Positions 1 to 64,000 of a DNA stretch of 64,000 nt are shown here, in pieces. The stretch lies in sequence record NC_071039.1, one strand, 5' to 3'. The notes under the pieces were generated by a model that did no database searches, was not told the DNA's origin, and worked only from the letters and a program-made list of their open reading frames with translations. Both the position numbers and the translations under genes were made by a program. How positions within the stretch are numbered: position 1 is the first letter of the stretch; the number at the start of each line of letters is the position of its first letter.

Positions 1-129
1 AAAATTATATTCGAGCGTATTAAGAAAACAGACAATTTGTATTATAAACAAGAATCCGAAAAAGAGTTGTGTGAACAACTAAGTGTATGGGCAAAAAGAA
101 CATTAAAAATATATGATATAGGGCAATAA
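1..129 (+). CDS. 3' end of a CDS truncated by the window edge
   Basis: Frame 1 is open from base 1 (KIIFERIKKTD...IYDIGQ*) and is followed by a terminator-like hairpin at 116-140. Confidence 0.6.
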   Translation, partial: KIIFERIKKTDNLYYKQESEKELCEQLSVWAKRTLKIYDIGQ

Positions 130-163
130 TTGCCCTATATTTTTCATTTATAAATGAATTAAC

Positions 164-170
164 CTAAATA
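164..170 (+). promoter_or_regulatory. T4-type late promoter (CTAAATA)
   Basis: TAAATA core about 30 nt upstream of the dpdA-like start, ahead of a TAAGGA SD; the same core precedes several other genes. Confidence 0.45.
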
Positions 171-201
171 CATATGCACTAAAGAATAATTAAGGAATAT
201 A

Positions 202-1824
202 ATGAAAAATTTATCAAACAGTCAAAAAGATTATGCGATCTATTTGCCTGCAATTAGTGGGTTTTACACAAAACAATTAGACAGTTCTATTAACGATCCG
301 TCTACAAGAAAAATACCTAGCTTTCCTAATGGATATAATACTCTTAATTTTTTAGATCCATCTAGCGATACTTTCTTTTACGGGTATGGGTTATATTCTG
401 CAGGCCATGCAGAACTGTCTTTATCTAGAACTGATGCAAAAGAATGGATGATCCAAGCCAGGGACAAAACACAAACAACAGTTATTGCAGATTCAGGTGG
501 TTTCCAGGTAGCTACTGGTGTAATTAAATTAAACTGGGATGATTTTAAAGGAGCTAGCGGAGATAAAATAAGAAATGAAATTTTAAAATGGTGTGAACAT
601 ACCGCCGACTGGTCAATGACACTAGATGTTCCTGCGTTTGCTGCTACTCCTCCGTACAGTTCAAAAACCGGTCTTAATAAATTCGAAGATACATTAGATT
701 ATTCTCTTCATAATTTACATTATTACATGAAGAACAGAACTCCTGGCGCAACTAAATTCCTTAGTGTATTATCAGGATCAGATGTAGATACATCTAAAAT
801 TTGGTACGACAACGTAAAAGCATTTAGTGACCCTGCTAAAGTAGTAGAAATGGGATATCCAGCTAGTCATACACTCGAAGGGTATGCATTTGCTGGTATA
901 AACATGAGAAATATGTATTGTGCTCTTTCTCGATTCTTAGATCTAATAGATGATAATATTATTTCAGATAAAAACTGGATACACTTTCTTGGACTAGGAA
1001 GGACTGATTGGGCTTGTTTCTTAACATCTATTCAGCGAAATATAAGAAAACATTATAATCCCAATATTAACATAAGTTTTGACGCAGCTTCTCCGTTTGT
1101 TTCTGTGGCATACGGTCTTGCATATAACTATAATTATTTTAATCCCAAACGGTGGGGATATAATATGGATTCTGCCCCAGACAGTAGAGAGTTTAGTGAT
1201 AAAGATATTCCTATGCCGTTTATGAGTCCTATTATGGAAAAATTATCATTAAAAGACATATGTCCATATCACAATGGTTATGGTATAATAAATGGTGTTA
1301 AAAATGCAAACTTTACAAAAGAAGATGTAGAAACTGCTCTTAAAGAAGGAAAAGATGCAGAATACGTGCCGCCGAGCGCAAATAAAAATGGTAAAGTAGG
1401 TAAAACCAGTTGGGATTCACTTAGTTACTTATTAATAATGAATCATAATGTTTACAATCATATAGCTGCAATCCAAGAATCTAATAGATTAGTCGATATA
1501 GAACGGTTGCGAGTTAAAGTAGATTACCGAGATTGGACTAGAGATAAAAAGAAAGGTACTATAGAAGTAAGTAATCACGTCCCTAGTTCGATTTTATATT
1601 TTGACCATTTCGTAGAAGTATTGCTAGATCCGAGTACTCCTAATAAGCGACAATTACTAGAAGATTATAGACCTATGCTAGACAGCATTAGTTTCGGTAA
1701 TTATAACTCAAACTCATTTAATAGTCTTTTTGATGTAGATGCTACTGCAATTGAAGATGAAAATAAGTTTGCAGACATAAACGACGAAAAACTAACTGAA
1801 TTAGAACAAGGATTAGACAATTAA
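202..1824 (+). CDS. dpdA: DpdA/TGT-family 7-deazaguanine DNA transglycosylase
   Basis: TGT-fold motifs IADSGGFQ, MTLDVP, IHFLGLG and SFDAASP with both catalytic Asp-equivalent positions; no tRNA-TGT CxCxxC Zn site; clustered with QueE and a QueD-like gene. Confidence 0.75.
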   Translation: MKNLSNSQKDYAIYLPAISGFYTKQLDSSINDPSTRKIPSFPNGYNTLNFLDPSSDTFFYGYGLYSAGHAELSLSRTDAKEWMIQARDKTQTTVIADSGGFQVATGVIKLNWDDFKGASGDKIRNEILKWCEHTADWSMTLDVPAFAATPPYSSKTGLNKFEDTLDYSLHNLHYYMKNRTPGATKFLSVLSGSDVDTSKIWYDNVKAFSDPAKVVEMGYPASHTLEGYAFAGINMRNMYCALSRFLDLIDDNIISDKNWIHFLGLGRTDWACFLTSIQRNIRKHYNPNINISFDAASPFVSVAYGLAYNYNYFNPKRWGYNMDSAPDSREFSDKDIPMPFMSPIMEKLSLKDICPYHNGYGIINGVKNANFTKEDVETALKEGKDAEYVPPSANKNGKVGKTSWDSLSYLLIMNHNVYNHIAAIQESNRLVDIERLRVKVDYRDWTRDKKKGTIEVSNHVPSSILYFDHFVEVLLDPSTPNKRQLLEDYRPMLDSISFGNYNSNSFNSLFDVDATAIEDENKFADINDEKLTELEQGLDN

Positions 1825-2885
1825 TGAAAGTTATAATAATCCCCATCGAATCAATAGAAACTCGGTATACGTCAGAATGGAATATGTTTCTTAAACCGCA
1901 ACTAGAAAAGTATATAGACGAATCCGGTCTCGATGCAGAAATAGTTCAAATTGATGTAAACTATGTTGACGAAGGCACCTCTGCGGGCGCCTTCCTTAAC
2001 TTTGCAAATACAAACATATTCAAAAGCAATCAATTCATTAAATTAGCAAGTATAATAGAAACTTTAAACGATAACGATGTTGTTCTTTATACAGACGCAT
2101 GGAATCCCACAGTAGTTCAACTAAATTACATGCGATCGTTAATGAATAAAAAATTTAAAATAATGGGGTTGTGGCACGCCGGTTCGTATGATCCGCATGA
2201 TTTTTTAGGAAGGCACTTTGATAAAAATTGGTCATATGAATTTGAAAGATCATTATATAATATATATGATGTAAATTTCTATGCAACTAATTTTAGTAAA
2301 GATCTCATGATAGATAACCTTTTTGGTAAAACAGCTAACGTAAACAGACACGATATAGTAGGTTGGCCAATGGAATATTTAGTTGACCAACTTACACCTT
2401 CTACTAACAAGACAGATACTATATTATTTCCTCATCGAATTTCTCCGGAAAAACAACCAAATATATTTAAAAAATTAAGATCATTACTTCCTAACTACGA
2501 GTTTGTTTTTGCACAAGAAACTAAATTGTCAAAGGCAGAATATCATACACTTCTTAAACGTTCTAAAATTGTCTTTTCGGCTTCGTTGCAGGAAACATTG
2601 GGTATAGGTTTCTACGAAGGTGCATTAGTCGGTGCAATTCCGTTATTGCCTGACCGATTGTCTTATAAAGAAATGACAGAAAATGTAAAAAACAGAAATT
2701 TGTATGTATATCCAAATGAATGGACTATTTCGGAAAATCTAGCAGACCTAAAAAATTTAGTTACCCTAATAGATTATACTATGCGTAATTATAATTTTAT
2801 AGTAGAAGAAATGAAACTTAATTTACTGCCCGAATTAAACAAATATTATAACGGAACAGAGTTGTATAAAAGAATTTTAAAATAA
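1824..2885 (+). CDS. GT-B glycosyltransferase (GT4/group 1-like)
   Basis: FPHRISPEKQP and IVFSASLQETLGIGFYEGALVGAIPLLPD (Ex7E-type GT4 motif); translationally coupled to dpdA (TAATG overlap). Confidence 0.8.
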   Translation: MKVIIIPIESIETRYTSEWNMFLKPQLEKYIDESGLDAEIVQIDVNYVDEGTSAGAFLNFANTNIFKSNQFIKLASIIETLNDNDVVLYTDAWNPTVVQLNYMRSLMNKKFKIMGLWHAGSYDPHDFLGRHFDKNWSYEFERSLYNIYDVNFYATNFSKDLMIDNLFGKTANVNRHDIVGWPMEYLVDQLTPSTNKTDTILFPHRISPEKQPNIFKKLRSLLPNYEFVFAQETKLSKAEYHTLLKRSKIVFSASLQETLGIGFYEGALVGAIPLLPDRLSYKEMTENVKNRNLYVYPNEWTISENLADLKNLVTLIDYTMRNYNFIVEEMKLNLLPELNKYYNGTELYKRILK

Positions 2886-2969
2886 TTTCCATTTAATATT
2901 CTGCATACAATTTACATTTTAATACGAAAACATTATAATATTACAAAATTAAAAATAAGGATTATTTTT

Positions 2970-3347
2970 ATGGGAATTAAACGATGGATCGAAGTTCCTT
3001 TTCAAAAAGAAGGAATTCACATGTACCCTGGTGCAGATAACAACCCTGCACTAGCTACAAATGATTGGAAAGATGTATCTTTTTTAGGATATCCTCATTT
3101 TCATTATTTTTATTTTACTGTTAAAATTGAAGTTTTTCATAATGAACGAGATATCGAATTTATTCAATTTAGACGGTTCTTAGAAAGACTGTATAGTGAA
3201 TCTCTGCTAAAACTAGATGGTAAATCTTGTGAAACTATGGCAGAAGAATTATATGAACAAATTAACATTGTATATCCTAACAGGGACGTTGTGATTACAG
3301 TGGCAGAAGACAATATTAATAAAGCTGTTTTAGAATTTTTCAAATAA
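2970..3347 (+). CDS. QueD/PTPS-superfamily T-fold protein, DpdL-like
   Basis: LGYPHFHYF (LxxxHxHxF in place of QueD CxxxHGH), SCETMA and C-terminal VAED T-fold motifs. Confidence 0.6.
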   Translation: MGIKRWIEVPFQKEGIHMYPGADNNPALATNDWKDVSFLGYPHFHYFYFTVKIEVFHNERDIEFIQFRRFLERLYSESLLKLDGKSCETMAEELYEQINIVYPNRDVVITVAEDNINKAVLEFFK

Positions 3348-3361
3348 GCAAGGATGCTATT

Positions 3362-3622
3362 ATGTATAATAAACAACTGTCAGGAATATATACTACTACA
3401 ACGATAAACTCTATGCCAGCTAGCTACTCCGGTTTAACGGATCTAGGCATGTATGATACAGAACTTTCGGTATTGAGGAAAAAGATAGAACAGATAGAAA
3501 AAATGTTGTGTATGTTAGAAGTAGATAAATTACTTTCAGAAAAATATCCTGCATTAAAATCTGCATATGACGAATACGAAGTCATATTATCTATCATAAA
3601 CGGTACGGAGAAAAAAGAGTAA
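3362..3622 (+). CDS. hypothetical phage protein
   Basis: 86 aa ORF with AAGGA SD, packed within the operon. Confidence 0.6.
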   Translation: MYNKQLSGIYTTTTINSMPASYSGLTDLGMYDTELSVLRKKIEQIEKMLCMLEVDKLLSEKYPALKSAYDEYEVILSIINGTEKKE

Positions 3623-4141
3623 ATGGCAATGCGTGTCATTATTACTGGTTGTAACGGTTATGTTGGTAAAACAGTAAGCAAATACTATTATACATTAGGA
3701 TATAATGTAGTGGGATTTGATTTAATTAATTCAAAAAATAGTTACATAACTAATTTTTATCAAACTAGCTATGCATCTAGTATCGCAGAAGATATAATAC
3801 TCGAGTCTGATGCAGACACGCTTATTCATTGTGCTGTAGAAAAAAGCAATACATTACAACAACATTTCTACCACAATAGTATTCAATTTATAAACTTATT
3901 ATCAGTATTAAAAAATACTTCTATAAAAGAAATAATAGTATTTAGAAATAAAAGTGCAGAAAATAATGATGCCCTTTTAAAACTCTCTAATAACACTAAT
4001 AAAGACTATTTAGAAGAATTTTCTAAATCGACAGGAATTAATTCAAAAATATATAATTTGTTAGATAAGAATAATGAACAACACATTATAGAATTAGTAC
4101 AACCGTATTTAGAATTAAGTAAACACTTTTATATATTTTAA
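3623..4141 (+). CDS. truncated NAD-dependent epimerase/dehydratase (GalE-like N-terminal Rossmann domain)
   Basis: VIITGCNGYVG, VVGFD and LIHCA motifs; only 172 aa, no clear YxxxK or substrate domain. Confidence 0.65.
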   Translation: MAMRVIITGCNGYVGKTVSKYYYTLGYNVVGFDLINSKNSYITNFYQTSYASSIAEDIILESDADTLIHCAVEKSNTLQQHFYHNSIQFINLLSVLKNTSIKEIIVFRNKSAENNDALLKLSNNTNKDYLEEFSKSTGINSKIYNLLDKNNEQHIIELVQPYLELSKHFYIF

Positions 4142-4152
4142 GGAGATATTAT

Positions 4153-4587
4153 ATGTACGATAAAAATTTTGTATCAATGGATCAAATGCCAGTTATTGTC
4201 AGTGACTTGGTTAGTGAAATAGACGAAGCAGGAATTTCTCCTAAAGTTATTATTGCTATTAGCAAAGGTGGACTAATTCCTGCCACTATGATTAGCTATT
4301 ATTATGATTGCCCTATTGTAACATACGATCCGGTAGAAGATTGTTTTAGTACAAATAATGATATAAGTTCTGAATGCATTATCGTAGATGATGTTATCGA
4401 TACAGGCAATACTGTAAATTCTGTTATTTCTTTGTTAGAAGACGAATTCTTTTTTACAAAAGAAGACATTAGTAAAATTAGAGTAGCATCAATATTTGCA
4501 ACAAGAAATAATACAATTGTAGATTTTTATCATGACGAAATAAGTTACCATGATTCGGTAAGTTTTGAATTTAAACAATTTATTTAA
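4153..4587 (+). CDS. type I phosphoribosyltransferase (purine PRTase-like)
   Basis: IAISKGGLIPA and PRPP-binding IIVDDVIDTGNT motifs. Confidence 0.8.
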   Translation: MYDKNFVSMDQMPVIVSDLVSEIDEAGISPKVIIAISKGGLIPATMISYYYDCPIVTYDPVEDCFSTNNDISSECIIVDDVIDTGNTVNSVISLLEDEFFFTKEDISKIRVASIFATRNNTIVDFYHDEISYHDSVSFEFKQFI

Positions 4588-4657
4588 TATAAAGTTATTC
4601 TTTACTTTTAGTATGATTGCGTTTATAATGTATATTATAAAATAAAGCGGATTATGT

Positions 4658-5530
4658 ATGAAACACAGATATACTGAAAAGTTTTTCTCAGTCCAGGGAG
4701 AAAGCCTACATACCGGAAAACTATGCACTTGGCTTAGATTTTTCGGATGTTCGTTGCAATGTAGGGGCTTTGGACAAAAAGAACCTGGAAATCCCGAAAC
4801 ATGGGTAGAACAACGACCGGATTTAATAGATGTAACAAACATTACAGATTATAAACAATTACCGACTCCTAAGTATGGATGTGATTCAGACTATTCTGTA
4901 TTTGCTAAATTTAAACATCTTGCAACAGAAGTCGATCCTGTTGTAGTTGCAAATGAAATAAAACAATTAATTCCTAGTAAAACATTTGGTAAAAAAATAG
5001 GTCATGTATTTACGGGCGGAGAACCGTTAGTAAACCAAGAATCTATAGTAGATATAGTAAATTATTGGATAGATACTAATGATTATCCTGCATGGATAGG
5101 AATAGAAACAAATACAACTAGACCGTTAGAAAAATGCTTAATCGATTTAGTTAACAGATGTAAATCGATTGGTGTGCAATTTTATTTTTCTATGTCACCC
5201 AAACTACTTCATGTAGCAGGTGAACAACCCAAACGAGCTATCCATATAAATTTAATGAAGGAATATATAGATATTGCACCGGATAGCTATCTAAAATTTG
5301 TAGTAAATGAAGATCAGCGATCGTGGGATCAAGCAAAAAGTATAGTAGACACATTAAATGCTGACGGGTATTTACCAGATGTGTGGGTTATGCCAGTCGG
5401 AGGCATTTATTCCCAACAAACAGACCCAGTAATTGGAAGACTTGCAGATAAAGCTATCTTCGAATACGAATGGAATGTTAGTTTACGTGTTCACGTATTA
5501 ACCTGGGGTGACGATCAACTAGGTAGGTAA
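4658..5530 (+). CDS. queE: 7-carboxy-7-deazaguanine synthase (radical SAM)
   Basis: FFSVQGE, RFFGCSLQCRGF...GCDS (CxxxC..C split by an insertion), FTGGEPL, LKFVV, SLRVH. Confidence 0.9.
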   Translation: MKHRYTEKFFSVQGESLHTGKLCTWLRFFGCSLQCRGFGQKEPGNPETWVEQRPDLIDVTNITDYKQLPTPKYGCDSDYSVFAKFKHLATEVDPVVVANEIKQLIPSKTFGKKIGHVFTGGEPLVNQESIVDIVNYWIDTNDYPAWIGIETNTTRPLEKCLIDLVNRCKSIGVQFYFSMSPKLLHVAGEQPKRAIHINLMKEYIDIAPDSYLKFVVNEDQRSWDQAKSIVDTLNADGYLPDVWVMPVGGIYSQQTDPVIGRLADKAIFEYEWNVSLRVHVLTWGDDQLGR

Positions 5531-5534
5531 AACC

Positions 5535-5954
5535 ATGAACCGTATTATCCTTTCTGTAGTGTTTAGTTTAATATCGTCGTATGCAGTATGCGGAGAAAAT
5601 AAATCCTATATAAATCCGCATCTTCATGGAAAATGCGTCGGGATGGTTACTAAACTGTCTGAATATGCAAATACCGAAGTATTAACTTTAAAATTGTATA
5701 ATATAGGTCAGGTACTTCATGCATACGGCAAATACACTGCACTAAAATCGAATAATGCAGATACAGCACTGTATGATCAAGGATTAGTTGACGGAAGAGA
5801 AACAGTTTCTAAAAATATAGAAAATAACAATTTTAATGTTTTAGTAAAATATTATGAAGATAATTGTCTAGAAATATTTTACAAATCTGCAGACTGGTTA
5901 TATCATAATAACATACATCAGTTCAATAAATTAACGGATATTTTTAATAAATGA
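5535..5954 (+). CDS. hypothetical protein with signal-peptide-like N-terminus
   Basis: MNRIILSVVFSLISSYAVC hydrophobic leader. Confidence 0.55.
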   Translation: MNRIILSVVFSLISSYAVCGENKSYINPHLHGKCVGMVTKLSEYANTEVLTLKLYNIGQVLHAYGKYTALKSNNADTALYDQGLVDGRETVSKNIENNNFNVLVKYYEDNCLEIFYKSADWLYHNNIHQFNKLTDIFNK

Positions 5955-6562
5955 AAAAAAGATTATTTCCATTTTGGTTATGGCCATATAGCTGGGGATT
6001 ACCTGCTAAACAGAAAGCTATTGCAAAAGCAGAGTATTATCTCGAAGGAGAAGAATTAGATAGGGAATTAGTAGCACTATCGAATACAACAAGCAAAGCC
6101 AAAGAAATTGAATTGTTACATATTGATTTTAAATATGGTAAAATAACAGAATACGAATACGATGTTGCTTTAGCTAAAACTCAATACGATCCGGGTCTAG
6201 CTTTAGACTTAAAATTAGCTGATATAGATTTAAAGCATCATAAAATAAATGAAAGGGAACATAGCAAACGAATTGCTACCTTAAGAAAGTTACCTTGGGT
6301 AGATATAATAAAGATAGGCTTGTCTTCTTCTGATATTTCGACAGGAGAAATGGAATTAGACTGGAATGAATATTTTATAGAAGAATTGCACGAATACGGA
6401 TATGTAGGTAGGACTGACGAAGAAGTAGTAAATTTATGGTTATCTACTTTATGTAAAAATATCGCATTAGACGAATTCGGAGGAATGGGATCTGTAGACG
6501 ATCTTTCAGAAGATAATGACAAAATAGATAGCAAAGAAAACTATAAAAGGGAAGTTAAGTAA
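5951..6562 (+). CDS. conserved hypothetical jumbo-phage protein
   Basis: 203 aa with ELDWNEYFIEEL...GY.G..DEEVV..W motif; overlaps both neighbours. Confidence 0.65.
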   Translation: MKKRLFPFWLWPYSWGLPAKQKAIAKAEYYLEGEELDRELVALSNTTSKAKEIELLHIDFKYGKITEYEYDVALAKTQYDPGLALDLKLADIDLKHHKINEREHSKRIATLRKLPWVDIIKIGLSSSDISTGEMELDWNEYFIEELHEYGYVGRTDEEVVNLWLSTLCKNIALDEFGGMGSVDDLSEDNDKIDSKENYKREVK

Positions 6563-7548
6563 TGTCTAAAACTTATATTTTAATCGATACATTCAACATG
6601 TTTCATAGAGCAAAACATGTAATCAGGTCCTCCTCGTTAGATGAAAAAGTAGGCATGTGTCTTCATGTAATGTTTAACAGTATACGCAAAGTATACAGAG
6701 ACCATTCTGCAGATCATGCTGTGTTTTGCATAGAAGGCAAATCTTGGCGGAAGGACTTTTATAAAGAATATAAGTTCAACCGAACAGCAGCTAGAATGGC
6801 AAGAACAGAAGCTGAAATCGAAGAAGATGCTGCTTTAATGGAAGCATATAACGATTTAATTACATTCATTAATGATAAAACAAATTCTAGCGTACTACAT
6901 CACCATAAAGCAGAAGCAGATGATATGATAGCTACTTGGATTCAAAATAATCCAAATGATAATCATATTATTGTTAGTTCAGACAGCGATTTTTTCCAGC
7001 TATTAGCACCTAACGTTAAAATATATAATGGAATTACAGAACAACTAATTACATTAGAAGGTTTCTTTGATAATAAAGGCAAACCTGTAATTGATAATAA
7101 AACAAAGAAACCAAAAGTGGCTCCTGATCCTAAATGGTTATTATTTGAAAAATGCATTAGGGGAGATAAATCTGATTTTATTTTTGCGGCGTACCCGGGT
7201 GCAAGAGAAACTAGTTCTAAAAATAAAGTAGGCATGCGTGAAGTATTTGCCGATATGGATAATAAAGGTTACGCATGGAATAATTTTATGTTGACAAAAA
7301 TTACAGATTCTGCTGGTAATGAATTTGTTGTTCACGATAAGTACGAATTTAACAAAACACTAATTGACTTAACTTGTCAGCCAGATGATCTAAAAACAGA
7401 ATTTAAAACAGTCACAGATGTAGCTCGTAATAAACCGCCCGTATCTAACGTAGGCATCCATTTTTTAAAATTCTGTAATAGATGGGCACTAGAGCAAATC
7501 TCTAAATATCCAGACGAATTTGCAAAACTTCTTAATGCTAAACCATAA
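6562..7548 (+). CDS. rnh: T4-type RNase H / 5'-3' exonuclease (FEN-1 superfamily)
   Basis: LIDTFNMFH, EADDMIA, IVSSDSDFFQL and IRGDKSD acidic active-site motifs. Confidence 0.85.
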   Translation: MSKTYILIDTFNMFHRAKHVIRSSSLDEKVGMCLHVMFNSIRKVYRDHSADHAVFCIEGKSWRKDFYKEYKFNRTAARMARTEAEIEEDAALMEAYNDLITFINDKTNSSVLHHHKAEADDMIATWIQNNPNDNHIIVSSDSDFFQLLAPNVKIYNGITEQLITLEGFFDNKGKPVIDNKTKKPKVAPDPKWLLFEKCIRGDKSDFIFAAYPGARETSSKNKVGMREVFADMDNKGYAWNNFMLTKITDSAGNEFVVHDKYEFNKTLIDLTCQPDDLKTEFKTVTDVARNKPPVSNVGIHFLKFCNRWALEQISKYPDEFAKLLNAKP

Positions 7549-7550
7549 TT

Positions 7551-8009
7551 ATGAAATTAAAATCATTATCTGAAACTTCGTGGATTGTGTTAGACAACCA
7601 GGGCGATAAAGTAGGTATACTTACTAGAACCAAAGAAAAGCTCAATCTAATGACTCCCGGCGGATCTATGTTATTCGATACGCAAGATGATGCAAATACA
7701 TTCTTCGGTGAAGATATATTTAGTAATATAGTATATGTTAGCAAAACAGAAGAAGTGTTCGAATTAGATGGATGGCCAGTATCTACCGCTAACCCTGTTA
7801 AGGCACAATCAGTAAATAATCTTCCTTGTTACACTAAAACAGAGGGAGGAAAATCAATACACTGTGCCGGATATTATAGTATTAAATTTCCTGGATCATA
7901 TATAAACAGTTTTTGTCCTAAACTTTCTACATTAGAAAAATACGAGTTTAGTGGACCTTTCAAAACTGAACTCGAAGCAAGAGCAACAACCAGTATTAAT
8001 AAAAAATAA
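7551..8009 (+). CDS. conserved hypothetical protein
   Basis: 152 aa, in operon with rnh; HCAGYY and FCPKL.TL..Y...GPFKTE motifs. Confidence 0.65.
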   Translation: MKLKSLSETSWIVLDNQGDKVGILTRTKEKLNLMTPGGSMLFDTQDDANTFFGEDIFSNIVYVSKTEEVFELDGWPVSTANPVKAQSVNNLPCYTKTEGGKSIHCAGYYSIKFPGSYINSFCPKLSTLEKYEFSGPFKTELEARATTSINKK

Positions 8010-8020
8010 GGAAAATAAAA

Positions 8021-8311
8021 ATGCTCGATAACTATGAACTATTAGCAAAACAAGAATTAGAATCTATGTATAAAAACGTAGTATATGATTTAGGTGCCGA
8101 CATTCCCACGACATTCTTTAATATTAAGTTATCCGAGCACATAGTTCCTAACTCAGAAGCAAATAGAACATTTATAAACAAATATACTAACTTAGTGCAT
8201 GGTGAATGTATGGAATTAGTTTGGTATAGGGCAGTTTGTACAACAGATTCCAAAACAAATAATCTAGTTGTATTAAAATTAGAACGTTGCAGTTCTTATC
8301 AGGAAATTTAA
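8021..8311 (+). CDS. hypothetical protein
   Basis: 96 aa ORF with AAGGA SD. Confidence 0.55.
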   Translation: MLDNYELLAKQELESMYKNVVYDLGADIPTTFFNIKLSEHIVPNSEANRTFINKYTNLVHGECMELVWYRAVCTTDSKTNNLVVLKLERCSSYQEI

Positions 8312-8313
8312 TT

Positions 8314-8859
8314 ATGAACAGAAGAAGTTATGATCCCGATTTGTTTAAACAAATAGAAGAAGACGTAGACTGTTATGTGTTTAAACACGAAATATTTAAA
8401 GATATCTATTTGTTTATGGATGGTTGGGGTCAAAGTCACAGAACAAACGGTCCTGCTCTTATAATTCCTAATATATGCGAAGTTTGGTATAATCATGGAA
8501 AGATACACAGGGATAACGGTCCTGCATTTTTTGAAATTACAAAAGACAATGAAGTTAGATATTGTTGGGTTTTAGATAACAATATAATTTCATGCAAGGA
8601 TCAATACGATAACGTATTAGGCACAGAAGCATATGGTGCTTGGGTAGAAGCAACATTAATAAATCATCCTAATTTTTTGGTATTTAATACTAACTATGTA
8701 ACTCATGATTATGTATCTACTGCAAAGAATAAGTATATGCTCGGAGCTACTGATATGAAAGAAGATAATTCTAAATGGGCACAGTTGGGTTCGCAACACG
8801 ATATATATAAAAATTTTAAACCAATTTGGATGTCGGAAGAAGAATGGATCAATAGCTAA
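8314..8859 (+). CDS. protein with HRxxGPA beta-hairpin repeats
   Basis: SHRTNGPA and IHRDNGPA repeats; ATG at 8314 chosen over the upstream start in the ORF track. Confidence 0.6.
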   Translation: MNRRSYDPDLFKQIEEDVDCYVFKHEIFKDIYLFMDGWGQSHRTNGPALIIPNICEVWYNHGKIHRDNGPAFFEITKDNEVRYCWVLDNNIISCKDQYDNVLGTEAYGAWVEATLINHPNFLVFNTNYVTHDYVSTAKNKYMLGATDMKEDNSKWAQLGSQHDIYKNFKPIWMSEEEWINS

Positions 8860-8861
8860 TA

Positions 8862-9062
8862 ATGACGTTAGTAGTATTGTACATAATAATCCAATCTATT
8901 TTAGTAGGTATACTGCATCATTTAGCTATAAGAAATCTTGTATTAAAAGAAAATTGGTTATGTGTATTTATACTATCGACTATATTATGGATATTATGGC
9001 CTATAGGTTATCTAATATCATGTATATACGCAATGTATATTAAATATAAAAACCCTGTATAG
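8862..9062 (+). CDS. small membrane protein
   Basis: Two hydrophobic segments; followed by a terminator. Confidence 0.55.
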   Translation: MTLVVLYIIIQSILVGILHHLAIRNLVLKENWLCVFILSTILWILWPIGYLISCIYAMYIKYKNPV

Positions 9063-9081
9063 TCTATACAGGGTTTTTATA
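9047..9081. terminator. bidirectional intrinsic terminator
   Basis: AAAAACCCTGTATAG..TATACAGGGTTTTT hairpin with A and T tails. Confidence 0.7.
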
Positions 9082-9103
9082 TACCCAGTAAATTATAAAA
9101 TCA

Positions 9104-9111
9104 GATAAATA
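9104..9111 (+). promoter_or_regulatory. late promoter (GATAAATA)
   Basis: TAAATA core about 28 nt upstream of the 9139 start, with GGAG SD. Confidence 0.5.
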
Positions 9112-9138
9112 ATACGATGGCTATTACTGGAGATATAT

Positions 9139-9432
9139 ATGGCACGTCCAAAACCTACTATCCTTGTTGAACATGTAGATCCAAAAACATATAAATCTGA
9201 GCAAATACTCGAAGCTGAAGCTGTGTTTGCTGTATTTTATAAAGGCGAGCCTATCAATATACGGTCACAGAGTGCATTGATAGATTATGCTCCTAAATAT
9301 AAGAAATCTACATTTGTTAACCCGGGCCATGCACTTAATTTGGCTGAACGTTTAAATGAAATGTTTAAATGCACTGACTTTACTGTTCATAAATTAATTG
9401 CAGGAGAAAAATACACCGGTGAAGAATACTAA
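9139..9432 (+). CDS. conserved hypothetical jumbo-phage protein (RPKPTIL family)
   Basis: MARPKPTILVE...PKYKKSTF.NPGHA.NLA.RLN..FK. Confidence 0.7.
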   Translation: MARPKPTILVEHVDPKTYKSEQILEAEAVFAVFYKGEPINIRSQSALIDYAPKYKKSTFVNPGHALNLAERLNEMFKCTDFTVHKLIAGEKYTGEEY

Positions 9433-9769
9433 GCTTAGAGATTCAATTTTCTCTTATTTAAGAGAAAATAACGAATCTTTAACTGAGTTAACAGATATAG
9501 AACTTAATCGTTTTATATTTGCACACCCTTCTAGTTTTAGACTGTCGTATGATGGTCTAAAACTATTTTCAAAACTATTCACTTCTTATACCTACCATAT
9601 AGATTTTAAAATAACTTTCAGACAAAGATTGCTATTAGGTAGGCATCTAAAATTTCCTTATTATTTTAGTGATAAAAGATTAATATTGTTTTCATACGAC
9701 GATTCTTTATATTTAAATTTAATAGGCGATATAAAACTCTGGTTAGAATCGTTCGAACATAGTGTTTGA
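9398..9769 (+). CDS. hypothetical protein
   Basis: 123 aa; exact start uncertain (GTG near 9419 is possible). Confidence 0.55.
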   Translation: MQEKNTPVKNTKLRDSIFSYLRENNESLTELTDIELNRFIFAHPSSFRLSYDGLKLFSKLFTSYTYHIDFKITFRQRLLLGRHLKFPYYFSDKRLILFSYDDSLYLNLIGDIKLWLESFEHSV

Positions 9770-9794
9770 CATATTTTAAATACTTTTATAAAAT
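9766..9794 (+). promoter_or_regulatory. sigma70-type promoter
   Basis: TTGACA-17 nt-TAAAAT. Confidence 0.7.
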
Positions 9795-9823
9795 TACAGT
9801 ATATAAAGTGCTGTAAAATTGTC

Positions 9824-10198
9824 ATGAAAAAATCTAAATCTATCACTAGAGCCGAAAACAAAAAACATCAACAATATATAACTAATATGAAATTAGGTGG
9901 CAATCCTAATAAGTACGGTAAATCTAATACTTATAAAAAACCTAATATAGAACTAAGTCCTAGTATACCTGCATGGGCTACTACACTATCAGAATACAAA
10001 AGCATAGAAACAAATAAACCTATAAACAATGCTATTCCAGTCAAATATGAAGACGAATTTGCAATAAGAGAAGAAATTGCATTAAAAGAAAAAGAACGTA
10101 AAAAACAATTTGTTGCAGTAGCTTACAACAAGGGCGGATATGTATATTTAGGTGAAAATCCACCCGATGAAATTGTTAAATCAATTGGCAAAAAGTAA
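9824..10198 (+). CDS. conserved hypothetical phage protein
   Basis: C-terminal VAVAYNKGGYVY motif; directly downstream of the promoter. Confidence 0.65.
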   Translation: MKKSKSITRAENKKHQQYITNMKLGGNPNKYGKSNTYKKPNIELSPSIPAWATTLSEYKSIETNKPINNAIPVKYEDEFAIREEIALKEKERKKQFVAVAYNKGGYVYLGENPPDEIVKSIGKK

Positions 10199-10208
10199 AG
10201 GAACATTT

Positions 10209-10517
10209 ATGTTCTGCACACTACTAAACTTCTTTAAAAAAGATGTAAAGGTATATGCTGTAGTGGTACTTGCTCCTGGCTTAATTTGTTATCTAAGCAA
10301 GTTAAATAATTTCGATTTAAAGATGGCAACAAGAATTTCTGGTTCAAAATATAAATTAGACGAAAAATTAATCGAAATAATTACTAAAGAAGATGCCATA
10401 TTAAAAATGATATCGGGAGAAATTACTAAAGATGGTAAAAACTATGTTCGCTTTGTAGAAATACCAGATCGTCTTAGACAAGTATTAAAATACCATTACA
10501 TCGCAAATGTGATTTAA
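10209..10517 (+). CDS. hypothetical protein
   Basis: ATG at 10209 with AAGGA SD. Confidence 0.55.
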   Translation: MFCTLLNFFKKDVKVYAVVVLAPGLICYLSKLNNFDLKMATRISGSKYKLDEKLIEIITKEDAILKMISGEITKDGKNYVRFVEIPDRLRQVLKYHYIANVI

Positions 10518-10555
10518 TAGAAAAATATCTAAAAAGGAACACGAATAGTATAAAA

Positions 10556-11092
10556 ATGAAATATTACACTAAATGGTTTTTAATGACACACAGAAATAAA
10601 ATGTATGATTTTAAGAATCTATCATTTTATATATTACTAGTAGGAAATGTAGTTTTTAATCCTATTATAGCGAGTTTCTTAATTATTCTCAAAATAATGC
10701 AATTATTGCAAAATAAACCAGAATATTTAGATACTATCCCTGTGCTTAATGAAGTATTTTATATGTTTGTTGCTGAGTTAGTTTCTATATCTTATCGGTT
10801 TATAAATAAAACACCCGATTATGAAATATTTCATTCTTCGTTTAACAAAAGAAAACCAAAACAACATAAAAATAATACATGTAAAAAAAGAAATGATCGC
10901 TGTATCGGGGAAGAAACAATTAGCAATAAAAGATCATCATTTTATAATACAGGTGTTAAACTATATAAAGACAGCAAAGATAAAAGAAAACGATATGCTT
11001 ATCCTAGGCAATCCGGTCCGCTGAGCCCCTGCTGGTATCCTACATTTAGACTTCCTAAATATTTTAAGAGAAAAAAGAAAAAAGGGCTATAA
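10556..11092 (+). CDS. hypothetical membrane protein; 3' half overlaps an alternative ORF at 10821-11024
   Basis: Hydrophobic N-terminal half; stop codon lies inside the terminator loop; reading frame of the 3' half is ambiguous. Confidence 0.4.
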   Translation: MKYYTKWFLMTHRNKMYDFKNLSFYILLVGNVVFNPIIASFLIILKIMQLLQNKPEYLDTIPVLNEVFYMFVAELVSISYRFINKTPDYEIFHSSFNKRKPKQHKNNTCKKRNDRCIGEETISNKRSSFYNTGVKLYKDSKDKRKRYAYPRQSGPLSPCWYPTFRLPKYFKRKKKKGL

Positions 11093-11104
11093 TTGCCCTT
11101 TTTT
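11079..11104. terminator. intrinsic terminator
   Basis: AAAAAAGGGC-TATAATT-GCCCTTTTTT. Confidence 0.7.
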
Positions 11105-11294
11105 AATGATTAAAAAATTACGTTTTACTATGTTGACTAACTATATAGTTATTTGCTTTAATAACATCCTGCTTTGCAAAACAACAAATAATAGCATTCA
11201 TAAAAATTGTTAATTATGTGTTGTTTTAAAAGCTACAAGCTGTAAAATGTAGGTGTTAAACAGCAAAACATATTCAACCACAGAGGCATTATAG

Positions 11295-12410
11295 ATGGCT
11301 AAAAAAGAAAACATCGTAGAAACGTATCTTCGTCCGACGGAGTGTGCTGCAATTATCCGCGGCATGTTCAAGGCGAAGCGTCCTGTGTTCCTCTGGGGTC
11401 CGCCGGGGGTAGGCAAGTCGGATATCATCGCCCAGTTGGGTTTCGAGGCTGACCGGCCGGTCATCGACATGCGTCTGATCCTCATGGATCCCACTGATAT
11501 TAAGGGCATTCCGTACTACGATCCGAAAACCAATACCATGCGCTGGGCTATTCCGTCCGATCTTCCGCAACCCGGCGAAACTACCCTGGACAACGCCATC
11601 CTGTTCCTGGACGAAATGAACTCGGCGCCGGCGAGCGTGCAGGGCGCTGCGTATCAGCTCATCCTGAACCGTGCTATCGGTTCGTATAAGCTGCCCGATG
11701 GCGTCGACATTGTCGCTGCTGGTAACCGCGATACCGACAAGGGCGTTACTTATCGTATGCCTAGTCCGTTGGCCAACCGTTTCGTTCACTTGCAGATCGA
11801 AACCAACTTCGAGGACTGGCAGCAGTGGGCGCTTAACAACACGGTACACCCGGATGTAGTTGGCTACCTCACCCAGCACAAGCAGAACCTGTTCTGCTTC
11901 GATCCCCAAGATCGTAGCAAGGCGTTTGCTACTCCGCGAGCTTGGAAGTTCGTGTCCGACATCCTCCAACTCGCAGGAATCAACAAGGACCATCTGCTAC
12001 GTGCGACTATCGCAGGAACCGTCGGCGAAAGTCACAGCTACTCCTTCATGCAGCACATGAAGTATGCTTCGCAGCTTCCGAAGCCGGAAGATGTACTAAC
12101 CGGCCGGGTAACCGATCTCAAAGTCGAAGAGATCAGTGCTCGTTACTCGCTCGTGGTCAGTATGTGCTACACTCTAAAAGAGTGGCTGGCTGACGTAGCT
12201 GACGCCGACAAAAAGTACACTACCGAGGATTGGCACAAGTCGGTAAACTTGTTCTTCGAGTACATGATGAACAACTTTGCCCAAGAAATGGTCATCCTCG
12301 GCGCGCGTACTGCGTTGCGCGAATACCAACTGCCGATCAACAGAAAGTTGATCCCTTGCTTCACTAAGTTCTTCCAAGAGTACGGCAAGTTTATTGTCGA
12401 CTCGAACTAA
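11295..12410 (+). CDS. MoxR-like AAA+ ATPase
   Basis: Walker A GPPGVGKS, Walker B LFLDEMN, VAAGNR, SPLANRF; about 55% GC with C/G-ending codons. Confidence 0.9.
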   Translation: MAKKENIVETYLRPTECAAIIRGMFKAKRPVFLWGPPGVGKSDIIAQLGFEADRPVIDMRLILMDPTDIKGIPYYDPKTNTMRWAIPSDLPQPGETTLDNAILFLDEMNSAPASVQGAAYQLILNRAIGSYKLPDGVDIVAAGNRDTDKGVTYRMPSPLANRFVHLQIETNFEDWQQWALNNTVHPDVVGYLTQHKQNLFCFDPQDRSKAFATPRAWKFVSDILQLAGINKDHLLRATIAGTVGESHSYSFMQHMKYASQLPKPEDVLTGRVTDLKVEEISARYSLVVSMCYTLKEWLADVADADKKYTTEDWHKSVNLFFEYMMNNFAQEMVILGARTALREYQLPINRKLIPCFTKFFQEYGKFIVDSN

Positions 12411-12418
12411 GTAAGGGC

Positions 12419-12451
12419 AAAATAAAAGGGGCTTAAAGCCCCTTTTATTTT
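12419..12451. terminator. bidirectional intrinsic terminator
   Basis: AAAATAAAAGGGGC-TTAAA-GCCCCTTTTATTTT. Confidence 0.8.
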
Positions 12452-12479
12452 ATATATTCATAGGATACAGAATTATAGA

Positions 12480-13745
12480 ATGAGAACACTAACTTCATCT
12501 TTGTTTGTCATTATAATGACATTAGTAAATATCCTTTCTGTAATATATATGTATGTTACTAATGTGCCATTAATTTATATGCTTGTTGCAGTTCCTAATC
12601 AGTGTGTTATATCATTAATTTCTTGTGTATACAGAAAAATCATAGCAGAATTTTTTTATATAAAGAGATTTAGTTTTTATAAACTAGAAGTCGTTTTAGA
12701 CAAGCAAAGAGGGAGCTCAACAAAATATATTTTAAAATTAAATGTATTAGGTGAAACATATTATTACGATTTTCATGACAATCCTTTTTGCTGTCTTCCT
12801 ATTTATGCGAATTTCTATACTAATTCAGAATCATTGGCACTTAACACATTCCAAAGGTATGAAGACCAAGCTGAGCTATATAAAAAGAGCAGCGCCATTA
12901 CTACTGTAATAAAATCTAGTAAAGGTACTAAGTAGTATGAGACTTCCGTTCAGTAACATATGTTTAATATTAGTACCTTTATTTGCTGTATTGATTACTA
13001 TATGTATTATTCTAGAATACCAAGAACATGTCGTACTGGCACTAGTAATAATACCTTTAATAGTATGTGTACTGTCTGTCAGTATATGCGGGATTGCGAT
13101 ATTGTTTTATTTGATGATTCTCTGCGAAATATCTGAAAATAAATATTTTACTTCATTCGAAATAGAAGCTATAAAAAGAAAAGGTAAACCTACATTATAT
13201 TTTATAAAAAAGATATGGCTGTCCGAAATATTTTATTTTAATATAAAACAAAATAGATTTTCTATAAGAAGACATATACATAGTTCGTATGATTCATTAG
13301 AAAAAGCACTAAAAGAAATAGAACATATATATAAACAATACACAGAGACAGAATATAATAAAGTTGTGTTTAAAAAAGGAAAAAAATTAATATGATCGTC
13401 AGCGAGATTATATATTCTATTTTCATAGCTGCATTAATAACAGTTATGACTATACTATATATAAGTCTCAGAATAATAACATGTAAGATATTAAATAAGT
13501 CATTAAAGATTTCAGCTAATGTAATTATATATGGTACCTCTAATATAGAATATGTATATATTCCTGAAATAAAATATAAATTTCTTTCTTTTAAAATAAC
13601 ACATTCTGGTTTAGTTATGTTTGACAAAGAGTTTGGATTTAGGACACTAAACGATGCTATAAATGCATTAAATATGTATGTAGACACCGATATTATAAAA
13701 ATAGTATATAAAAAGGTACCCACATTTTATACTTGGCACGAATAA
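12480..13745 (+). CDS. three tandem membrane-anchored proteins (12480-12935, 12937-13395, 13392-13745), probably paralogous
   Basis: Each has one or two N-terminal TM segments and a similar C-terminal helix (SESLAL, SLEKALKEI, TLNDAINAL). Confidence 0.55.
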
Positions 13746-15241
13746 TGGATAATTTTGATATAGAATTAAAAGAACTCATAAAAAATACAAATCCTAACGC
13801 ATTAGGAAATGTAGTAAAAAGTAAAAAAGAAATATATGAGGAATTAGTTCGTCGAACTAATTCCTTTCTTCGTGACGACGTTTCTGTAACAGAAAGGATT
13901 CATATATACTTAAATCCGGCTGATAATGTTTACTGTAAGTATGATAACAAACGGACACTAAAGCGAAATAAAGATACAAAACAAACCCAATACGGATTTT
14001 GCGGAAATAAAAGTAAATGTAAATGTCATATGGAATGGTCTTTAAAAAATCATCCAGGCATGACACAATCCGGAAAAGAAAGTATGAAAACAAAGAGGAT
14101 AAAAACTTGGATAGAAAAATACGGTGTCGATAATCCATCTAAGTCAAAAGATATTATTGCAAAACAGCAATTAAGTAAAAAACATATAAAGCCAGATCAT
14201 AGAGCTATAAAGGAGTTGGGATATAAAAAAGTAGTAGAACGACTTTCTAATATACTCACCCCTACGTTTAGTATAGACGAGTACGAAGGGTGCTTTAGAA
14301 AAAATGTGTATGACTGGGTATGCAATGCATGCGGAAATATAGTTATCGGACACGTAGATTATGGGTCTACTCCGAGGTGCAATGTTTGTAATCCTATAAC
14401 AAAGTCTGCCGGCGAGAATGAAATATCTAACTATATAGTATCGCTAGGATTTGATGTGATTAACAATGACCGAACTATATTATCTAACAAAGAATTAGAT
14501 ATAGTAATTAAAGGTACAAACATAGCAATAGAATATAATGGTTGTTATTGGCATTCTACAAAACACAGAAAAAAATCATATCATGTAGATAAATTTATAG
14601 AATGCAGAGATAAAGGAATAAAGTTAATACAAATTTTAGATGTAGATTGGATATCAAAACAAGACATAATAAAATCAAGGTTAAAATCTATTTTAGGTTG
14701 TAGTGATAGAATATATGCAAGGAATACAACTATAAAAGAAATAACATTTAACGAATCTTTAACTTTTTTAGAAGAAACTCACATCCAAGGTTCTTGTCAA
14801 TCATCTGTAAGACTAGGTCTATACGACAGTGAGAATATGTTAGTAGCAGTAATGACATTTGGGAAATCTAGATATACAAAAGAGGAATATGAATTACTTA
14901 GATATGCTAGCAAAAATACTGTTGTAGGAGGAGCCAGCAAACTTCTTAAATATTTCATAAAAACATATTCCCCTAAATCTATTATTACATATGCAGATAG
15001 GTGTTGGTCAGATGGAAATTTATATAAACAACTCGGGTTTACAAATGTAACCAAGAATGACAGAAATACAGGATATTGGTATATAAAAGACAACATAAAA
15101 TATCATAGATCTAATTTCATAAAATCTAAGATTTCTAATAAAAATAATTTACATCTAAGCGAATCAGAAATAATGGATAGTTTAGGTTATTTAAAATATT
15201 ACGATTGCGGCAATTACAAATATACATTGCAGGTACGCTAG
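13745..15241 (+). mobile_element. Hef-like free-standing homing endonuclease gene
   Basis: EKYGVDNPSKS motif, CxxC pairs, PD-(D/E)xK-type ELDIVI...IAIEYNGCYWH, and the C-terminal AVMTFGKSR/GGASKLLKYF/YADRCWS/YDCG domain typical of phage Hef-like HEGs. Confidence 0.7.
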
Positions 15242-15296
15242 CATAATGTTATACTTGTAACGTAACACAAAACATATCATTTTAACGGAGCATTAT

Positions 15297-16481
15297 ATGT
15301 CCACTAAAACCCTAGAAGAACGCATCATCCGCGCCCGTGTTCAGTTGCTGTTGAACCATCCGTTTTTCGGGACCTTGGCGCTGCGCCTTAAACTAGTCGA
15401 GGCGAACGACTGGTGCCCTACTGCCGGTACTGATGGACGCCATCTTTATTATAATACCAAGTTCCTCGAAGACTTGGACGATAAGGAACTTATCTTCCTC
15501 ATCGGTCATGAGGTAATGCACGTCGTCTACGACCACATGGGACGGCGTGGCAGCAGAGAGCCTAAACTGTGGAACTGTGCTGCCGACTTTGTTATCAACC
15601 TCGAATTGCACGATATGAAAATCGGCAAGCTTATCCACCGTCCGGGTACTTGCGAGCCGTGCTTTGATGAAAAGTACCGCGGAATGTCCGCTGACCAGAT
15701 CTATGAACTAATTAAGAAAGATCCGTCACTAAAAGATAAAGATAGCTTCGACGTTCACCTCGAACCCGGTGGTGCCGGGAATGAAGACGGCGATGCTTCT
15801 GGCAAATCCGGTCCTATCCCTATGTCTGCAGATGAGCAAGCTGCTCTTCGGGACGAGATCACTGAAGCTGTTCTTCAGGCTGCTAAAGCTGCTGGTGTCG
15901 GCAACACTCCGGCAGGTGTGCGTCAGATGATCAGTGACATCACTGAACCTAAACTAGATTGGCGCGAATTGCTAAACCAGACTATTCCGTCGCACATTAA
16001 ATCCGACTATATGTGGACTCGTCCGTCGCGGAAGAGTTGGGGAACTGGTGCGACTCTGCCGGGTCAGATTGTTGATGACAAAATCGATGTTATCCTGGCA
16101 CTAGACGCCTCTGGTTCGATTAGCTCTTCTCAGCTAAGGGATTTCTTAGGAGAAGTGTTAGGAATTATGGAACAGTTTAGTGACTTTTCCATACAAGTGC
16201 TAACGTTTGATACTAGAGTGTATGAATTCCGAAAATATACTCCCGACAATGCAGACGAAATCTATGAGTATCCCCTTAAAGGCGGCGGCGGCACCGATTT
16301 TGTGGCTGTGTTTAACTTCCTTAAAGATACGCTCACTGAACCGCCGCATCAGTTAGTATTCTTCACTGACATGGAAGTGTATGACTACGGCGATCCTAAC
16401 TATTGCGATACTGTGTTTATAAACCACGGTCGCAAAGGTGTAACTGCACCGTTTGGCATCACCATCGACTACGACGAATAA
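15297..16481 (+). CDS. HEXXH metallopeptidase-vWA fusion (DUF2201-like), partner of the MoxR ATPase
   Basis: GHEVMH zincin motif; MIDAS DASGS, GGGGTDF and FFTD; GC-rich like the ATPase. Confidence 0.88.
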   Translation: MSTKTLEERIIRARVQLLLNHPFFGTLALRLKLVEANDWCPTAGTDGRHLYYNTKFLEDLDDKELIFLIGHEVMHVVYDHMGRRGSREPKLWNCAADFVINLELHDMKIGKLIHRPGTCEPCFDEKYRGMSADQIYELIKKDPSLKDKDSFDVHLEPGGAGNEDGDASGKSGPIPMSADEQAALRDEITEAVLQAAKAAGVGNTPAGVRQMISDITEPKLDWRELLNQTIPSHIKSDYMWTRPSRKSWGTGATLPGQIVDDKIDVILALDASGSISSSQLRDFLGEVLGIMEQFSDFSIQVLTFDTRVYEFRKYTPDNADEIYEYPLKGGGGTDFVAVFNFLKDTLTEPPHQLVFFTDMEVYDYGDPNYCDTVFINHGRKGVTAPFGITIDYDE

Positions 16482-16494
16482 TCGTAGGTTAAAA

Positions 16495-16523
16495 CAAAAA
16501 AGGGGCTTATAAGCCCCTTTTTT
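16495..16523. terminator. bidirectional intrinsic terminator
   Basis: AAAAAAGGGGC-TTATAA-GCCCCTTTTTT. Confidence 0.8.
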
Positions 16524-16527
16524 GTTG

Positions 16528-16715
16528 ACTAGTTTTAACTACTTAAAGCGCTGTAGCATAGCTGTACATAAGCGCTAAATTAGCGCAAATTTGCGTGTTT
16601 TTATGCGTTACAATACATAGCTAATACTACGCATGCAAAACGCGCTATAGCGCAAATTTGCGTGTTTTAAGCACATCTACTATGCTTTTTATTTTGCATT
16701 GTATTTAATGCACAG
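16528..16715. repeat. GA/TC/GG/CC-free island A with internal repeats
   Basis: 149 nt with none of the four dinucleotides and one TC in 188 nt; TAGCGCAAATTTGCGTGTTTT occurs twice. Confidence 0.8.
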
Positions 16716-16762
16716 GGACAGTATTGTATGCTTGTTTGTGTCATATAAGACAATAAAATGTT

Positions 16763-17005
16763 ATGTTACATTATCTTCCAGTTATACTATTCGTTTATGT
16801 TATAGGAAACATATTATCATTGTTTTTATACAATGTAGTATCATACAGCACACTATTTCCATATAGTATGTTACACAAACAAAACCACAAGAAAACTCTG
16901 TTTCATAAATTTATAAAAATGTGGTGGTTTTCCTACTTAAACATTATTGTACTCAGTTGTGCTTGCATATATGTAATAGGCAAAAAATATATAAAGAGAA
17001 TTTGA
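16763..17005 (+). CDS. small membrane protein
   Basis: Two hydrophobic segments; converges on the terminator at 17061. Confidence 0.5.
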   Translation: MLHYLPVILFVYVIGNILSLFLYNVVSYSTLFPYSMLHKQNHKKTLFHKFIKMWWFSYLNIIVLSCACIYVIGKKYIKRI

Positions 17006-17060
17006 AATATTATAAAGATTTTATTAAGATTATGATAAATTTAATATAGAACTAATTTAC

Positions 17061-17091
17061 AAAATAAAAGGGCTTAACGCCCTTTTATTTT
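17061..17091. terminator. bidirectional terminator between convergent genes
   Basis: AAAATAAAAGGGC-TTAAC-GCCCTTTTATTTT. Confidence 0.8.
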
Positions 17092-17097
17092 AATCAA

Positions 17098-17418
17098 TTA
17101 TTCTATTTTTGCATGAATAGTACATAGCATATTGTGATATGCTTCCTGGTATTCAGATTCTAGTTTAATCATATCTAAGTAGATAAAAATAGCCTCTATT
17201 TTGCCTAACTTAGACAACCGTTCATCTTTTTTGCTCTTAATTAGATTTCCTATAAACTGTCTGTCAAATTTATTAACAGAACCGTTTTCACAAATAACTT
17301 CTACATAATCTACATAAGAAAGATGTAAATCGTCTAAGCTTATGCTAGGCAGAAATTCTTCTATATCAAACGAAATCCCCTCCTGTTCGGGGAGTTTTTT
17401 AAGATAGATTTTGGCCAT
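17098..17418 (-). CDS. hypothetical protein (late-promoter associated)
   Basis: GGAG SD; CTAAATA on the minus strand at 17447-17453. Confidence 0.6.
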   Translation of the reverse strand: MAKIYLKKLPEQEGISFDIEEFLPSISLDDLHLSYVDYVEVICENGSVNKFDRQFIGNLIKSKKDERLSKLGKIEAIFIYLDMIKLESEYQEAYHNMLCTIHAKIE

Positions 17419-17554
17419 ATATGCTACTCCGTTCTATGCATATAGATATTTAGCAATTATACAAAAATGCATAGTTTTAATAGCACACACAAACACGATG
17501 CAGCGTATTAGTTAGTTTTATTACCAAGCAAAATTGTGCATTTTTTGCCCAAAA

Positions 17555-17582
17555 AAAACAGCCCTAGCTAGGGCTGTTTTGT
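17555..17582 (-). terminator. intrinsic terminator
   Basis: AAAAACAGCCCTAG/CTAGGGCTGTTTTT inverted repeat. Confidence 0.7.
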
Positions 17583-17585
17583 TAG

Positions 17586-17825
17586 TTAAAGCTTTTCTAA
17601 AACAAGTGTTAGCGCATCTTCTCCTATATTAAAGTGTTGTGTCGCACTAACATGACAAAACTTGCCATATATATCTAATGCAGATATTACAACATCTTCA
17701 ATAACTTTTTCTATCATTTCACTAGTATCTTTACATCTACATTTTAGTGTAATGTTATCCATAGTTTCTTCAATGGATATAATATTAATGCCCTTTACTT
17801 CTAAAGCTTCTTTTATTTCTTGCAT
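17586..17825 (-). CDS. hypothetical protein
   Basis: Start MQEIKE with GGAG SD just after the upstream stop. Confidence 0.55.
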   Translation of the reverse strand: MQEIKEALEVKGINIISIEETMDNITLKCRCKDTSEMIEKVIEDVVISALDIYGKFCHVSATQHFNIGEDALTLVLEKL

Positions 17826-17826
17826 T

Positions 17827-18567
17827 TTACTCCGCGCGAGTGGAATCGCGCTCAAGTTTTTGAGAAACCTTAAGTTCTAATTCCTCAACGGCCTTAGCTT
17901 TGCTTTCTTCTAGTAAAGCTCTAGCCTTTTCTTCTTCTCGTTTCTGCCTAGCTTCCCTGCGCTTTTCCTTACGTTTTTCTAGGCGCTCTTTGTAACGTTC
18001 TTCTAGTTCTTCTTCTGTAAGTTCACGCTGACGACCCGGAGCTGGTTTTAGTTCAGGACATAAAGAATATGCAAGCTCTAACTTTGCATCAGCCTCTTCT
18101 TTAAGTAACCGTGCTTGAACTATAAGACCTTCTGCTCGTTGTTTATCAGTAATAGATTCTTCAACTACAGGTACTGATGCGGTTTCTGTATGTACAGGGT
18201 CGGCACCTGCTAATGCAGCTTCACGTATCTGAGAATTAATAAGTTCTAAAGCAACATTAGTACCTGGGTACGGTTGCATAAAAACCTGTCTAACTTCCAC
18301 TTTGCGTAAAAAAGACCGATCGTGCATTGTACGAAGTGCAGGCAATCCGTCACCTAAAAGTTTATTATTTAGGACAGTATACAAATCGACAGAATTTTGT
18401 CCTTCTCTACTTTCAACTATAGTTTTTAGGTTATCTTGGTACATGTCTGGTAGTCTATCTATTTCAACTACTAAACAATGAGTAGGATCATCGGGTAATT
18501 CCCGGAACACGACATACACACGTGTTCCGGTATTAGCGATTTTCCCTATGTGGCGCTTAAGACTCAT
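17827..18567 (-). CDS. conserved hypothetical jumbo-phage protein with C-terminal coiled coil
   Basis: KRHIG...RVYVVFRELP...CLVV N-terminus; E/K/R-rich tail. Confidence 0.7.
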   Translation of the reverse strand: MSLKRHIGKIANTGTRVYVVFRELPDDPTHCLVVEIDRLPDMYQDNLKTIVESREGQNSVDLYTVLNNKLLGDGLPALRTMHDRSFLRKVEVRQVFMQPYPGTNVALELINSQIREAALAGADPVHTETASVPVVEESITDKQRAEGLIVQARLLKEEADAKLELAYSLCPELKPAPGRQRELTEEELEERYKERLEKRKEKRREARQKREEEKARALLEESKAKAVEELELKVSQKLERDSTRAE

Positions 18568-18584
18568 TAGGAAATCTCCGTGTA

Positions 18585-18887
18585 TTATTTGGCTTCAGTT
18601 TCAGCTTCTTGCTCTTCTTGTTTAGGTTCAATTGCTGATACAAAAGATTTAACTTTACTAAACACTCCACCGACGCTAGCCATTTCTTCTGCGCGGAATG
18701 CTCCGCGTTGGCATGCAACATCAACTATGGTTAGTAAATCTTTAATGTCTTGTACACCTAGACGAGGTTCTTCGCTTGCTTGTTCAGTCATATTCTCTTG
18801 ATCTACAACTTCTTTTTCTACAACTTCTTTTTCTACAACTTCTTTTTCTACAACTTCTTTTTCTACAGCTTTAGCTTTCTTAGCCAT
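18585..18887 (-). CDS. conserved small acidic phage protein
   Basis: DIKDLLTIVDVACQRGAFRAEEMASVG motif; N-terminal (VEKEV)n repeat. Confidence 0.7.
   Translation of the reverse strand: MAKKAKAVEKEVVEKEVVEKEVVEKEVVDQENMTEQASEEPRLGVQDIKDLLTIVDVACQRGAFRAEEMASVGGVFSKVKSFVSAIEPKQEEQEAETEAK
18803..18862. repeat. 15 nt tandem repeat x4 (coding VEKEV)
   Basis: CTACAACTTCTTTTT four times, exact. Confidence 0.9.
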
Positions 18888-19482
18888 TTAACATTTCTCC
18901 GTAATTGTGTGTCGGGCTCGATTCAATTTCTGATATACATTTTTTATCAGTAATAATTATTAAGTTTGAATCCCACGGCAAATAAAATTTCCAATCACTA
19001 TCTCTTATTAAAATAGGTAATTGTTGCCTACGAGAAACAAGTTCATAATAAGTAGGTCTATGTGGCATTTTAATGGGAATAATATTCTTGTTATCGCCTT
19101 TTTTGTTATTACAAACTTTACATGCAGTGCATATATTAGTCCAATTTGTCTTACCACCGTATCTCTTAGGTAAAACATGATCAAGTGTTAGTTGTTTAAC
19201 AGGAAACGTTCTAAAACAAAACTGACACTGATAGTTATCCCTTAAATATACGTTGTTTCTGGAAAACTTTGTTTTATGATTCCATTTAATGTATTCAGTT
19301 GACATTACAATAGACGGAACCTTCATAGTAATACTGGGAGAATTAACTTCCCAATTGTCGTAATTTTTTAAAATTTCGACCTTGCCAAGCGATACTAATT
19401 TAATACTAGTTTGCCAGTCTACAACAGATAATGGTAACATGCATAACGGATTACCGTCTTTGTCAAGTATCAAAGTATCCAT
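18880..19482 (-). CDS. HNH endonuclease (HNH_5/McrA-like)
   Basis: RDNYQCQFC, LTLDHVLP, WTNICTACKVCNNKKG. Confidence 0.88.
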   Translation of the reverse strand: MDTLILDKDGNPLCMLPLSVVDWQTSIKLVSLGKVEILKNYDNWEVNSPSITMKVPSIVMSTEYIKWNHKTKFSRNNVYLRDNYQCQFCFRTFPVKQLTLDHVLPKRYGGKTNWTNICTACKVCNNKKGDNKNIIPIKMPHRPTYYELVSRRQQLPILIRDSDWKFYLPWDSNLIIITDKKCISEIESSPTHNYGEMLNG

Positions 19483-19509
19483 TTATAAACTACACAGTTA
19501 TTTATCTTT

Positions 19510-19987
19510 TTATTTCATGTATTTCTTTAATTCTTCCGGAAAACCTTTTAATGTTACAAACACTTGATCTTCCTGTTTTTCGAAATCAATGTTATAAAAA
19601 ATTTCATTTTTTGCAGGTTGTATTTCTTCTAAAATAGTATACTTTCCATCACAATTAGAGTCTAGCCATACACCTAAGTAAAGCTTAAATACCTCTCCTA
19701 ACCCGTTAGCAGATCGTTGTACACTAAACCTAGTCATATTAACAAAATCCACTTAATATTCCTGGGTCTACATATTGTGAAAAGTATACAGTAGATCTAC
19801 CATCTTGTATTTTTATATACCAAGGATATTTTATATTGGTACTAATAACTGCAATGAGTTTTTCTACTTCATCCTTAGAAATATGAACTACATATTTGTT
19901 ATAAAGTAAATTAGAATATAGAGTAGTGCCTTTTAATGAATAAAATTCGTCTTCTGTTAATCTATATTCCCGTGTGACAGAAATCAT
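19510..19987 (-). CDS. two small hypothetical proteins (19510-19752, 19739-19987)
   Basis: Tandem ORFs, AAGGAG SD before 19987. Confidence 0.55.
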
Positions 19988-20071
19988 ATACGTTTCTCCT
20001 TTTATTAAAGTATTTATCTACGTATATATTTCCTAAGAAGGGAAACAACGCCTTCCCTAGCTAGTGTGCAT

Positions 20072-20100
20072 ATTATATAACAGCATATTACCGTTGTCAA
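20072..20100 (-). promoter_or_regulatory. consensus sigma70 promoter
   Basis: TTGACA-17 nt-TATAAT exact on the minus strand. Confidence 0.85.
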
Positions 20101-20107
20101 TATATTT

Positions 20108-20533
20108 TTAACTAGTCTTTGTCAGAAGGTAAGTATGTTCATTATTGGTATTTTTGTTTGACTGTATTGTGTAACCATATTGAGTAGCCATTTTTGTTGC
20201 GAGTCTATTGTATAATTTAACTCTAGATGGCTCGGATAGATCGGCAGTAAAATATATTTGGTTAGGTTTTAATTCAGAAATAGCACGTTTGGTAATATCT
20301 AATATAGTAGAGAATACTTTAAATTCATTGCCAGTTCCGGTGACCGCAGCATCATAATAATAATCGTCAACATCAACTTCCTTTGCAGTAAACGATATTA
20401 ATAGTCTTCCATTAACCATAGTTTCTATGACTCTGTATTTCATATTACCAACAATAAAATATGCATTAACGGTTCCATTAGTGTTGGTATACTGATATTT
20501 TTCAATCTGATCGAATAGTTCAAATAAGTGCAT
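20108..20533 (-). CDS. late, probably virion-associated protein (TGTGNEFKVF family)
   Basis: GATAAATA late promoter at 20556-20563; MxLxE leader; TGTG.EF.VF...FTA...SR.KLY.R motif. Confidence 0.6.
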   Translation of the reverse strand: MHLFELFDQIEKYQYTNTNGTVNAYFIVGNMKYRVIETMVNGRLLISFTAKEVDVDDYYYDAAVTGTGNEFKVFSTILDITKRAISELKPNQIYFTADLSEPSRVKLYNRLATKMATQYGYTIQSNKNTNNEHTYLLTKTS

Positions 20534-20575
20534 AAAAAATAGTCCTTAATATGGATATTTATCTTATATATAAAT

Positions 20576-20602
20576 TAAAAGGGGAATTAAATTCCCCTTT
20601 AG
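20576..20602. terminator. intrinsic terminator
   Basis: AAAAAGGGGAATT/AATTCCCCTTT inverted repeat. Confidence 0.7.
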
Positions 20603-20604
20603 CA

Positions 20605-23196
20605 TTACTTACCTTTTCTTACCAAAATTGACATACAATGTGCTAATTCGTCATAGTAATTTGGAAATAATTGCTTTACTTTTTTATGAAAACTCATAGG
20701 CATTGTTTTATTTTTATCTGCTATATAGTAATATTCGGGATCAACTTTCATTAATCTAATAGCATCAGTGCCAGTTAATTGCATTTTATTTAATAATGTT
20801 TCAGTTTCCCTAGATTTAGGCAATTTATTATTACATATTTCAGATATTACAAGGCAAGGTTTAATGTTATCTATATTGTTATTTGCTACAAATTCGATAA
20901 ATTTTGTTCTAAACGAAATTTTAAATAATTGTTCAGGAATAGGTGTATTATATACTATTGAGTTTAAATCTAAATCTGTTAATATTTTTGCCATACGTTT
21001 TATACAGTCTTTAGAATTATAATAAATTACACGATAGTATGGAGTATTATGCCATACTTGTATATACTTCATTAACACTTTGGGGTGAATACTAACAATA
21101 GTTTTTAACCGCTCGGTTGGAATAACATCACCGAATGTGTGTATATGTCTAGCAACAAACTTGTCTGACATTTTAGAAACTAATCTAGTTTTTGCTGCTG
21201 TAGATGCATCTACAGCAGCATGATACAGTAGTTCGTCGTCATTAGAATAATTATTCTCTATTAGTTTTACGATGTTATGTTTTTTGCAATTATACGTATT
21301 TAATAAGATTTCTTTCAAATCTTCTTTTTCTATATAAATTTTGTTATTCATTTGTTTTTCTTTTTCCTTTGCCTGTAGATAAAATATACATAAAATATTC
21401 TTCGTTATTTTTTAATTCGGGATACATCTTAAACATTTCTGACCAACTAGTTTTTGTTAATTTTTCGAGATGCTTAGGTACTATAGGCTTAAAGGTTGTC
21501 GTATATTTCTTAGCAAATGCTACTAGGTTAGCACCTGTAAACGGAGTGCCGTGTACAAATTCTTTAGAAGAAAGTTCATCCGATATATCGTTTTCGTTAA
21601 TTTCAAAAAAGTTAACAACATTGTATACATCAGATTTAGAAATGTACCTATTTTTTATTATATCGTTTTTTATTGTATCTAAAGTAAATATTTGCTTAAG
21701 ATCGTTTACTGTATCTAAAGCATATTTAGGACACAATTTATTAGACTTATTAAAGTCAGATACTGTATGTTTAAATGCTGGCGGCAAGTGGTAATAATAC
21801 GAAAATGTATTATAAGTAAATACAAGATTTGCCATACTACACAGACGTTTAATATGTTTATCTATTACACTGGCATATAATTTATCATAATTTTTATATG
21901 TTTTTAAATTATGTAAATCAGACACATCTATTTTATTTAAACACAGCATCAATGGAATACAGTCACTGTACCTAGCTGCCACATTATTTACAATAGGTTT
22001 ACTGTTGAATTTAGATTTAAACTCATTAATTATTTTTTCATTAAACAAAATAGAAATGTCTTTTATAAGAAATTCATGCAATGCTCTGCATAACCCATCA
22101 AACTGTGTACTATTCTTAAATGCATAAAGACTAGTAGATAAACTATCATTGTTAAAAAACGATGATAATGCATGGTGTGCATCTGATGAATGCGCTAGCG
22201 GTATGTCATATCTAATAGAACTTTCTAATATATATTCTATATCGTTTCGTTCTACCGAATTCCAGTCAATTTGCGATAACATTTGTGATACTGATTTTTT
22301 CATTAGTTTCGGGGACCTTTAAGTTTTGCTAGTACATGTTGTTCTGACCCAGCCAAATGAGGGAAGATCTTTATAAGTTTGTTCCAGTACGAATACGGCA
22401 AAAAATCGAGATTTATATAATCTAAATATTTTATAGAATTACTATGCAACCTATTCCTCGAAAGTATAGTCAATATATGTCGTCCTGCTATATAAGACCA
22501 ATCTATATTTTTAAGAAATGTAATACAACTGTCAGTAGACATTGTCTGACCATTTGCTTTATGCATATAGAATAGCGAAGACATCCTTTCAAAAAGAAAC
22601 CAGTGATATTGTTTATTTTTAGAAATAGTATCAAACCCTACAAATTTTACATATTCTTCAAAAACAGAATATCTTTTACTACAAAAAAAATTAAATACTG
22701 TTTTATCCAACAAAACGTTATGTCGTTTTAATTCTTTTAAAATAAGTCTTACTATGTTTAAATCAGGTAAAGATTGTATGGTACACAATTGCGTTATTAT
22801 ATCTTTAGATAATGCTTTTCTCGGTTTTAAATTCTTTAAAACAACATAAAATAATTTATGACATGTTATAGGAACTTTCATAGGAAACATTGAATTTGAA
22901 AATTTTCCAATACATTGCCTGACAAGATATAAATCTTCTTTACTTATAGATCTGTTATATTCACTAATAGAAGATGAATAATTACTTGATATAAAGTTTA
23001 CTAATTTGGGACTTTTAATTTCCATAAGAACATTCAATACAGTAGCATTGAACGGTATATATTCAACATCAATAGAATTACAGACTGCAATTAGTGCATC
23101 TTTAGCTGAATTATTAGCAATTGTTATTTCTTTATTTTTTCTAAATTTAATGAAATATTCTAATTCACTTAAAGCTTTAATGTAACTAATATCCAT
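20605..23196 (-). CDS. three tandem helical proteins (20605-21351, 21344-22303, 22303-23196)
   Basis: Translationally coupled, 248-319 aa, with similar C-termini ([WF]x[KE]xxxx[FY]Px[LY]). Confidence 0.65.
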
Positions 23197-23222
23197 ACAT
23201 ATACCGTAAAAATTTTTACCAT

Positions 23223-23251
23223 ACTATAAAATATGTATATTCAATAGTCAA
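23223..23251 (-). promoter_or_regulatory. sigma70-type promoter for the minus-strand operon
   Basis: TTGACT-17 nt-TATAGT. Confidence 0.7.
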
Positions 23252-23285
23252 CTGTGTTTGGTAACAAAATGTGGTAATTAGGCAC

Positions 23286-23314
23286 TTGACATTGGTATTG
23301 TCTTTTAGTAAACT
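23286..23314 (+). promoter_or_regulatory. sigma70-type promoter reading into the ORF-free structured region
   Basis: TTGACA-17 nt-TAAACT, divergent from the minus-strand promoter. Confidence 0.75.
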
Positions 23315-23319
23315 GTGCG

Positions 23320-24068
23320 CTTGCGTAAGAAATGTATATACGATAGTGCTATATGTATATACAGACAAGTGGCTCTGTTCCATTATTGGATATTGGTAGT
23401 AGAAACTATCCCCATCGTGCTGTTATTGTAGTTCCGATAGTGTCGGGTTAACGTTTTAACAGTTATTTAAATTATGATTTTGGGTGCCACAGAGATTGTA
23501 CTTACTAAAAGGACTTAGTAAGAACCGCATATAATCTCGAAACTTGTGTAGGATGTTGGTCTAACCACGGCATAGAATATATGCCTCAACTACTACACGG
23601 AAAGGATGATGCTCTGGTCGAAACAGAGTTTCTATAAATCTTTCAGTATAGATTCCGTATGGCTGAAAGTTGAAACACCAACATCAATAGACTATAGTTT
23701 TTGTTAGTGTGGCTATAGTTTATTCCGGCATTGAAAGTATATACAGTGATGCGAGACAGTAAGCATTAGTAGCAACTGTATATATGAGTAAGAGGATGCG
23801 TTTACAATGAGGAATTACCTATCGGTGCCCGCCTCAGGGATTGCACTTCCCAACGTACACTAAACTTCGTACCATACCGAAACATAAGTTTCTGTTATTA
23901 CGATTTCCTTCCCAAACGGGGAGGAAATCTTCTCCGCCCGAATATCATAAGATCAAAAGCATTAATAATTAATATATAAAATTCGTTTAATTAGTTATTA
24001 AGTATATGAGTTGTAGTTTACGAAAACGAATATACTTAATAACTACCAGTGAAGCTTGCTTCGCTGTT
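23320..24068 (+). ncRNA. putative large structured non-coding RNA (about 750 nt), family unknown
   Basis: Own promoter; no ORF of 60 aa or more; about 40% GC against 10-25% in the flanks; more than 10 helices with G-U pairs, a long-range 9 bp pairing and a G(CUUG)C tetraloop. Confidence 0.6.
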
Positions 24069-24069
24069 T

Positions 24070-25000
24070 AAAATTGCAATTTGTATTTTCAATTTTATAT
24101 TTCGAAATGTGTTTTTGAAAATCAATCTATAAAATATAATTTTAAATATTATTTTTAAATGTCATTTTGTGATTTTAATTTAAAATACTATTTCATAATT
24201 TAAAATGGAAATATATTAAACAATATCATTTTGTGATTTTAATTTAAACAATTCCATATAAAACTATTTTGTCTATTTCTTTTATAATCTTAAAGTCATT
24301 AAAAACCCTACGTTTGTAGGGTTTTTATTTGATTATATTGTATTCGGTTCAAGACATTTAGATTATTATAATTAATAATATCTGTATGATAATTTTATTT
24401 TATAGAAATACATTTACTAATTACATTTATCAATGAATGGTTATTTTCTTTATATTTAATGCGTCTCAGGGTATATAGCAAATATGATAAATCAAGACAC
24501 ATAATATATTGTGTCTATATTTTTAATTTCATTAATCTACATAATTGTTTATTAATGTATACAGTTATATACGTTATGTTGTAATAACAAACTAAATTAT
24601 ATAGAGAATACACATTAAATTCTGTTTTGTGTCGAATCGACATTACATATATCATTATGTATTGATATTTGCTGTATATAAAAATAGTTAATTATTATGT
24701 GCTTTAGAAGAACTCCATTATAATTAGTTTTCTGTGTCATATTCAAATGATGAAAAACATAATTCTTTCATCTATTTTTATTAAATGTTATTCAAGATTT
24801 ATAATATAATTTTATAATGTTTGCAATTTATGACACAAGCTATTTTAATAGAATTATACTATTCAAAGTTTTGACTTATTTTGTGTGTAAACGACAAAAA
24901 TAGGCATATATAAAAAGCACACCTGTTTCCTGTATGAAACAAAATAGTATTTTATTAAAAATAGTGTATAGTAGTAAAAAACATCATTAATCATGCACGC
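24070..25000. other. AT-rich non-coding tract, candidate replication origin
   Basis: About 10% GC at 24120-24250; 23 nt direct repeat at 24162 and 24226; five TGTGTC/GACACA sites; lies where gene orientation switches. Confidence 0.35.
24301..24326. terminator. bidirectional intrinsic terminator
   Basis: AAAAACCCTAC-GTTT-GTAGGGTTTTT. Confidence 0.75.
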
Positions 25001-25005
25001 AATTT

Positions 25006-25442
25006 ATGGCAAACGTAATTAAAGAACTTCATCCTATTAAAGGATATTGCATAGTTGTGCGTCATCCAGGCGATACTAGATTTAGCTGGGTATCGCTAGA
25101 TAATCAATATATTTTGGTAGACAATCCAGTATTTTTAAATGATGAATTTGACAATTGTAAAAACGAATGGCCAGATGCTGAAATAAAAATAGTAGAAGTG
25201 TATGTTGTCCCGGAGAAGGTGTTATGAATGCTATATCCAAAATATCTCCGTCTAAATGTTACACTGTCGTAGTTACAGATAATAATTGGAAATCATGCAC
25301 GTGGATAAATTATAATGATTCTCCGGTTGTAGAATATGATATTTCTAAAATATCATCTATATTGGAATCTTGTAAGAAAAAGTTTGGCGATAGTAATGTA
25401 AAAGTAATGGAAATATATTTAGTACCGGAAAACTTTTTATGA
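25006..25442 (+). CDS. tandem paralog pair of small proteins (25006-25227, 25224-25442)
   Basis: Shared YxxVV...W and VxE[VI]Y[VL]VPE motifs. Confidence 0.65.
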
Positions 25443-25648
25443 AAATTCGTTATATATTACTATTAATATTATCAGACTTACAAACACTAGTAAAGGTACA
25501 GGCATTTTTATTTGCATTGCTTCCCTGTGTTATTTTGTTTCTTCCTGCATCGTTCTTTATTACATTAGTTATAACAATTGCCATAGTATGGATAATAAGT
25601 TTACTATCTTATTTGCTTATTAATAAACTGATACAAACGAGGAGCTAA
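25439..25648 (+). CDS. small membrane protein
   Basis: Two TM segments. Confidence 0.55.
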   Translation: MKIRYILLLILSDLQTLVKVQAFLFALLPCVILFLPASFFITLVITIAIVWIISLLSYLLINKLIQTRS

Positions 25649-25650
25649 AA

Positions 25651-25848
25651 ATGGCAGGTCTAAGAAAATGCATTGATGAATTCTGCAAAGGATGCATTTA
25701 TGATCCTGAGTCTACCGGTAGTTGGCGCCAACAAGTAGAAAATTGTAGTGCTAAATCATGCGAACTATGGGAAGTTCGACCTGTTTCGGTAGGAACTAAA
25801 CAAGAAAGAATTATTGCAAAACAAAAAAGTTCACAAGAACTTGCGTAA
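25651..25848 (+). CDS. small Cys-rich, probably Zn-binding, phage protein
   Basis: FCKGCIYDP...GSWRQQVENC...SCELWEVRP. Confidence 0.65.
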   Translation: MAGLRKCIDEFCKGCIYDPESTGSWRQQVENCSAKSCELWEVRPVSVGTKQERIIAKQKSSQELA

Positions 25849-25884
25849 GACAGCTAACCAACCTAACTCTAGGTTAACCCTAGG

Positions 25885-25913
25885 TTGACTCATTTGTTGG
25901 ATAGCACTATACT
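25885..25913 (+). promoter_or_regulatory. sigma70-type promoter
   Basis: TTGACT-17 nt-TATACT, AGGAG SD downstream. Confidence 0.75.
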
Positions 25914-25951
25914 TGTAGCATGTTTAAAAAACATAGCTAGGAGTAGCATTT

Positions 25952-27106
25952 ATGAGTCAGATGTACGTAACTATCACTAACGGAATGTACCGTAACCAGC
26001 AAGTAAACGGCACATTCCTTTTACTTGAAGATGTGAAAGTTACTGGGTCGGGAAAACGAGTTATTAACGTATTAGGCGCATTGCCGGAATGGTCTCAACA
26101 TAAATGTAGAGTTACACTCGGTAATGACGCAACAGTACAGTATTCGAACGAACAAGGAGAGGTTTTAGATTTGCCTAATGTTATACGTCCGTTTGTGGGC
26201 GAAAATAATAATAATGTTCCTGCATCTAGTCGCGGTACAGTGTATGAAGGCACCGCAGTAGAAATTGACTACGAAAAGCAATACCAACAACTAGAATCCG
26301 AAAACGATGCAATGAATCGTATCAAACGGACCTTTGAGATTGTAAATGAACTAACAGAAGCTGCCGCAGCAGGCGAAATCCGTTCTATGATCATCTCCGG
26401 TCCTCCCGGAATCGGAAAAAGTTTCGGTGTAGAAGAAACACTAAACAGGTGTTTCTTGTTGGATAAAATTAAAGATAATAAAGAACCGTTTGAGATCGTA
26501 AAGGGCGCTGCAAGTGCAATTGGTGTTTACCAAAAGCTTTACGAATTTAAAGATAAAGGTAAAATCCTTATTTTCGATGATTGCGACCGCGTACTATTTG
26601 ACGAAGATAGTCTAAATCTCCTTAAAGGTGCATTAGATACTACTAAGCGTAGAACTATTTACTGGCTTAGTGAGTCCCGTGTTTTAAAAGAAAATGATAT
26701 TCCACCTAAATTCGATTTCGAAGGTAGTGTAATTTTCCTTACTAACCTTAACTTCGAGGATACAAAGTCCCGAATCGGAAGGCACCTAGAAGCAATTATG
26801 TCCCGGTGTCATTATTTAGACATGGAAATTAGTAGTACGAGAGACCAGATCCTTCGTATTAAACAAGTTGTGCGCGACGGGATGCTTAGTAAATATGAAT
26901 TTAATAACGGAGAAGATGAAGAAATCCTAGAATACATCATCGATAATCAGAATGATCTGCGAGAACTTAGCTTGCGTATGGTAATTAAAATTGCCGATCT
27001 GATTAAATTCAAAAAAGATGGTTGGCGAGAATATGCAGAGACAACTGTACTGAAACGGAATGCAAAATTCCGGCGGCTGTATAACGAAAAGTACAGTGAT
27101 ATTTAA
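25952..27106 (+). CDS. AAA+ ATPase conserved in large myoviruses
   Basis: Walker A GPPGIGKS, Walker B LIFDDCD, IFLTN, SRCH. Confidence 0.85.
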   Translation: MSQMYVTITNGMYRNQQVNGTFLLLEDVKVTGSGKRVINVLGALPEWSQHKCRVTLGNDATVQYSNEQGEVLDLPNVIRPFVGENNNNVPASSRGTVYEGTAVEIDYEKQYQQLESENDAMNRIKRTFEIVNELTEAAAAGEIRSMIISGPPGIGKSFGVEETLNRCFLLDKIKDNKEPFEIVKGAASAIGVYQKLYEFKDKGKILIFDDCDRVLFDEDSLNLLKGALDTTKRRTIYWLSESRVLKENDIPPKFDFEGSVIFLTNLNFEDTKSRIGRHLEAIMSRCHYLDMEISSTRDQILRIKQVVRDGMLSKYEFNNGEDEEILEYIIDNQNDLRELSLRMVIKIADLIKFKKDGWREYAETTVLKRNAKFRRLYNEKYSDI

Positions 27107-27149
27107 TACACAATAAAGTAGCAAGGATGCTACTTTCCGGAGATACGGT

Positions 27150-28083
27150 ATGAATCATTGTGTTAGGTTTGCTTTTTTAGATAGAAATATAAAAAGTTCT
27201 ATAACAACGTTTATAGTTATACCTTTAATTCTTACTTCAGTAATATATTTCCTTTTTTCAGAACAAAATGTGTGGCCAGCGTGTTTTTATTTTGTCACTA
27301 TGCTTATAATTTTGTTTATTGCAGAACTAGCAGCGTGTTCATCTGGAAATTTTTTTAATTGTGCTTTAAGTATATTCTCTATTTTTAGAAATATTGGTCA
27401 CTTTGATACAACTTGGAAAATAACAAATGATGGTTTTATTTATTCTTTAAAAGATAACGAAACTATACACATCTTTGTAAATAAAAACGGTGTATATTTA
27501 CATAATAATGGAAAATTTATTTATGTAGATAATGTTAAAAATACTAAAATAGATTTATCTAAACTGTCTCACCCGGTATTTATATTAATAACATTTTACC
27601 TAAAACATAAACTCAAAGAAGATATGATACTGGCAGATTTATACGGATCAGTAAGTTCTAGTGTATTCATAAATGATGAAGATTTTCAAAAATTATACAG
27701 ACGCTAAAAAATATCTAAATACGTTTGTTTCTTGTAAACCAGAACAAACAGATATGCATAGTGTATTGAATGGATATCAAAATTATTGTATATTCTCGTG
27801 TTTAATAGATTCTGCACAAAATTTAATAACAACTAAATTTTCTGATACTAATACTAATTCATACGAATGGATTATTTCGTACAAAGAAAATAATAAAAAT
27901 ATAACATATTCTGTTGAAAACAAAACAGACATCCTAAAGAATAACGGGTTGTCTGTTGCCTTTATTGTATGTAGGGCAAAAATAGTGTATACTAATAAAT
28001 TAACAGAATTTGGTAAAACTAAATTAAAAGAAAAAAGAAATATTCTGTTAATAGACAGAGATAAAGAAAAACTAAAAATATAA
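27150..28083 (+). CDS. two hypothetical proteins (27150-27707 membrane protein; 27673-28083)
   Basis: Coupled ORFs. Confidence 0.55.
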
Positions 28084-28085
28084 CC

Positions 28086-28952
28086 ATGAATAGCATAATT
28101 ATAAAAACAAAAAAAGATCTTTTATACGAAACAACACTGTCGAATTTAGGATTTATAACAACTACTATACAAGTAGGTGATATAGTAGAGTTCGATAAAA
28201 TAGAAGAAGAACTTAATTCTAAAGATTTCTTTACTGCTTTTGTACGTACATCTACTCATTTTCAATACGAAATAGCAAAACGTTGTGCTTCGAGATGTAA
28301 AATTGTTTTCATAGACATAAATGGTTTTAGATCGGCACAAGAATGGGAAGATATTAAAAAAGAATTTCCGTATACTAGATTTATTTTATTAAAAAATAAT
28401 ATGTGGAATTCTAATATTTCTGATTTTAAAAAATTAATACCAGATACAAAAGCAATTAATATAAAATGTCTTAATAAAAACAAATTAAATTCTTTAGATT
28501 ACTGGAACACAATTAAGGGTTTTTCGTTCGGCGGAACAAGCAGAGATATATTGCCTCATTTACTAAGTATATTTGTTTCATTAAATGATGATTTTGCAGA
28601 ATCTGTAGCAACAGAGACAATATTAAAACGTAATTTGTCATTATCAGATATAAAAAAATATATACCGGGTCCTGGTTTAAGTTATGATGTAGACGATTAT
28701 TTTAATGTGTCGTATCAATCTAAAATAATATGTAATTTAGAAGCTGACTGGAAAAGTAATAAAACTGATGTAAAAAATATAGAATTCATTTTAAATGACG
28801 ATACTAGTAGTTTATTCGATATAGATTATAATGAAGAATCATCATATTCTCGGATGATATCTAACTGTGTACAAAATTTAAGTAACGAAGGATTTTGGAG
28901 TTATCATTATTTAATAGATGAATGGATACTTAAACAAATAGAGAATTTATAA
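28086..28952 (+). CDS. Gfo/Idh/MocA-like oxidoreductase homolog, apparently degenerate
   Basis: FGGTSRDILPHLLS and KNNMW conserved; GxGxxG and EKP motifs absent. Confidence 0.55.
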   Translation: MNSIIIKTKKDLLYETTLSNLGFITTTIQVGDIVEFDKIEEELNSKDFFTAFVRTSTHFQYEIAKRCASRCKIVFIDINGFRSAQEWEDIKKEFPYTRFILLKNNMWNSNISDFKKLIPDTKAINIKCLNKNKLNSLDYWNTIKGFSFGGTSRDILPHLLSIFVSLNDDFAESVATETILKRNLSLSDIKKYIPGPGLSYDVDDYFNVSYQSKIICNLEADWKSNKTDVKNIEFILNDDTSSLFDIDYNEESSYSRMISNCVQNLSNEGFWSYHYLIDEWILKQIENL

Positions 28953-29854
28953 TGAAGGTCCGTTATTTTCATCCCATAAACAATGTATTCGAAGAAACAG
29001 TATGGGATAAGCCCGATATAAAAAATACAGAAATTGAAGTTAAAACAAAATATGTAGGTGTTTCCAATAATGATTTAAATGTAATTTATAACCAAACACC
29101 TTATGCTAGTAACAAATATGGTTGTGAAAGTGTAGGTATAGTAACAAAAGTTGGATCTAAAATTACTGATGTAAAAGTGGGAGATTTTGTAGCTACAACT
29201 ACGAATCATTTATATTCAGATTTTTATAATTGTAAAACAGAAGAATATGTAAAAATTCCTAAATGTTCTCCTAGATATATTTTAGAACCAATTGCTCGAT
29301 CATTAAATTTAATAACACAAAATTGGAACAAATTTGTAGAGTTAAATAGAAACGAAGGTAAAATACTTATTCTAGGATCTGGTTTTGTTGCATCTGTACT
29401 GTATACTGTCTTAACAAAAGAACACGATGTTGATCCTAATAGAATATATGTTGTTGGATCTCATAATAAATCTATCTTTAATAAATCGTTGTATAATACT
29501 CTACCGATTCACTTGTATGACATAGTGTTTGATCTGCAGGGCTTAAACACACCCTTAACAAATAATATATTGAATACGAATTCCTTATTAATAATAGGTG
29601 CCGCAGGTAAACCAACTTTAATAGATTTAAATCTATTAGCACATAAATCTGTTACAATAAATTTCCCTAGTCCCGATAATAATAAATTTTACGAATCATT
29701 AAATGATGCATGTAGAATAGTAGAAACTAAAATCTTTGATCCTAATAAATTTTGGACTAAGGGATATAAAAGAGACACTGAATGGAAAAGTGCATTCAGT
29801 ACAGGGATTAATCGCCCGAAACATTATAATTATGGTTATATTATTTGGAACTAA
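28952..29854 (+). CDS. MDR (Zn alcohol dehydrogenase-like) homolog, apparently degenerate
   Basis: GroES-like EVKTKYVGVSNND, GCESVGIVTKVG, VKVGDFV, LEP, ILGSGFVA; catalytic-Zn Cys and His replaced. Confidence 0.65.
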   Translation: MKVRYFHPINNVFEETVWDKPDIKNTEIEVKTKYVGVSNNDLNVIYNQTPYASNKYGCESVGIVTKVGSKITDVKVGDFVATTTNHLYSDFYNCKTEEYVKIPKCSPRYILEPIARSLNLITQNWNKFVELNRNEGKILILGSGFVASVLYTVLTKEHDVDPNRIYVVGSHNKSIFNKSLYNTLPIHLYDIVFDLQGLNTPLTNNILNTNSLLIIGAAGKPTLIDLNLLAHKSVTINFPSPDNNKFYESLNDACRIVETKIFDPNKFWTKGYKRDTEWKSAFSTGINRPKHYNYGYIIWN

Positions 29855-29856
29855 CA

Positions 29857-30363
29857 ATGGATAGAAAAGAAGTAATTTATTTTATAGGAACAGAAGTCGA
29901 ACATACTCCAGTATACGGTGAAAAAACACTTTTTGTTGCTGGTCCCCAAGACGGCGACGAAGTAGTAAGTAATGCATTGAAACATAACTGTAAACATATA
30001 TATTTCGGTGCTAATCAAAGTTTCCCTCTACACAAAATAGATATAACAGAAGTAATTAAATGGAAACAAATGATACTGCATTGCTTAAATAAAGGATTTT
30101 GGTGTACTTTAGATTTCGATATATGCAATTCTTCTGTAATTTTAGAAATGGATTTATCTAAGTATGATAAATTTATTCCTATTATAAGTGCAAAAATACC
30201 AAATATATCCGAATACAATAAAAACACTATAATAAAGATAGATGATATAGGTTTTAATGAAACTAACGAAGGAGTATGGTGTCATAAGTTAAACGATTTA
30301 AAAGATAATACCGTACATACTAGCTGGGACAAATATACAGGAGATATTTCAATTGACGAATAA
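29857..30363 (+). CDS. conserved phage protein (HIYFGANQSF family)
   Basis: EVEHTP..G.KTLFV, HIYFGANQSF, KIDD..F..TN.GVWCH, W.KY..D motifs. Confidence 0.65.
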   Translation: MDRKEVIYFIGTEVEHTPVYGEKTLFVAGPQDGDEVVSNALKHNCKHIYFGANQSFPLHKIDITEVIKWKQMILHCLNKGFWCTLDFDICNSSVILEMDLSKYDKFIPIISAKIPNISEYNKNTIIKIDDIGFNETNEGVWCHKLNDLKDNTVHTSWDKYTGDISIDE

Positions 30364-30658
30364 AATTAATTATAGCAAAGTATATGAACCGAAAGGCGCA
30401 CTATATAGAATTCGTCGCATTTCTGACGGTGCATTTAGCACAGGGTCTTCCAGTCCGGTGTTTGTAACTTCTGGTCCAGGAAAAGTATTCAATACCTTAG
30501 GTAAACTTAGGTCTCATCTTACTACTATTCGTAATAACCCGGTTTTACAAGACATATACAACAAATGTGAAATTGTTCAGTATGTAGAAGCTGACCAGTC
30601 AACATACACTCTAGCTGAACACACAGAATTACTTATACTTAAAAAGTTAACACAATAA
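30353..30658 (+). CDS. conserved small phage protein
   Basis: YRIRR..DG.FSTG...P.F...GKV...LG.LRSHL motif. Confidence 0.65.
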   Translation: MTNKINYSKVYEPKGALYRIRRISDGAFSTGSSSPVFVTSGPGKVFNTLGKLRSHLTTIRNNPVLQDIYNKCEIVQYVEADQSTYTLAEHTELLILKKLTQ

Positions 30659-30762
30659 CGCGCTTTACTGCGCGTTAATTTGCGCGTATGCTGCAAAAAC
30701 ACGTAACACTAGAGCTTATATACGCTTATGCTTAAAAAGCTGTATAACGCAATTTATGCGTT
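30627..30762. repeat. GA/TC/GG/CC-free island B
   Basis: 136 nt with a single GA; AACGCGC/GCGCGTT inverted repeat. Confidence 0.7.
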
Positions 30763-31397
30763 CCTTAACGAACTTGCTTATATAAAATATATAAGATTCT
30801 ATGTCTTCTTTAAATGTGTTCATAAGCATCATTTATCGGAAATACTTCTGTTAAGTAATTTAGCAGGTACAACTATAGGAGCATATAGATTTGAACGTCT
30901 CTTAAGCATGGATTATTGCACTATATCGATTGACATGCCACTCGACGAGGATTATTTTATTGCCTGTAATACAAAAGGAATTATTTCTGTAGCAAAATGT
31001 AATCTCATATCAATGAATTTTTATGATTTTGGTACACAATTATCAAACTATTACTTTTTTAAATACGACAATACACTGAATGGTTCGTTTTTTGTGTATC
31101 CATCCAAAAATTATTTAGTACATCCAGAAGTAATATCTTATATAAAGAAATATAATAATGAGAGTTTATATAAAAGAACAACGTATTTGCCGGGGTAATG
31201 CCGAAATATACGATATAGTTATCAGACAGGAAGGTTATTTAGAATTTCTAGAAGAAACAGAAACAGAATACACAGGATTTCTAAATGTTGTTAAAATATA
31301 CAAATGCACCGATGGGTATCAAAAACGAATTCATACAACAAAACAGAAGTTTTCTTTTCCGAAAGATTCTGACGAAATACTTATAATAGAATTATAG
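30728..31397 (+). CDS. two hypothetical proteins (30728-31198, 31158-31397)
   Basis: Tandem ORFs; starts uncertain. Confidence 0.5.
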
Positions 31398-31407
31398 GAA
31401 TTTCTGC

Positions 31408-31974
31408 ATGACTACAACTGAGGCAACTCTACTTAGTCTCGCTATCGCTGCAAGTTGTATGGTAGCAGACAAAATGTATTCTAAAGAATTTGAATACATT
31501 ACTAACCTTAAACTAAAAGAAGAAAAACTAAAAGAAGAATTTGCTATAAATGATGAAGATAAAATAAAATCATATATAGCGTTGTGTAAAAGAAGAAAGA
31601 ATTGCAGGGCAGTAGCAGAAGCAATATATTATGAAGCGCGTAGTGAATCTAGGATCGGAATGAAAGGTGTAGCATTTACGATATTAAATAGAGCCATGAA
31701 TCCTACTAGATGGCCCAACACCCCGTACAGTGTGGTTTACTATAAATGCCAAATTAGTTATACTTGCGACGGCAGTAGAAAACAAGGTTTTAAAGAAAAA
31801 GATAAATGGGATTTAGCTAATATAGTAGCATATAGGGCTATAAATAGACTATCTAGCGATCCCACCAACGGCGCAGATCATTATTATGCACCGCACAGAG
31901 TAAGCAAACCGTATTGGGCAAAGAAAATGAGAAAAACTGCCAAATTAGGTAATCATGTGTTTTATAAATCGTAA
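31408..31974 (+). CDS. SleB/CwlJ-type cell wall hydrolase (Hydrolase_2)
   Basis: AIYYEARSE, VA..ILNR, WPNT...VVY...Q.S, GADHYY...KPYWA, GNHVFY; hydrophobic N-terminus. Confidence 0.88.
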   Translation: MTTTEATLLSLAIAASCMVADKMYSKEFEYITNLKLKEEKLKEEFAINDEDKIKSYIALCKRRKNCRAVAEAIYYEARSESRIGMKGVAFTILNRAMNPTRWPNTPYSVVYYKCQISYTCDGSRKQGFKEKDKWDLANIVAYRAINRLSSDPTNGADHYYAPHRVSKPYWAKKMRKTAKLGNHVFYKS

Positions 31975-32498
31975 TGAGGATTATACTATGGTATGTAAAA
32001 CAATAACAAAAGAAATGTTTGAAATGCAATATAATATAAGAAACTATTCTACTGTTGCTCATATATATATTAGCACAAGAGCAAATATAATAGAAATATA
32101 TTATAAAACCCCGTTTAACCAGGGCATAGTATTGCAAAATTATTACGTTAACGAAGAATGCGACCAATATATACAGTCTTGTAGATTATATAGGGAATAT
32201 GAAAAAAATAGAATATAAAATAAATCTTTTAATCGAAGAAATAAAAGAGTTTAAAAGAACAAAAAAAGAACTCAATGAAGATCTAATGCAACATTATACA
32301 AAGTTCTATTCAGAACAAGTTAAAGATGTTTATTTTAGATCTTTAAATTTTAGACGAAATTCTGTAAAACAACTTATTAAACAATTGCATACCGTATGCA
32401 AACAAGCTAAAATAAAATTACTTTATATTAAAGCTAAGTCTTCAACTAAACAGCAGAGGCAAAAATGTAATAAAGTAAACGTAACTAGACGAACATAA
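31955..32498 (+). CDS. two hypothetical proteins (31955-32218, 32199-32498)
   Basis: Tandem ORFs. Confidence 0.5.
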
Positions 32499-32572
32499 TA
32501 TTTTGCGCTATACTGTATATCAAGCTAAGAAGCTTAACAAACAACATTAATACAACCGAGAGGTAATTTGCA

Positions 32573-32932
32573 ATGGCAAAAAGCTACGAAGAAGCATGGG
32601 CACTGGCAGAATTTCCCGAGCATTCGAAGGTCGTCGACGGTCAAGTCGGCGGCGTAACCGAATACGTTCTCCAGGAAATCGACTCCTACTGCATCGTCGA
32701 CAAGGACGGCAACAAGGTGTGGCTGAACATTCAGGGCAACATGCACCGCTTGCTCGGTCCGGCCACCCACATCAATGGGAAAAAGAAAAACGCATGGGCA
32801 GTGGACGGCGACATCATCCGCACCTGGGATGAATACGAAAAAGCCGTCGGCGACCGGGTGCCGAAAGAGCACATTATGATGCTCAAGCTTCAACACGGCG
32901 ACGATCAGTTCGAGTTCGACACCGACGACTAA
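32573..32932 (+). CDS. GC-rich small protein with an HRxxGPA hairpin motif
   Basis: MHRLLGPATH; about 55% GC; GAGAGGT SD; own terminator. Confidence 0.8.
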   Translation: MAKSYEEAWALAEFPEHSKVVDGQVGGVTEYVLQEIDSYCIVDKDGNKVWLNIQGNMHRLLGPATHINGKKKNAWAVDGDIIRTWDEYEKAVGDRVPKEHIMMLKLQHGDDQFEFDTDD

Positions 32933-32956
32933 ACCGGCGGCGAGTGCGCTAGGTTT

Positions 32957-32995
32957 ATATAAAATAAGGGACATAAAGTCCCTTATTTTATATAA
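32957..32995. terminator. bidirectional terminator
   Basis: TATATAAAATAAGGGAC-ATAAA-GTCCCTTATTTTATATA. Confidence 0.8.
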
Positions 32996-33116
32996 GAAAT
33001 AAACAATAAATGACATCTTTAGTCGAATGTTTGTAATCATGTTATTTTTGAATATAATAATTAATGTAAAATATTAGCTGTTTCTGTAATTATATTTTCA
33101 TAATAGGATATATAGT

Positions 33117-36100
33117 GTGTTCAAAAATGAATGTTTATTAGTGGGTGTGACTGAAGTTATTGCGAATATATTTTTATTTTCTAAATGTGTTTCTGAATGC
33201 AAACCAGCTGGCATATATGTAAGTAATCAATCTATAATCTTACGATGGTACTCAACTGGTATAGTAAGTGAAGTTATATATAATATCAAAATAGTGCCTT
33301 CTGTAAATAATAAATTATTTTTAAATACGATAACATGGTCTGATGGTCATTATGCCTACCAAGACATTAAAAAACAGACCAAAGTATCAGATGTATTACA
33401 TACTAATAAATATGAAACTTCGTTTGCTATCCATTTTAAAAACATATCGTTTGATATGTTTATTCCTTTTATAGTAAAAGAAGTAAGAGAATGTCAACTT
33501 ATAATACACAATCTACAGTATATAACGACAACTCCCACAGGACCACGAAATAACATCAATTATAAAATAATATCGCATGTAAATGATACAGATTTATGTA
33601 ATGTACATTTTAGTTCCAGGAGTTTCCTGTACTTTTCATTGACCGTGTATAATTATAATACTATATATAAACACACATTCAAAATATCAAAACAGTTTAG
33701 TATATGGGATATTGATGAAATATGTTAAATTTAAAAGAAATAGGAAAGTCTGAATACGGGAATATATTTGGAGTTAGCTATCTTATATATAACTGCAGAC
33801 TTTCTAGTTTCGATGTAGTTCGAAATTCATGCATAATATGTTTTGAGAGCAATTTTTATAATTGTATAATTCATTCGTGCGAATTGGATTTATTTTATTA
33901 TAAATATGGATCTTTAAATGACGATCCAGAAAATAATATCTATCCTACTGAAATTAAATTATTAAATTCAAACAAATTAAAGAAGAATAGAATTTTTTAT
34001 TCTTATATATCTATAATATCCAAAGCAAATGAGTTATACAAATATATTCCCTATATACTATCTAGGATTGCATCCAATTCTATCGTACTTCATAATTACA
34101 AAAACTTGAATATAGGTGATTACGGCGGTTTTATACGTGTGTGGACATACTGGACTAATTCACACATACTCGGAGGACCTAATGTAAGTGTAAATAATTC
34201 GGCTATAACTGTTATATTTCCTAAGATCAATAAAACAGAATACAGCATGCCTGTAATAGAATCCTATAATTTGGTATTAGAAATAGATAAAAACTCTAAT
34301 ATAATTTTTCCGGTATTAATAAATGAATGAAACCATACAATCTCTCCGAAGAGAAATAGAATTATTAAAAGATCAAGGTCTAAAATTAAGACATATAAAA
34401 AATCCTTGTAAAAAATGTATGGGCTACGGAATTATTTGTTATGGATCTACTGCTATGTGGAACAGAGGTGCAGTCGGAGGGAATGCAATAACACCCGGCC
34501 GGTGCGATGCCTGCTGGGGTTCTGGTGATGAAGATAACCCGTGGGAAAATTTATTAGAATTAACAATTCAAAAAAGAACAATAGATACAATCTACAACTC
34601 TCTTAAATTGGATGGTTGGATAGAAGTAACGTCCGATACTGTGTTTTTTAAAGGAAGTAACCGAGTTGTTACTAAATCTGGAAATATTTTATATGGATAT
34701 AGAAGTTATTATAATGACAAACAATTAATCTGCTACATCGAAGAACCTAATACTTCAATTAATTTAAAAATAACTAGTTGTGTTTTTATACAAAAGTGTT
34801 AAAATGTAATATATTTAAAAACTTTTGAGATTACCAATGTATAATTTCGAAAAGTTTATAACCGAGTATCTGTATAATAAAAAAGAGACAGAGCATTACG
34901 GGTATTTTTCTATATATAATTCTATTATTTTAAAGTGTATTTCTGGATGTTCAGATGAGCACTACGAATTTATTTCTAATTCTTTTATATCATATAAATG
35001 TAAAAAGAAATTAATAATAGAATTTTCTGTTAAATCGAAAGATAACATATACCATTCCATTAAACTTGCAGCAAAATATCACTCTAAAACAAAAGAAAAG
35101 TTAGACACTATTACTAATGTGGATAATTTATTTTTGTTTGAAACAAAAATAGGAATTATAGGTAATAATTTGTCTGTATACGTAGATTTAGGCGAAGTGG
35201 AATATATTGTATGATATACAGTTCGCATGCAAACATATTTAGGTCTGTTGCAAATTCTCTTATTTTAGAAATTTATAAAATAAACATCTCTTTAGAAAAA
35301 ATGATAGACGATGGACACGGCGACATATTAGATAGACAAGTAGTTTGCAGGAAAGGAACTTGGTTTTCTAAAAACTATTATATAATTTCTTCTTCTGCAA
35401 AAGAATTAGTTTCTCTTTCGCCTGCATTTATAGAAATATCAAACATTACTGTATCTGCATATACTTCCGGCGCATTAAAAAATAACCCTTTATCTAAAAT
35501 GAAGGGATTCGACAAATATATGCATAATGTAGGTGATGCACTAACTGCAATTAATTCGTCTAAGCTTGCAAACAAACTATTTAAATCTATAGAAGAACAA
35601 AATATAATTGTTGCTAAAGGCAGGGAAGAATATGCGTTATCGCAAAGTTTAATAAAAGAAAATTGTCATACAAACAAAGGAATGCAATATAAACAATTAG
35701 AAGAAATAATTAATACCTATATACGTCAATTACCAGAACACTTACAACACGAAGCAAGAAACAGAATAAGAAAATCCGATAAGAAACTTAAATCTTTAAT
35801 TAGTTACGCACAAGAACATAACATAACTTTTATATAGTGGAAATATAATGAAAAATATAATTAAACATATTTTAGATTTTTATAACGGATTTTCCTATAT
35901 AGTTCTGTCAAACGTTATATTTCTTTTTAGTTGTATAGTAACTACAGTATTTCTGTGTTATGTGTCTAAATTAAATAATGTACAAAATTTGGTATCCGAC
36001 TCGGTTTATACAACTATAGTAGTTTTGTATTGTATTATAGGTCTTCTGTGTGGATTAAAAAGTAGTAAAATAGTAGAATTGATAAAACCGGAAAAAAATA

Positions 36101-36177
36101 TTGCAACTACTGTAGGTGTTATAACCGGCATCACTGTAGTGTTAGTTGCTATGTTGGGATGGATATATGCGGCGTAA
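33117..36177 (+). CDS. run of six hypothetical proteins; 34323-34802 has a DnaJ-like CxxCxGxG Zn motif, 35848-36177 is a membrane protein
   Basis: Coupled ORFs 33117-33728, 33722-34330, 34323-34802 (CKKCMGYG, CDACWGSG), 34825-35214, 35211-35837, 35848-36177. Confidence 0.6.
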
Positions 36178-37594
36178 TAGAAATCTTTCATCTTATAATA
36201 GATTGATATCAAAAGTAGCCGTTAAGATTAAAATTCCCCATATGATGAGCGGGAATTTAAATGGAGCATTTAATCACTATTTTAGTAAGAATATAATAGC
36301 AGAGGATGTTGCTATCTGTAGTTGGGCAGGAGATAGCAGACATGCAGGAAGATCATCAATATATTCTGACGATATACCGTGTCAATTAATACGCAACACT
36401 GCAGGAAATACTTCAGGTTGCACGTCTTACACTAACAAAGTTATTATGAATTATAAAGAGGATGCCAGAATGACTCAAGTTAACAGAACCTACACACGTA
36501 ATAGTAACGATATTGAGTTTTCTCTGGAAGAAGAATTCTCTAATGTCTTTAATGAATCGCCTATAAGAAAAACGTGGGTAGCATTTATAGATTGTAACAC
36601 AAAGGCAGTAGAAGAAGCATTTAAAACTTGCCTAAGTAAAGAATCGTTTGATATAATCTCCAAAAAATATACAAATATAACATCTTATTCGTCATCTGAT
36701 GCAGAGCGAGATGCAGACGTCGCATCTGAGGAAATTTGGGTAATAGGAAACGAAAAAGCAGCTATTTCTAGAATTACAGATATTTACGATAGTGTACGAT
36801 TTATGGTAATTTCTGCAAATGATAGTTGCAATGTAGCCAGGTTTGTAGAAGAATTTGGAAAAGTATATGCAAATGCATATCCTAAGGTAAAAGAAGAAAA
36901 ACCGGAAATTAATATTATTGTAGCTGATTCCCACGGCTATGATTTGGAGTCGTTTGACATGACTCCTCTGCAAAACATAGATGCCTTTATTGAAGAAAAT
37001 TATAACGATGATTTTAAAGACACATCTGAATATATAGTAGAAAAAATTATTAGTTCTAGTAAAGGTATAACACTCCTTCATGGCGAACGAGGAACTGGTA
37101 AAACTAATTTCATCCGATACATTGCAAATAAAGCTAAAAAGAAGAAACTCATATATGTTCCTTCTGATATGGCTCCGGAGTTAGCCAGACCTCAGTTTGT
37201 CTCGTTTGTTATGAACCACAAAGATAGTGTGTTTATAGTAGAAGACGCAGAAAATATTCTCCGTCCTCGGGAAGGCGGCGGCAGTTCAGCAGTGTCTAAC
37301 CTTCTTAACATGAGTGACGGTATCCTAGGTGATGCTGTTCGGTGTCAGTTTATTTGTACGTTTAACTGTAAAATTTCAGAAATTGACAGTGCATTGACTC
37401 GTAAAGGTCGGTTAAATGCAGAGTATGAATTTAACAAATTAACAAAAGAAAAATCCCAAAATCTTTTAGACAAAAAATACGGAACAGGAACATATGTAGC
37501 AAAAGGCGAAATGACGCTAGCAGACATTTACAATATGGATAATCCTGACTTTAAAGTCCAACTTAAGAAACAAAAAATTGGTTTCGGGAACTAA
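36146..37594 (+). CDS. AAA ATPase (BCS1-like); start uncertain, 36167 or 36470
   Basis: Walker A GERGTGKT, Walker B IVEDAE, LLNMSDGILG, TFN, SALTRKGRL. Confidence 0.85.
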   Translation: MLCWDGYMRRNRNLSSYNRLISKVAVKIKIPHMMSGNLNGAFNHYFSKNIIAEDVAICSWAGDSRHAGRSSIYSDDIPCQLIRNTAGNTSGCTSYTNKVIMNYKEDARMTQVNRTYTRNSNDIEFSLEEEFSNVFNESPIRKTWVAFIDCNTKAVEEAFKTCLSKESFDIISKKYTNITSYSSSDAERDADVASEEIWVIGNEKAAISRITDIYDSVRFMVISANDSCNVARFVEEFGKVYANAYPKVKEEKPEINIIVADSHGYDLESFDMTPLQNIDAFIEENYNDDFKDTSEYIVEKIISSSKGITLLHGERGTGKTNFIRYIANKAKKKKLIYVPSDMAPELARPQFVSFVMNHKDSVFIVEDAENILRPREGGGSSAVSNLLNMSDGILGDAVRCQFICTFNCKISEIDSALTRKGRLNAEYEFNKLTKEKSQNLLDKKYGTGTYVAKGEMTLADIYNMDNPDFKVQLKKQKIGFGN

Positions 37595-37599
37595 ACAAT

Positions 37600-37863
37600 A
37601 TGCGTAGATATTTCATTGCATATTTTTCACTGGTATTCATATTAGCTATATCCGGAATTATATATGCGTTGACATATGGATTTATATTTGCCGGAAAAGA
37701 AAACTCTCCGGGGTATTCTAATAGTAGGGATAATCTTATTAAAAATATGAATGAATTATTGGAACAACAAAAAGCACTAAATTTGGAAATAAAGGAATTA
37801 AACAAAGAAATTAATTCTACTAAAACTGAAATATCGACAAAATTACAAAATGTAGACACCTAA
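37600..37863 (+). CDS. TM-anchored coiled-coil protein
   Basis: N-terminal TM segment and heptad-rich tail. Confidence 0.6.
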   Translation: MRRYFIAYFSLVFILAISGIIYALTYGFIFAGKENSPGYSNSRDNLIKNMNELLEQQKALNLEIKELNKEINSTKTEISTKLQNVDT

Positions 37864-37879
37864 CAGTAGTTTCTATATA

Positions 37880-37910
37880 ATAAAACAGGAGCATTAGGCT
37901 CCTGTTTTAT
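37880..37910. terminator. bidirectional terminator
   Basis: ATAAAACAGGAGC-ATTAG-GCTCCTGTTTTAT. Confidence 0.75.
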
Positions 37911-38646
37911 TTTTTGAAATTTTAGTCATTATAGTATTATATAAATCATATGCACGTTTGATTATACGTTTGTATGCTCTGGGGTTTTCATTTTTAAGAA
38001 ACATAATATAATTTATGTGTGCATTTTCTATAAATGCATTTATAAATTCTTCTTTTGTTAAGACAGTTCCTTTTTTGTATAAAAAACTAAATTGATCTAC
38101 AGTTTGTTCTAAAGCTTGACTTATTCTTGCATTTATTTCGTATGATTGTCTATAATATGTATCCGAAGATGCCGGATCGTATCTTTTTATTTTTTCATTC
38201 TTAAACGGTTGTCCTTTATTTTTATCTAGTGCATGCCTTAACTCATGTACTATAGTTGAAACTACACTCTTGTTATTACTAAAAGAATTACCGTAATAAT
38301 GAGTATAAACATATATCGTATTAGATACTAAGTTGTATTCTCCTTTCTTTGCACTGTGTTGTCCAGAAATGTCAAACACTACCTGAATATCTTTAAATTC
38401 ATTGTACAAATTATCGAATATATCATCGGGAATTATATTTTTTAAAACAACACTATAGGTATTTAACATTATTTCTATAGTAGGCCAATCGTAGTTTTTC
38501 AACAACAATTGATCTTCTATTTCTTCTCTGTGTTGTTTCAAATTGTTGAAATATGATACGGCGTTTGCTACACACATTTTCGCAATATTTTGAATAATCA
38601 GTTCTTCGTCTGAAGTTTCGATTAAATTAATTTCGTTTAGTCGCAC
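37894..38646 (-). CDS. zincin-like HEXXH metallopeptidase, predicted virion internal protein
   Basis: IVHELRHALD, YEINARI; leader MRLNEINLIE; late operon. Confidence 0.7.
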   Translation of the reverse strand: MRLNEINLIETSDEELIIQNIAKMCVANAVSYFNNLKQHREEIEDQLLLKNYDWPTIEIMLNTYSVVLKNIIPDDIFDNLYNEFKDIQVVFDISGQHSAKKGEYNLVSNTIYVYTHYYGNSFSNNKSVVSTIVHELRHALDKNKGQPFKNEKIKRYDPASSDTYYRQSYEINARISQALEQTVDQFSFLYKKGTVLTKEEFINAFIENAHINYIMFLKNENPRAYKRIIKRAYDLYNTIMTKISKNKTGA

Positions 38647-39316
38647 GATTTTCTGCCCTTTTCTTTAATGTAACATACAATTCGTAACATCTAGATACTA
38701 TTCGTTTCCATACTTTTGGATTTTCTTTCTTTAAGTATGTAAGCTGATGACCTTTTGCGAATTTTTCTATATTATCTAGAAACCATTCTTTGGATGGTAT
38801 TTCTTTTGAAGATCCCCAATACTGCAAAAATATAACCTTAAGATCATTTAATAATTCGGCTATTCTTGCATTTATTTCGTATTTTTGATTTAAATATTCT
38901 TTATGTTTATCTGAATTGTTTGTATGTTTATATAATAACGGATTACCCTTAGAACTATCTAATGCATGTTGTAATTCATGAACTAAGGTATTTGTGTATG
39001 TTATATCATTTTTATATGAATCTGGACCTATATCAAAAAGTGCTATGAGATTTTTGCCATCGGTTCTTTGAATAAAAGCACCGTTGTATTGTTCTGGATG
39101 CTCATTCGCATACGGACGTATTATTAAATCGGAAATATTATTTAAAACAGGATACTTATCAAAATATTCTTGTTTTATTAAATCTTTTAGTTTGTATGAA
39201 TTGTATATTTTATTTTCTGCATTCTTTTCTATAACAAACCATATTATTTTTGCAATAGTAGATAATATTATACTTTCGCTTGCCTTTTCCGTTAGATTAA
39301 ATTCTAAAATTTTCAT
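38627..39316 (-). CDS. zincin-like HEXXH metallopeptidase, paralog of the previous gene
   Basis: LVHELQHALD, YEINARI; leader MKILEFNLTE. Confidence 0.7.
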   Translation of the reverse strand: MKILEFNLTEKASESIILSTIAKIIWFVIEKNAENKIYNSYKLKDLIKQEYFDKYPVLNNISDLIIRPYANEHPEQYNGAFIQRTDGKNLIALFDIGPDSYKNDITYTNTLVHELQHALDSSKGNPLLYKHTNNSDKHKEYLNQKYEINARIAELLNDLKVIFLQYWGSSKEIPSKEWFLDNIEKFAKGHQLTYLKKENPKVWKRIVSRCYELYVTLKKRAENRATKRN

Positions 39317-39322
39317 TATATC

Positions 39323-39517
39323 CTATCCGTTATGTTTCCAATACTGGATAGATTTTTCTTGTTTAGAAACCCAGTCTTTAGAAGGTTTTCCTTTACCCTC
39401 ATAATATCTAAGGGGCTTCCCTGTCTTTTTAGAAACAAGTGCCCATTTTCCATTTATATGTTTTAATTCTTCGTCTAATTCTGACGATTCTAGTATGCAT
39501 ATTTCGGAAAGTTTCAT
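39323..39517 (-). CDS. small conserved late protein
   Basis: GKWALVSKK..KPL.Y..GKGKPS..WV motif; leader MKLSEICILE. Confidence 0.7.
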   Translation of the reverse strand: MKLSEICILESSELDEELKHINGKWALVSKKTGKPLRYYEGKGKPSKDWVSKQEKSIQYWKHNG

Positions 39518-39548
39518 AATCTTTAATCCTGTATTATATGTATATGCT

Positions 39549-39574
39549 TATTTATCGCATTATATAACTAAATA
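39549..39574. promoter_or_regulatory. divergent late promoters
   Basis: GATAAATA (minus, 39549-39556) and CTAAATA (plus, 39568-39574) between divergent genes. Confidence 0.6.
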
Positions 39575-39602
39575 GTGTTATCTTGTAAAGGAGGAGTTTT
39601 CC

Positions 39603-40583
39603 ATGGGAAGACCTATTAAAAGCGATTGGTTTGGTGAAAGCGAAACGGGCCAACCTAAGTTAAGCATATATGCTAAGTTACCTGGTATGACTAATGCTGC
39701 CGAGGGTTTTATAGTAGCACAAAAAGGTACTCGTAAATATAAAGTAAACGTTAACGACACTATAGGCGATGTCTTTCTAGTTAATTCTAAATTAGCTGAT
39801 TTAAACGAAGGCGAAGGGGTTATATTCGTAGGCGAAGTAGATAGTGACATAACTGTTTCTAAAATACAACAATACGGATTAGTAGCAGTTAATTCCACTG
39901 GCGAAATTCAATTCGGCGGACAAACACAATGGGTAGTAGACGAAGAAACAGGATTACAACCTGATACTAGTTCTGTCCCGCAACCAAGTAATCAAACGTT
40001 GCTTGCAAATGCCAGTACTGCATTTAAGAAAGAAAACGGAACATTATGGACTGGTTCGGGAATACCGGCATCAGGAATGTTAGTATCTAAAAATAATATA
40101 ATTGAACTTGCATTGTCTGCACACTTGCGCGGTTCTGTTATTAACAGAAAAATAAACGACGACGGTTCGTATGATATATCTCTAACTTCTTCAACACAAG
40201 ATTGGGCGTTTGACTATTGTGTAGGTATTGTATCGCCGGCAGTAACAGATATAACTACAGAATACGACGTTGTTCTTACTGCATATTGCAATTCAGAAGG
40301 TAAAGAACAAAACCCAGCTGTATTTACTTTAGCAAAAGAAGATACATATGTATGGAAAAATACAGTTCTAGATGGGGATATTACTGACAGTGCATCCGAT
40401 CCTGATAATCGGTGTGTTCAAAATACTCTTAGATACACGTTCTTTAAAGATAATGTTGTTCCTCCCGTAGGTGAAGAAGATCCTATAGTAGGTACATTTA
40501 TTATCAAATTAGAAGCAACCCATAAAACTAACTTTAATACTGTTAGTGCAAAAATGATAGTTCGTGTAACAAAAGATTTTTAA
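39603..40583 (+). CDS. late, probably structural protein
   Basis: MGRPIKSDWFG N-terminus, beta-rich; late promoter and GGAGGAG SD. Confidence 0.6.
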   Translation: MGRPIKSDWFGESETGQPKLSIYAKLPGMTNAAEGFIVAQKGTRKYKVNVNDTIGDVFLVNSKLADLNEGEGVIFVGEVDSDITVSKIQQYGLVAVNSTGEIQFGGQTQWVVDEETGLQPDTSSVPQPSNQTLLANASTAFKKENGTLWTGSGIPASGMLVSKNNIIELALSAHLRGSVINRKINDDGSYDISLTSSTQDWAFDYCVGIVSPAVTDITTEYDVVLTAYCNSEGKEQNPAVFTLAKEDTYVWKNTVLDGDITDSASDPDNRCVQNTLRYTFFKDNVVPPVGEEDPIVGTFIIKLEATHKTNFNTVSAKMIVRVTKDF

Positions 40584-40626
40584 TAAAATCTAAACAAAGA
40601 AAAGCGCTTTTATATGCGCTTTTCTT

Positions 40627-40655
40627 TTGACACAGTTACTGTTTAATTGTATTAT
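40627..40655 (+). promoter_or_regulatory. sigma70-type promoter next to a terminator hairpin
   Basis: TTGACA-17 nt-TATTAT; AAAGAAAAGCGC/GCGCTTTTCTTT hairpin immediately upstream. Confidence 0.7.
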
Positions 40656-40686
40656 GCAACAACAAACCGTACAGTAGGATACTATC

Positions 40687-40929
40687 ATGCAAGAAATTAT
40701 AGTGTACAGAAATCCGGTAGAAGCAGCGTTTTGGTCGAGCATGCAAGACGGAAATATTGTACTTTTTCTTGTGACATTTATGATTATGGCAGTATCATTA
40801 GTGGTAATGTTAGTAGCTATATATAACACAGTTATTGTTAATAAACGGGTCCGCACTAAATGGATTTATGTTCCCGTTGTGTTAGGAATTTTAATTTCGA
40901 TGATAACATGCTACAATCTATTTTTGTAG
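40687..40929 (+). CDS. small two-TM membrane protein
   Basis: IIVYRNPVEAAFW followed by two hydrophobic helices. Confidence 0.65.
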   Translation: MQEIIVYRNPVEAAFWSSMQDGNIVLFLVTFMIMAVSLVVMLVAIYNTVIVNKRVRTKWIYVPVVLGILISMITCYNLFL

Positions 40930-40943
40930 AACGAAAATCAATA

Positions 40944-40965
40944 AAAAGGGCTTTAAGCCCTTTTT
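40944..40965. terminator. intrinsic terminator
   Basis: AAAAGGGC-TTTAA-GCCCTTTT. Confidence 0.7.
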
Positions 40966-41045
40966 ATTTGTCTGCGCATACCTTTAGCACAAAAATATTG
41001 TTTTATGCTATAATGTCCTTACTATAATATATTGAGAATATATCT

Positions 41046-42131
41046 ATGAATATTAATATATGGTATACTAACGTAGAACTACAAACAAAAACAAAGAAAC
41101 AAGTACAGATTTGGCCTAAAAAAATTACTAGTCCCGAACCTTCCTACAGTTTTACAAATTGTGTAAGAAATGTACAAAACGTATTTGACGAAATACATAT
41201 TTTAAAGGATATATCTATTAGACAAGGAAGTGCGAAAGTAATGCAAGCAGCAATATATATAAAAGAGATAGATATGTATGGCAGATTTGATCTGAGGGCA
41301 GAATCTCTTGTAGAACTTTTACATACAAAAAACATTTCTGTTTCGGAAGGTGTAATTAAAGGTAAGTTTTCATTTGATTTTAGTTCTAGTAGTTATAGAA
41401 TTATTCCAGCAGATAATGTAATTTCTGCCAGTGCAAAGAAAACTGCAAAAGAACTAATTCCATTTAGGGCATATAAAGATAAAGTAGGAAATTCCGTTAT
41501 ATACCTAGGGAAGGCATCAACTGAATGTGGCAAACAATTATTTTTGACAATCGACTTGCCTAATCATCAAGAAGAAAAAGGTCTAGCAAAAATGGCAGTA
41601 GATCTTGTAGGCGGAAGATATGCATGGTATATAAATTCTGATCATAATGTGTATAAGAACGAATTTGAAAAACTAAAATCATATGACGAAGACATGTACA
41701 ATGTTATACTAAAATTAAAACAATTAGATGTAGGTGATCTATCAAGTATATATGAAAAGTATTTCTTAAAGGCGTTTTATTATTGCACAAAAGAAGGACA
41801 TCGTGTATTTGACCGCAGATTTGATGTAGCAACCGGGCGGACGCTAGGCACCGGAAGTTATCTATATAGACTGCAATATACAGTAGGTGTTCCTCCGTTG
41901 TATCAAGAAATTGACGATATTAGCGAAATGTTTGTTAGTAGCGGAATTCCCGGAACATATGTAGCTATTCCCAAGAAATGGCTATCTTACAAATATATCA
42001 GTGCTAGCAACGCATTACCCTTATACGTAGACTTTAAAAATAAAATCGTCCGTAAAACAACTGTAACTGATGAAATTAACCCATATGAATACGATGATAG
42101 TTTTATAAATGAAGTATTAAATCATATATAA
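41046..42131 (+). CDS. hypothetical protein
   Basis: 361 aa ORF; no recognised motif. Confidence 0.7.
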   Translation: MNINIWYTNVELQTKTKKQVQIWPKKITSPEPSYSFTNCVRNVQNVFDEIHILKDISIRQGSAKVMQAAIYIKEIDMYGRFDLRAESLVELLHTKNISVSEGVIKGKFSFDFSSSSYRIIPADNVISASAKKTAKELIPFRAYKDKVGNSVIYLGKASTECGKQLFLTIDLPNHQEEKGLAKMAVDLVGGRYAWYINSDHNVYKNEFEKLKSYDEDMYNVILKLKQLDVGDLSSIYEKYFLKAFYYCTKEGHRVFDRRFDVATGRTLGTGSYLYRLQYTVGVPPLYQEIDDISEMFVSSGIPGTYVAIPKKWLSYKYISASNALPLYVDFKNKIVRKTTVTDEINPYEYDDSFINEVLNHI

Positions 42132-42214
42132 TTTATTTAATACGATACTAGACTATATATGGTATTTTTTTGTATGATATACAATGACAGTTGGGAATTT
42201 AAATGCTTTTTACG

Positions 42215-42355
42215 GTTGCTGCAAAGCATGCAAAATAACGCATACGTAAACAGCACAAAACACGCGCATAATGCGTTGTTTGTGTGCTTTGTGTATACTG
42301 CACTACTATGCAAACTAGCATGCAAAATAACGCATTTTTGCAGCTATAACGCTAG
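42215..42355. repeat. GA/TC/GG/CC-free island C
   Basis: 141 nt with none of the four dinucleotides; AGCATGCAAAATAACGCAT occurs twice. Confidence 0.8.
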
Positions 42356-42562
42356 GGGTACATATTCTTAATTCACTAGAATGATGTATATTTTTAAATT
42401 CTAAATTTAACCTATCTTATAATATACATTACGGAAATGTTACAATTAAAAATTTATTATCTCAGACTTTATGCACATTCAATCTTATAATACTATATTA
42501 AATACAAGTAAAAATATATTTATTGATTTGCAAGTAACATTTAACAAACGGAGTATATTTTA

Positions 42563-43790
42563 ATGGTCTCTGTTAATATACCGTTAATTGTATCTAATAA
42601 AATATATAAAATGGAATTTGAATATGGCGGCAAGGATGATGTGTTATATTTGTGTATGTATAGTGACAAAAATACATATCTACATAATATAATAGTCAAC
42701 ACAGAATTCTCTATGCTTTTTGTTCAATGTATGGGTAAAACTATACCACTAGAATCGATATTATATATCCAGTCAAATATAAAAACAATAAGTGTGACTG
42801 ATGACTATGGCTGTATAACCCTACATAACGATACATTTTGTTTATGTACTGGATATTTTCAGGAAAAAGTTAAATTTTTTGCAGATTAAATATGAATGAA
42901 CAAATTATATTATGTTTCCAAGCATGCGTTAATAAATTTGCCTACTTAGGAAACCCAAAAATAAGATTATTTGGAATCGGTAAAAGTGTCAAGATATCTG
43001 CACGGAATTATAACAATATGGATATAGGTTCGTTTAACAGTAATATGAAATTTTTATTATATATCGATAGTATCCAAGATATTGGAATATATGATGAAAA
43101 TTTTATATTTTATATATCAATAAATTCAGACGAAATATCATTTTTGGGTTCTACAGGTACCGCACAAGTAGATACTGAACTCGGAATTACTATATTCTTT
43201 ACCCGCCCCAAAACATAATCTTAAATTATGATATTCATTGCACAGCGACTGTTACATAAAATAACATATAATAAAAATACAATACTGTTAGGTTGTTTTA
43301 ATAGTGGATATTTTTTAATTAATAGAAGAAGTGGTATTGGATTCTTATTTACAGATATATGTATGAAACGAATAAAATGCATTTATTTCATATTATATAT
43401 TTCGCGTAATACCAATACTATAGGCAAAGATGCAATCTATATTAAAGATTTAGAACTGTTAAGAGTAATGCACATACTTCGATGAATATAAATTTAATAC
43501 TGATACTTCAAAGATGTACGTCTGTAATAGGAGGATTCCAGCGCGGAGGCGCAACACTTATTCATATTTATAGTGATTTTAATTTATCTGCTATAATGAC
43601 GTTATACAAAAGAAGATGCAAATGCATTGTATTTACTGACATTTTGTTTAACAACATTAAAGCCGGTTCTATAGATATCATTATCTATATAAGTAAGAAT
43701 GCAAACCTAATACACTATAACTTTGCCTACATAGCTACATCTCGTACAGATGGAGTTTCTGTTCCTTTACACGATTTGACAGGAATATGA
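42563..43790 (+). CDS. four small ORFs of the diverged paralog family
   Basis: 42563-42889, 42892-43218, 43228-43485, 43482-43790; motifs ILYIQSNIKTI, FYISINSDEI, LYISRNTNTI, IYISKNANLI. Confidence 0.55.
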
Positions 43791-44272
43791 ATAATCCTAT
43801 ATATAATTTTATACTTGCAAGACGAATATGCAAACGGTATAGAATAAAATTTAATCCTTTTGTAAAATTAGATACAGGAAGTTTACAAATAGATAACGCA
43901 GATAAAATAACAGTTAGCGTAAATGTGTTTGATAGTAATTTTATACCTATATTTTGGCACGAAATAGGGCATTATATTCATCATATATTAGTTAATTATA
44001 AAATTTATTTCGATTACTATACTCCTATTTGTCCTACACACGGGTATCTTTTATATAATAAGACACAAGATTTTTATAAATGTCTTTATTCCGAAATGTT
44101 TGCTAGTAGATTTGCACTAAAGGTGTGCGGAGCAAAACATAAGAAATACCTCATAAAATGTTTTCACACATACACCTCTGCTGCATTCAAAACCAACATC
44201 GCCAGTCAATCTAAATTTACAAGATTTGTAGATTTTGTAGAAAAACTTTCTAGAAAATTAAATAGATATTAA
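43787..44272 (+). CDS. HEXXH zinc metallopeptidase-like protein (IrrE/ImmA-like)
   Basis: FWHEIGHYIHH and SEMFASRFA. Confidence 0.65.
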   Translation: MNNPIYNFILARRICKRYRIKFNPFVKLDTGSLQIDNADKITVSVNVFDSNFIPIFWHEIGHYIHHILVNYKIYFDYYTPICPTHGYLLYNKTQDFYKCLYSEMFASRFALKVCGAKHKKYLIKCFHTYTSAAFKTNIASQSKFTRFVDFVEKLSRKLNRY

Positions 44273-44557
44273 TATATGAACACTTATGATTATATAAGAC
44301 AGAATAACGACAAAATAGTTACATTCGAAACTATATTACATATAAGCAGTAGAAGTAGAGTAGTAAGACTGCATTTCGATTTTAATTATATTGTACAACG
44401 AATGTCTCTAATTCTACCAGATAAACAAGGGAACCTGGTAATTAAATACTTTTATTACCGAAGTGTATGAAATATATTTCGTGTATATTATATAACTTTC
44501 TGTTCACTACTTATATAAAAGTACATTCCAAAAATATTGCAAATATAGTATAGTTTT

Positions 44558-44774
44558 CATATAAAAGTATGCGTATAATTTGCACATATAACGCAATAAC
44601 GCAACAACAAACAAAACGTAATAAAAAATGTTGCAATAGCTTAAAAGTTTTAGTATAATAAGCACGTAACAACGCAATACAGTTTACAAACAAAACGTAA
44701 TAAAAAATGTTGCAATAGCTTAAAAGTTTTAGTATAATAAGCGTATAATGCAGCTTATATAACAAGTTAAAAAC
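44558..44774. repeat. GA/TC/GG/CC-free island D containing a 57 nt direct repeat
   Basis: 217 nt with none of the four dinucleotides; 44607-44663 is identical to 44686-44742. Confidence 0.85.
44631..44738 (+). promoter_or_regulatory. tandem duplicated sigma70 promoters for the tRNA cluster
   Basis: TTGCAA-17 nt-TATAAT at 44631-44659 and 44710-44738, each with an A-rich UP-like tract. Confidence 0.75.
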
Positions 44775-44851
44775 CCCTCGGTAGCTCAGTTGGTTAGAGC
44801 GCGCGACTCATAATCGCTAGGTCACTGGTTCGAATCCAGTTCGAGGGACCA
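44775..44851 (+). tRNA. tRNA-Ile2 (CAT anticodon, lysidine type)
   Basis: Cloverleaf with encoded CCA; anticodon arm GCGA-CTCATAA-TCGC as in bacterial tRNA-Ile2; A73. Confidence 0.85.
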
Positions 44852-44873
44852 ATTTTAAGATGTTGTGCTTTTA

Positions 44874-44958
44874 GCCCGAGTGGTGAAATTGGTAGACACA
44901 GGAGACTTAAAATCTCCCGCTTCGCAGCGTACCGGTTCGAGTCCGGTCTCGGGTACCA
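44874..44958 (+). tRNA. tRNA-Leu (TAA)
   Basis: GGAGA-CTTAAAA-TCTCC anticodon arm, long variable arm, CCA. Confidence 0.95.
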
Positions 44959-45008
44959 AACAAAAGATATAAATACTTAACAAGATAGGAAACTATTCTA
45001 AAATTAAA

Positions 45009-45084
45009 TGGCTAGTAGCTCAGTTGGTAGAGCAAATGACTGTTAATCATTAGGTCGTAGGTTCGAGTCCTACCTAGCCAGCCA
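45009..45084 (+). tRNA. tRNA-Asn (GTT)
   Basis: Cloverleaf, T1-A72, G73, CCA. Confidence 0.95.
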
Positions 45085-45110
45085 ATTACACTTTGTTGTA
45101 TATTCAATAT

Positions 45111-45186
<76 letters not shown>

Positions 45187-45255
45187 ATTTTAAATAACAG
45201 TTGTATCTAAAGAGATACAATAGTCTAAATAAAATATTCATATAATGTTTCAAAC

Positions 45256-45332
45256 GGGACTTTAGCTCAGTTGGTTAGAGCGCGCGACTCATAATCGCTA
45301 GGTCACTGGTTCGAATCCAGTAAGTCCCACCA
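45256..45332 (+). tRNA. tRNA-Ile2 (CAT), second copy
   Basis: Positions 8-65 identical to the first copy; acceptor stem GGGACTT/AAGTCCC; CCA. Confidence 0.85.
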
Positions 45333-45382
45333 ATTTTTATATACAAATCAAACTATACTTAAACTATATAATGAATGAATAT

Positions 45383-45467
45383 GCCCGGTTGGTGAAATCG
45401 GTAGACACAGGAGACTTAAAATCTCCCGACGAAAGTCGTGCCAGTTCGAGTCTGGCACCGGGCACCA
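45383..45467 (+). tRNA. tRNA-Leu (TAA), second copy
   Basis: Same anticodon arm as the first copy, different acceptor and variable arms; CCA. Confidence 0.95.
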
Positions 45468-45693
45468 AACTCCTACAAAAGGAACATATTATAGTATGTT
45501 CCTTTTTTATTATGATATTTTTATTATGAATGAAATAATGCATATATCTGCCAACACATACGTAATAGAATATCGCGTATTAAACAAGTTAGTAGTCACT
45601 ATAAAAAATAATAGATCTTTCACATTATGGATACATTTTGATATCGGTGCATTTTCTATAGCATGGAAATACAATGCAATATAGAATTAAAAA

Positions 45694-45855
45694 ATGAAAT
45701 ACATTATTAATTTACAATACTCAACAGAAGTAATATATATGCCTTGTTTTAACATATTATCGCTATGCGATAATAGATCTGTTACTATCCTTTCTATTAC
45801 TATGATATTTAAGATAAGATACTATTTACATCCGATGTACCGTTATATTCTATAA
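45694..45855 (+). CDS. half-length member of the small paralog family (not in ORF track)
   Basis: MKYIINLQYSTEVI..., 53 aa. Confidence 0.45.
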   Translation: MKYIINLQYSTEVIYMPCFNILSLCDNRSVTILSITMIFKIRYYLHPMYRYIL

Positions 45856-46331
45856 TACATAATATTTTTATTGTAACAAATACCAGAAGTGCTTAGATAA
45901 TATATAGCAATTCTGTTTATTATCGAGATTGCGGTATACTTAGTATTTCTTATTAACCGTATTACATAGAATAAAGAATGGAAAAAATTTTAACTATTTC
46001 ACATAAAACATTAATATGTGAACTGTCGTTATTAAACTGGTCGAAATCCATAGTTTGTGCATATTCTGGCGAAATAATATGGTATGTTCGGTTGCATAAG
46101 AAATGTTATGTAGTACAGCTAAGATGATAATGAACTGTATTTTTTCCTATTCGTACTATTTAGAACGCATCGTATGTCATGCAAAAATCTACAAAAGGTT
46201 TGTAGTCAGTAAAAATACTTTTTGTGAGAAATCCGTAATAGCTTTATACTTAATAAATAGTGGTAGTTATTTTCATAAATGTTACGTCGATCATTACTTA
46301 ATTGTATAGATATATATTTTAATAAAAATAG

Positions 46332-46360
46332 TTGACCAAACGCACAAAACAGTATATAAT
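46332..46360 (+). promoter_or_regulatory. sigma70-type promoter for tRNA-Arg
   Basis: TTGACC-17 nt-TATAAT. Confidence 0.7.
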
Positions 46361-46411
46361 GTTACGCATACAAAGCATTATTACAAAGCTATCATTAGTT
46401 GCACAAGATAT

Positions 46412-46488
46412 GCGCTCGTAGCTCAGCTGGATAGAGCATCCGCCTTCTAAGCGGATGGTCGGGGGTTCGAATCCCTCCGGGCGCGCCA
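46412..46488 (+). tRNA. tRNA-Arg (TCT)
   Basis: Cloverleaf, TCCGC-CTTCTAA-GCGGA, CCA. Confidence 0.95.
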
Positions 46489-47027
46489 ATTTTTAAAGAG
46501 TGTTGTGTTATGCAAACAATAAGATTTGACATAAGACTTCTTCGTTATAGTATGAAACAAGGTTTCTGCTGTATAGGTAAAGATATATTCGAAGTGTGCA
46601 GAAAAACTCGGATCAGTCCAGGTCAGCTAAACTTACGAAAAATTATATAGGACGAGTATTAATCGGAATTGATTCAAACTACAATCTGCACAATACCTGT
46701 TTAGTAGGATGGACTCACTATAAAAATATTATAGTATAAAAATTTATATTAATAATATGAATAGATGCAAAGAACATCTACAATACAGAACAATCAAAAA
46801 GCATACATTAACTTGTAGGAAATGCAAAGAGTTATCGTTACAAATAAAATTATTTTGGCTTCAACAACAAGCATTCAGTATTAGAACTGATACTAGCGGA
46901 ATATACATATTCGATAATAAATATAATTCTATTTACGTATACTCTGTGGCCTGGTATAATACAGAATTATACGGTAAAGGGACAATAATTTTAGAATAAA
47001 CATGTATATATAAGAGTACCTCAATTA

Positions 47028-47360
47028 ATGAATAATTATTCTAATGATACAGATATTCTAAAATGGATAAAGCGTAACAATAGAAAAAATGCACGTCTAA
47101 TTTCATATATAGACGGAATATATAATATTGTTTATTTCGATGGCGGAAAAGCAAGAGTTGGCATAGTAAAAGACAATATGCACTGCAGATACGGAATACA
47201 TAGTCGTGGATCTATGTATTCGAAAGATATAATGAGCCTGTGGCAATCTAGTACAGGTTCGTGTTCGCCTGATGATGTAAAGATTATGCAAGATTATCTA
47301 GACGATAAATGTATGCTTCCGGAATTTGATTTTTCTCAGATTAAAAATTTAAAATGGTAA
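47028..47360 (+). CDS. conserved hypothetical phage protein
   Basis: YGIHSRGSMY...LWQS.TG...MQDYLD...LP.FDF motif. Confidence 0.65.
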   Translation: MNNYSNDTDILKWIKRNNRKNARLISYIDGIYNIVYFDGGKARVGIVKDNMHCRYGIHSRGSMYSKDIMSLWQSSTGSCSPDDVKIMQDYLDDKCMLPEFDFSQIKNLKW

Positions 47361-47383
47361 ATAATATAACAATATAGTTTTAT

Positions 47384-47460
47384 CGCAGGGTATGCAAGAG
47401 GTCTAAGCAGAAAGGCTCATAACCTTTTTATCGTGGGTTCGAATCCCACCCCTGCAACCA
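47384..47460 (+). tRNA. tRNA-Met (CAT), initiator-like
   Basis: C1:A72 mismatch, AAAGG-CTCATAA-CCTTT, CCA. Confidence 0.8.
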
Positions 47461-47469
47461 GTTTTATAT

Positions 47470-47546
47470 CTAGGCATAGCTCAAGTAGGTAGAGCACTTG
47501 CTTTGGGAGCAAGAGGTTGGGGATTCGAGGTCTCCTGCCTAGACCA
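47470..47546 (+). tRNA. tRNA-Pro (TGG)
   Basis: Cloverleaf, C1-G72, A73, CCA. Confidence 0.92.
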
Positions 47547-47555
47547 ATTTACTAT

Positions 47556-47628
47556 GCAGTCCTAGCTCAATTGGTAGAGCACTGTCCTTCCAAGTCAGAT
47601 GTTACGGGTTCGAGTCCCGTGGGCTGCT
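47556..47628 (+). tRNA. tRNA-Gly (TCC)
   Basis: Cloverleaf, T73; no encoded CCA (followed by CAA); T30:T40 mismatch. Confidence 0.82.
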
Positions 47629-48443
47629 CAATATTCTGATATAATTGATTAGTATATCTAATCGATGGTTAGTGTAGTGGATGCATATGGAAATATAGAA
47701 GTATTAGTTATGCCATCTAACATAACGGTACTAGAATTACAGGCATATACAACAGAGCTATTGTATGTAAGAAAATCTCATTGTTTATGTTTATACCTTC
47801 CTAATATAGGAAATTATGCTTTATGGTTTTTAGACAGATAGGATAAAAATATAAATTGATATTATTCTGTTTAAGGAACTAGCATTAAATGGCAGGTTGC
47901 TTATTTAGACTAGATTTGTCTATTTTTCGTGAAAATGTATATAGTATTTCTAGTTTGTCTTATACAAAATCTATATGTGTTTCAATAAAAACTATGCCGA
48001 CAAGCAATAGAAAACAATTAGAAATATATATTGTAGATAAAACAACTGATTTTTTAGTTGCATGCAAGTATTTTTAGCTTATCTATTTTGACTTGCCTTT
48101 AAAATAAATAACCATTATATATTTGATATAACAACTATTCTAAATAGAAATAAAACCATAAATACACATAATAACGGTGTGGATTTATGGAAAACATATT
48201 TAGGATATCTATTAATGCTAACGAAGGTATTATACGAATATCCCCTACTTACTTTTTTAATGGTGTTTTTTATTCAAAGCATTTGAATATTTTTATAATA
48301 GATCCCGACGGATATTTAATAAGAAAAATATATACTTGTAGTACATTCTTATGATGATTTCTTTTAAATATACAAAATAACATTTGACAAAAGTATAATT
48401 ATTTCGTATAATAAGTGTATAAAATAACAAAAGAGAATTTTAA

Positions 48444-48803
48444 ATGATTTCCAAAATTCAAATTGTATACGGAATATATCTTCCTACTGCCGATGCAAAA
48501 ATTATATACGAAGACTCAGAATACGAATCTAATAAAATAAATAAAAATATTAGATTATTTGCAAATGATGATTATTTAGAAGATAAGATTTTAGAAAATA
48601 AGGAATTCGAAGATAATCCCTATGTTCCGCACTTTTATGGTATCTTTTGTAAAGAATTCGATAATGACCAAAGTGCATACTTATATAATGTTCCTAAATC
48701 TTTTATAGATGAATATAATAATGTAGCTCCAGCTATTTTAGCTAGACTCGGTTATTTATATAGAGTTGCAGGAAAACAACCTTGTAGAATAATTTACGAA
48801 TAG
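48444..48803 (+). CDS. hypothetical protein
   Basis: 119 aa with AGAG SD and an upstream TTGACA promoter-like element. Confidence 0.6.
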   Translation: MISKIQIVYGIYLPTADAKIIYEDSEYESNKINKNIRLFANDDYLEDKILENKEFEDNPYVPHFYGIFCKEFDNDQSAYLYNVPKSFIDEYNNVAPAILARLGYLYRVAGKQPCRIIYE

Positions 48804-48817
48804 AATTAACTAGTTTT

Positions 48818-48907
48818 GGAGAGGTGATAGAGTCTGGTTTATTATACTAGTCTTGAAAACTAGCGGATCGAAAGGTCCCGTGGGTTCGAATCCCACCCTC
48901 TCCGCCA
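48818..48907 (+). tRNA. tRNA-Ser (TGA)
   Basis: CTAGT-CTTGAAA-ACTAG, long variable arm, G73, CCA. Confidence 0.95.
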
Positions 48908-48912
48908 AATAT

Positions 48913-49002
48913 AGATACTTGACCGAGTGGCTTAAGGTGCTTCCCTGCTAAGGAAGTGAGTTTGAAAAAGCTCCGTAGGTTCGAATCCTACAGTATCTGC
49001 CA
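48913..49002 (+). tRNA. tRNA-Ser (GCT)
   Basis: CTTCC-CTGCTAA-GGAAG, long variable arm, G73, CCA. Confidence 0.95.
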
Positions 49003-49370
49003 ACACACAAGCGGAACAATTGTTCCGCTTTTTATTAACCTAATAAATGTTGTTTTATAATGAGTAACATTATAAAACACAATAACAAAAATATCTTATA
49101 ATACTAGTTTTGAAATTTCTAAAATAATTTGTAATAATATTAGTTTTAGTTATTGTATAGAAAAAGATTACTAGACAAAATATTATTGCAGATGTCGTAT
49201 GCAATTAACTAATATTATTATCTAATTTAGCAAAGTCAGAAAATATTCATACTAATTTAAATCAGAGTATAGTATTACATTCTAGTATTTTCCATTAAAA
49301 CAATAAATTTACAATTTTATTAATACACAGAGTGTAGTATATTAAATATAAATCACACGAGGTCACAGTT

Positions 49371-50572
49371 ATGAACAAACATTTCGATATAATTGCCGAA
49401 CTCGAATATCCTACTTACACTGTACAAGTAAGGAAATATCGCGACGATGGCAGATATGAAGTTGGCCAACAACCCAATGAAGGCGAGTATATTGCACGTC
49501 ACGAAAATTGCACTGCAGATGACGCCATCCGTGTACTATCTCACTACTGCACAGCAGCCCTTTATAAAATAAAGAAACAATACTAATTTAATGAGAATAT
49601 TTGTTATGTGTATAACTAGTGGTCCTAGCCTAGCATTTTGGCAAGAACCAAATTGCGGAATAACATATGACACTAAATATGCATATGGCGATTTCAGCGT
49701 TAATGACATATTCGGTGTATTAGTAAATAAAGTAAGCATAGTGTTATACGCAAATGTATCTAATTACGAGATATTAAGCTACTCTGAGTTCTTAAAATCA
49801 TGCACATAACTAAACTATGTTCCATGTATCAATATCTCGAAATCATCATGGAAAATCTGCAGGACAAAACATCATCAATTATAGTTAGATTTGAAGTACC
49901 GACAGAGTATGGTACTATTTCATCTTTCATCTTTCATTTTAAAATACATAAGAAAACAACTAAAATAACTAATAATCTAAGCGATTATTCTAATAGAATA
50001 AATCATTTACATAAAAGTTATATCAGATGGATTAATAACCCAAGAATGAAACTTTATAAATGATAAAAATATTTAAAATACAGATGCATTTAGAACATAT
50101 AGTATATGATCATTTAGCTATATATACTATAGATTCATCATCATCAGCCATCGTTTTTATTAATTTAAATAATCCTAAACCCATATGGAACACTCATTAT
50201 AAACATTAAAGAGAATAATGAATGAACTTTGAGTATGTATTTAAATTAATCAATCTACTAAAAGTTTCTAACTCAATAGAATGTATTTCGTTATCTAAAT
50301 TTTATAACGACTACGGCGTATATATAGAATACAAAAATAATAAAAAACTGCATCGCTTGTTAGACCATAACATTACTAGCCCAATCAACATTATAGAAGA
50401 AGAACTAGAACGCATAATTAGAATTTCTGCATCTAATGTGAAAATATCACCAGTGTACAATCGTGCTACCCAGAAAGAAATATTAAATATGTGGATAAAT
50501 TATACATTAATTTGGCGAAGAACATTTTATTCCAGTGCATATACAATGCAACCGTATTTGAAGGTAAAGTAA
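49371..50572 (+). CDS. four small hypothetical proteins (49371-49586, 49591-49809, 49800-50063, 50222-50572)
   Basis: Tandem ORFs; the first has a GAGG SD and an ARHENCTADDAIR motif. Confidence 0.55.
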
Positions 50573-50752
50573 ATGACAATAGACGAATTTCTAGAACAAT
50601 TAGATTGTGCATGTACTGATGGCAATTGTATATTTCGCCCATCGCATTGGAAAGGAATGGTAACTAACGGCGGTTGTAAGTGTCTGGTAGACAGAAATAA
50701 ACACACTAATGTACTGAGGTATATTAATTTCTTAAAATCTAAAATAAAATGA
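50573..50752 (+). CDS. small Cys-rich protein (not in ORF track)
   Basis: MTIDEFLEQLDCACTDGNCIF...GMVTNGGCKCL, 59 aa; overlaps both neighbours. Confidence 0.65.
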   Translation: MTIDEFLEQLDCACTDGNCIFRPSHWKGMVTNGGCKCLVDRNKHTNVLRYINFLKSKIK

Positions 50753-50963
50753 TAGATTACATCTTTAAATTAAGTTCCTATTGTTTAATTTTTATAGATT
50801 CATCACGCCATTATGGTGTACACTACGATCTGGCAGAATATTTTTCAGACGGTTCTATATGGTATAAATGGTCTTATGAGACCACTTCGCACAACGATAC
50901 TCAGTATAATAAAGGAAAATACACAAAAAGTTTTATATACTTAATGGAAGGAAAATATTCAGC

Positions 50964-51482
50964 ATGAAAGGGTATGATTTAATTAAAGAATATTATGGTA
51001 CCCGGGTTGCTAAACGTTCCGGGATTCCGTTAATGAACCATATAGATGAAGGTCTAAAAATTTTAGATACAATAAATTCTTCATACGAAGTAAAAGAAGC
51101 ATTTTGTTTACATCCTTTGCTCCAAAATAACGAAGAATTTGAAAATAACTATGATTTAGTAGTAAGCACAGGCGGCCTGGTAACAAAAAGTATTCTTCTT
51201 GCAATGGAATATAGACACAAAGCAAATACATATTTGTGTAAAAAAGAAACAGATCATTGGACAGTCGAATATGCATCTAAAAAAATAGGTCATGTTATTC
51301 ATCCTGTAAAAGAAATGCTAATAGCAGATAAGGTTCAAAATTTCAAAGATTTTAAAATATATCATAAAGACACCCACAAAAGATCTCATCAATTATCTAA
51401 ATATTTTAAAAATTGGTTAACAATCTTAGAAATATCCGACGCTGACGCCAAAGATTTAGAACAAGTGTGTTATAAAGATTAA
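50964..51482 (+). CDS. divergent HD-domain-like protein
   Basis: KRSGIPLMNHIDEG, FCLHP and LIADKVQN resemble the HD-hydrolase layout, with HP in place of HD. Confidence 0.45.
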   Translation: MKGYDLIKEYYGTRVAKRSGIPLMNHIDEGLKILDTINSSYEVKEAFCLHPLLQNNEEFENNYDLVVSTGGLVTKSILLAMEYRHKANTYLCKKETDHWTVEYASKKIGHVIHPVKEMLIADKVQNFKDFKIYHKDTHKRSHQLSKYFKNWLTILEISDADAKDLEQVCYKD

Positions 51483-51543
51483 CACACATTAGATTTATAA
51501 ATGCAATGCCACTAAATATCTTTAATTATGTAGGAGATATATT

Positions 51544-52182
51544 ATGTGGCAACAGCGTTGGGCATTAGTTGGAGACTCTATCCAGGCATGGGTATTAGAA
51601 AATAGTAATAGTGGTATTATTCCGAGGGCAGATAAACTCACTGCATCTATGATACCGTTTAAAGTAAACGCATCTATACAGAACGTGTCTGTCCCGGGTA
51701 TGCGTTTAGCAAAAGGAACTGATCCTAGTGATCCGTTTGATATTTCTTCATTAAGCAAATTACATGGATTTTTCGGGTTAAACGGAGTTGTGTGTACATT
51801 AGGTACAAACGACTACGGAAGTCCATACGTAACTACAGTCGATTATTTTTATGCTTTAACTGATTTTTTGAATGCAGCAATATCGTTAACCATACCTGTT
51901 GTAATTGTTTCGCCTATATGGCGACAAGATAAGGATACATCTGTATTAAAATACGACGGAACGACTAATGTACTTGCAGATTTTCAAAATACAGCACAAT
52001 GGGTTACTTCACTTGTTTCTGCTAATAATAGTAATGTCTATTTTATAGATGGGAAACAAGCACCTGTCCAAAATGCAACATATTTTGGCGATGGATTGCA
52101 TTTAAATGCTGCCGGGCATGCTAAATTTTGCACATGGTTAGTAAATGAAATGAAATCCAAAAATCTTTGGCAACAATATTAA
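51544..52182 (+). CDS. SGNH/GDSL hydrolase (late-promoter associated)
   Basis: LVGDSI, LGTNDY, DGLHLNAAGH; CTAAATA at 51512-51518. Confidence 0.88.
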   Translation: MWQQRWALVGDSIQAWVLENSNSGIIPRADKLTASMIPFKVNASIQNVSVPGMRLAKGTDPSDPFDISSLSKLHGFFGLNGVVCTLGTNDYGSPYVTTVDYFYALTDFLNAAISLTIPVVIVSPIWRQDKDTSVLKYDGTTNVLADFQNTAQWVTSLVSANNSNVYFIDGKQAPVQNATYFGDGLHLNAAGHAKFCTWLVNEMKSKNLWQQY

Positions 52183-52184
52183 TA

Positions 52185-52214
52185 AAACATTGCCCGCTAA
52201 TGCGGGCAATGTTT
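52185..52214. terminator. intrinsic terminator
   Basis: AAACATTGCCCGC-TAAT-GCGGGCAATGTTT. Confidence 0.75.
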
Positions 52215-52288
52215 TATTGTATTTTTATTTTTCTTATGCTATTATACAAATAATAAATAATGGACGTTTAATAACAAGGAAATGTTTT

Positions 52289-52519
52289 ATGAGTTCAGAA
52301 TTTGATATAGATGACAGCGGACTTGCTGAAACCCACGAACAAATTGTAGAAAAAGCTGTAAGTAAAATACGAAAAGAAATGGCAAGAAATTCTGGCTATA
52401 CCGAATGTATAGATTGCGGAGAAGAAATAGGAGAAGAAAGAAAACGTATACTACCAAGTGCAACAAAATGTGTGGAATGCCAGTCGTTGTTTGATCTGAG
52501 AAATAAGTTATACAAATGA
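52289..52519 (+). CDS. traR: TraR/DksA C4-type zinc finger protein
   Basis: CIDCGEEIGEERKRILPSATKCVECQ; acidic N-terminus (DIDD); AAGGA SD. Confidence 0.8.
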   Translation: MSSEFDIDDSGLAETHEQIVEKAVSKIRKEMARNSGYTECIDCGEEIGEERKRILPSATKCVECQSLFDLRNKLYK

Positions 52520-53342
52520 ATCTATCATTATTATGTAAATTATCTAGAGTAGTTAGAAATAGTACAATCGTTGTTTCTATTGAATATTCTAATTTTTTTA
52601 TTTCCATTTTTAATAAAATATATAGTTTAATAAGAATTGACATTGTTTCTAATTTAGCTACATGTTGCTTACTACCAACTGTTATAAACCTATTATCGTT
52701 TTGTATAGAAGAAAGAAATGAAAATAAATCTAAAAAAGATAATAACACTAAACAAACTTAGTGAGATTATATTTAGAAAACAAATATAACCCGAATGTCT
52801 CTGAATTGCATTATAACGTATTAATAGATATAATATATTAAGAATCTAAGCAATAAATATTTGCATATAAGAAGGATTCTAATATGTCATATAATCCAAA
52901 TTTCAATACCTCTATTATAGGATTATCGTATAATTCTATAAAATTACATATAGTAGAACATGTACAAAAAGACATAAAAGGTAATACAGTTTACATTATA
53001 TCATTTGTAAATGATTTTGGATTTATTTTTGCTAAGGTAAAAACTAAATATGATCCTAAAACTGTCTTATAATGCACGCCAAATATGCATAGAACCAAGT
53101 ACCATATATACAACCATATATACATGTATATGGGTCCGGGGAGAAAAAGGGATAGTTTTGTATAGACGTATGATTTATGATACAAGATCGATGAGTATAG
53201 GTAATTATGATTATACAACTTATATTTCGCATGAAATAGGAGGCTTAGGCTGGACCAGTTATAAGAATTTAAAAAAATGCTAGATTTCGTTGTTATAAAA
53301 CAGTATACTAAACACTCGACACATTAACTAGCAGAGGTAAAC

Positions 53343-53492
53343 GTGGATAATATCAAATCGTGCAAATGCGCACATGATTTCCAGGACAGTGTGTACGGCA
53401 AAGGTAATCGTGTGCATAACGTGTTTACTAAGGGCTATCGTTGCACTGTTTGCGGTAAAGAAATTATTACTTCTTCCACTGGCAAGAAGTAA
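53343..53492 (+). CDS. tiny Zn-ribbon protein (GTG start, not in ORF track)
   Basis: MDNIKSCKCAHDFQDSVYGKGNRVHN...YRCTVCGK, 49 aa; GAGGT SD; own terminator at 53500-53525. Confidence 0.75.
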   Translation: MDNIKSCKCAHDFQDSVYGKGNRVHNVFTKGYRCTVCGKEIITSSTGKK

Positions 53493-53615
53493 AATATAAA
53501 AAAAGGGCACAATGTGCCCTTTTTTAATAGTAAGAAACAAAGTAAGTCATGCATTCAACTATCTATAATATACACTGTGCATTCTAATACACAGTGTATT
53601 GTTGCGAGTAATTAA

Positions 53616-53837
53616 ATGTCAACAACGCCTAGGGGAAAGAAAACTAAAATAACATGCAATAATATAGAATGTAATAATGTATTCGAAGTAAGAATTGCCG
53701 ATGTTAAAAGAGGTTGGGGACTATATTGTTCTAAGTCTTGTAAACAAACTGCACAAGAGCAACAGCGGCAAATGATAAAAAAATTATCCGGAGAACATTT
53801 GTTACCGAAGAATAAACGAAGAAAAAAGTATTGGTAA
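53616..53837 (+). CDS. small Zn-binding protein
   Basis: CNNIEC...KRGWGLYCSKSCK. Confidence 0.7.
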   Translation: MSTTPRGKKTKITCNNIECNNVFEVRIADVKRGWGLYCSKSCKQTAQEQQRQMIKKLSGEHLLPKNKRRKKYW

Positions 53838-54301
53838 GAGGTATAGTATGAGTTTAATACTAAACTATTCAATTTGTGCAAATACTACAACCATAACTTT
53901 TTATATTTTCGGATTAAACATTAAAAAGGCATGGGTATACGTTACAAAGTCAGATAAGTATGGTAGGTATTTGTACGTATCTCAAGACGGATGTATGGGT
54001 GTCTTTCCTGAATGGCAAATATAATTAAAATGAAACCGGTATTGTACTATGTAGGTGATAATCCCAAAGGGGCATTTTTGTGCGAAATTTATGGCAAGGA
54101 ATACCCATTTATTAATAATGAAACTAGATTTATTAAAGTTAATTCTATTTTTTATATATCTTTTATATCTGCTAAGTATACATATATAAAATTTCTAGTT
54201 AGATATAGATTTGTTACATGGAGGTTATACGACACTGATATTTATATTTCCTTTAGTAGAGCTATGACATCCGTTGAGCGGGAAATTAATAAAATAAGAG
54301 G

Positions 54302-54444
54302 AGTTTAAAAAATGCGTTATTTTGCACGTTTGCATTATGCTATACGCAAGTTTGCAATAACGTGCAAACGCATGTATAACGCTAATACAGCTAGCAATAC
54401 AGTGCATAAAAACATGTACAGCATACTAGCGTTACAACGCATAT
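54302..54444. repeat. GA/TC/GG/CC-free island E
   Basis: 143 nt with none of the four dinucleotides; shares TGCAAAATAACGCAT (reverse strand) with island C. Confidence 0.8.
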
Positions 54445-54606
54445 CGTTGAACCATAAATGTATATATGTCTGGAGCAATATAGTATTCTTGACAGTTACT
54501 ATCGATACCTTAATTACATATCACATATATAGAAAAAGTTTGAGAACTGGTTTAGAGTCGTGTAATTTTTCTTATGTACACGAATTAGTTTAGAAGGATA
54601 TTAGGT

Positions 54607-55218
54607 TTGATTAAGTTAGTAAAACCCATTGCATATTATGGACAGAAATTTGGTATCGCTGTTTCGGGCGGTATTGATTCTATGGTTGCATTGTCCTTCT
54701 TAAAGAAATATCCACAAAATAACTTCGATGTCTTTCATGTAAACCACGGATCGGAGTATGATATCAAAGCAGAGCAATTTGTGAGAGATTATTGTAGCGA
54801 CAATAAAATAAATTGCCATGTATATTGCATTAACACAAAAAAACCAAAAGGTTGCAGTTGGGAAGAACATTGGCGAAACGAACGATATAAATTTCTGCAC
54901 TCTCATGAATTAGAAATCATGACTGCACATACACTAGACGACAACGTAGAGACGTGGTTGTTTTATAGTATGCACGGTTCGCCTCGTATCATTCCGTATC
55001 GGAAAAAAAATGTCATCCGACCGTTTATGCTTACTACAAAAAACGAATTTAAAAAATATGCGAAAAGTAATGGTGTACAATGGTTAGAAGATCCTAGTAA
55101 CCGAGACACCAATTTTAATAGAAATCAAATTCGACATAATATAATTCCTCAAGCACTTAAAGTAAATCCAGGATTGTTTAAAGTGATTGCAAAAAAAGTA
55201 AGAGAAGAGAATGAATAA
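54607..55218 (+). CDS. tilS: tRNA(Ile2)-lysidine synthetase, catalytic domain only
   Basis: PP-loop AVSGGIDS, HVNHG, RNERY, TAHTLDDNVET, IRPF, EDPSN.D..F.RN.IRH; 203 aa; TTG start. Confidence 0.9.
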   Translation: MIKLVKPIAYYGQKFGIAVSGGIDSMVALSFLKKYPQNNFDVFHVNHGSEYDIKAEQFVRDYCSDNKINCHVYCINTKKPKGCSWEEHWRNERYKFLHSHELEIMTAHTLDDNVETWLFYSMHGSPRIIPYRKKNVIRPFMLTTKNEFKKYAKSNGVQWLEDPSNRDTNFNRNQIRHNIIPQALKVNPGLFKVIAKKVREENE

Positions 55219-55326
55219 ACGTTTACTTCTAACAATGTTTGTTATTTCTATTCAAGCGAGGAATTATCATATAATACCATATGCCGGTATTAAAAATAAA
55301 CTTGTGTTTATTTTATCTAGTAGCAA

Positions 55327-57414
55327 ATGAATACTATAATAACGCTAAGTGCTTTGCAGGAAACAATACAAAGAGACGAATGGTCAGACCGCTATCATTT
55401 TGTTATTAAAGATAGGTATGGTAGTGATATATTGTATTGTATAGAATACGAAAATTCATTACAGTCGTGGTTTATAGACTATACATATAACAATAGTTTG
55501 ATATACTTAGATATATTTAAAATTCAACTATTAACACAAAAAATATCATCTTATACTAGTAACAGAACAGTAGTAATATTATCGGACAGTATCTCGAATG
55601 TAATTTTATATTACGAAATAGCAAATGATAGTATTAGTAGTAAAAATTATTCATCCGAAATAGTATTAGCATAAATGAATGTATTTTAGCATAAGACCAT
55701 AACGCACCATTTGCATTTAAATTCCAAACTAAAAATGTAACTTCTTTATGTATATTCTTATTATTGCAATTCTAGTAAAATCTGTACAACTATTGCTGAG
55801 TTAGATGTACAGGACAAAGAACCGCAAAATGCTTGACTATCCATTCGTGTTGGGTTAATTTAACAAAATTATATAAGGTATTTTAAGTGTTTATCATTAA
55901 ATTACAAAGCAATTGTGACAAAATAGAAATAGATAACTCAAAATACAATTACGGGTTTTTTATTGTTAACTCAGAAAACATGAAAGTATTCCATTACAGT
56001 AACAAAGAATCGTCTTTGTATTCTATGTTTGCAAAAAATCTACATATCAATGTATTTTTGGTGTCTACCTTGTGTTGTATTATATGTTTCGACTATCCTA
56101 CTTTATACTTAGAAATGGAATCAAACCGTGCAGTAGCATTAGGTATAAATCCATGTTTCTTAAATATAGATATACAAGGTTCTCGGTTCCATAATTGGGA
56201 TCCGGTGTGTTTTGTATAAACATGTGATATAATTTGTGTTTAGTTATTTCTTAAATAAGGTATTGAAATGAAGGAAAACAATATACTAGAAATGCAAGCA
56301 GGATGCTCAAACGTAACTGTTATAGGTAACAGTGTTATAAGTATAGAAGGATTATATGACAAACCAACAAAAACATTAAACTTCTTTGTAAGATATAATT
56401 TAAACCATGATTCAGAGTACTTATCATACATTTACACATTTAAAAATGATATATGTGTACTGTCTTTATCTAGTAAATGTTTTATGATTAAAATGGCCTC
56501 AGAGATGTACTATAAAACCAGATCTGTATGTATTATTAATAATAAAGGAAACGGATTGTTATATAGTTACAAAAATCACACATGGGCTCGGACATGCATT
56601 CTAATATAGAAAAAATTTATTATATTTCTAAAAATACACGAAGTATAAAGGTAATGGACCATACAATTACTATATGGTCGTTATATATTTCACCTAATAT
56701 TACTATAATTTTATGGGCAACTAATTTAACTACAGGATTATGTACCTTAAAATATAAAAATGAATTCAAAATAGATTTATTTAAATTAGTCAATACAGTG
56801 TATTCTATAAAAAACAGATATAGAAACAGTACATATGTATTAGATGATATAATGCACAATACTATATGCTCTGTGGGTATATTAAGACCCCGTATTGCAG
56901 ATGAAGTATATTGCAGATATAGAATATCGTATGTTAGCTAGCATTACATATATTGTATCAATTACTGCTAGATGCACATCTATATATGAAGATGCGTATA
57001 GTGATTTCGTTATATTTTGTATAGCAGATGTATTTGGTAGTTATATAATTCAATATATGACAGAACGCAACAATAGGTTTATAGCTGTATATGAATATAC
57101 ATATTCTACAATATGATATGTCTGATTCAAGTATATTATGCAATATAACAAGATATTCGTATACAATAAGACTGAGTAATTATACATCGTTTCATTTTGT
57201 TATATCCGGAATGGGTAGGCCTATAACAAAAGTTGTATCCAGTATACTGTGTACTCCTATTCATATAATAGATGTGTGTAATGTTTCGCATCGTGCAAGA
57301 GATACGATTTTTTCGTACAATGACACCCAATTACGCAGTTCTTTGCATTTGTTTTCTATATCATTTTGGAAGTTAAAAGCATATACTATGATAAACGTAT
57401 CCTACATAATATGA
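55327..57414 (+). CDS. array of small diverged paralogs, first part
   Basis: 55327-55674, 55887-56219, 56268-56609, 56582-56941, 56895-57116, 57091-57414; hydrophobic-[QS]xx[TC]xx-hydrophobic motif in most. Confidence 0.5.
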
Positions 57415-57905
57415 TATTTCAAAAACCATTTATAGAATTAAATAGTATCCCAGATTACACTCATCCGGGCGGATTTGCATACCAACGAAAAAATCATATA
57501 CACGAAGGCGTAGACCTTTATTGTAAAAATAAAGAACCTGTGTTTACAATGTTATCGGGTAAAGTAGTTAATATAATAAAAGATTTTACAGGACCGGGCT
57601 GCGGAACACCTTGGTGGAATAAAACAAGTGCAATAGTAATAGAAGACGTATTCGGTGTATGGGTATACGGCGAAATATTAGTAGGAAATTGGGTTAACAT
57701 AGGAGATACTGTACCAGCTGGAACATGTATCGGCAGAGTAGAACAAGTGTTAAAAAAGAACAAAGGACGTCCTATGTCTATGCTTCACGTAGAACGATAT
57801 ACAAAAGGAACTACAAATTCTATTGGATTATGGCAATTAAATACTAGCAGACCTGAAAATTTATTAGATCCAACACCTTTGTTACGGCGTATCATAAATG
57901 AATAA
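57366..57905 (+). CDS. M23-family (LytM-like) metallopeptidase
   Basis: HIHEGVDLY (HxxxD), V..GD.V..G..IG.V, LHVE; start probably at 57411. Confidence 0.75.
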   Translation: MEVKSIYYDKRILHNMIFQKPFIELNSIPDYTHPGGFAYQRKNHIHEGVDLYCKNKEPVFTMLSGKVVNIIKDFTGPGCGTPWWNKTSAIVIEDVFGVWVYGEILVGNWVNIGDTVPAGTCIGRVEQVLKKNKGRPMSMLHVERYTKGTTNSIGLWQLNTSRPENLLDPTPLLRRIINE

Positions 57906-60900
57906 TATATTATATATTCAGAATTTTATAAGAAGTAGAAAATTAGTAGCAGAATACGGATGTATAGTTACCATTAATGATATTACAGGAGCTAGAGAAT
58001 TTACAGCATATCATCTCAATAACTGGCATAATTGTTCATTTATATCCTATAATAATTGCAGTATAGATATTATTGCATTATGTAACCATACACACACGAT
58101 AGCATATGGAGCAGATAATGCAAGTTTTATAATAAAAAATAATAACAGAAATATACTACTGTCAGTAGTTGGTACGAATATGACATATTCGTCTTGTTAT
58201 TCATCTTCTGTAATTATAAATATTTCTGTTTTATTATAAAATGAATTTAATATTTTGTATAGCTAGCATTGATAATATACAAATAGGTATAGACCGGTCA
58301 ATCGGACATATAAACAATATAATATATATTCGAACTAGCCCTTCTAATGATATAATCAAATATATAACAGAAATAAAATATGGTAAAACAGTATCACTTA
58401 TGTTAAATCTCGATATATCAGTATTTAAAGAATTATTTATTTTTATTTTGTCATGTAACTGTAAACACATTACTGAACTAAGAATATACAATAAAGTAGT
58501 ATTTTATTTTTATTCTGATAACAGAAGATCTTTAACAGATTTGTTATATTACATAGGTCAGTGACAGTACATTTACAGAAAAATATAATATCTTATGTAT
58601 TATTCATTATAAAACTCTGTTGTGTTATTAAGTGTTGTATGTTAGCGTACAAGTTAATTAAATGCGGAACACTAAATGGATATTATTCTTTTTATATCAA
58701 ATAATACATACTATATAGCATCAACGAGTAATAGCACATTCTTATTATACAGATTTGATCAAAAATGTATCTATATTGTAACAAAAAATCTTAATTCACA
58801 TCCGGTAGTGATAGACGACGGAAGTAATGGCTGGGGGACAATATATGAGATTCCCGCACTAGTTCAGTTTTACACAGATATTTTTAAATTTTCTGTGCAT
58901 CACGAGTTAATTCAAATATATGTGCTCACAAAAGTAGGTCAATTTTTCTCTAAGATTGTTGCTTACTAATATAATTGTACAATACATAGGTAATTTGATG
59001 GACAATATATTTTATATTTCGTACGAGATAGCTGTCCAGTGTTCTAATATAACTACATTTTATTTAATTAATAAACACAATAGAGTATTTTATGCAATAC
59101 GTTCAGCCGCAGGACACCCAATCGACATTTTCGATTTTGATTGGAAACAAAAAATCTTACTAACGTCTAAGTATTGTAATAAGCTTTTATTTATTATTGG
59201 TAGAGAAAAGATACAGGTAACTACTACTAAGTTAAAGATATTTTATTGTCTTAGTAACGTATCTGCTAAATCGTATCAAGTTACACTATGAATATCATAC
59301 CATTAATTTTAATTAGTGTATACTAGTTATTGTGACACTATTAAATATGTCAATTAGATAAAATAAATTATTAATGAAAAATCTATTTCCTACCGGATGC
59401 ATATTTAATATATTGGTATTATCTTATCACACATATGCAATATATATTGTATGTTACTCAGATTGTCGTGTTATTGCACTAAACAGTTATTATACATACT
59501 ATATACCTTTAAATGACTAAATTAATACTTACAATTTCTATTAATACCAAAAAGATATTATTATTAAATGATGTCGTGCATTTTCGAAATTATAATAAAG
59601 CGGTATACTTTATAAATTTTTTATCTAAAACTAAGTCATTAATTATTGTAGACGAGTTAATAACAGATAGTTTTATTATCTTTTATATAAGTAACAATTG
59701 TTCCGAAATTTATGTCACCCCCAGATATGCTTTTATATGTAATTTCAATGGGGTTGGGTTTTTAGATCATGACTAGTTGTGTTAATTAGGATAACTATAC
59801 TTAATGAAATATGATTTTATATTACATATAAGTAATAACACAAATTGTATTATATTCGACACAAGTATTACCTTTGTTGGCAATAAAGGTATATTCTTTT
59901 ATAAAATAATACCAATACACTTGCATGGTATGTATAATTTTCCTTATATAGATGACAGTTGGTTAAATTATATTTCATTACCTATAATTATACAATATTA
60001 TACAAATAAACTGGTATATTTACCGTCTATTATATTTTTTCGTCAAAATAAATCTAATATATCAGCAGATGCTGTATTTCGTACAAATATGTTATGAACG
60101 ATGAATTAATACTATTGTTAAGTAAAGAGACTTATATAACTTCATTTTCTCATAACTGTGTAGACTTGTTCAACGCTGCTGGAATCATATTTTATAGCAT
60201 ATCTATACCATACATGGGTTCCCGTGCTGCTAGCAGAATACATCATTTATATTTGTGTGCGTTTACACTATCTCCTTTTATAATACAATCGTTTTGCCGT
60301 GTAATATTCGATAATAAGTATACAATTTGTATAGCATATAACGGTACACTTATATGGAAAGGTCTTTACCAATAACTTTTTCAGTTGCTATAACATGCAC
60401 AATGTGCAATAATAAAAAACAATGTGCAGTTGTGAATAAAATATATGAATATTATCATTAACATTCAAGCATCAACATCCGAAATCTTCTTTGACACGGA
60501 CTGTATCACGTTAATAACGAGTTTAGGCGGTCATGTCCTTTCGATAAACCGAAGAACAGGAAAAGGCGCAGTTGTACTTCATAACATAAAGTTAGATTCC
60601 ATCTATCGTATTCTACTATTACAGCACGCAACTGCATCACTTGTTGTATGGGGTGCTATAGACATTAAAGTATCATTTAAAGATATAGACGATGAATACA
60701 TTTTCCTTGCTATAGGAAGAATACATTATCACGGCAAATGGATAAAATAATTCTGACTATGCATAAAATTTATTATGACGAAATTTTAGAAATATCTAAT
60801 AAAGCTAGATTAATTGTAATTTATTCTGGCATATGTTCTATATACGCAAAACCTTCTGTTTATTATAATGTAAATTATAACTTTTATAGTAATCCATTTG

Positions 60901-63644
60901 GTTTGTGGAATAGGGCAGTATTTATAGCATCTAAACAATGCGGGTACATAGCATTCACTGATAACCGGGTGCGTATATTAACTGATAAAAAAATAATGTG
61001 GTATTATCATTATCTATAAGGTATAGATCGAAAAATGGTATATAAAATACCGAACGACAAGTGTATGTTGTTAATATTTCTGAGTAGTATAGCTGATACT
61101 ATATCTATAGAAATCAGTTTTAGAAAAAGAATTAGAAAATGTTTGTACACACTAAAAATATACAAAGGTGATAACATTTGCATATTTATAAATGGCGTAC
61201 TATTATTTAAAAAAGTTATATGTAACGATATGATAATTCCTATATTGATACAATCAGTCACAAGATCAATAGCAATGCATAACGACTTCTTAGAAGTATT
61301 TTCTAACAAATATTATTTGACGTTATTTAGAAAACTGACATAGTCTTAAATGGGCAAAAATGCATGATTGTTATACTTCTTTCACACTTTACACGTGAAC
61401 TAAATGCAGAATTTAATGAATTAAAACTTACTGTACATGGTAAAAGATTAGCGCAAATATATCCGACAGCATACATAGATACTAACGTCTTATGCCATTA
61501 TATGCGTGAACTTGATTTCTTACTATTATACATTTCTAACAATGCAAAAACGATACAATTAGACTATTCACACAGAATAATATTATATCACTCTCCCATA
61601 CCGCACTATATTTAAAGAGATAAGTATGTGAACTATCATTTAAATAGTTGCTGTACAGAAACTACATTATTAAACTCTTTTTTAATAAGCAAGTTAATGT
61701 CTATCTAAACACTATGTGCAACCTACCATTTATTATATCAAATAATTCCTACACACTAACCTATGGACCAGGTAGAACGATGACAGGAGCAGGCATATAC
61801 ATTGCTAATATATACGGATTTGTGTTTCTATACTCAGTTGTTACTATTTCTAATTTTCAAATATGTTTTAGTATGCTTAACGAAATAGATCCTTTGTATT
61901 TGCAATACGAATGCGATTCAATAAAAACAATAAACACAAAAATGTATTATAGACTAAATGTCAATTCATTACTTAATACAATGTTATGTAAAGAATATTA
62001 TGAATTTAATACTTGAATTATTAAGAAACACTAGTAAAATCATACCGCTTGATGGTCTAAATGCTGCTAGATTTATTCTTGTAAATACCCATTATATAAA
62101 AATAGCATCTTTTTGTTTATCATTTTCTACATGGACCTGCCAGACATTCTTAAGAATAAACCAGTTTCAAATGTCAGAATCTACGTTAGTTATCATATCT
62201 AATAAAATAAAGAAGATCAAAAGAGTAAAAAAATCATACGCTTTAGTTTTTGACGAATCATATATTCTGTTGAAAATCAAATGATAATACATATCTCACA
62301 TTTAACACATATAATAAGTGTATATTCTAAATATATAATCGTTATTAATAAAACTAACGAAATTATACTTTGTCCCTACACATATAACCGAACTAAAATT
62401 TACATTAATAAATTATTACTAAATATCGATTTAATCTGTTATATTCAATATAAGACAGAAACTATTAGTTATCCCGTTGTAATTACCAATTTTCTATTGT
62501 ATCCATATCTTGTCAACAATACTTTGGTTATATAATTATGGATTTTATTTTCCTACTACAACATAACACTTCTATTATATTATATCGTAATAGTATTATA
62601 GAATTATACACAGAAGACGAAATGCCAGTAATAGACATAGATATAACAAATTCTATGTTCATATATCTAGGTATTTTTAATGACAAAACTGCAATACTCT
62701 ATCTACAACAAAATACACACAGTATACATATAGAATCATCAAATTCTTATTATATGATAAGAATGAGAAATATGTACCATAGAAACGTTTATTATATTAT
62801 AACACATGGATTATATTAAACTTATCTCCGCAGAAGTAAATCAAATTAAAAAATCCACCCATTCCGGCGGCACCCGCCACGGCTTAACACTATATAACGT
62901 ACATGACCAACCTATAATAGAAATAAAGATCCAAAAAATAATATCCCGTGCATATGTGCGTGCGAACTACGATAAGTTGTGTAATGAAACCTGCATTCTT
63001 CATATGCAAAGTCAAACAACTTCAATATCTACCACACGGAACTCACTAGTAATCTTCACTTCCCACTATATAGTTCACTCTATCATATGAACCTAATATA
63101 TACACTACAACATAAAACTAGATATATAACCCAATTTGATACTACTTATCGTTTAATTAACTCAGGTGGAAAAGGTTTTTATCTTATAACACGCAAGAAC
63201 AAAAAGACCATAGTAGACATAGACTATAATGCCTTTAATGATATTTTCGGTATATTACATTTACAGTCTAAAACACATATACTAAAACGTTCATATTACC
63301 TAATAAAAATATATGATGTATATACGGATTTAATATTTTTTTATATACCACCATACCCATAAATGAAATTTATTATAACATTACAATCATACACAACTAC
63401 AATACAGTTTCTAACTAATGATTTTATATTATATTCTGATAGAAATAGATTATTAGAATTAGGTATATACGATAACAAATTCAACTGTTACATACATATC
63501 AATAATTTTAATAATAACAATATAATCTTGTGTTATCTTCAGCATATAATTTATACAATACACATTCATCCCTTTATTTTATCGATGTGTAATAGTAATT
63601 GGTTATCAGTTAATACAAAATGTTATTCAAGAAGACTTTACTAA
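57898..63644 (+). CDS. array of about 19 small diverged paralogs (85-120 aa), including decayed members
   Basis: Tightly packed ORFs with a duplicated motif, e.g. MDFIFLLQHNTSI...ILYLQQNTHSI, MNLIYTLQHKTRY...ILHLQSKTHI, MKFIITLQSYTTTI...CYLQHIIYTI. Confidence 0.6.
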
Positions 63645-63659
63645 AGCAATGAAGATGAA

Positions 63660-64000
63660 TGATAGAAATCACTATAACACTATAACTAATGAGTGATAAT
63701 ACTAATAGACAGAAACTATAGTGTAACAACCAATGAGTGATAATACTAATACTGATAGATATAGCTATAGTGTACAAATAATGAGTGATACTAATAGAAG
63801 CTATAGTATACAAATAATGAGTGAATTATATAGTACATATTTCGGTGAATACTGATATAATACCAATAGATAGTGATACTGATAGATAGAAACTATAGTG
63901 ATACTAATAGATATCAATACTAATACTAATATTGATAGATAGCTATAGTGTACAAATAATGAGTGAAATAGGTAGTACATATTTCGGTGAACCCTAACAT
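63660..64000. repeat. imperfect multi-unit repeat tract running off the window edge
   Basis: AATGAGTGA x5, CTATAGT x5, GCTATAGTGTACAAATAATGAGTGA x2 exact, TAGTACATATTTCGGTGAA x2 exact. Confidence 0.8.

Follow-up and report, generated by a model that had tools for sequence, protein, structure and literature searches.

The final part of the 287-kb genome of the Pseudomonas jumbo phage PA5oct (vB_PaeM_PA5oct) contains five islands in which G is almost never followed by a purine on either strand. A preliminary description of this DNA proposed that the islands are selected to escape a deazaguanine modification made by the phage itself, leaving them free to be bound by host RNA polymerase or other proteins. 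Work on hypermodified phage DNA has mostly concerned the protection it gives from restriction and CRISPR; to our knowledge, little attention has been paid to how the proteins of phage and host that must read such DNA deal with it. Here we ask whether the islands are real, whether the steps they exclude are those that the phage modifies, and what they may be for. The window is the whole 64-kb stretch that was analysed.

Seven islands in the PA5oct genome lack G-purine steps

We define a G-purine step as GA or GG on either strand, i.e., the dinucleotides GA, TC, GG, and CC. Together these account for 14.5% of positions in the window and 15.8% in the whole genome, in agreement with the share of roughly 15% proposed earlier, and 47% of all G lies in such a step. 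Using this genome-wide rate (0.475) as the expectation in binomial tests restricted to G/C positions, we found that just 2 of the 279 G/C positions in the five pooled islands fall in a G-purine step (P = 3e-74), with P values for islands A to E of 1e-17, 3e-12, 1e-16, 1e-16, and 6e-15, respectively. The dinucleotide counts of the preliminary description were reproduced exactly (Table 1). The longest G-purine-free runs in the window measure 217, 149, 143, and 141 nt, compared to 50 to 80 nt in first-order Markov simulations of the window, and the islands are therefore beyond chance, as had been claimed.

A composition-aware sliding scan of the whole genome (threshold, -log10 P >= 6) returned exactly seven islands, the five already known and two in the terminal repeat, with P values from 1e-8 to 1e-17 each. 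Mirror rules (G after a purine, G followed or preceded by a pyrimidine, and amino/keto splits) each yielded 0 to 2 regions in the whole genome, none of them inside an island, and the same scan of 80 unrelated phage loci (1.38 Mb) found no G-purine-free islands. We conclude that the islands are confirmed as a real sequence pattern.

Table 1. Features of the PA5oct window discussed in the text (window coordinates unless marked as record coordinates)
Feature	Position	Strand	Description
EST35_0316	202..1824	+	540 aa, TGT superfamily; candidate DNA guanine transglycosylase (writer)
QueE-like gene	4658..5530	+	radical-SAM 7-carboxy-7-deazaguanine synthase; annotation, tblastn with CAjan proteins
Intrinsic terminator	16493..16526	+	strong, 15-bp stem; ends gene 0340; 5' edge of island A
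Island A	16528..16715	.	188 nt; one TC; 36% G+C; upstream of small gene 0341
21-nt box TAGCGCAAATTTGCGTGTTTT	16581..16601	+	in island A; encloses 12-bp palindrome CGCAAATTTGCG
Island B	30627..30762	.	136 nt; one GA; fills gap between genes 0365 and 0366
Island C	42215..42355	.	141 nt; zero G-purine steps; 40% G+C
Island D	44558..44774	.	217 nt; zero G-purine steps; abuts first base of tRNA-Met
Promoter P1	44631..44659	+	TTGCAA, 17-nt spacer, TATAAT, A-tract 5'; in first 57-nt repeat (44607-44663)
Promoter P2	44710..44738	+	identical to P1, 79 nt downstream; in repeat 44686-44742
12-tRNA cluster	44775..49002	+	first gene tRNA-Met; candidate driver, island D promoters
Island E	54302..54444	.	143 nt; zero G-purine steps; 163 nt 5' of tilS-like gene
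tilS-like gene	54607..55218	+	downstream of island E
53-nt G-purine-free run	60382..60434	.	upstream of gp450; TTGCTA-N17-AATAAT; repeated CAATGTGCA
Two further islands	record 21063-21199 and 27563-27753		terminal repeat; from whole-genome scan

The excluded steps match those implied by digests of virion DNA

Published digests provide an independent indication of which guanines are modified. PA5oct DNA was left uncut by EcoRI and XbaI, whose sites contain GA only, and by BmrI (GG only), while it was cut by BsgI, FspI, HindIII, NdeI, and DraIII, in whose sites G occurs in GC or GT steps only (PMC12191111). These results support a match between the avoided steps, GA and GG, and the modified ones; the motif is based on gel digests in a preprint (PMC12191111), and it fits once ApaLI, the sole inconsistent enzyme with just 2 sites in 287 kb, is set aside.

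G before a purine is also the target of DpdA in coliphage CAjan (GA and GGC) and Pseudomonas phage iggy (GA). As in those systems, FolE, QueD, and QueE are phage encoded in PA5oct and the modification blocks restriction enzymes; FolE and QueD were located by annotation and tblastn with CAjan proteins, elsewhere in the genome than the window. A tblastn search with CAjan QueC, the enzyme needed for preQ0, gave no convincing match (E = 0.03). It is possible that a host enzyme is used or that the base is derived from CDG.

The candidate writer, EST35_0316, whose gene neighbours that of QueE, is predicted to adopt a TGT-type barrel fold. When its AlphaFold model (pLDDT 87.9) was searched against the PDB, the best six matches were all tRNA-guanine transglycosylases (E, 1e-4 to 5e-3; TM, 0.47-0.54 on the target). 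The motifs GDSGGFQ (96-102) and SFDAASP (291-298), which we take to hold the TGT catalytic aspartate residues, are invariant across 30 homologues. Searches against Pfam, NCBIfam, PHROGs, and PADLOC returned zero family-model matches, and neither the sequence nor the profile of CAjan DpdA matched; thus, the claim that PA5oct encodes a DNA transglycosylase is supported by fold and motif but not by any family model. Homologues of CAjan DpdA are likewise without a Pfam match. The PA5oct candidate is a TGT-fold protein with no detectable similarity to CAjan DpdA in sequence, in a genome where QueC was not found. Its family is large and unannotated, with >1,600 metagenomic homologues, many of them on contigs of jumbo-phage size.

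The parallel with CAjan, which had been invoked as the model for this modification, does not extend to the islands: the 50 kb of its DNA that we examined contained zero islands of this kind, and motif-free islands are not mentioned in the published accounts of the CAjan and iggy modifications.

The islands contain repeated, operator-like boxes

The islands are discrete and non-coding, lie 5' of + strand genes, and are sharply bounded by terminators and by the starts of genes. Island A is immediately preceded by a bidirectional terminator and by a TTGACT hexamer, an arrangement that is also present in relatives L095 and L096; its TAGCGCAAATTTGCGTGTTTT box has a second identical copy at 16648-16668 and a variant in island B (30672-30685). 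Island B has boxes of 13 to 15 nt recurring at 89-93 nt and TGTATAACGC close to its 3' end. Located 3' of gene 0385 and within the doubtful 70-aa CDS 0386, for which three of five relatives have no annotated CDS, island C contains AGCATGCAAAATAACGCAT twice (42225-42243 and 42317-42335) and CTATAACGC at its end. Island D is A-rich. In island E, which takes in the first 44 codons of another doubtful CDS, 0432, TGCAAAATAACGCAT occurs for the third time (54312-54326, minus strand), along with TTGCAA-N17-TGTATAAC. This content, with a 12-bp palindrome present twice, one 15-mer present three times, and boxes 67-93 nt apart in every island, is operator-like. The proposed position of the islands upstream of gene blocks held for the tilS-like gene, the tRNA cluster, and further genes on the + strand. 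The mention of "paralog arrays" was not supported for the block after island C, where BLASTP gave just a weak match between 0389 and 0390.

An iteron-type origin, which would have at least three phased direct repeats next to an AT-rich unwinding element, was not supported, as the boxes occur just two or three times at this spacing. Cumulative skew had no turning point at any island and appears to track gene orientation, and Rfam models detected just the 12 tRNAs above threshold in the window, with no structured-RNA match for the islands.

It is also possible that the islands are arrays of binding sites and owe their restricted vocabulary to factors whose motifs (AACGCA, TGCA, GCGC, and GCTGTA) simply happen to contain no G-purine step, in which case the match to the modification would be coincidental. 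Many rare words are indeed common to several islands, k-mer sharing between islands is above Markov expectation, and 8-mers found more than once in the island set cover 85% of island positions. However, a restricted-alphabet Markov model reproduces most of this sharing, and the positions outside repeated 8-mers are just as clean (1/55 G/C in a G-purine step; P = 2e-14), which argues that avoidance is independent of the repeats. Chance agreement with both of the supported modified steps, GA and GG, would itself be improbable, and we therefore consider this explanation unlikely.

Promoters without and with G-purine steps

The TTGCAA -35 box attributed to island D was found there in two promoters, P1 and P2, each of which matches the sigma-70 consensus at 10 of 12 hexamer positions with suitable spacing. 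In phage PAC2, the island D repeat has one unit fewer. Like tandem promoters of the rRNA/tRNA type, the pair has a 17-nt spacer, a consensus -10, and A-rich upstream DNA, and it immediately precedes stable-RNA genes; Lood et al. report that RNA-Seq validated the PA5oct tRNA annotation. Unlike such promoters, P1 and P2 have TTGCAA rather than TTGACA or TTGTCA as the -35, and the entire 217 nt around them obeys the G-purine exclusion. Among the five window islands, clear sigma-70 promoters occur only in island D: a standard scan found none in islands A, B, C, and E, which hold weaker candidates with TATAAC as the -10.

Does host RNA polymerase in general need promoters free of G-purine steps, as had been suggested? 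Outside the islands we found at least 12 perfect TTGACA-N16-18-TATAAT sites, some in the early terminal repeat, and all of them contain GA. Given that such promoters are common, polymerase binding alone cannot demand G-purine-free DNA, and the suggestion fails in this general form. Shorter G-purine-free runs of 86, 67, and 53 nt enclose the promoters of ncRNA001, ncRNA002, and gp450, whose -35 boxes are TTTACA, TTTACA, and TTGCTA, respectively. Both ncRNAs are reported to be highly transcribed throughout infection, and Lood et al. describe gp450 as an early, highly transcribed gene.

The islands are conserved in close relatives

All islands are kept in five of five relatives. Substitutions that create a G-purine step make up 1 of 18 within islands versus 310 of 988 (31%) elsewhere (P = 0.01), a weak evolutionary test because these relatives are ~98% identical. 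Of two more distant relatives, one is represented by a contig that stops where island A would start, and in the other that position is occupied by no more than a simple promoter of 39 nt.

Possible functions of the islands

The preliminary reading of the islands as unmodified windows is thus partly supported: the motif match, the enzymes, and conservation favor it, while a general need of polymerase, promoters in islands A, B, C, and E, and the example of CAjan do not. Modification-free regulatory windows are the reading of the islands that we favor, although only at about even odds, and we infer that they are left unmodified for the sake of protein binding. Guanine in GA and GG would be exchanged across PA5oct DNA for a 7-deazaguanine-type base, probably by EST35_0316 supplied by FolE, QueD, and QueE, and the substituent at position 7 would project into the major groove. 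With modification restricted to GA and GG, DNA whose G lies solely in GC and GT steps would be fully canonical whatever the state of the rest of the genome. The islands would then be non-coding regulatory modules that combine tandem promoters with boxes that are repeated or palindromic, and from both strands of which G-purine steps have been purged. The most likely gain would be that proteins reading guanine in the major groove bind injected (modified) and newly replicated DNA equally; sigma-70 could be such a reader at the TTGCAA boxes upstream of the tRNA genes, and the repeated boxes could be read by at least one putative factor, probably a dimer. As the seven promoter-type islands are non-coding regions without GA or GG on either strand, they are probably the sole G-containing DNA that PA5oct keeps unmodified.

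Alternatively, enzyme traffic rather than binding could be what the islands avoid, whether the transglycosylase itself, with its abasic sites and nicks, or a G-purine-directed phage or host nuclease. Base-exchange intermediates could harm heavily transcribed or unwound DNA, and a nuclease would act on one modification state. The sequence evidence for this explanation is identical to that for binding and offers nothing to tell the two apart; the most heavily used promoters lie among the islands, and modification-sensing END nucleases target PA5oct. However, transcribed tRNA and ncRNA bodies do contain G-purine steps, and modified flanks would still be open to END nucleases, which leaves this alternative unlikely in our view. 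A mutational footprint, in which mutation-prone modified G, or C in TC/CC (UV photoproducts or deaminases, as the preliminary description had considered), decayed under weak selection, would fit the strand symmetry expected of a DNA-level process and the A-richness of island D, but it is very unlikely given that ordinary intergenic DNA keeps its G-purine steps (0.43 versus 0.48 in coding DNA), that TT and CT are abundant within islands, that G+C is raised in four of five window islands (35-40%, with a terminal-repeat island at up to 48%, versus 33% in the genome), and that the island edges are sharp. GpC in the non-coding islands is 3.5-fold and CpG 1.8-fold over expectation; thus, G has been retained, but solely in unmodifiable steps.

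If the islands are indeed modification-free windows for binding, there could be two promoter classes that read DNA chemistry, and modification would time the course of infection epigenetically, although we regard this extension as improbable. G-purine-free promoters (those of the tRNA cluster, ncRNA001, ncRNA002, gp450, and the islands) would be active on any template. TTGACA promoters would carry a modifiable G at -33, and their strength would therefore differ between injected modified and newly replicated unmodified DNA.

Relation to known systems and significance

Like vertebrate CpG islands, the PA5oct islands would be promoter-linked windows, a few hundred bases long, without a base modification that is otherwise genome-wide. 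In vertebrates, however, the modification is methylation, and the target dinucleotide is abundant and shielded by bound factors, whereas in PA5oct it would be 7-deazaguanine exchange in a phage genome, with the target step absent from the sequence itself. The islands also resemble the avoidance of restriction sites and methylation motifs by phages, a statistical deficit that arises from selection against the short target of a DNA-acting enzyme. Known avoidance of this kind extends over the entire genome and has host enzymes as its target; in PA5oct it would concern the phage's own modification motif and is confined to seven regulatory islands, outside of which the motif occurs at normal frequency.

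Our results suggest a solution written in the sequence, wherein regulatory guanines are placed in steps beyond the reach of the modifying enzyme. If true, this would make it possible to glean hints of the modification motifs of uncultured phages from sequence alone, and under the timer reading the motif itself could be read from motif-free islands. It would also account for -35 boxes that depart from the usual form, suggest that modification state and transcription timing may be linked, and flag the TGT-like family of EST35_0316 as candidate DNA transglycosylases.

Seven discrete islands in the PA5oct genome avoid G-purine steps

The window matches positions 222784-286783 of MK797984.1 exactly; this record is the 286,783-bp genome of Pseudomonas phage vB_PaeM_PA5oct (genus Wroclawvirus). 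PA5oct is a jumbo myovirus whose terminal repeat spans 39 kb, and its whole genome served as our yardstick. ONT reads of virion DNA had been produced when the published assembly was made. The preliminary description reported five islands (A to E) nearly devoid of GA, TC, GG, and CC, and its per-island counts were exact on recount. These dinucleotides make up 14.5% of window positions, and the longest runs free of them (217, 149, 143, and 141 nt) far exceed the maxima of 50 to 80 nt in Markov simulations. Since the islands are not G/C-poor, we limited a second test to G and C positions. With both strands counted, G is followed by a purine (a G-purine step) at 47.5% of G genome-wide and at 2 of the 279 G/C positions of the five islands (P = 3e-74; single islands, 3e-12 to 1e-17).

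The genome-wide sliding count that the preliminary description had proposed, run here with a cut-off of -log10 P >= 6, returned exactly seven regions: the original five and two more in the terminal repeat (Table). Mirror rules (G preceded by a purine, G followed or preceded by a pyrimidine, and amino/keto partitions) yielded 0 to 2 regions each across the whole genome, none inside the islands. Many regions arose only from A/T-versus-G/C partitions, which trivially mirror local G+C content, and the same scan found no region in 80 loci of other phages totalling 1.38 Mb at 35-41% G+C. Given the results of the scan, the mirror rules, and the other phages, we conclude that the pattern is real, discrete, strand-symmetric, and particular to G-purine steps; the scan and mirror rules, together with the Markov simulation and binomial test, rule out chance or base composition.

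G-purine-free runs of 60 nt or more were in excess (18 observed versus about 8 in block-wise simulations), and promoter-sized runs of 45-60 nt showed no excess over the same simulations. Runs of at least 50 nt occupy 0.93% of the genome and are mainly non-coding. Separately, a few coding stretches (record 240613-240813, 241576-241686, and others) are strongly depleted in A-then-pyrimidine, both strands counted; these bear no relation to the islands, and we assume that they reflect a purine-rich coding strand.

Locations of islands, repeats, genes, and promoters
Feature	Location	Strand	Remarks
Island A	window 16528-16715		
Island B	window 30627-30762		
Island C	window 42215-42355		
Island D	window 44558-44774		
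Island E	window 54302-54444		
Added region	record 21063-21199 (terminal repeat)		
Added region	record 27563-27753		terminal repeat
21-mer containing palindrome CGCAAATTTGCG	islands A, B		two copies in A, one variant in B
19-mer AGCATGCAAAATAACGCAT	islands C, E		two copies in C; 15-nt core once in E, opposite strand
57-nt unit	island D		two copies
EST35_0316	window 202-1824	+	TGT-fold protein
Glycosyltransferase-like	window 1824-2885	+	weak match
Epimerase-like	window 3623-4141	+	weak match
Phosphoribosyltransferase-like	window 4153-4587	+	weak match; QueE next
EST35_0386	window 42159-42371		over island C
EST35_0432	window 54312-54593		over island E
DksA/TraR-type zinc-finger gene	window 52289-52519		1.8 kb upstream of island E
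ncRNA001 promoter	record 8186-8271 (outside window)		run 86 nt; -35 TTTACA
ncRNA002 promoter	record 21901-21967 (outside window)		run 67 nt; -35 TTTACA
gp450 promoter			run 53 nt; -35 TTGCTA
tRNA cluster promoter			run 217 nt; -35 TTGCAA

The avoided steps appear to be the modified steps

A 2025 preprint (PMC12191111) described digests of PA5oct virion DNA with ten enzymes: EcoRI, XbaI, BmrI, BsaI, and ApaLI left it uncut. Cleavage was seen with BsgI, FspI, HindIII, NdeI, and an enzyme tabulated as 'DraI' with site CACNNN/GTG, which is the site of DraIII. The authors concluded that G is modified in GA and/or GG. Because the EcoRI and XbaI sites contain GA without GG, and the BmrI site GG without GA, each step is separately supported as modified. 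In the sites of all five cutters, every G is followed by C or T. Only ApaLI (GTGCAC) departs from the pattern; since it has just 2 sites in 287 kb, versus 22-139 for the other nine enzymes, its reported resistance is uninformative on modification. From this pattern of cutters and non-cutters, the islands avoid precisely those steps that appear modified, and the steps that they keep are the ones shown to be cuttable.

PA5oct encodes a candidate DNA guanine transglycosylase

PA5oct encodes FolE, QueD, and QueE, the last inside the window, and we found no QueC in its genome. The preliminary description held that the phage also encodes a transglycosylase. About 30 proteins searched against Pfam, PHROGs, PADLOC, and NCBIfam gave no TGT/DpdA match, and tblastn and phmmer with the DpdA of coliphage CAjan, as well as a profile of 20 CAjan DpdA homologues, were negative in PA5oct. 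After these homology searches had failed, a motif search found DSGGFQ in EST35_0316. Both GDSGGFQ and SFDAASP are invariant across 30 homologues. AlphaFold predicts the structure with confidence (pLDDT 87.9), and the six PDB entries that match this model best are without exception tRNA-guanine transglycosylases. The claim thus gains support from fold and motif, and none from function or family models.

The protein is 100% identical in 10 of 11 Wroclawvirus records and 99.8% identical in PAC2. Its family comprises more than 1,600 unannotated metagenomic homologues at ~50% identity, none with a precomputed Pfam domain; in IMG/VR, 549 stretches were confirmed, many of them on contigs of 200-390 kb. 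EST35_0316 opens a + strand gene block (window 202-6562) that contains QueE and three genes with weak matches to other enzymes (Table). Instead of preQ0, PA5oct may carry a deazaguanine that is decorated further or derived from CDG.

Islands are built from recurring boxes and are treated as non-coding

Island G lies almost exclusively in GC (61%) or GT (38%), and GpC and CpG are enriched 3.5-fold and 1.8-fold over expectation. Boxes recur at 67-93 nt spacing in every island (examples in the Table); GCGCAAATTTGCG and TGCAAAATAACGCAT are island boxes. Among the rare words found in more than one island, island A has AAAGCGCTGTA in common with the terminal-repeat island and ACATAGCTAATAC with island F, which lies beyond the original five. 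Word sharing between islands went beyond the prediction of a Markov model fitted to their sequences, with the restricted alphabet accounting for much of it. Positions outside recurring 8-mers were equally clean (G-purine at 1 of 55 G/C, P = 2e-14), so repeats do not explain the avoidance, and these two results rule out a by-product of repeats as its sole cause.

A strong terminator and the hexamer TTGACT stand directly before island A, and island D runs up to the first base of tRNA-Met. We rejected a structured RNA for want of an Rfam match, and a replication origin because neither an iteron array nor a skew signal was found.

Annotated reading frames lie over islands C and E. Their peptides are rich in Cys, Tyr, His, and Phe and, where they cover the island, contain no Asp, Glu, Gly, or Pro, and EST35_0386 is unannotated in 3 of 5 relatives. 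Such frames stay open because G-purine-free DNA cannot hold TGA on either strand. EST35_0386 and EST35_0432 are therefore probably not genes; their implausible peptides rule out coding constraint as the cause, and we treated all seven islands as non-coding. The 'paralog arrays' of the preliminary description did not hold up for the block after island C (window 42563-44272), where BLASTP showed only a weak match between 0389 and 0390.

Promoters occur both inside and outside islands

Rifampicin abolishes PA5oct progeny production, and the phage thus depends on host RNA polymerase. Island D contains two identical promoters, TTGCAA-17-TATAAT, preceded by A-tracts. The + strand of four islands carries TATAACGC: towards the 3' end in B and C, in the middle of E, and towards the 5' end in D, with TG directly before it in B and E, resembling an extended -10 box; a standard promoter scan called none in islands A, B, C, and E. 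GC-rich discriminators (TATAACGCA, TATAATGCAGC) come after several of the -10-like boxes in the islands, a feature that gives promoters DksA/ppGpp sensitivity, and a DksA/TraR-type gene lies upstream of island E (Table).

Lood et al. marked ncRNA001, ncRNA002, gp450, and the tRNA cluster as highly transcribed, with high transcription of both ncRNAs reported throughout infection. The promoters of these loci all lie in G-purine-free runs and have -35 boxes without GA (Table). The first transcribed bases of ncRNA001 and ncRNA002 carry the island words ATAACGCAT and GCAATACAG. Perfect TTGACA-N16-18-TATAAT promoters occur at no fewer than 12 genomic sites, of which the early terminal repeat holds two, so host polymerase clearly has no need of G-purine-free promoters.

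Islands are conserved among close relatives

All five window islands are kept in five relatives, about 98% identical and sequenced independently (Thailand, Switzerland, Japan, Spain, and one unstated source), which rules out an assembly artefact. PAC2 has one 79-nt promoter unit of island D fewer (window 44607-44742), and the number of tandem tRNA promoters thus varies within the genus. A G-purine step is created in 1 of 18 variable island columns, which falls within the final 17 nt of D. In the rest of the 40-kb alignment, 310 of 988 comparable columns create one (binomial P = 0.01, Fisher P = 0.018). Enumerating all possible changes in the islands, 34% of transitions and 55% of transversions would do so. 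This substitution pattern is consistent with purifying selection, although relatives this close make for a weak test.

Scanning IMG/VR and JGI with protein 0385 brought up no more distant relative, and 80 IMG/VR loci around TGT-like homologues showed neither synteny with island sites nor an island. Contigs with homologues of 0316 and 0340 end at or short of the island A position. One metagenomic contig, whose 0340 homologue is 63% identical, ends 53 nt past the gene at the terminator and TTGACT that in PA5oct come just before island A (positions 11200-11253 of that locus); repeated DNA may have broken the assembly there. Another (56% identical) has a 39-nt promoter alone at this position, G-purine-free from TTGACT to the ribosome-binding site.

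Possible functions of the islands

The best explanation, to which we give roughly an even chance, sees in the islands regulatory modules that are kept clear of the phage's own modification motif so that their guanines remain readable. Alternatively, their binding-site vocabulary may lack G-purine steps by coincidence, which we consider unlikely, and we think it similarly improbable that the islands avoid enzyme traffic or a motif-directed nuclease rather than protect binding. A mutational footprint is very improbable, because ordinary intergenic DNA is undepleted (G-purine 0.43 vs 0.48 in coding DNA), which also rules out general decay of intergenic DNA, and because most islands are high in G+C, with TT and CT still common in the islands.

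Several observations argue against the simple reading of islands kept free of modification: the TTGACA promoters, the lack of excess 45-60-nt runs, and CAjan, whose GA/GGC motif is established and yet whose 50 kb, unlike PA5oct, hold no GA-free or G-purine-free run beyond those of control dinucleotides. Such islands are unmentioned in the CAjan and iggy papers or the other literature searched; among known concepts, CpG islands and restriction-site avoidance come closest.

Follow-up and report, generated by a model that had tools for sequence, protein, structure and literature searches.

The window analysed here, the final 64 kb (64,000 nucleotides of NC_071039.1, ending at the record end) of the jumbo phage Pseudomonas phage vB_PaeM_PA5oct, includes a large part of an array of genes for a lineage-specific, previously undescribed family of very small proteins that diverge rapidly. 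It is a genuine family and evolves under selection. The best joint explanation, which could equally well prove right or wrong, is that this predicted two-unit alpha/beta family in a one-strand array is a diversified early host-takeover or counter-defence toolkit.

Location and extent of the array

The whole array covers approximately 16 kb of one strand and straddles the start of the terminal repeat. Its window-side half, 55327–63644, corresponds to bases 278110–286427 of MK797984.1 (100% match), and it continues past the window end into record positions 1–7050, inside a 39,080-bp direct terminal repeat (repeat_region 1–39080). A non-coding gap of degenerate iterated repeats splits the array where the terminal repeat of the record starts, and the array restarts at record position 408. 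In the differently permuted relatives Callisto, MIJ3, Cassandra and Paride the array is unbroken. The annotated ORFs are small and lie back-to-back, with full members of 85–120 aa, in the DNA with the lowest G+C content of the window (25–29%). In DNA of 26–30% G+C, approximately 24 ORFs of at least 80 aa were found on the + strand versus two on the − strand. No DNA repeats were found in the array, in agreement with the original prediction that nucleotide similarity was not evident.

Detection of the family

In each 4 kb of the array, the + strand has 11–16 matches to the motif hydrophobic-x-hydrophobic-[QS]-x-x-[TAC]-x-x-hydrophobic, whereas the 140 remaining 4-kb bins, which cover both strands of the entire genome, have 2.65 ± 1.82 (maximum 8); its density there is approximately 4–6 times that of the rest of the genome. 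The similarly AT-rich relative 121Q gave 1.7–3.0 per 4 kb. As had been predicted, the motif stands at the N-terminus and recurs about 55–70 aa later: the matches are in frame, at residues 3–17 and then at residues 52–70 of the ORFs, and in full members the motif (approximately 13 residues) lies at the extreme N-terminus and is repeated approximately 53 columns on. At the motif, serine is encoded by both TCN and AGY and threonine by all four ACN codons, and the third positions are nearly free of information, showing that the motif is encoded at the protein level. The proposal of a duplicated unit of about 50 aa holds for the motif and for a predicted helix-then-strands pattern; beyond the motif no sequence similarity was detectable between the two halves of members (mean z 0.3 and 0.0 against shuffles). 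Single-unit members of 40–62 aa carry the motif once and are similar to the N-terminal half of full members.

A family HMM was built from 12 seed ORFs and iterated against real ORFs and shuffled decoys, the check recommended with the original prediction. The first round added 14 further real ORFs and none of 7240 decoys, and the model converged on 42 real ORFs, all on the + strand, and three decoys. With a fresh whole-genome set (E≤0.02), 42 real ORFs and 0 of 7655 decoys were matched. The family size is 42–58 members, about one tenth of PA5oct genes and all on one strand, and neither the remaining ~226 kb nor the minus strand has any; 95 kb of 121Q likewise gave none. The count of more than 25 members first given for 55327–63644 was too high for that interval, as the HMM supports 19 of the 25 candidates, while three are marginal (E 0.1–0.3) and three have no signal, but the family as a whole is larger than the interval because the array continues into record positions 1–7050. 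Among the proposed outlying members, three of the four ORFs in 42563–43790 were recovered, while the half-unit at 45694–45855 and other short pieces were not (E 0.3–4). The ORF adjoining that half-unit, at 45496–45684, is supported as a member.

No match to a known family was found in Pfam, PHROG, NCBIfam or PADLOC, and the first reading had likewise not recognised the family. An exhaustive protein search found no outside homologs and returned just each query's own cluster; since it missed even the terminal-repeat paralogs, it gives weak support for an absence of outside relatives at that database size. The features, with E-values for the family HMM unless stated otherwise, are as follows.

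42563..42889, +, member, 108 aa, EST35 CDS in an outlying cluster upstream of tRNA genes (E 3.8e-14 after inclusion; phmmer E 3e-4 to 57898–58239)
42892..43218, +, probable member, 108 aa, HMM-marginal (E 0.84; phmmer E 0.009 to 63363–63644; alignment with both motifs)
43228..43485, +, member, 85 aa (E 3.3e-11; in-frame motif at 43393)
43482..43790, +, member, 102 aa (E 6.1e-12; motifs at 43500 and 43683)
45496..45684, +, single-unit member, 62 aa, among tRNA genes (E 1.6e-5; motif at 45538)
46757..46999, +, possible member, 80 aa (unit HMM 2e-9 after iteration; full-length HMM E 0.43)
53050..53283, +, possible member, 77 aa (unit HMM 1e-6 after iteration; full-length HMM E 0.59)
55327..55674, +, member EST35_0435, 115 aa, opens the main array (E 9.8e-13; second motif at residue 64)
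55887..56219, +, member EST35_0436, 110 aa (E 8.8e-11)
56268..56609, +, member EST35_0437, 113 aa, most constrained (motifs at residues 7 and 65; dN/dS 0.04)
56582..56941, +, marginal ORF EST35_0438, 119 aa (E 0.11; motif at residue 13)
56901..57414, +, EST35_0439 and EST35_0440, overlapping annotated ORFs without family signal (E >1.8 or unlisted)
57411..57905, +, gp441, annotated M23 peptidase gene inside the array, non-member (substitutions 2/0/12 by codon position; dN/dS 0.06)
57898..58239, +, member EST35_0442, 113 aa (E 3.2e-15; dN/dS ~2 on few changes)
58241..58564, +, EST35_0443, 107 aa, without family support (single regex match at residue 68; no HMM match below E 5)
58676..58969, +, member EST35_0444, 97 aa (E 1.7e-8; phmmer E 6e-4 to 59804–60097)
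58998..59291, +, member EST35_0445, 97 aa (E 3.1e-9, ORF scored from 58956)
59374..59520, +, marginal short ORF EST35_0446, 48 aa (E 0.27; motif at residue 14)
59513..59776, +, member EST35_0447, 87 aa (E 1.1e-13; motifs at residues 6 and 57)
59804..60097, +, member EST35_0448, 97 aa (E 9.8e-16; motifs at residues 7 and 61)
60094..60375, +, member EST35_0449, 93 aa, start overlaps the preceding stop (E 3e-15)
60445..60750, +, member gp450 (EST35_0450), 101 aa, with published expression (PMC7318152) and an AF2 model (motifs at residues 5 and 57)
60738..61019, +, marginal ORF EST35_0451, 93 aa (E 0.29; motif at residue 17)
61035..61343, +, member EST35_0452, 102 aa (E 3.6e-7; motifs at residues 14 and 70)
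61364..61615, +, member EST35_0453, 83 aa (E 1.2e-9; motifs at residues 4 and 55)
61780..62016, +, member EST35_0454, ORF open from 61648 (E 3.9e-8 for the 122-aa ORF)
61958..62284, +, member EST35_0455, 108 aa (E 6.5e-11)
62281..62535, +, member gp456, 84 aa (motifs at residues 3 and 53)
62538..62819, +, member gp457, 93 aa, AF2-modelled, tandem duplicate in some strains
62806..63090, +, member EST35_0458, 94 aa (E 1.2e-13)
63087..63362, +, member EST35_0459, 91 aa (motifs at residues 5 and 57; phmmer E 1e-4 to gp457)
63363..63644, +, member EST35_0460, 93 aa, final array gene of the window (E 2.7e-12)
63645..64000, non-coding gap of degenerate iterated repeats

The record name of EST35_0455, 'CLIP-associating protein 1', is unsupported, with no Pfam match. 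Coding of EST35_0439 and EST35_0440 in their annotated frames is doubtful because their substitutions compared with the relatives concentrate at codon position 2.

Divergence, selection and duplication

With gp441 as an internal control for the substitution analyses, the dN of members was 6–9 times that of neighbouring genes (0.003–0.006), and dN/dS was ~0.5 versus ~0.1 (pooled members, 0.34–0.57 across gene sets). The view of the genes as hyper-diverged paralogs on one small common scaffold is supported. Between strains the median protein identity of members is 94–95%, with some alleles at 66–84%; the PA5oct allele of gp456 is unusually divergent, sharing 70–77% protein identity with all five relatives examined. 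At a pooled dN/dS of 0.52–0.55, synonymous changes are in excess (70.5 of 228 versus 45.8 expected, chi-square ~16.7), and between orthologs the paralog-conserved columns change at 4.7% versus 9.3% for the other columns, with equal synonymous rates (Fisher 4e-10).

The arms-race diversification originally proposed would be one reading of these rates. dN/dS is below 1 throughout, barring a few genes with few changes; as it is ~0.5 when pooled and ~0.65 in the least conserved columns, and as the one duplicate pair at ~2 (42 substitutions) is non-significant, relaxed constraint accounts for the rates equally as well as positive selection. Substitutions in the array are spread nearly evenly over codon positions. 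In each relative, 19–20 of the 21 small terminal-repeat ORFs are intact and colinear. The 23 window genes have two in-frame stops per relative and 16–18 of them are fully colinear, which fits partial decay.

Birth by duplication, also part of the original prediction, was observed. Callisto and Paride have an extra copy upstream of, and adjoining, gp457 (66–67% protein identity to gp457) that is absent from PA5oct, MIJ3 and Cassandra, and match lengths suggest that Deifobo and Ettore may also carry it. The family expands through tandem duplication and diverges fast, and selection maintains open frames together with the residues of the motif and core.

Expression

Of the array genes, only gp450 has reported expression, as a highly transcribed early gene (PMC7318152). 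Early transcription is almost wholly from the Watson strand and PA5oct depends on the host RNA polymerase, with the strongly early genes of the terminal repeat given as gp34–105, not gp2–33 (PMC7318152). No consensus sigma-70 promoter was found in 55–64 kb. Shine-Dalgarno matches of at least 4 nt lie upstream of 18 of 60 genes versus a background of 8.6%, and most genes have no recognisable ribosome-binding site. The record's ESI-MS/MS virion note is found on other small terminal-repeat genes and on no array gene.

The strongest alternative to a takeover toolkit, though an unlikely one, is that the family is real but mostly idle: repeated rounds of unequal recombination next to the terminal repeat would have left it as a tolerated, weakly expressed by-product, drifting to decay under relaxed constraint as a gene nursery or graveyard in which few members, if any, have a specific action. 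Long ORFs open on just one strand in stop-rich DNA, the significant synonymous excess, the protection still given today to core columns common to the paralogs, the 19–20 of 21 tiny ORFs intact in every relative examined and the rank of one member with the most transcribed early genes (PMC7318152) all argue against idleness. It would nevertheless account for the overall and variable-column dN/dS (~0.5 and ~0.65), the near-even codon positions, the two in-frame stops per relative and the 5–7 of 23 window genes that are not colinear. The three ORFs of the interval without family signal (two with frame-inconsistent substitutions), the absent consensus promoters, the few ribosome-binding sites and the differing gene content of near-identical strains also point that way.

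Predicted fold

AF2 models of moderate confidence, each from an alignment of paralogs alone, were obtained for gp457 (pLDDT 74, pTM 0.61) and gp450 (three helices and six strands, pLDDT 65). The independent models have a common order of helix, four strands, helix and two strands, with the third helix extra in gp450. The fold had been expected to be beta-rich; strands are present in both models, but the first part of each motif is helical in both. Each motif would supply a helix end and a strand start in a small two-part alpha/beta scaffold, which possibly resembles the saddle-shaped 'double wing' of the T4 MotA C-terminal domain. In Foldseek searches with the gp457 model this domain ranked first in both PDB and BFVD (probability up to 0.97, E-values 0.05–0.5). 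The structural check suggested at the outset gave a common helix-strand order and a top match at TM 0.44–0.48, without sequence homology.

No member matches Pfam PF09158 (MotA C-terminal) even at E≤10, and the PA5oct annotation includes neither MotA nor AsiA. Profile-profile comparison with 82 MotA homologs gave a probability of 0.3% and a score of 11.2, inside the column-shuffled control range. The pI of members ranges from 4.4 to 10.4, with 17 of 60 below 6, and this wide spread fits varied targets better than one common ligand.

A function on DNA instead of on host proteins, with each member a free-standing double-wing DNA-binding domain of the MotA type and the set serving as sequence-specific regulators or as DNA-coating proteins, is improbable. 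MotA domains are the closest structural neighbours in both databases, their description as three helices and six strands (PMC2988021) agrees with the gp450 model, and the PA5oct lineage is T4-related and dependent on host RNA polymerase (PMC7318152, PMC11079468). Against this, the TM is below 0.5, the PF09158 and profile-profile results are at the level of no match and of shuffled controls, basic character is not common to the family given its acidic members, and neither an activation domain in the members nor an annotated MotA or AsiA was found.

T4-type phages have variable internal proteins that are packed in the capsid and delivered with the DNA. That the N-terminal motif is a targeting peptide for such packing is very improbable: a conserved ~10-residue motif right after the start codon of otherwise variable small proteins, in a T4-related lineage, would suit it, but the motif has a second, mid-protein copy and forms an integral part of helix and strand in the models, the array genes lack the virion note carried by other small repeat genes, and the gp450 transcript is early, not late. 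Finally, an artefact of chance ORFs and a composition-driven motif in AT-rich DNA, or of a DNA repeat read as protein, might be supposed from the lowest G+C of the window (25–29%) and the weak pairwise protein E-values (1e-4 at best), but is ruled out by the absence of the signal from AT-rich 121Q, from decoys made by shuffling, from the opposite strand and from the remaining 226 kb of the PA5oct genome, by degenerate codon usage at motif positions, by the lack of DNA repeats and by selection on the reading frame.

Possible role of the family

Under the preferred reading, a diversified toolkit, the family could plausibly act early in infection, in host interaction or against host defences. Circumstantial evidence favours a host-directed role: the array sits both at and within an early-transcribed repeat, gp450 is early, and gp52, elsewhere in the same terminal repeat, is a validated anti-defence gene encoding an END nuclease inhibitor (PMC12191111). 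In the proposed mechanism the scaffold core would be fixed and the surface free to vary, and single-unit members may pair to give the same fold. Host RNA polymerase would transcribe the genes from the Watson strand, and the proteins would be produced ahead of replication and be located in the cytoplasm. Each paralog might then act on a different host or defence component, making the array a putative takeover or counter-defence toolkit.

Comparison with known systems

The T4 MotA C-terminal 'double wing' (PDB 1kaf, 5jlt; PF09158) is the nearest structure to the gp457 model, of similar size (~105 aa), with helices and six strands and likewise from a T4-related phage. The PA5oct family resembles it in neither sequence nor profile, lacks the N-terminal activation domain and a conserved basic surface, and is amplified approximately 50-fold whereas MotA is single-copy.

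T5 pre-early genes and Staphylococcus Kayvirus terminal-repeat genes are host-takeover clusters in terminal repeats. The host-takeover module of Bacillus phage SPO1 likewise comprises dozens of small packed same-strand genes, without assigned folds, that lie within or next to a long direct terminal repeat and are transcribed first by the host RNA polymerase (PMC6873191, PMC10531801). The PA5oct array resembles these in its dozens of small packed same-strand genes and early-transcribed repeat (PMC7318152). However, the takeover clusters of SPO1, T5 and the Kayviruses are made up of unrelated genes while the PA5oct array is mostly paralogs of one family, and it spans the repeat boundary, with strong early promoters not found in the window part.

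T4-type hypervariable loci (the internal-protein locus and 'hyperplastic regions') hold small, fast-changing, strain-variable genes with presumed roles in host adaptation and anti-restriction, some of which have nothing in common but a short motif at the N-terminus. The PA5oct array is also a cluster of small, fast-changing, strain-variable genes, but its members are without the virion note, the motif is internal too and the family is far larger. Large eukaryotic DNA viruses have terminal multigene families, and a 'genomic accordion' model is held for poxviruses; in both, one family is tandemly amplified and diverges near the genome ends, with strain-variable copy number. PA5oct is a bacterial virus whose family has much smaller proteins, another fold and a putative link to defence, but it shows the same tandem amplification and divergence near a genome end and the same variation in copy number between strains.

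Motif and family signal

The original prediction described a motif occurring twice in most of the small ORFs of the array, and this was borne out at several levels. A regular expression for it, hydrophobic-x-hydrophobic-[QS]-x-x-[TAC]-x-x-hydrophobic, matched 12 and 21 times in the two + strand 4 kb bins covering 56001–64000, compared to about 2.8 times per bin elsewhere in the window. Genome-wide, each of the four array bins contained 11–16 matches, and the other 140 bins (both strands) averaged 2.65±1.82 and never exceeded 8. Phage 121Q, an AT-rich comparison phage (33–34% G+C), gave 1.7–3.0 matches per 4 kb. Within ORF frames, the matches fell near residue 5 and again at residues 52–70. Codon usage was that of a protein-level signal, with Ser encoded by TCN and AGY, Thr by all four codons and the information in codon positions 1 and 2. 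No DNA repeats were found within the array.

A profile built from 12 two-motif seeds recovered 14 additional real ORFs and 0 of 7240 shuffled decoys in the first round (E≤0.02), and 42 real ORFs and three decoys at convergence. A second iteration using the unit, the roughly half-protein segment bearing one motif, recovered 39 domains from 28 proteins, and no decoy was among them. When a fresh whole-genome ORF set was searched with the family profile alongside shuffled decoys five times as numerous, 42 real ORFs and 0 of 7655 decoys were found at E≤0.02, and 61 real ORFs and 13 decoys at E≤1. All of the real matches at E≤0.02 were on the + strand and mapped to the array, to the initial 7 kb of the terminal repeat, to the tRNA zone or, in two cases, to a position deeper inside the repeat. 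As members that trained a profile inflate their own E-values, weight was placed on the decoy counts and on genome regions that had not contributed to the profile. When two seeds were iterated loosely, decoys were recruited, and multi-seed profiles with explicit decoy counts were used instead. In an all-against-all phmmer comparison of single sequences, a few pairs reached E ~1e-4, a level that some spurious pairs also attained.

At the sequence level, the prediction of a duplicated unit held for the motif and not beyond it. The two halves of full-size members (85–120 aa) were mutually similar (mean z 4.1 and 2.3), and z fell to 0.3 and 0.0 when the motif was taken out.

Extent and gene content of the array

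The array region matched the vB_PaeM_PA5oct record (accession numbers MK797984.1 and NC_071039.1) at 100% identity by megablast, and the final base of this 286,783 bp record is window base 64000. The features concerned are as follows.

Features of the array (window coordinates unless the record is named)
55327–63644 (record 278110–286427), + strand, window part of the array
56582–57414, three annotated ORFs overlapping in three frames
57411–57905, M23 peptidase gene gp441
60376–60444, 69 bp spacer upstream of gp450
60445–60750, + strand, member gp450
61958–62284, + strand, member named 'CLIP-associating protein 1' in the record
62281–62535, + strand, member gp456
62538–62819, + strand, member gp457
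63645–64000 (on into record 1–407), non-coding gap
Record 408–7050, + strand, continuation of the array in the terminal repeat

The array does not stop at 63644; it resumes at record position 408, past a non-coding gap of about 760 bp, and carries on to about 7050. This part lies in the direct terminal repeat (39,080 bp, record 1–39080), which contains 105 genes, many of them strongly transcribed early (record; PMC7318152). In relatives with differently permuted records, the array was a single contiguous block of about 16 kb, in which the same threshold gave 36 members. The window part was 95.1–96.1% identical to its counterparts in nine named relatives, compared to 98.6–99.5% for a control stretch of core genes.

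The window part includes 26 annotated genes, one encoding the M23 peptidase and 25 others. Of these 25 ORFs, 19 were supported by the profile, three were marginal and three had no signal, so the paralog family predicted here stands but the predicted count of more than 25 does not. The repeat-side half contained 21 ORFs of 40–62 aa. Among 23 ORFs of this size called mechanically in the repeat-side stretch, eight scored at least 8 bits with the unit profile, seven of them resembling the N-terminal unit.

Two of the three overlapping ORFs at 56582–57414 had no family signal. In both, substitutions relative to the relatives fell mostly on the second codon position of the frame annotated, so either the annotation is doubtful or the stretch is a decayed member. 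The peptidase gene gp441 is found mid-array and is tightly constrained (dN/dS 0.06) amid fast-evolving neighbours; its product is listed as not detected in virions (PMC7318152). The name 'CLIP-associating protein 1' was not supported by Pfam or other libraries. A search with Rfam found 12 tRNAs and nothing else.

Coding status and selection

In the window part of the array (26–30% G+C), about 24 ORFs of at least 80 aa were found on the + strand and two on the − strand. The strongest evidence that the array ORFs are genes is a link between paralog conservation and strain variation. In columns conserved among paralogs, the nonsynonymous rate between strains was 4.7%, compared to 9.3% elsewhere (Fisher 4e-10, Spearman −0.45), and the synonymous rate was 3.5% in both classes. 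As the nonsynonymous rate is halved at an equal synonymous rate, the paralog alignment carries real information and selection is acting on the proteins at present. Ribosome-binding matches of at least 4 nt were found upstream of 18 of 60 genes (background 8.6%), and many member starts abut or overlap the preceding stop.

Pooled dN/dS for 23 window members compared with Callisto, MIJ3 and Cassandra was 0.52–0.55, and that for seven adjoining non-family genes, including the embedded peptidase, was 0.08–0.14; dN in the array was 6–9 times that of the neighbours and dS was similar. Repeat-side members gave 0.34–0.50, with 19–20 of 21 small ORFs intact and colinear in each relative. The fast divergence that had been predicted is evident in dN, but positive selection is not, either in the pooled ratios or in a duplicate pair with a ratio of about 2.

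Birth and strain variation of members

The duplicate pair was found in Callisto, in which the gp457 ortholog is immediately preceded by an extra 99 aa member (67% protein and 83.5% DNA identity to gp457). The dN/dS ratio of about 2 was based on 42 substitutions and was not significant. The same extra gene is present in Paride and absent from PA5oct, MIJ3 and Cassandra. Match lengths suggest that Deifobo and Ettore also carry it and that PAC2, 30-2 and 30-3 do not. This strain-limited duplicate, together with the raised dN, agrees with the birth and diversification originally proposed. Between strains, the median protein identity of members was 94–95%, with single alleles at 66–84%. The PA5oct allele of gp456 shared 70–77% protein identity with its orthologs in all five relatives examined, far below that median, and PA5oct may have undergone an allele swap or a burst of change here.

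Three further pairs of adjacent paralogs were found in the window.

Other paralog pairs in the window
37894–38646 and 38627–39316, − strand, virion structural proteins (phmmer E 4e-20)
25006–25227 and 25224–25442 (phmmer E 2e-9)
12480–12935 and 12937–13395 (phmmer E 2e-7)

A tRNA-Met/tRNA-Leu pair occurs twice, at 44775–44958 and 45256–45467. The spacing of about 480 bp is suggestive of segmental duplication in the tRNA cluster. Just upstream of the cluster there is a 79 nt tandem repeat (2.3 copies, 44562–44742).

Searches for relatives outside the group

No consistent match to members was found in Pfam (strict and at E≤10), PHROGs, NCBIfam, PADLOC or the PDB sequence profile search, and the curated-family searches gave only scattered single-member matches (E 0.004–0.2). 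One weak match (E=2), between the motif and strands of the PLK1 polo box, was dismissed as insignificant. When gp457 was used in a tblastn search of 50,697 phage records, 11 records were found, all from the PA5oct group. When 1.84 billion representatives were searched exhaustively by profile, the PA5oct-group clusters of the queries themselves and one other protein, P0016, were recovered, but the search says little about distant relatives because the family's own repeat-side paralogs were also missed. P0016 is an unrelated 340 aa metagenomic protein with five tandem repeats. The first helix-like stretch of these repeats resembles the array motif, and the match was confined to the motif. Nothing was found in IMG/VR and JGI metagenomes scanned with the embedded M23 peptidase as anchor.

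In 121Q, the stretch 30–125 kb downstream of the RNase H gene was chosen to mirror the position of the array in PA5oct. No members were found in this 95 kb, which was expected to be syntenic and which contained tRNA genes and small genes in runs. A term search of literature on PA5oct, MIJ3, Paride and Callisto and of a jumbo-phage review found no mention of such a family.

Predicted fold and comparison with MotA

The AlphaFold2 model of gp457, made with 16 paralogs (pLDDT 74, pTM 0.61), has a helix at residues 2–10, four strands, a helix at 50–59 and two further strands. The gp450 model, made with 34 sequences (pLDDT 65), has the same order of elements plus a third helix, giving three helices and six strands. 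In these models, each motif would therefore run from the final part of a helix into the first part of a strand. A shared small fold had been predicted, and the two models agree in helix-strand order. The best structural neighbour was the C-terminal domain of T4 MotA (1kaf, 5jlt), which took ranks 1–4 and 6–8 when Foldseek was run with the gp457 model (probability 0.72–0.97, E 0.05–0.3, TM 0.39–0.48, about 85 columns). MotA orthologs recurred in a BFVD search with the same model (TM ~0.45). The MotA domain is a saddle-shaped double wing in which three helices are interspersed with six strands (PMC2988021). The gp450 model has the same predicted count, and the gp457 model one helix fewer.

Homology to MotA was rejected at the sequence level. 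PF09158 (MotCF), which true MotA homologs do carry, matched 0 of 28 and 0 of 16 members in two scans, even at E≤10. In an hhalign comparison of 32 members with 82 MotA homologs and T4 MotA, the probability was 0.3% and the score of 11.2 fell within the range of twenty column-shuffled controls (5.4–12.4). No MotA or AsiA was found, by name, in the PA5oct annotation tables. A shared DNA-binding surface is indirectly argued against by the pI of members, which spans 4.4–10.4, with 17 of 60 acidic. As the sequence comparison gives no backing, the double wing is taken as a clue to structure and does not place the members in that family. As far as we know, the fold has been described only for MotA and bacterial YjbR-type proteins, and its known range would be extended if the resemblance holds.

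Expression and the terminal repeat boundary

PA5oct is rifampicin-sensitive and needs the host RNA polymerase, its early transcription is from the Watson strand, and gp450 is reported as an early gene that is strongly transcribed at 5 min (PMC7318152). Elsewhere in the terminal repeat, gp52 inhibits END nucleases (PMC12191111). No TTGAC-N15-19-TAWAAT promoter site was found within 55–64 kb, and promoter and terminator scans revealed no enrichment. The spacer upstream of gp450 contained only weak promoter-like hexamers (9/12 matches) and the string 'CAATGTGCA' twice. The ESI-MS/MS virion note in the record is attached to no array gene and is found on the repeat genes gp38, gp48 and gp51.

The sole non-coding gap in the array is located exactly at the start of the terminal repeat in the record. 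It is filled by degenerate iterated repeats, with 60 nt and 37 nt units in PA5oct and 43, 21 and 36 nt units in Callisto. Counterparts were found in relatives (L003 17700–18350; L005 17360–18060; L016 17755–18119), and repeat copy numbers vary by strain. The gap is labelled 'CRISPR' in the Paride record, which looks like an automatic mislabel because the repeats are imperfect. Terminus, packaging or origin signals could be located here.

Interpretation and comparison with known systems

The array holds a large family of small proteins, all encoded on one strand and growing by tandem duplication, in which the core is protected and the surface free to vary. It straddles the terminal repeat at its left boundary. 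PA5oct, Paride, Callisto and MIJ3 are model and therapy-candidate jumbo phages in which most genes have no assigned function. About 16 kb, roughly a tenth of the genes in the PA5oct group, now falls into one family, for which the motif is defined, the fold can be tested and the evolutionary dynamics can be measured, and provides a clean case for studying the birth, halving and diversification of small proteins. To our knowledge, phage multigene families of this size are unusual.

The explanation that we favour, with middling confidence, is that the members are early cytoplasmic binders whose targets would vary, as their range of pI may reflect, and which would serve host takeover or counter-defence. 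Members with a single unit may pair to form the two-unit fold. Counted against this are that expression is reported for gp450 alone among the members, that the window part has no consensus promoter and that the dN/dS results do not demonstrate positive selection. The main rival, which we consider unlikely, is that the family does little and is tolerated while partly decaying. Breaks do occur, with two in-frame stops per relative over the 23 window genes, 16–18 of which were fully colinear; the synonymous excess in the array was significant (chi-square ~16.7, computed from substitution counts). More doubtful still is a stand-alone MotA-like double-wing domain amplified to ~50 fast-diverging copies, with half-domain genes acting as dimers, that forms an early binder panel against takeover targets and defence systems. 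If this is correct, the terminal multigene families of giant eukaryotic viruses would have a counterpart in a phage, and anti-defence proteins would gain a new class of scaffold. The array is a natural place to seek takeover or counter-defence functions, because it spans the boundary of the early-transcribed repeat and its copies vary by strain.

Whole T4 MotA differs from the array members in having an N-terminal activation domain (PF09114), whereas members are 40–120 aa and contain no Pfam domain. In the internal proteins of T4-type phages that are targeted to the capsid, the N-terminal targeting peptide lies outside the fold and is removed. The array motif is also N-terminal (residue ~5), but it recurs at about 55–70 and is part of a modelled helix-strand element (pLDDT 83–94). 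The array resembles the host-takeover modules of the SPO1 type in that small genes on one strand are clustered within or at a long direct terminal repeat.
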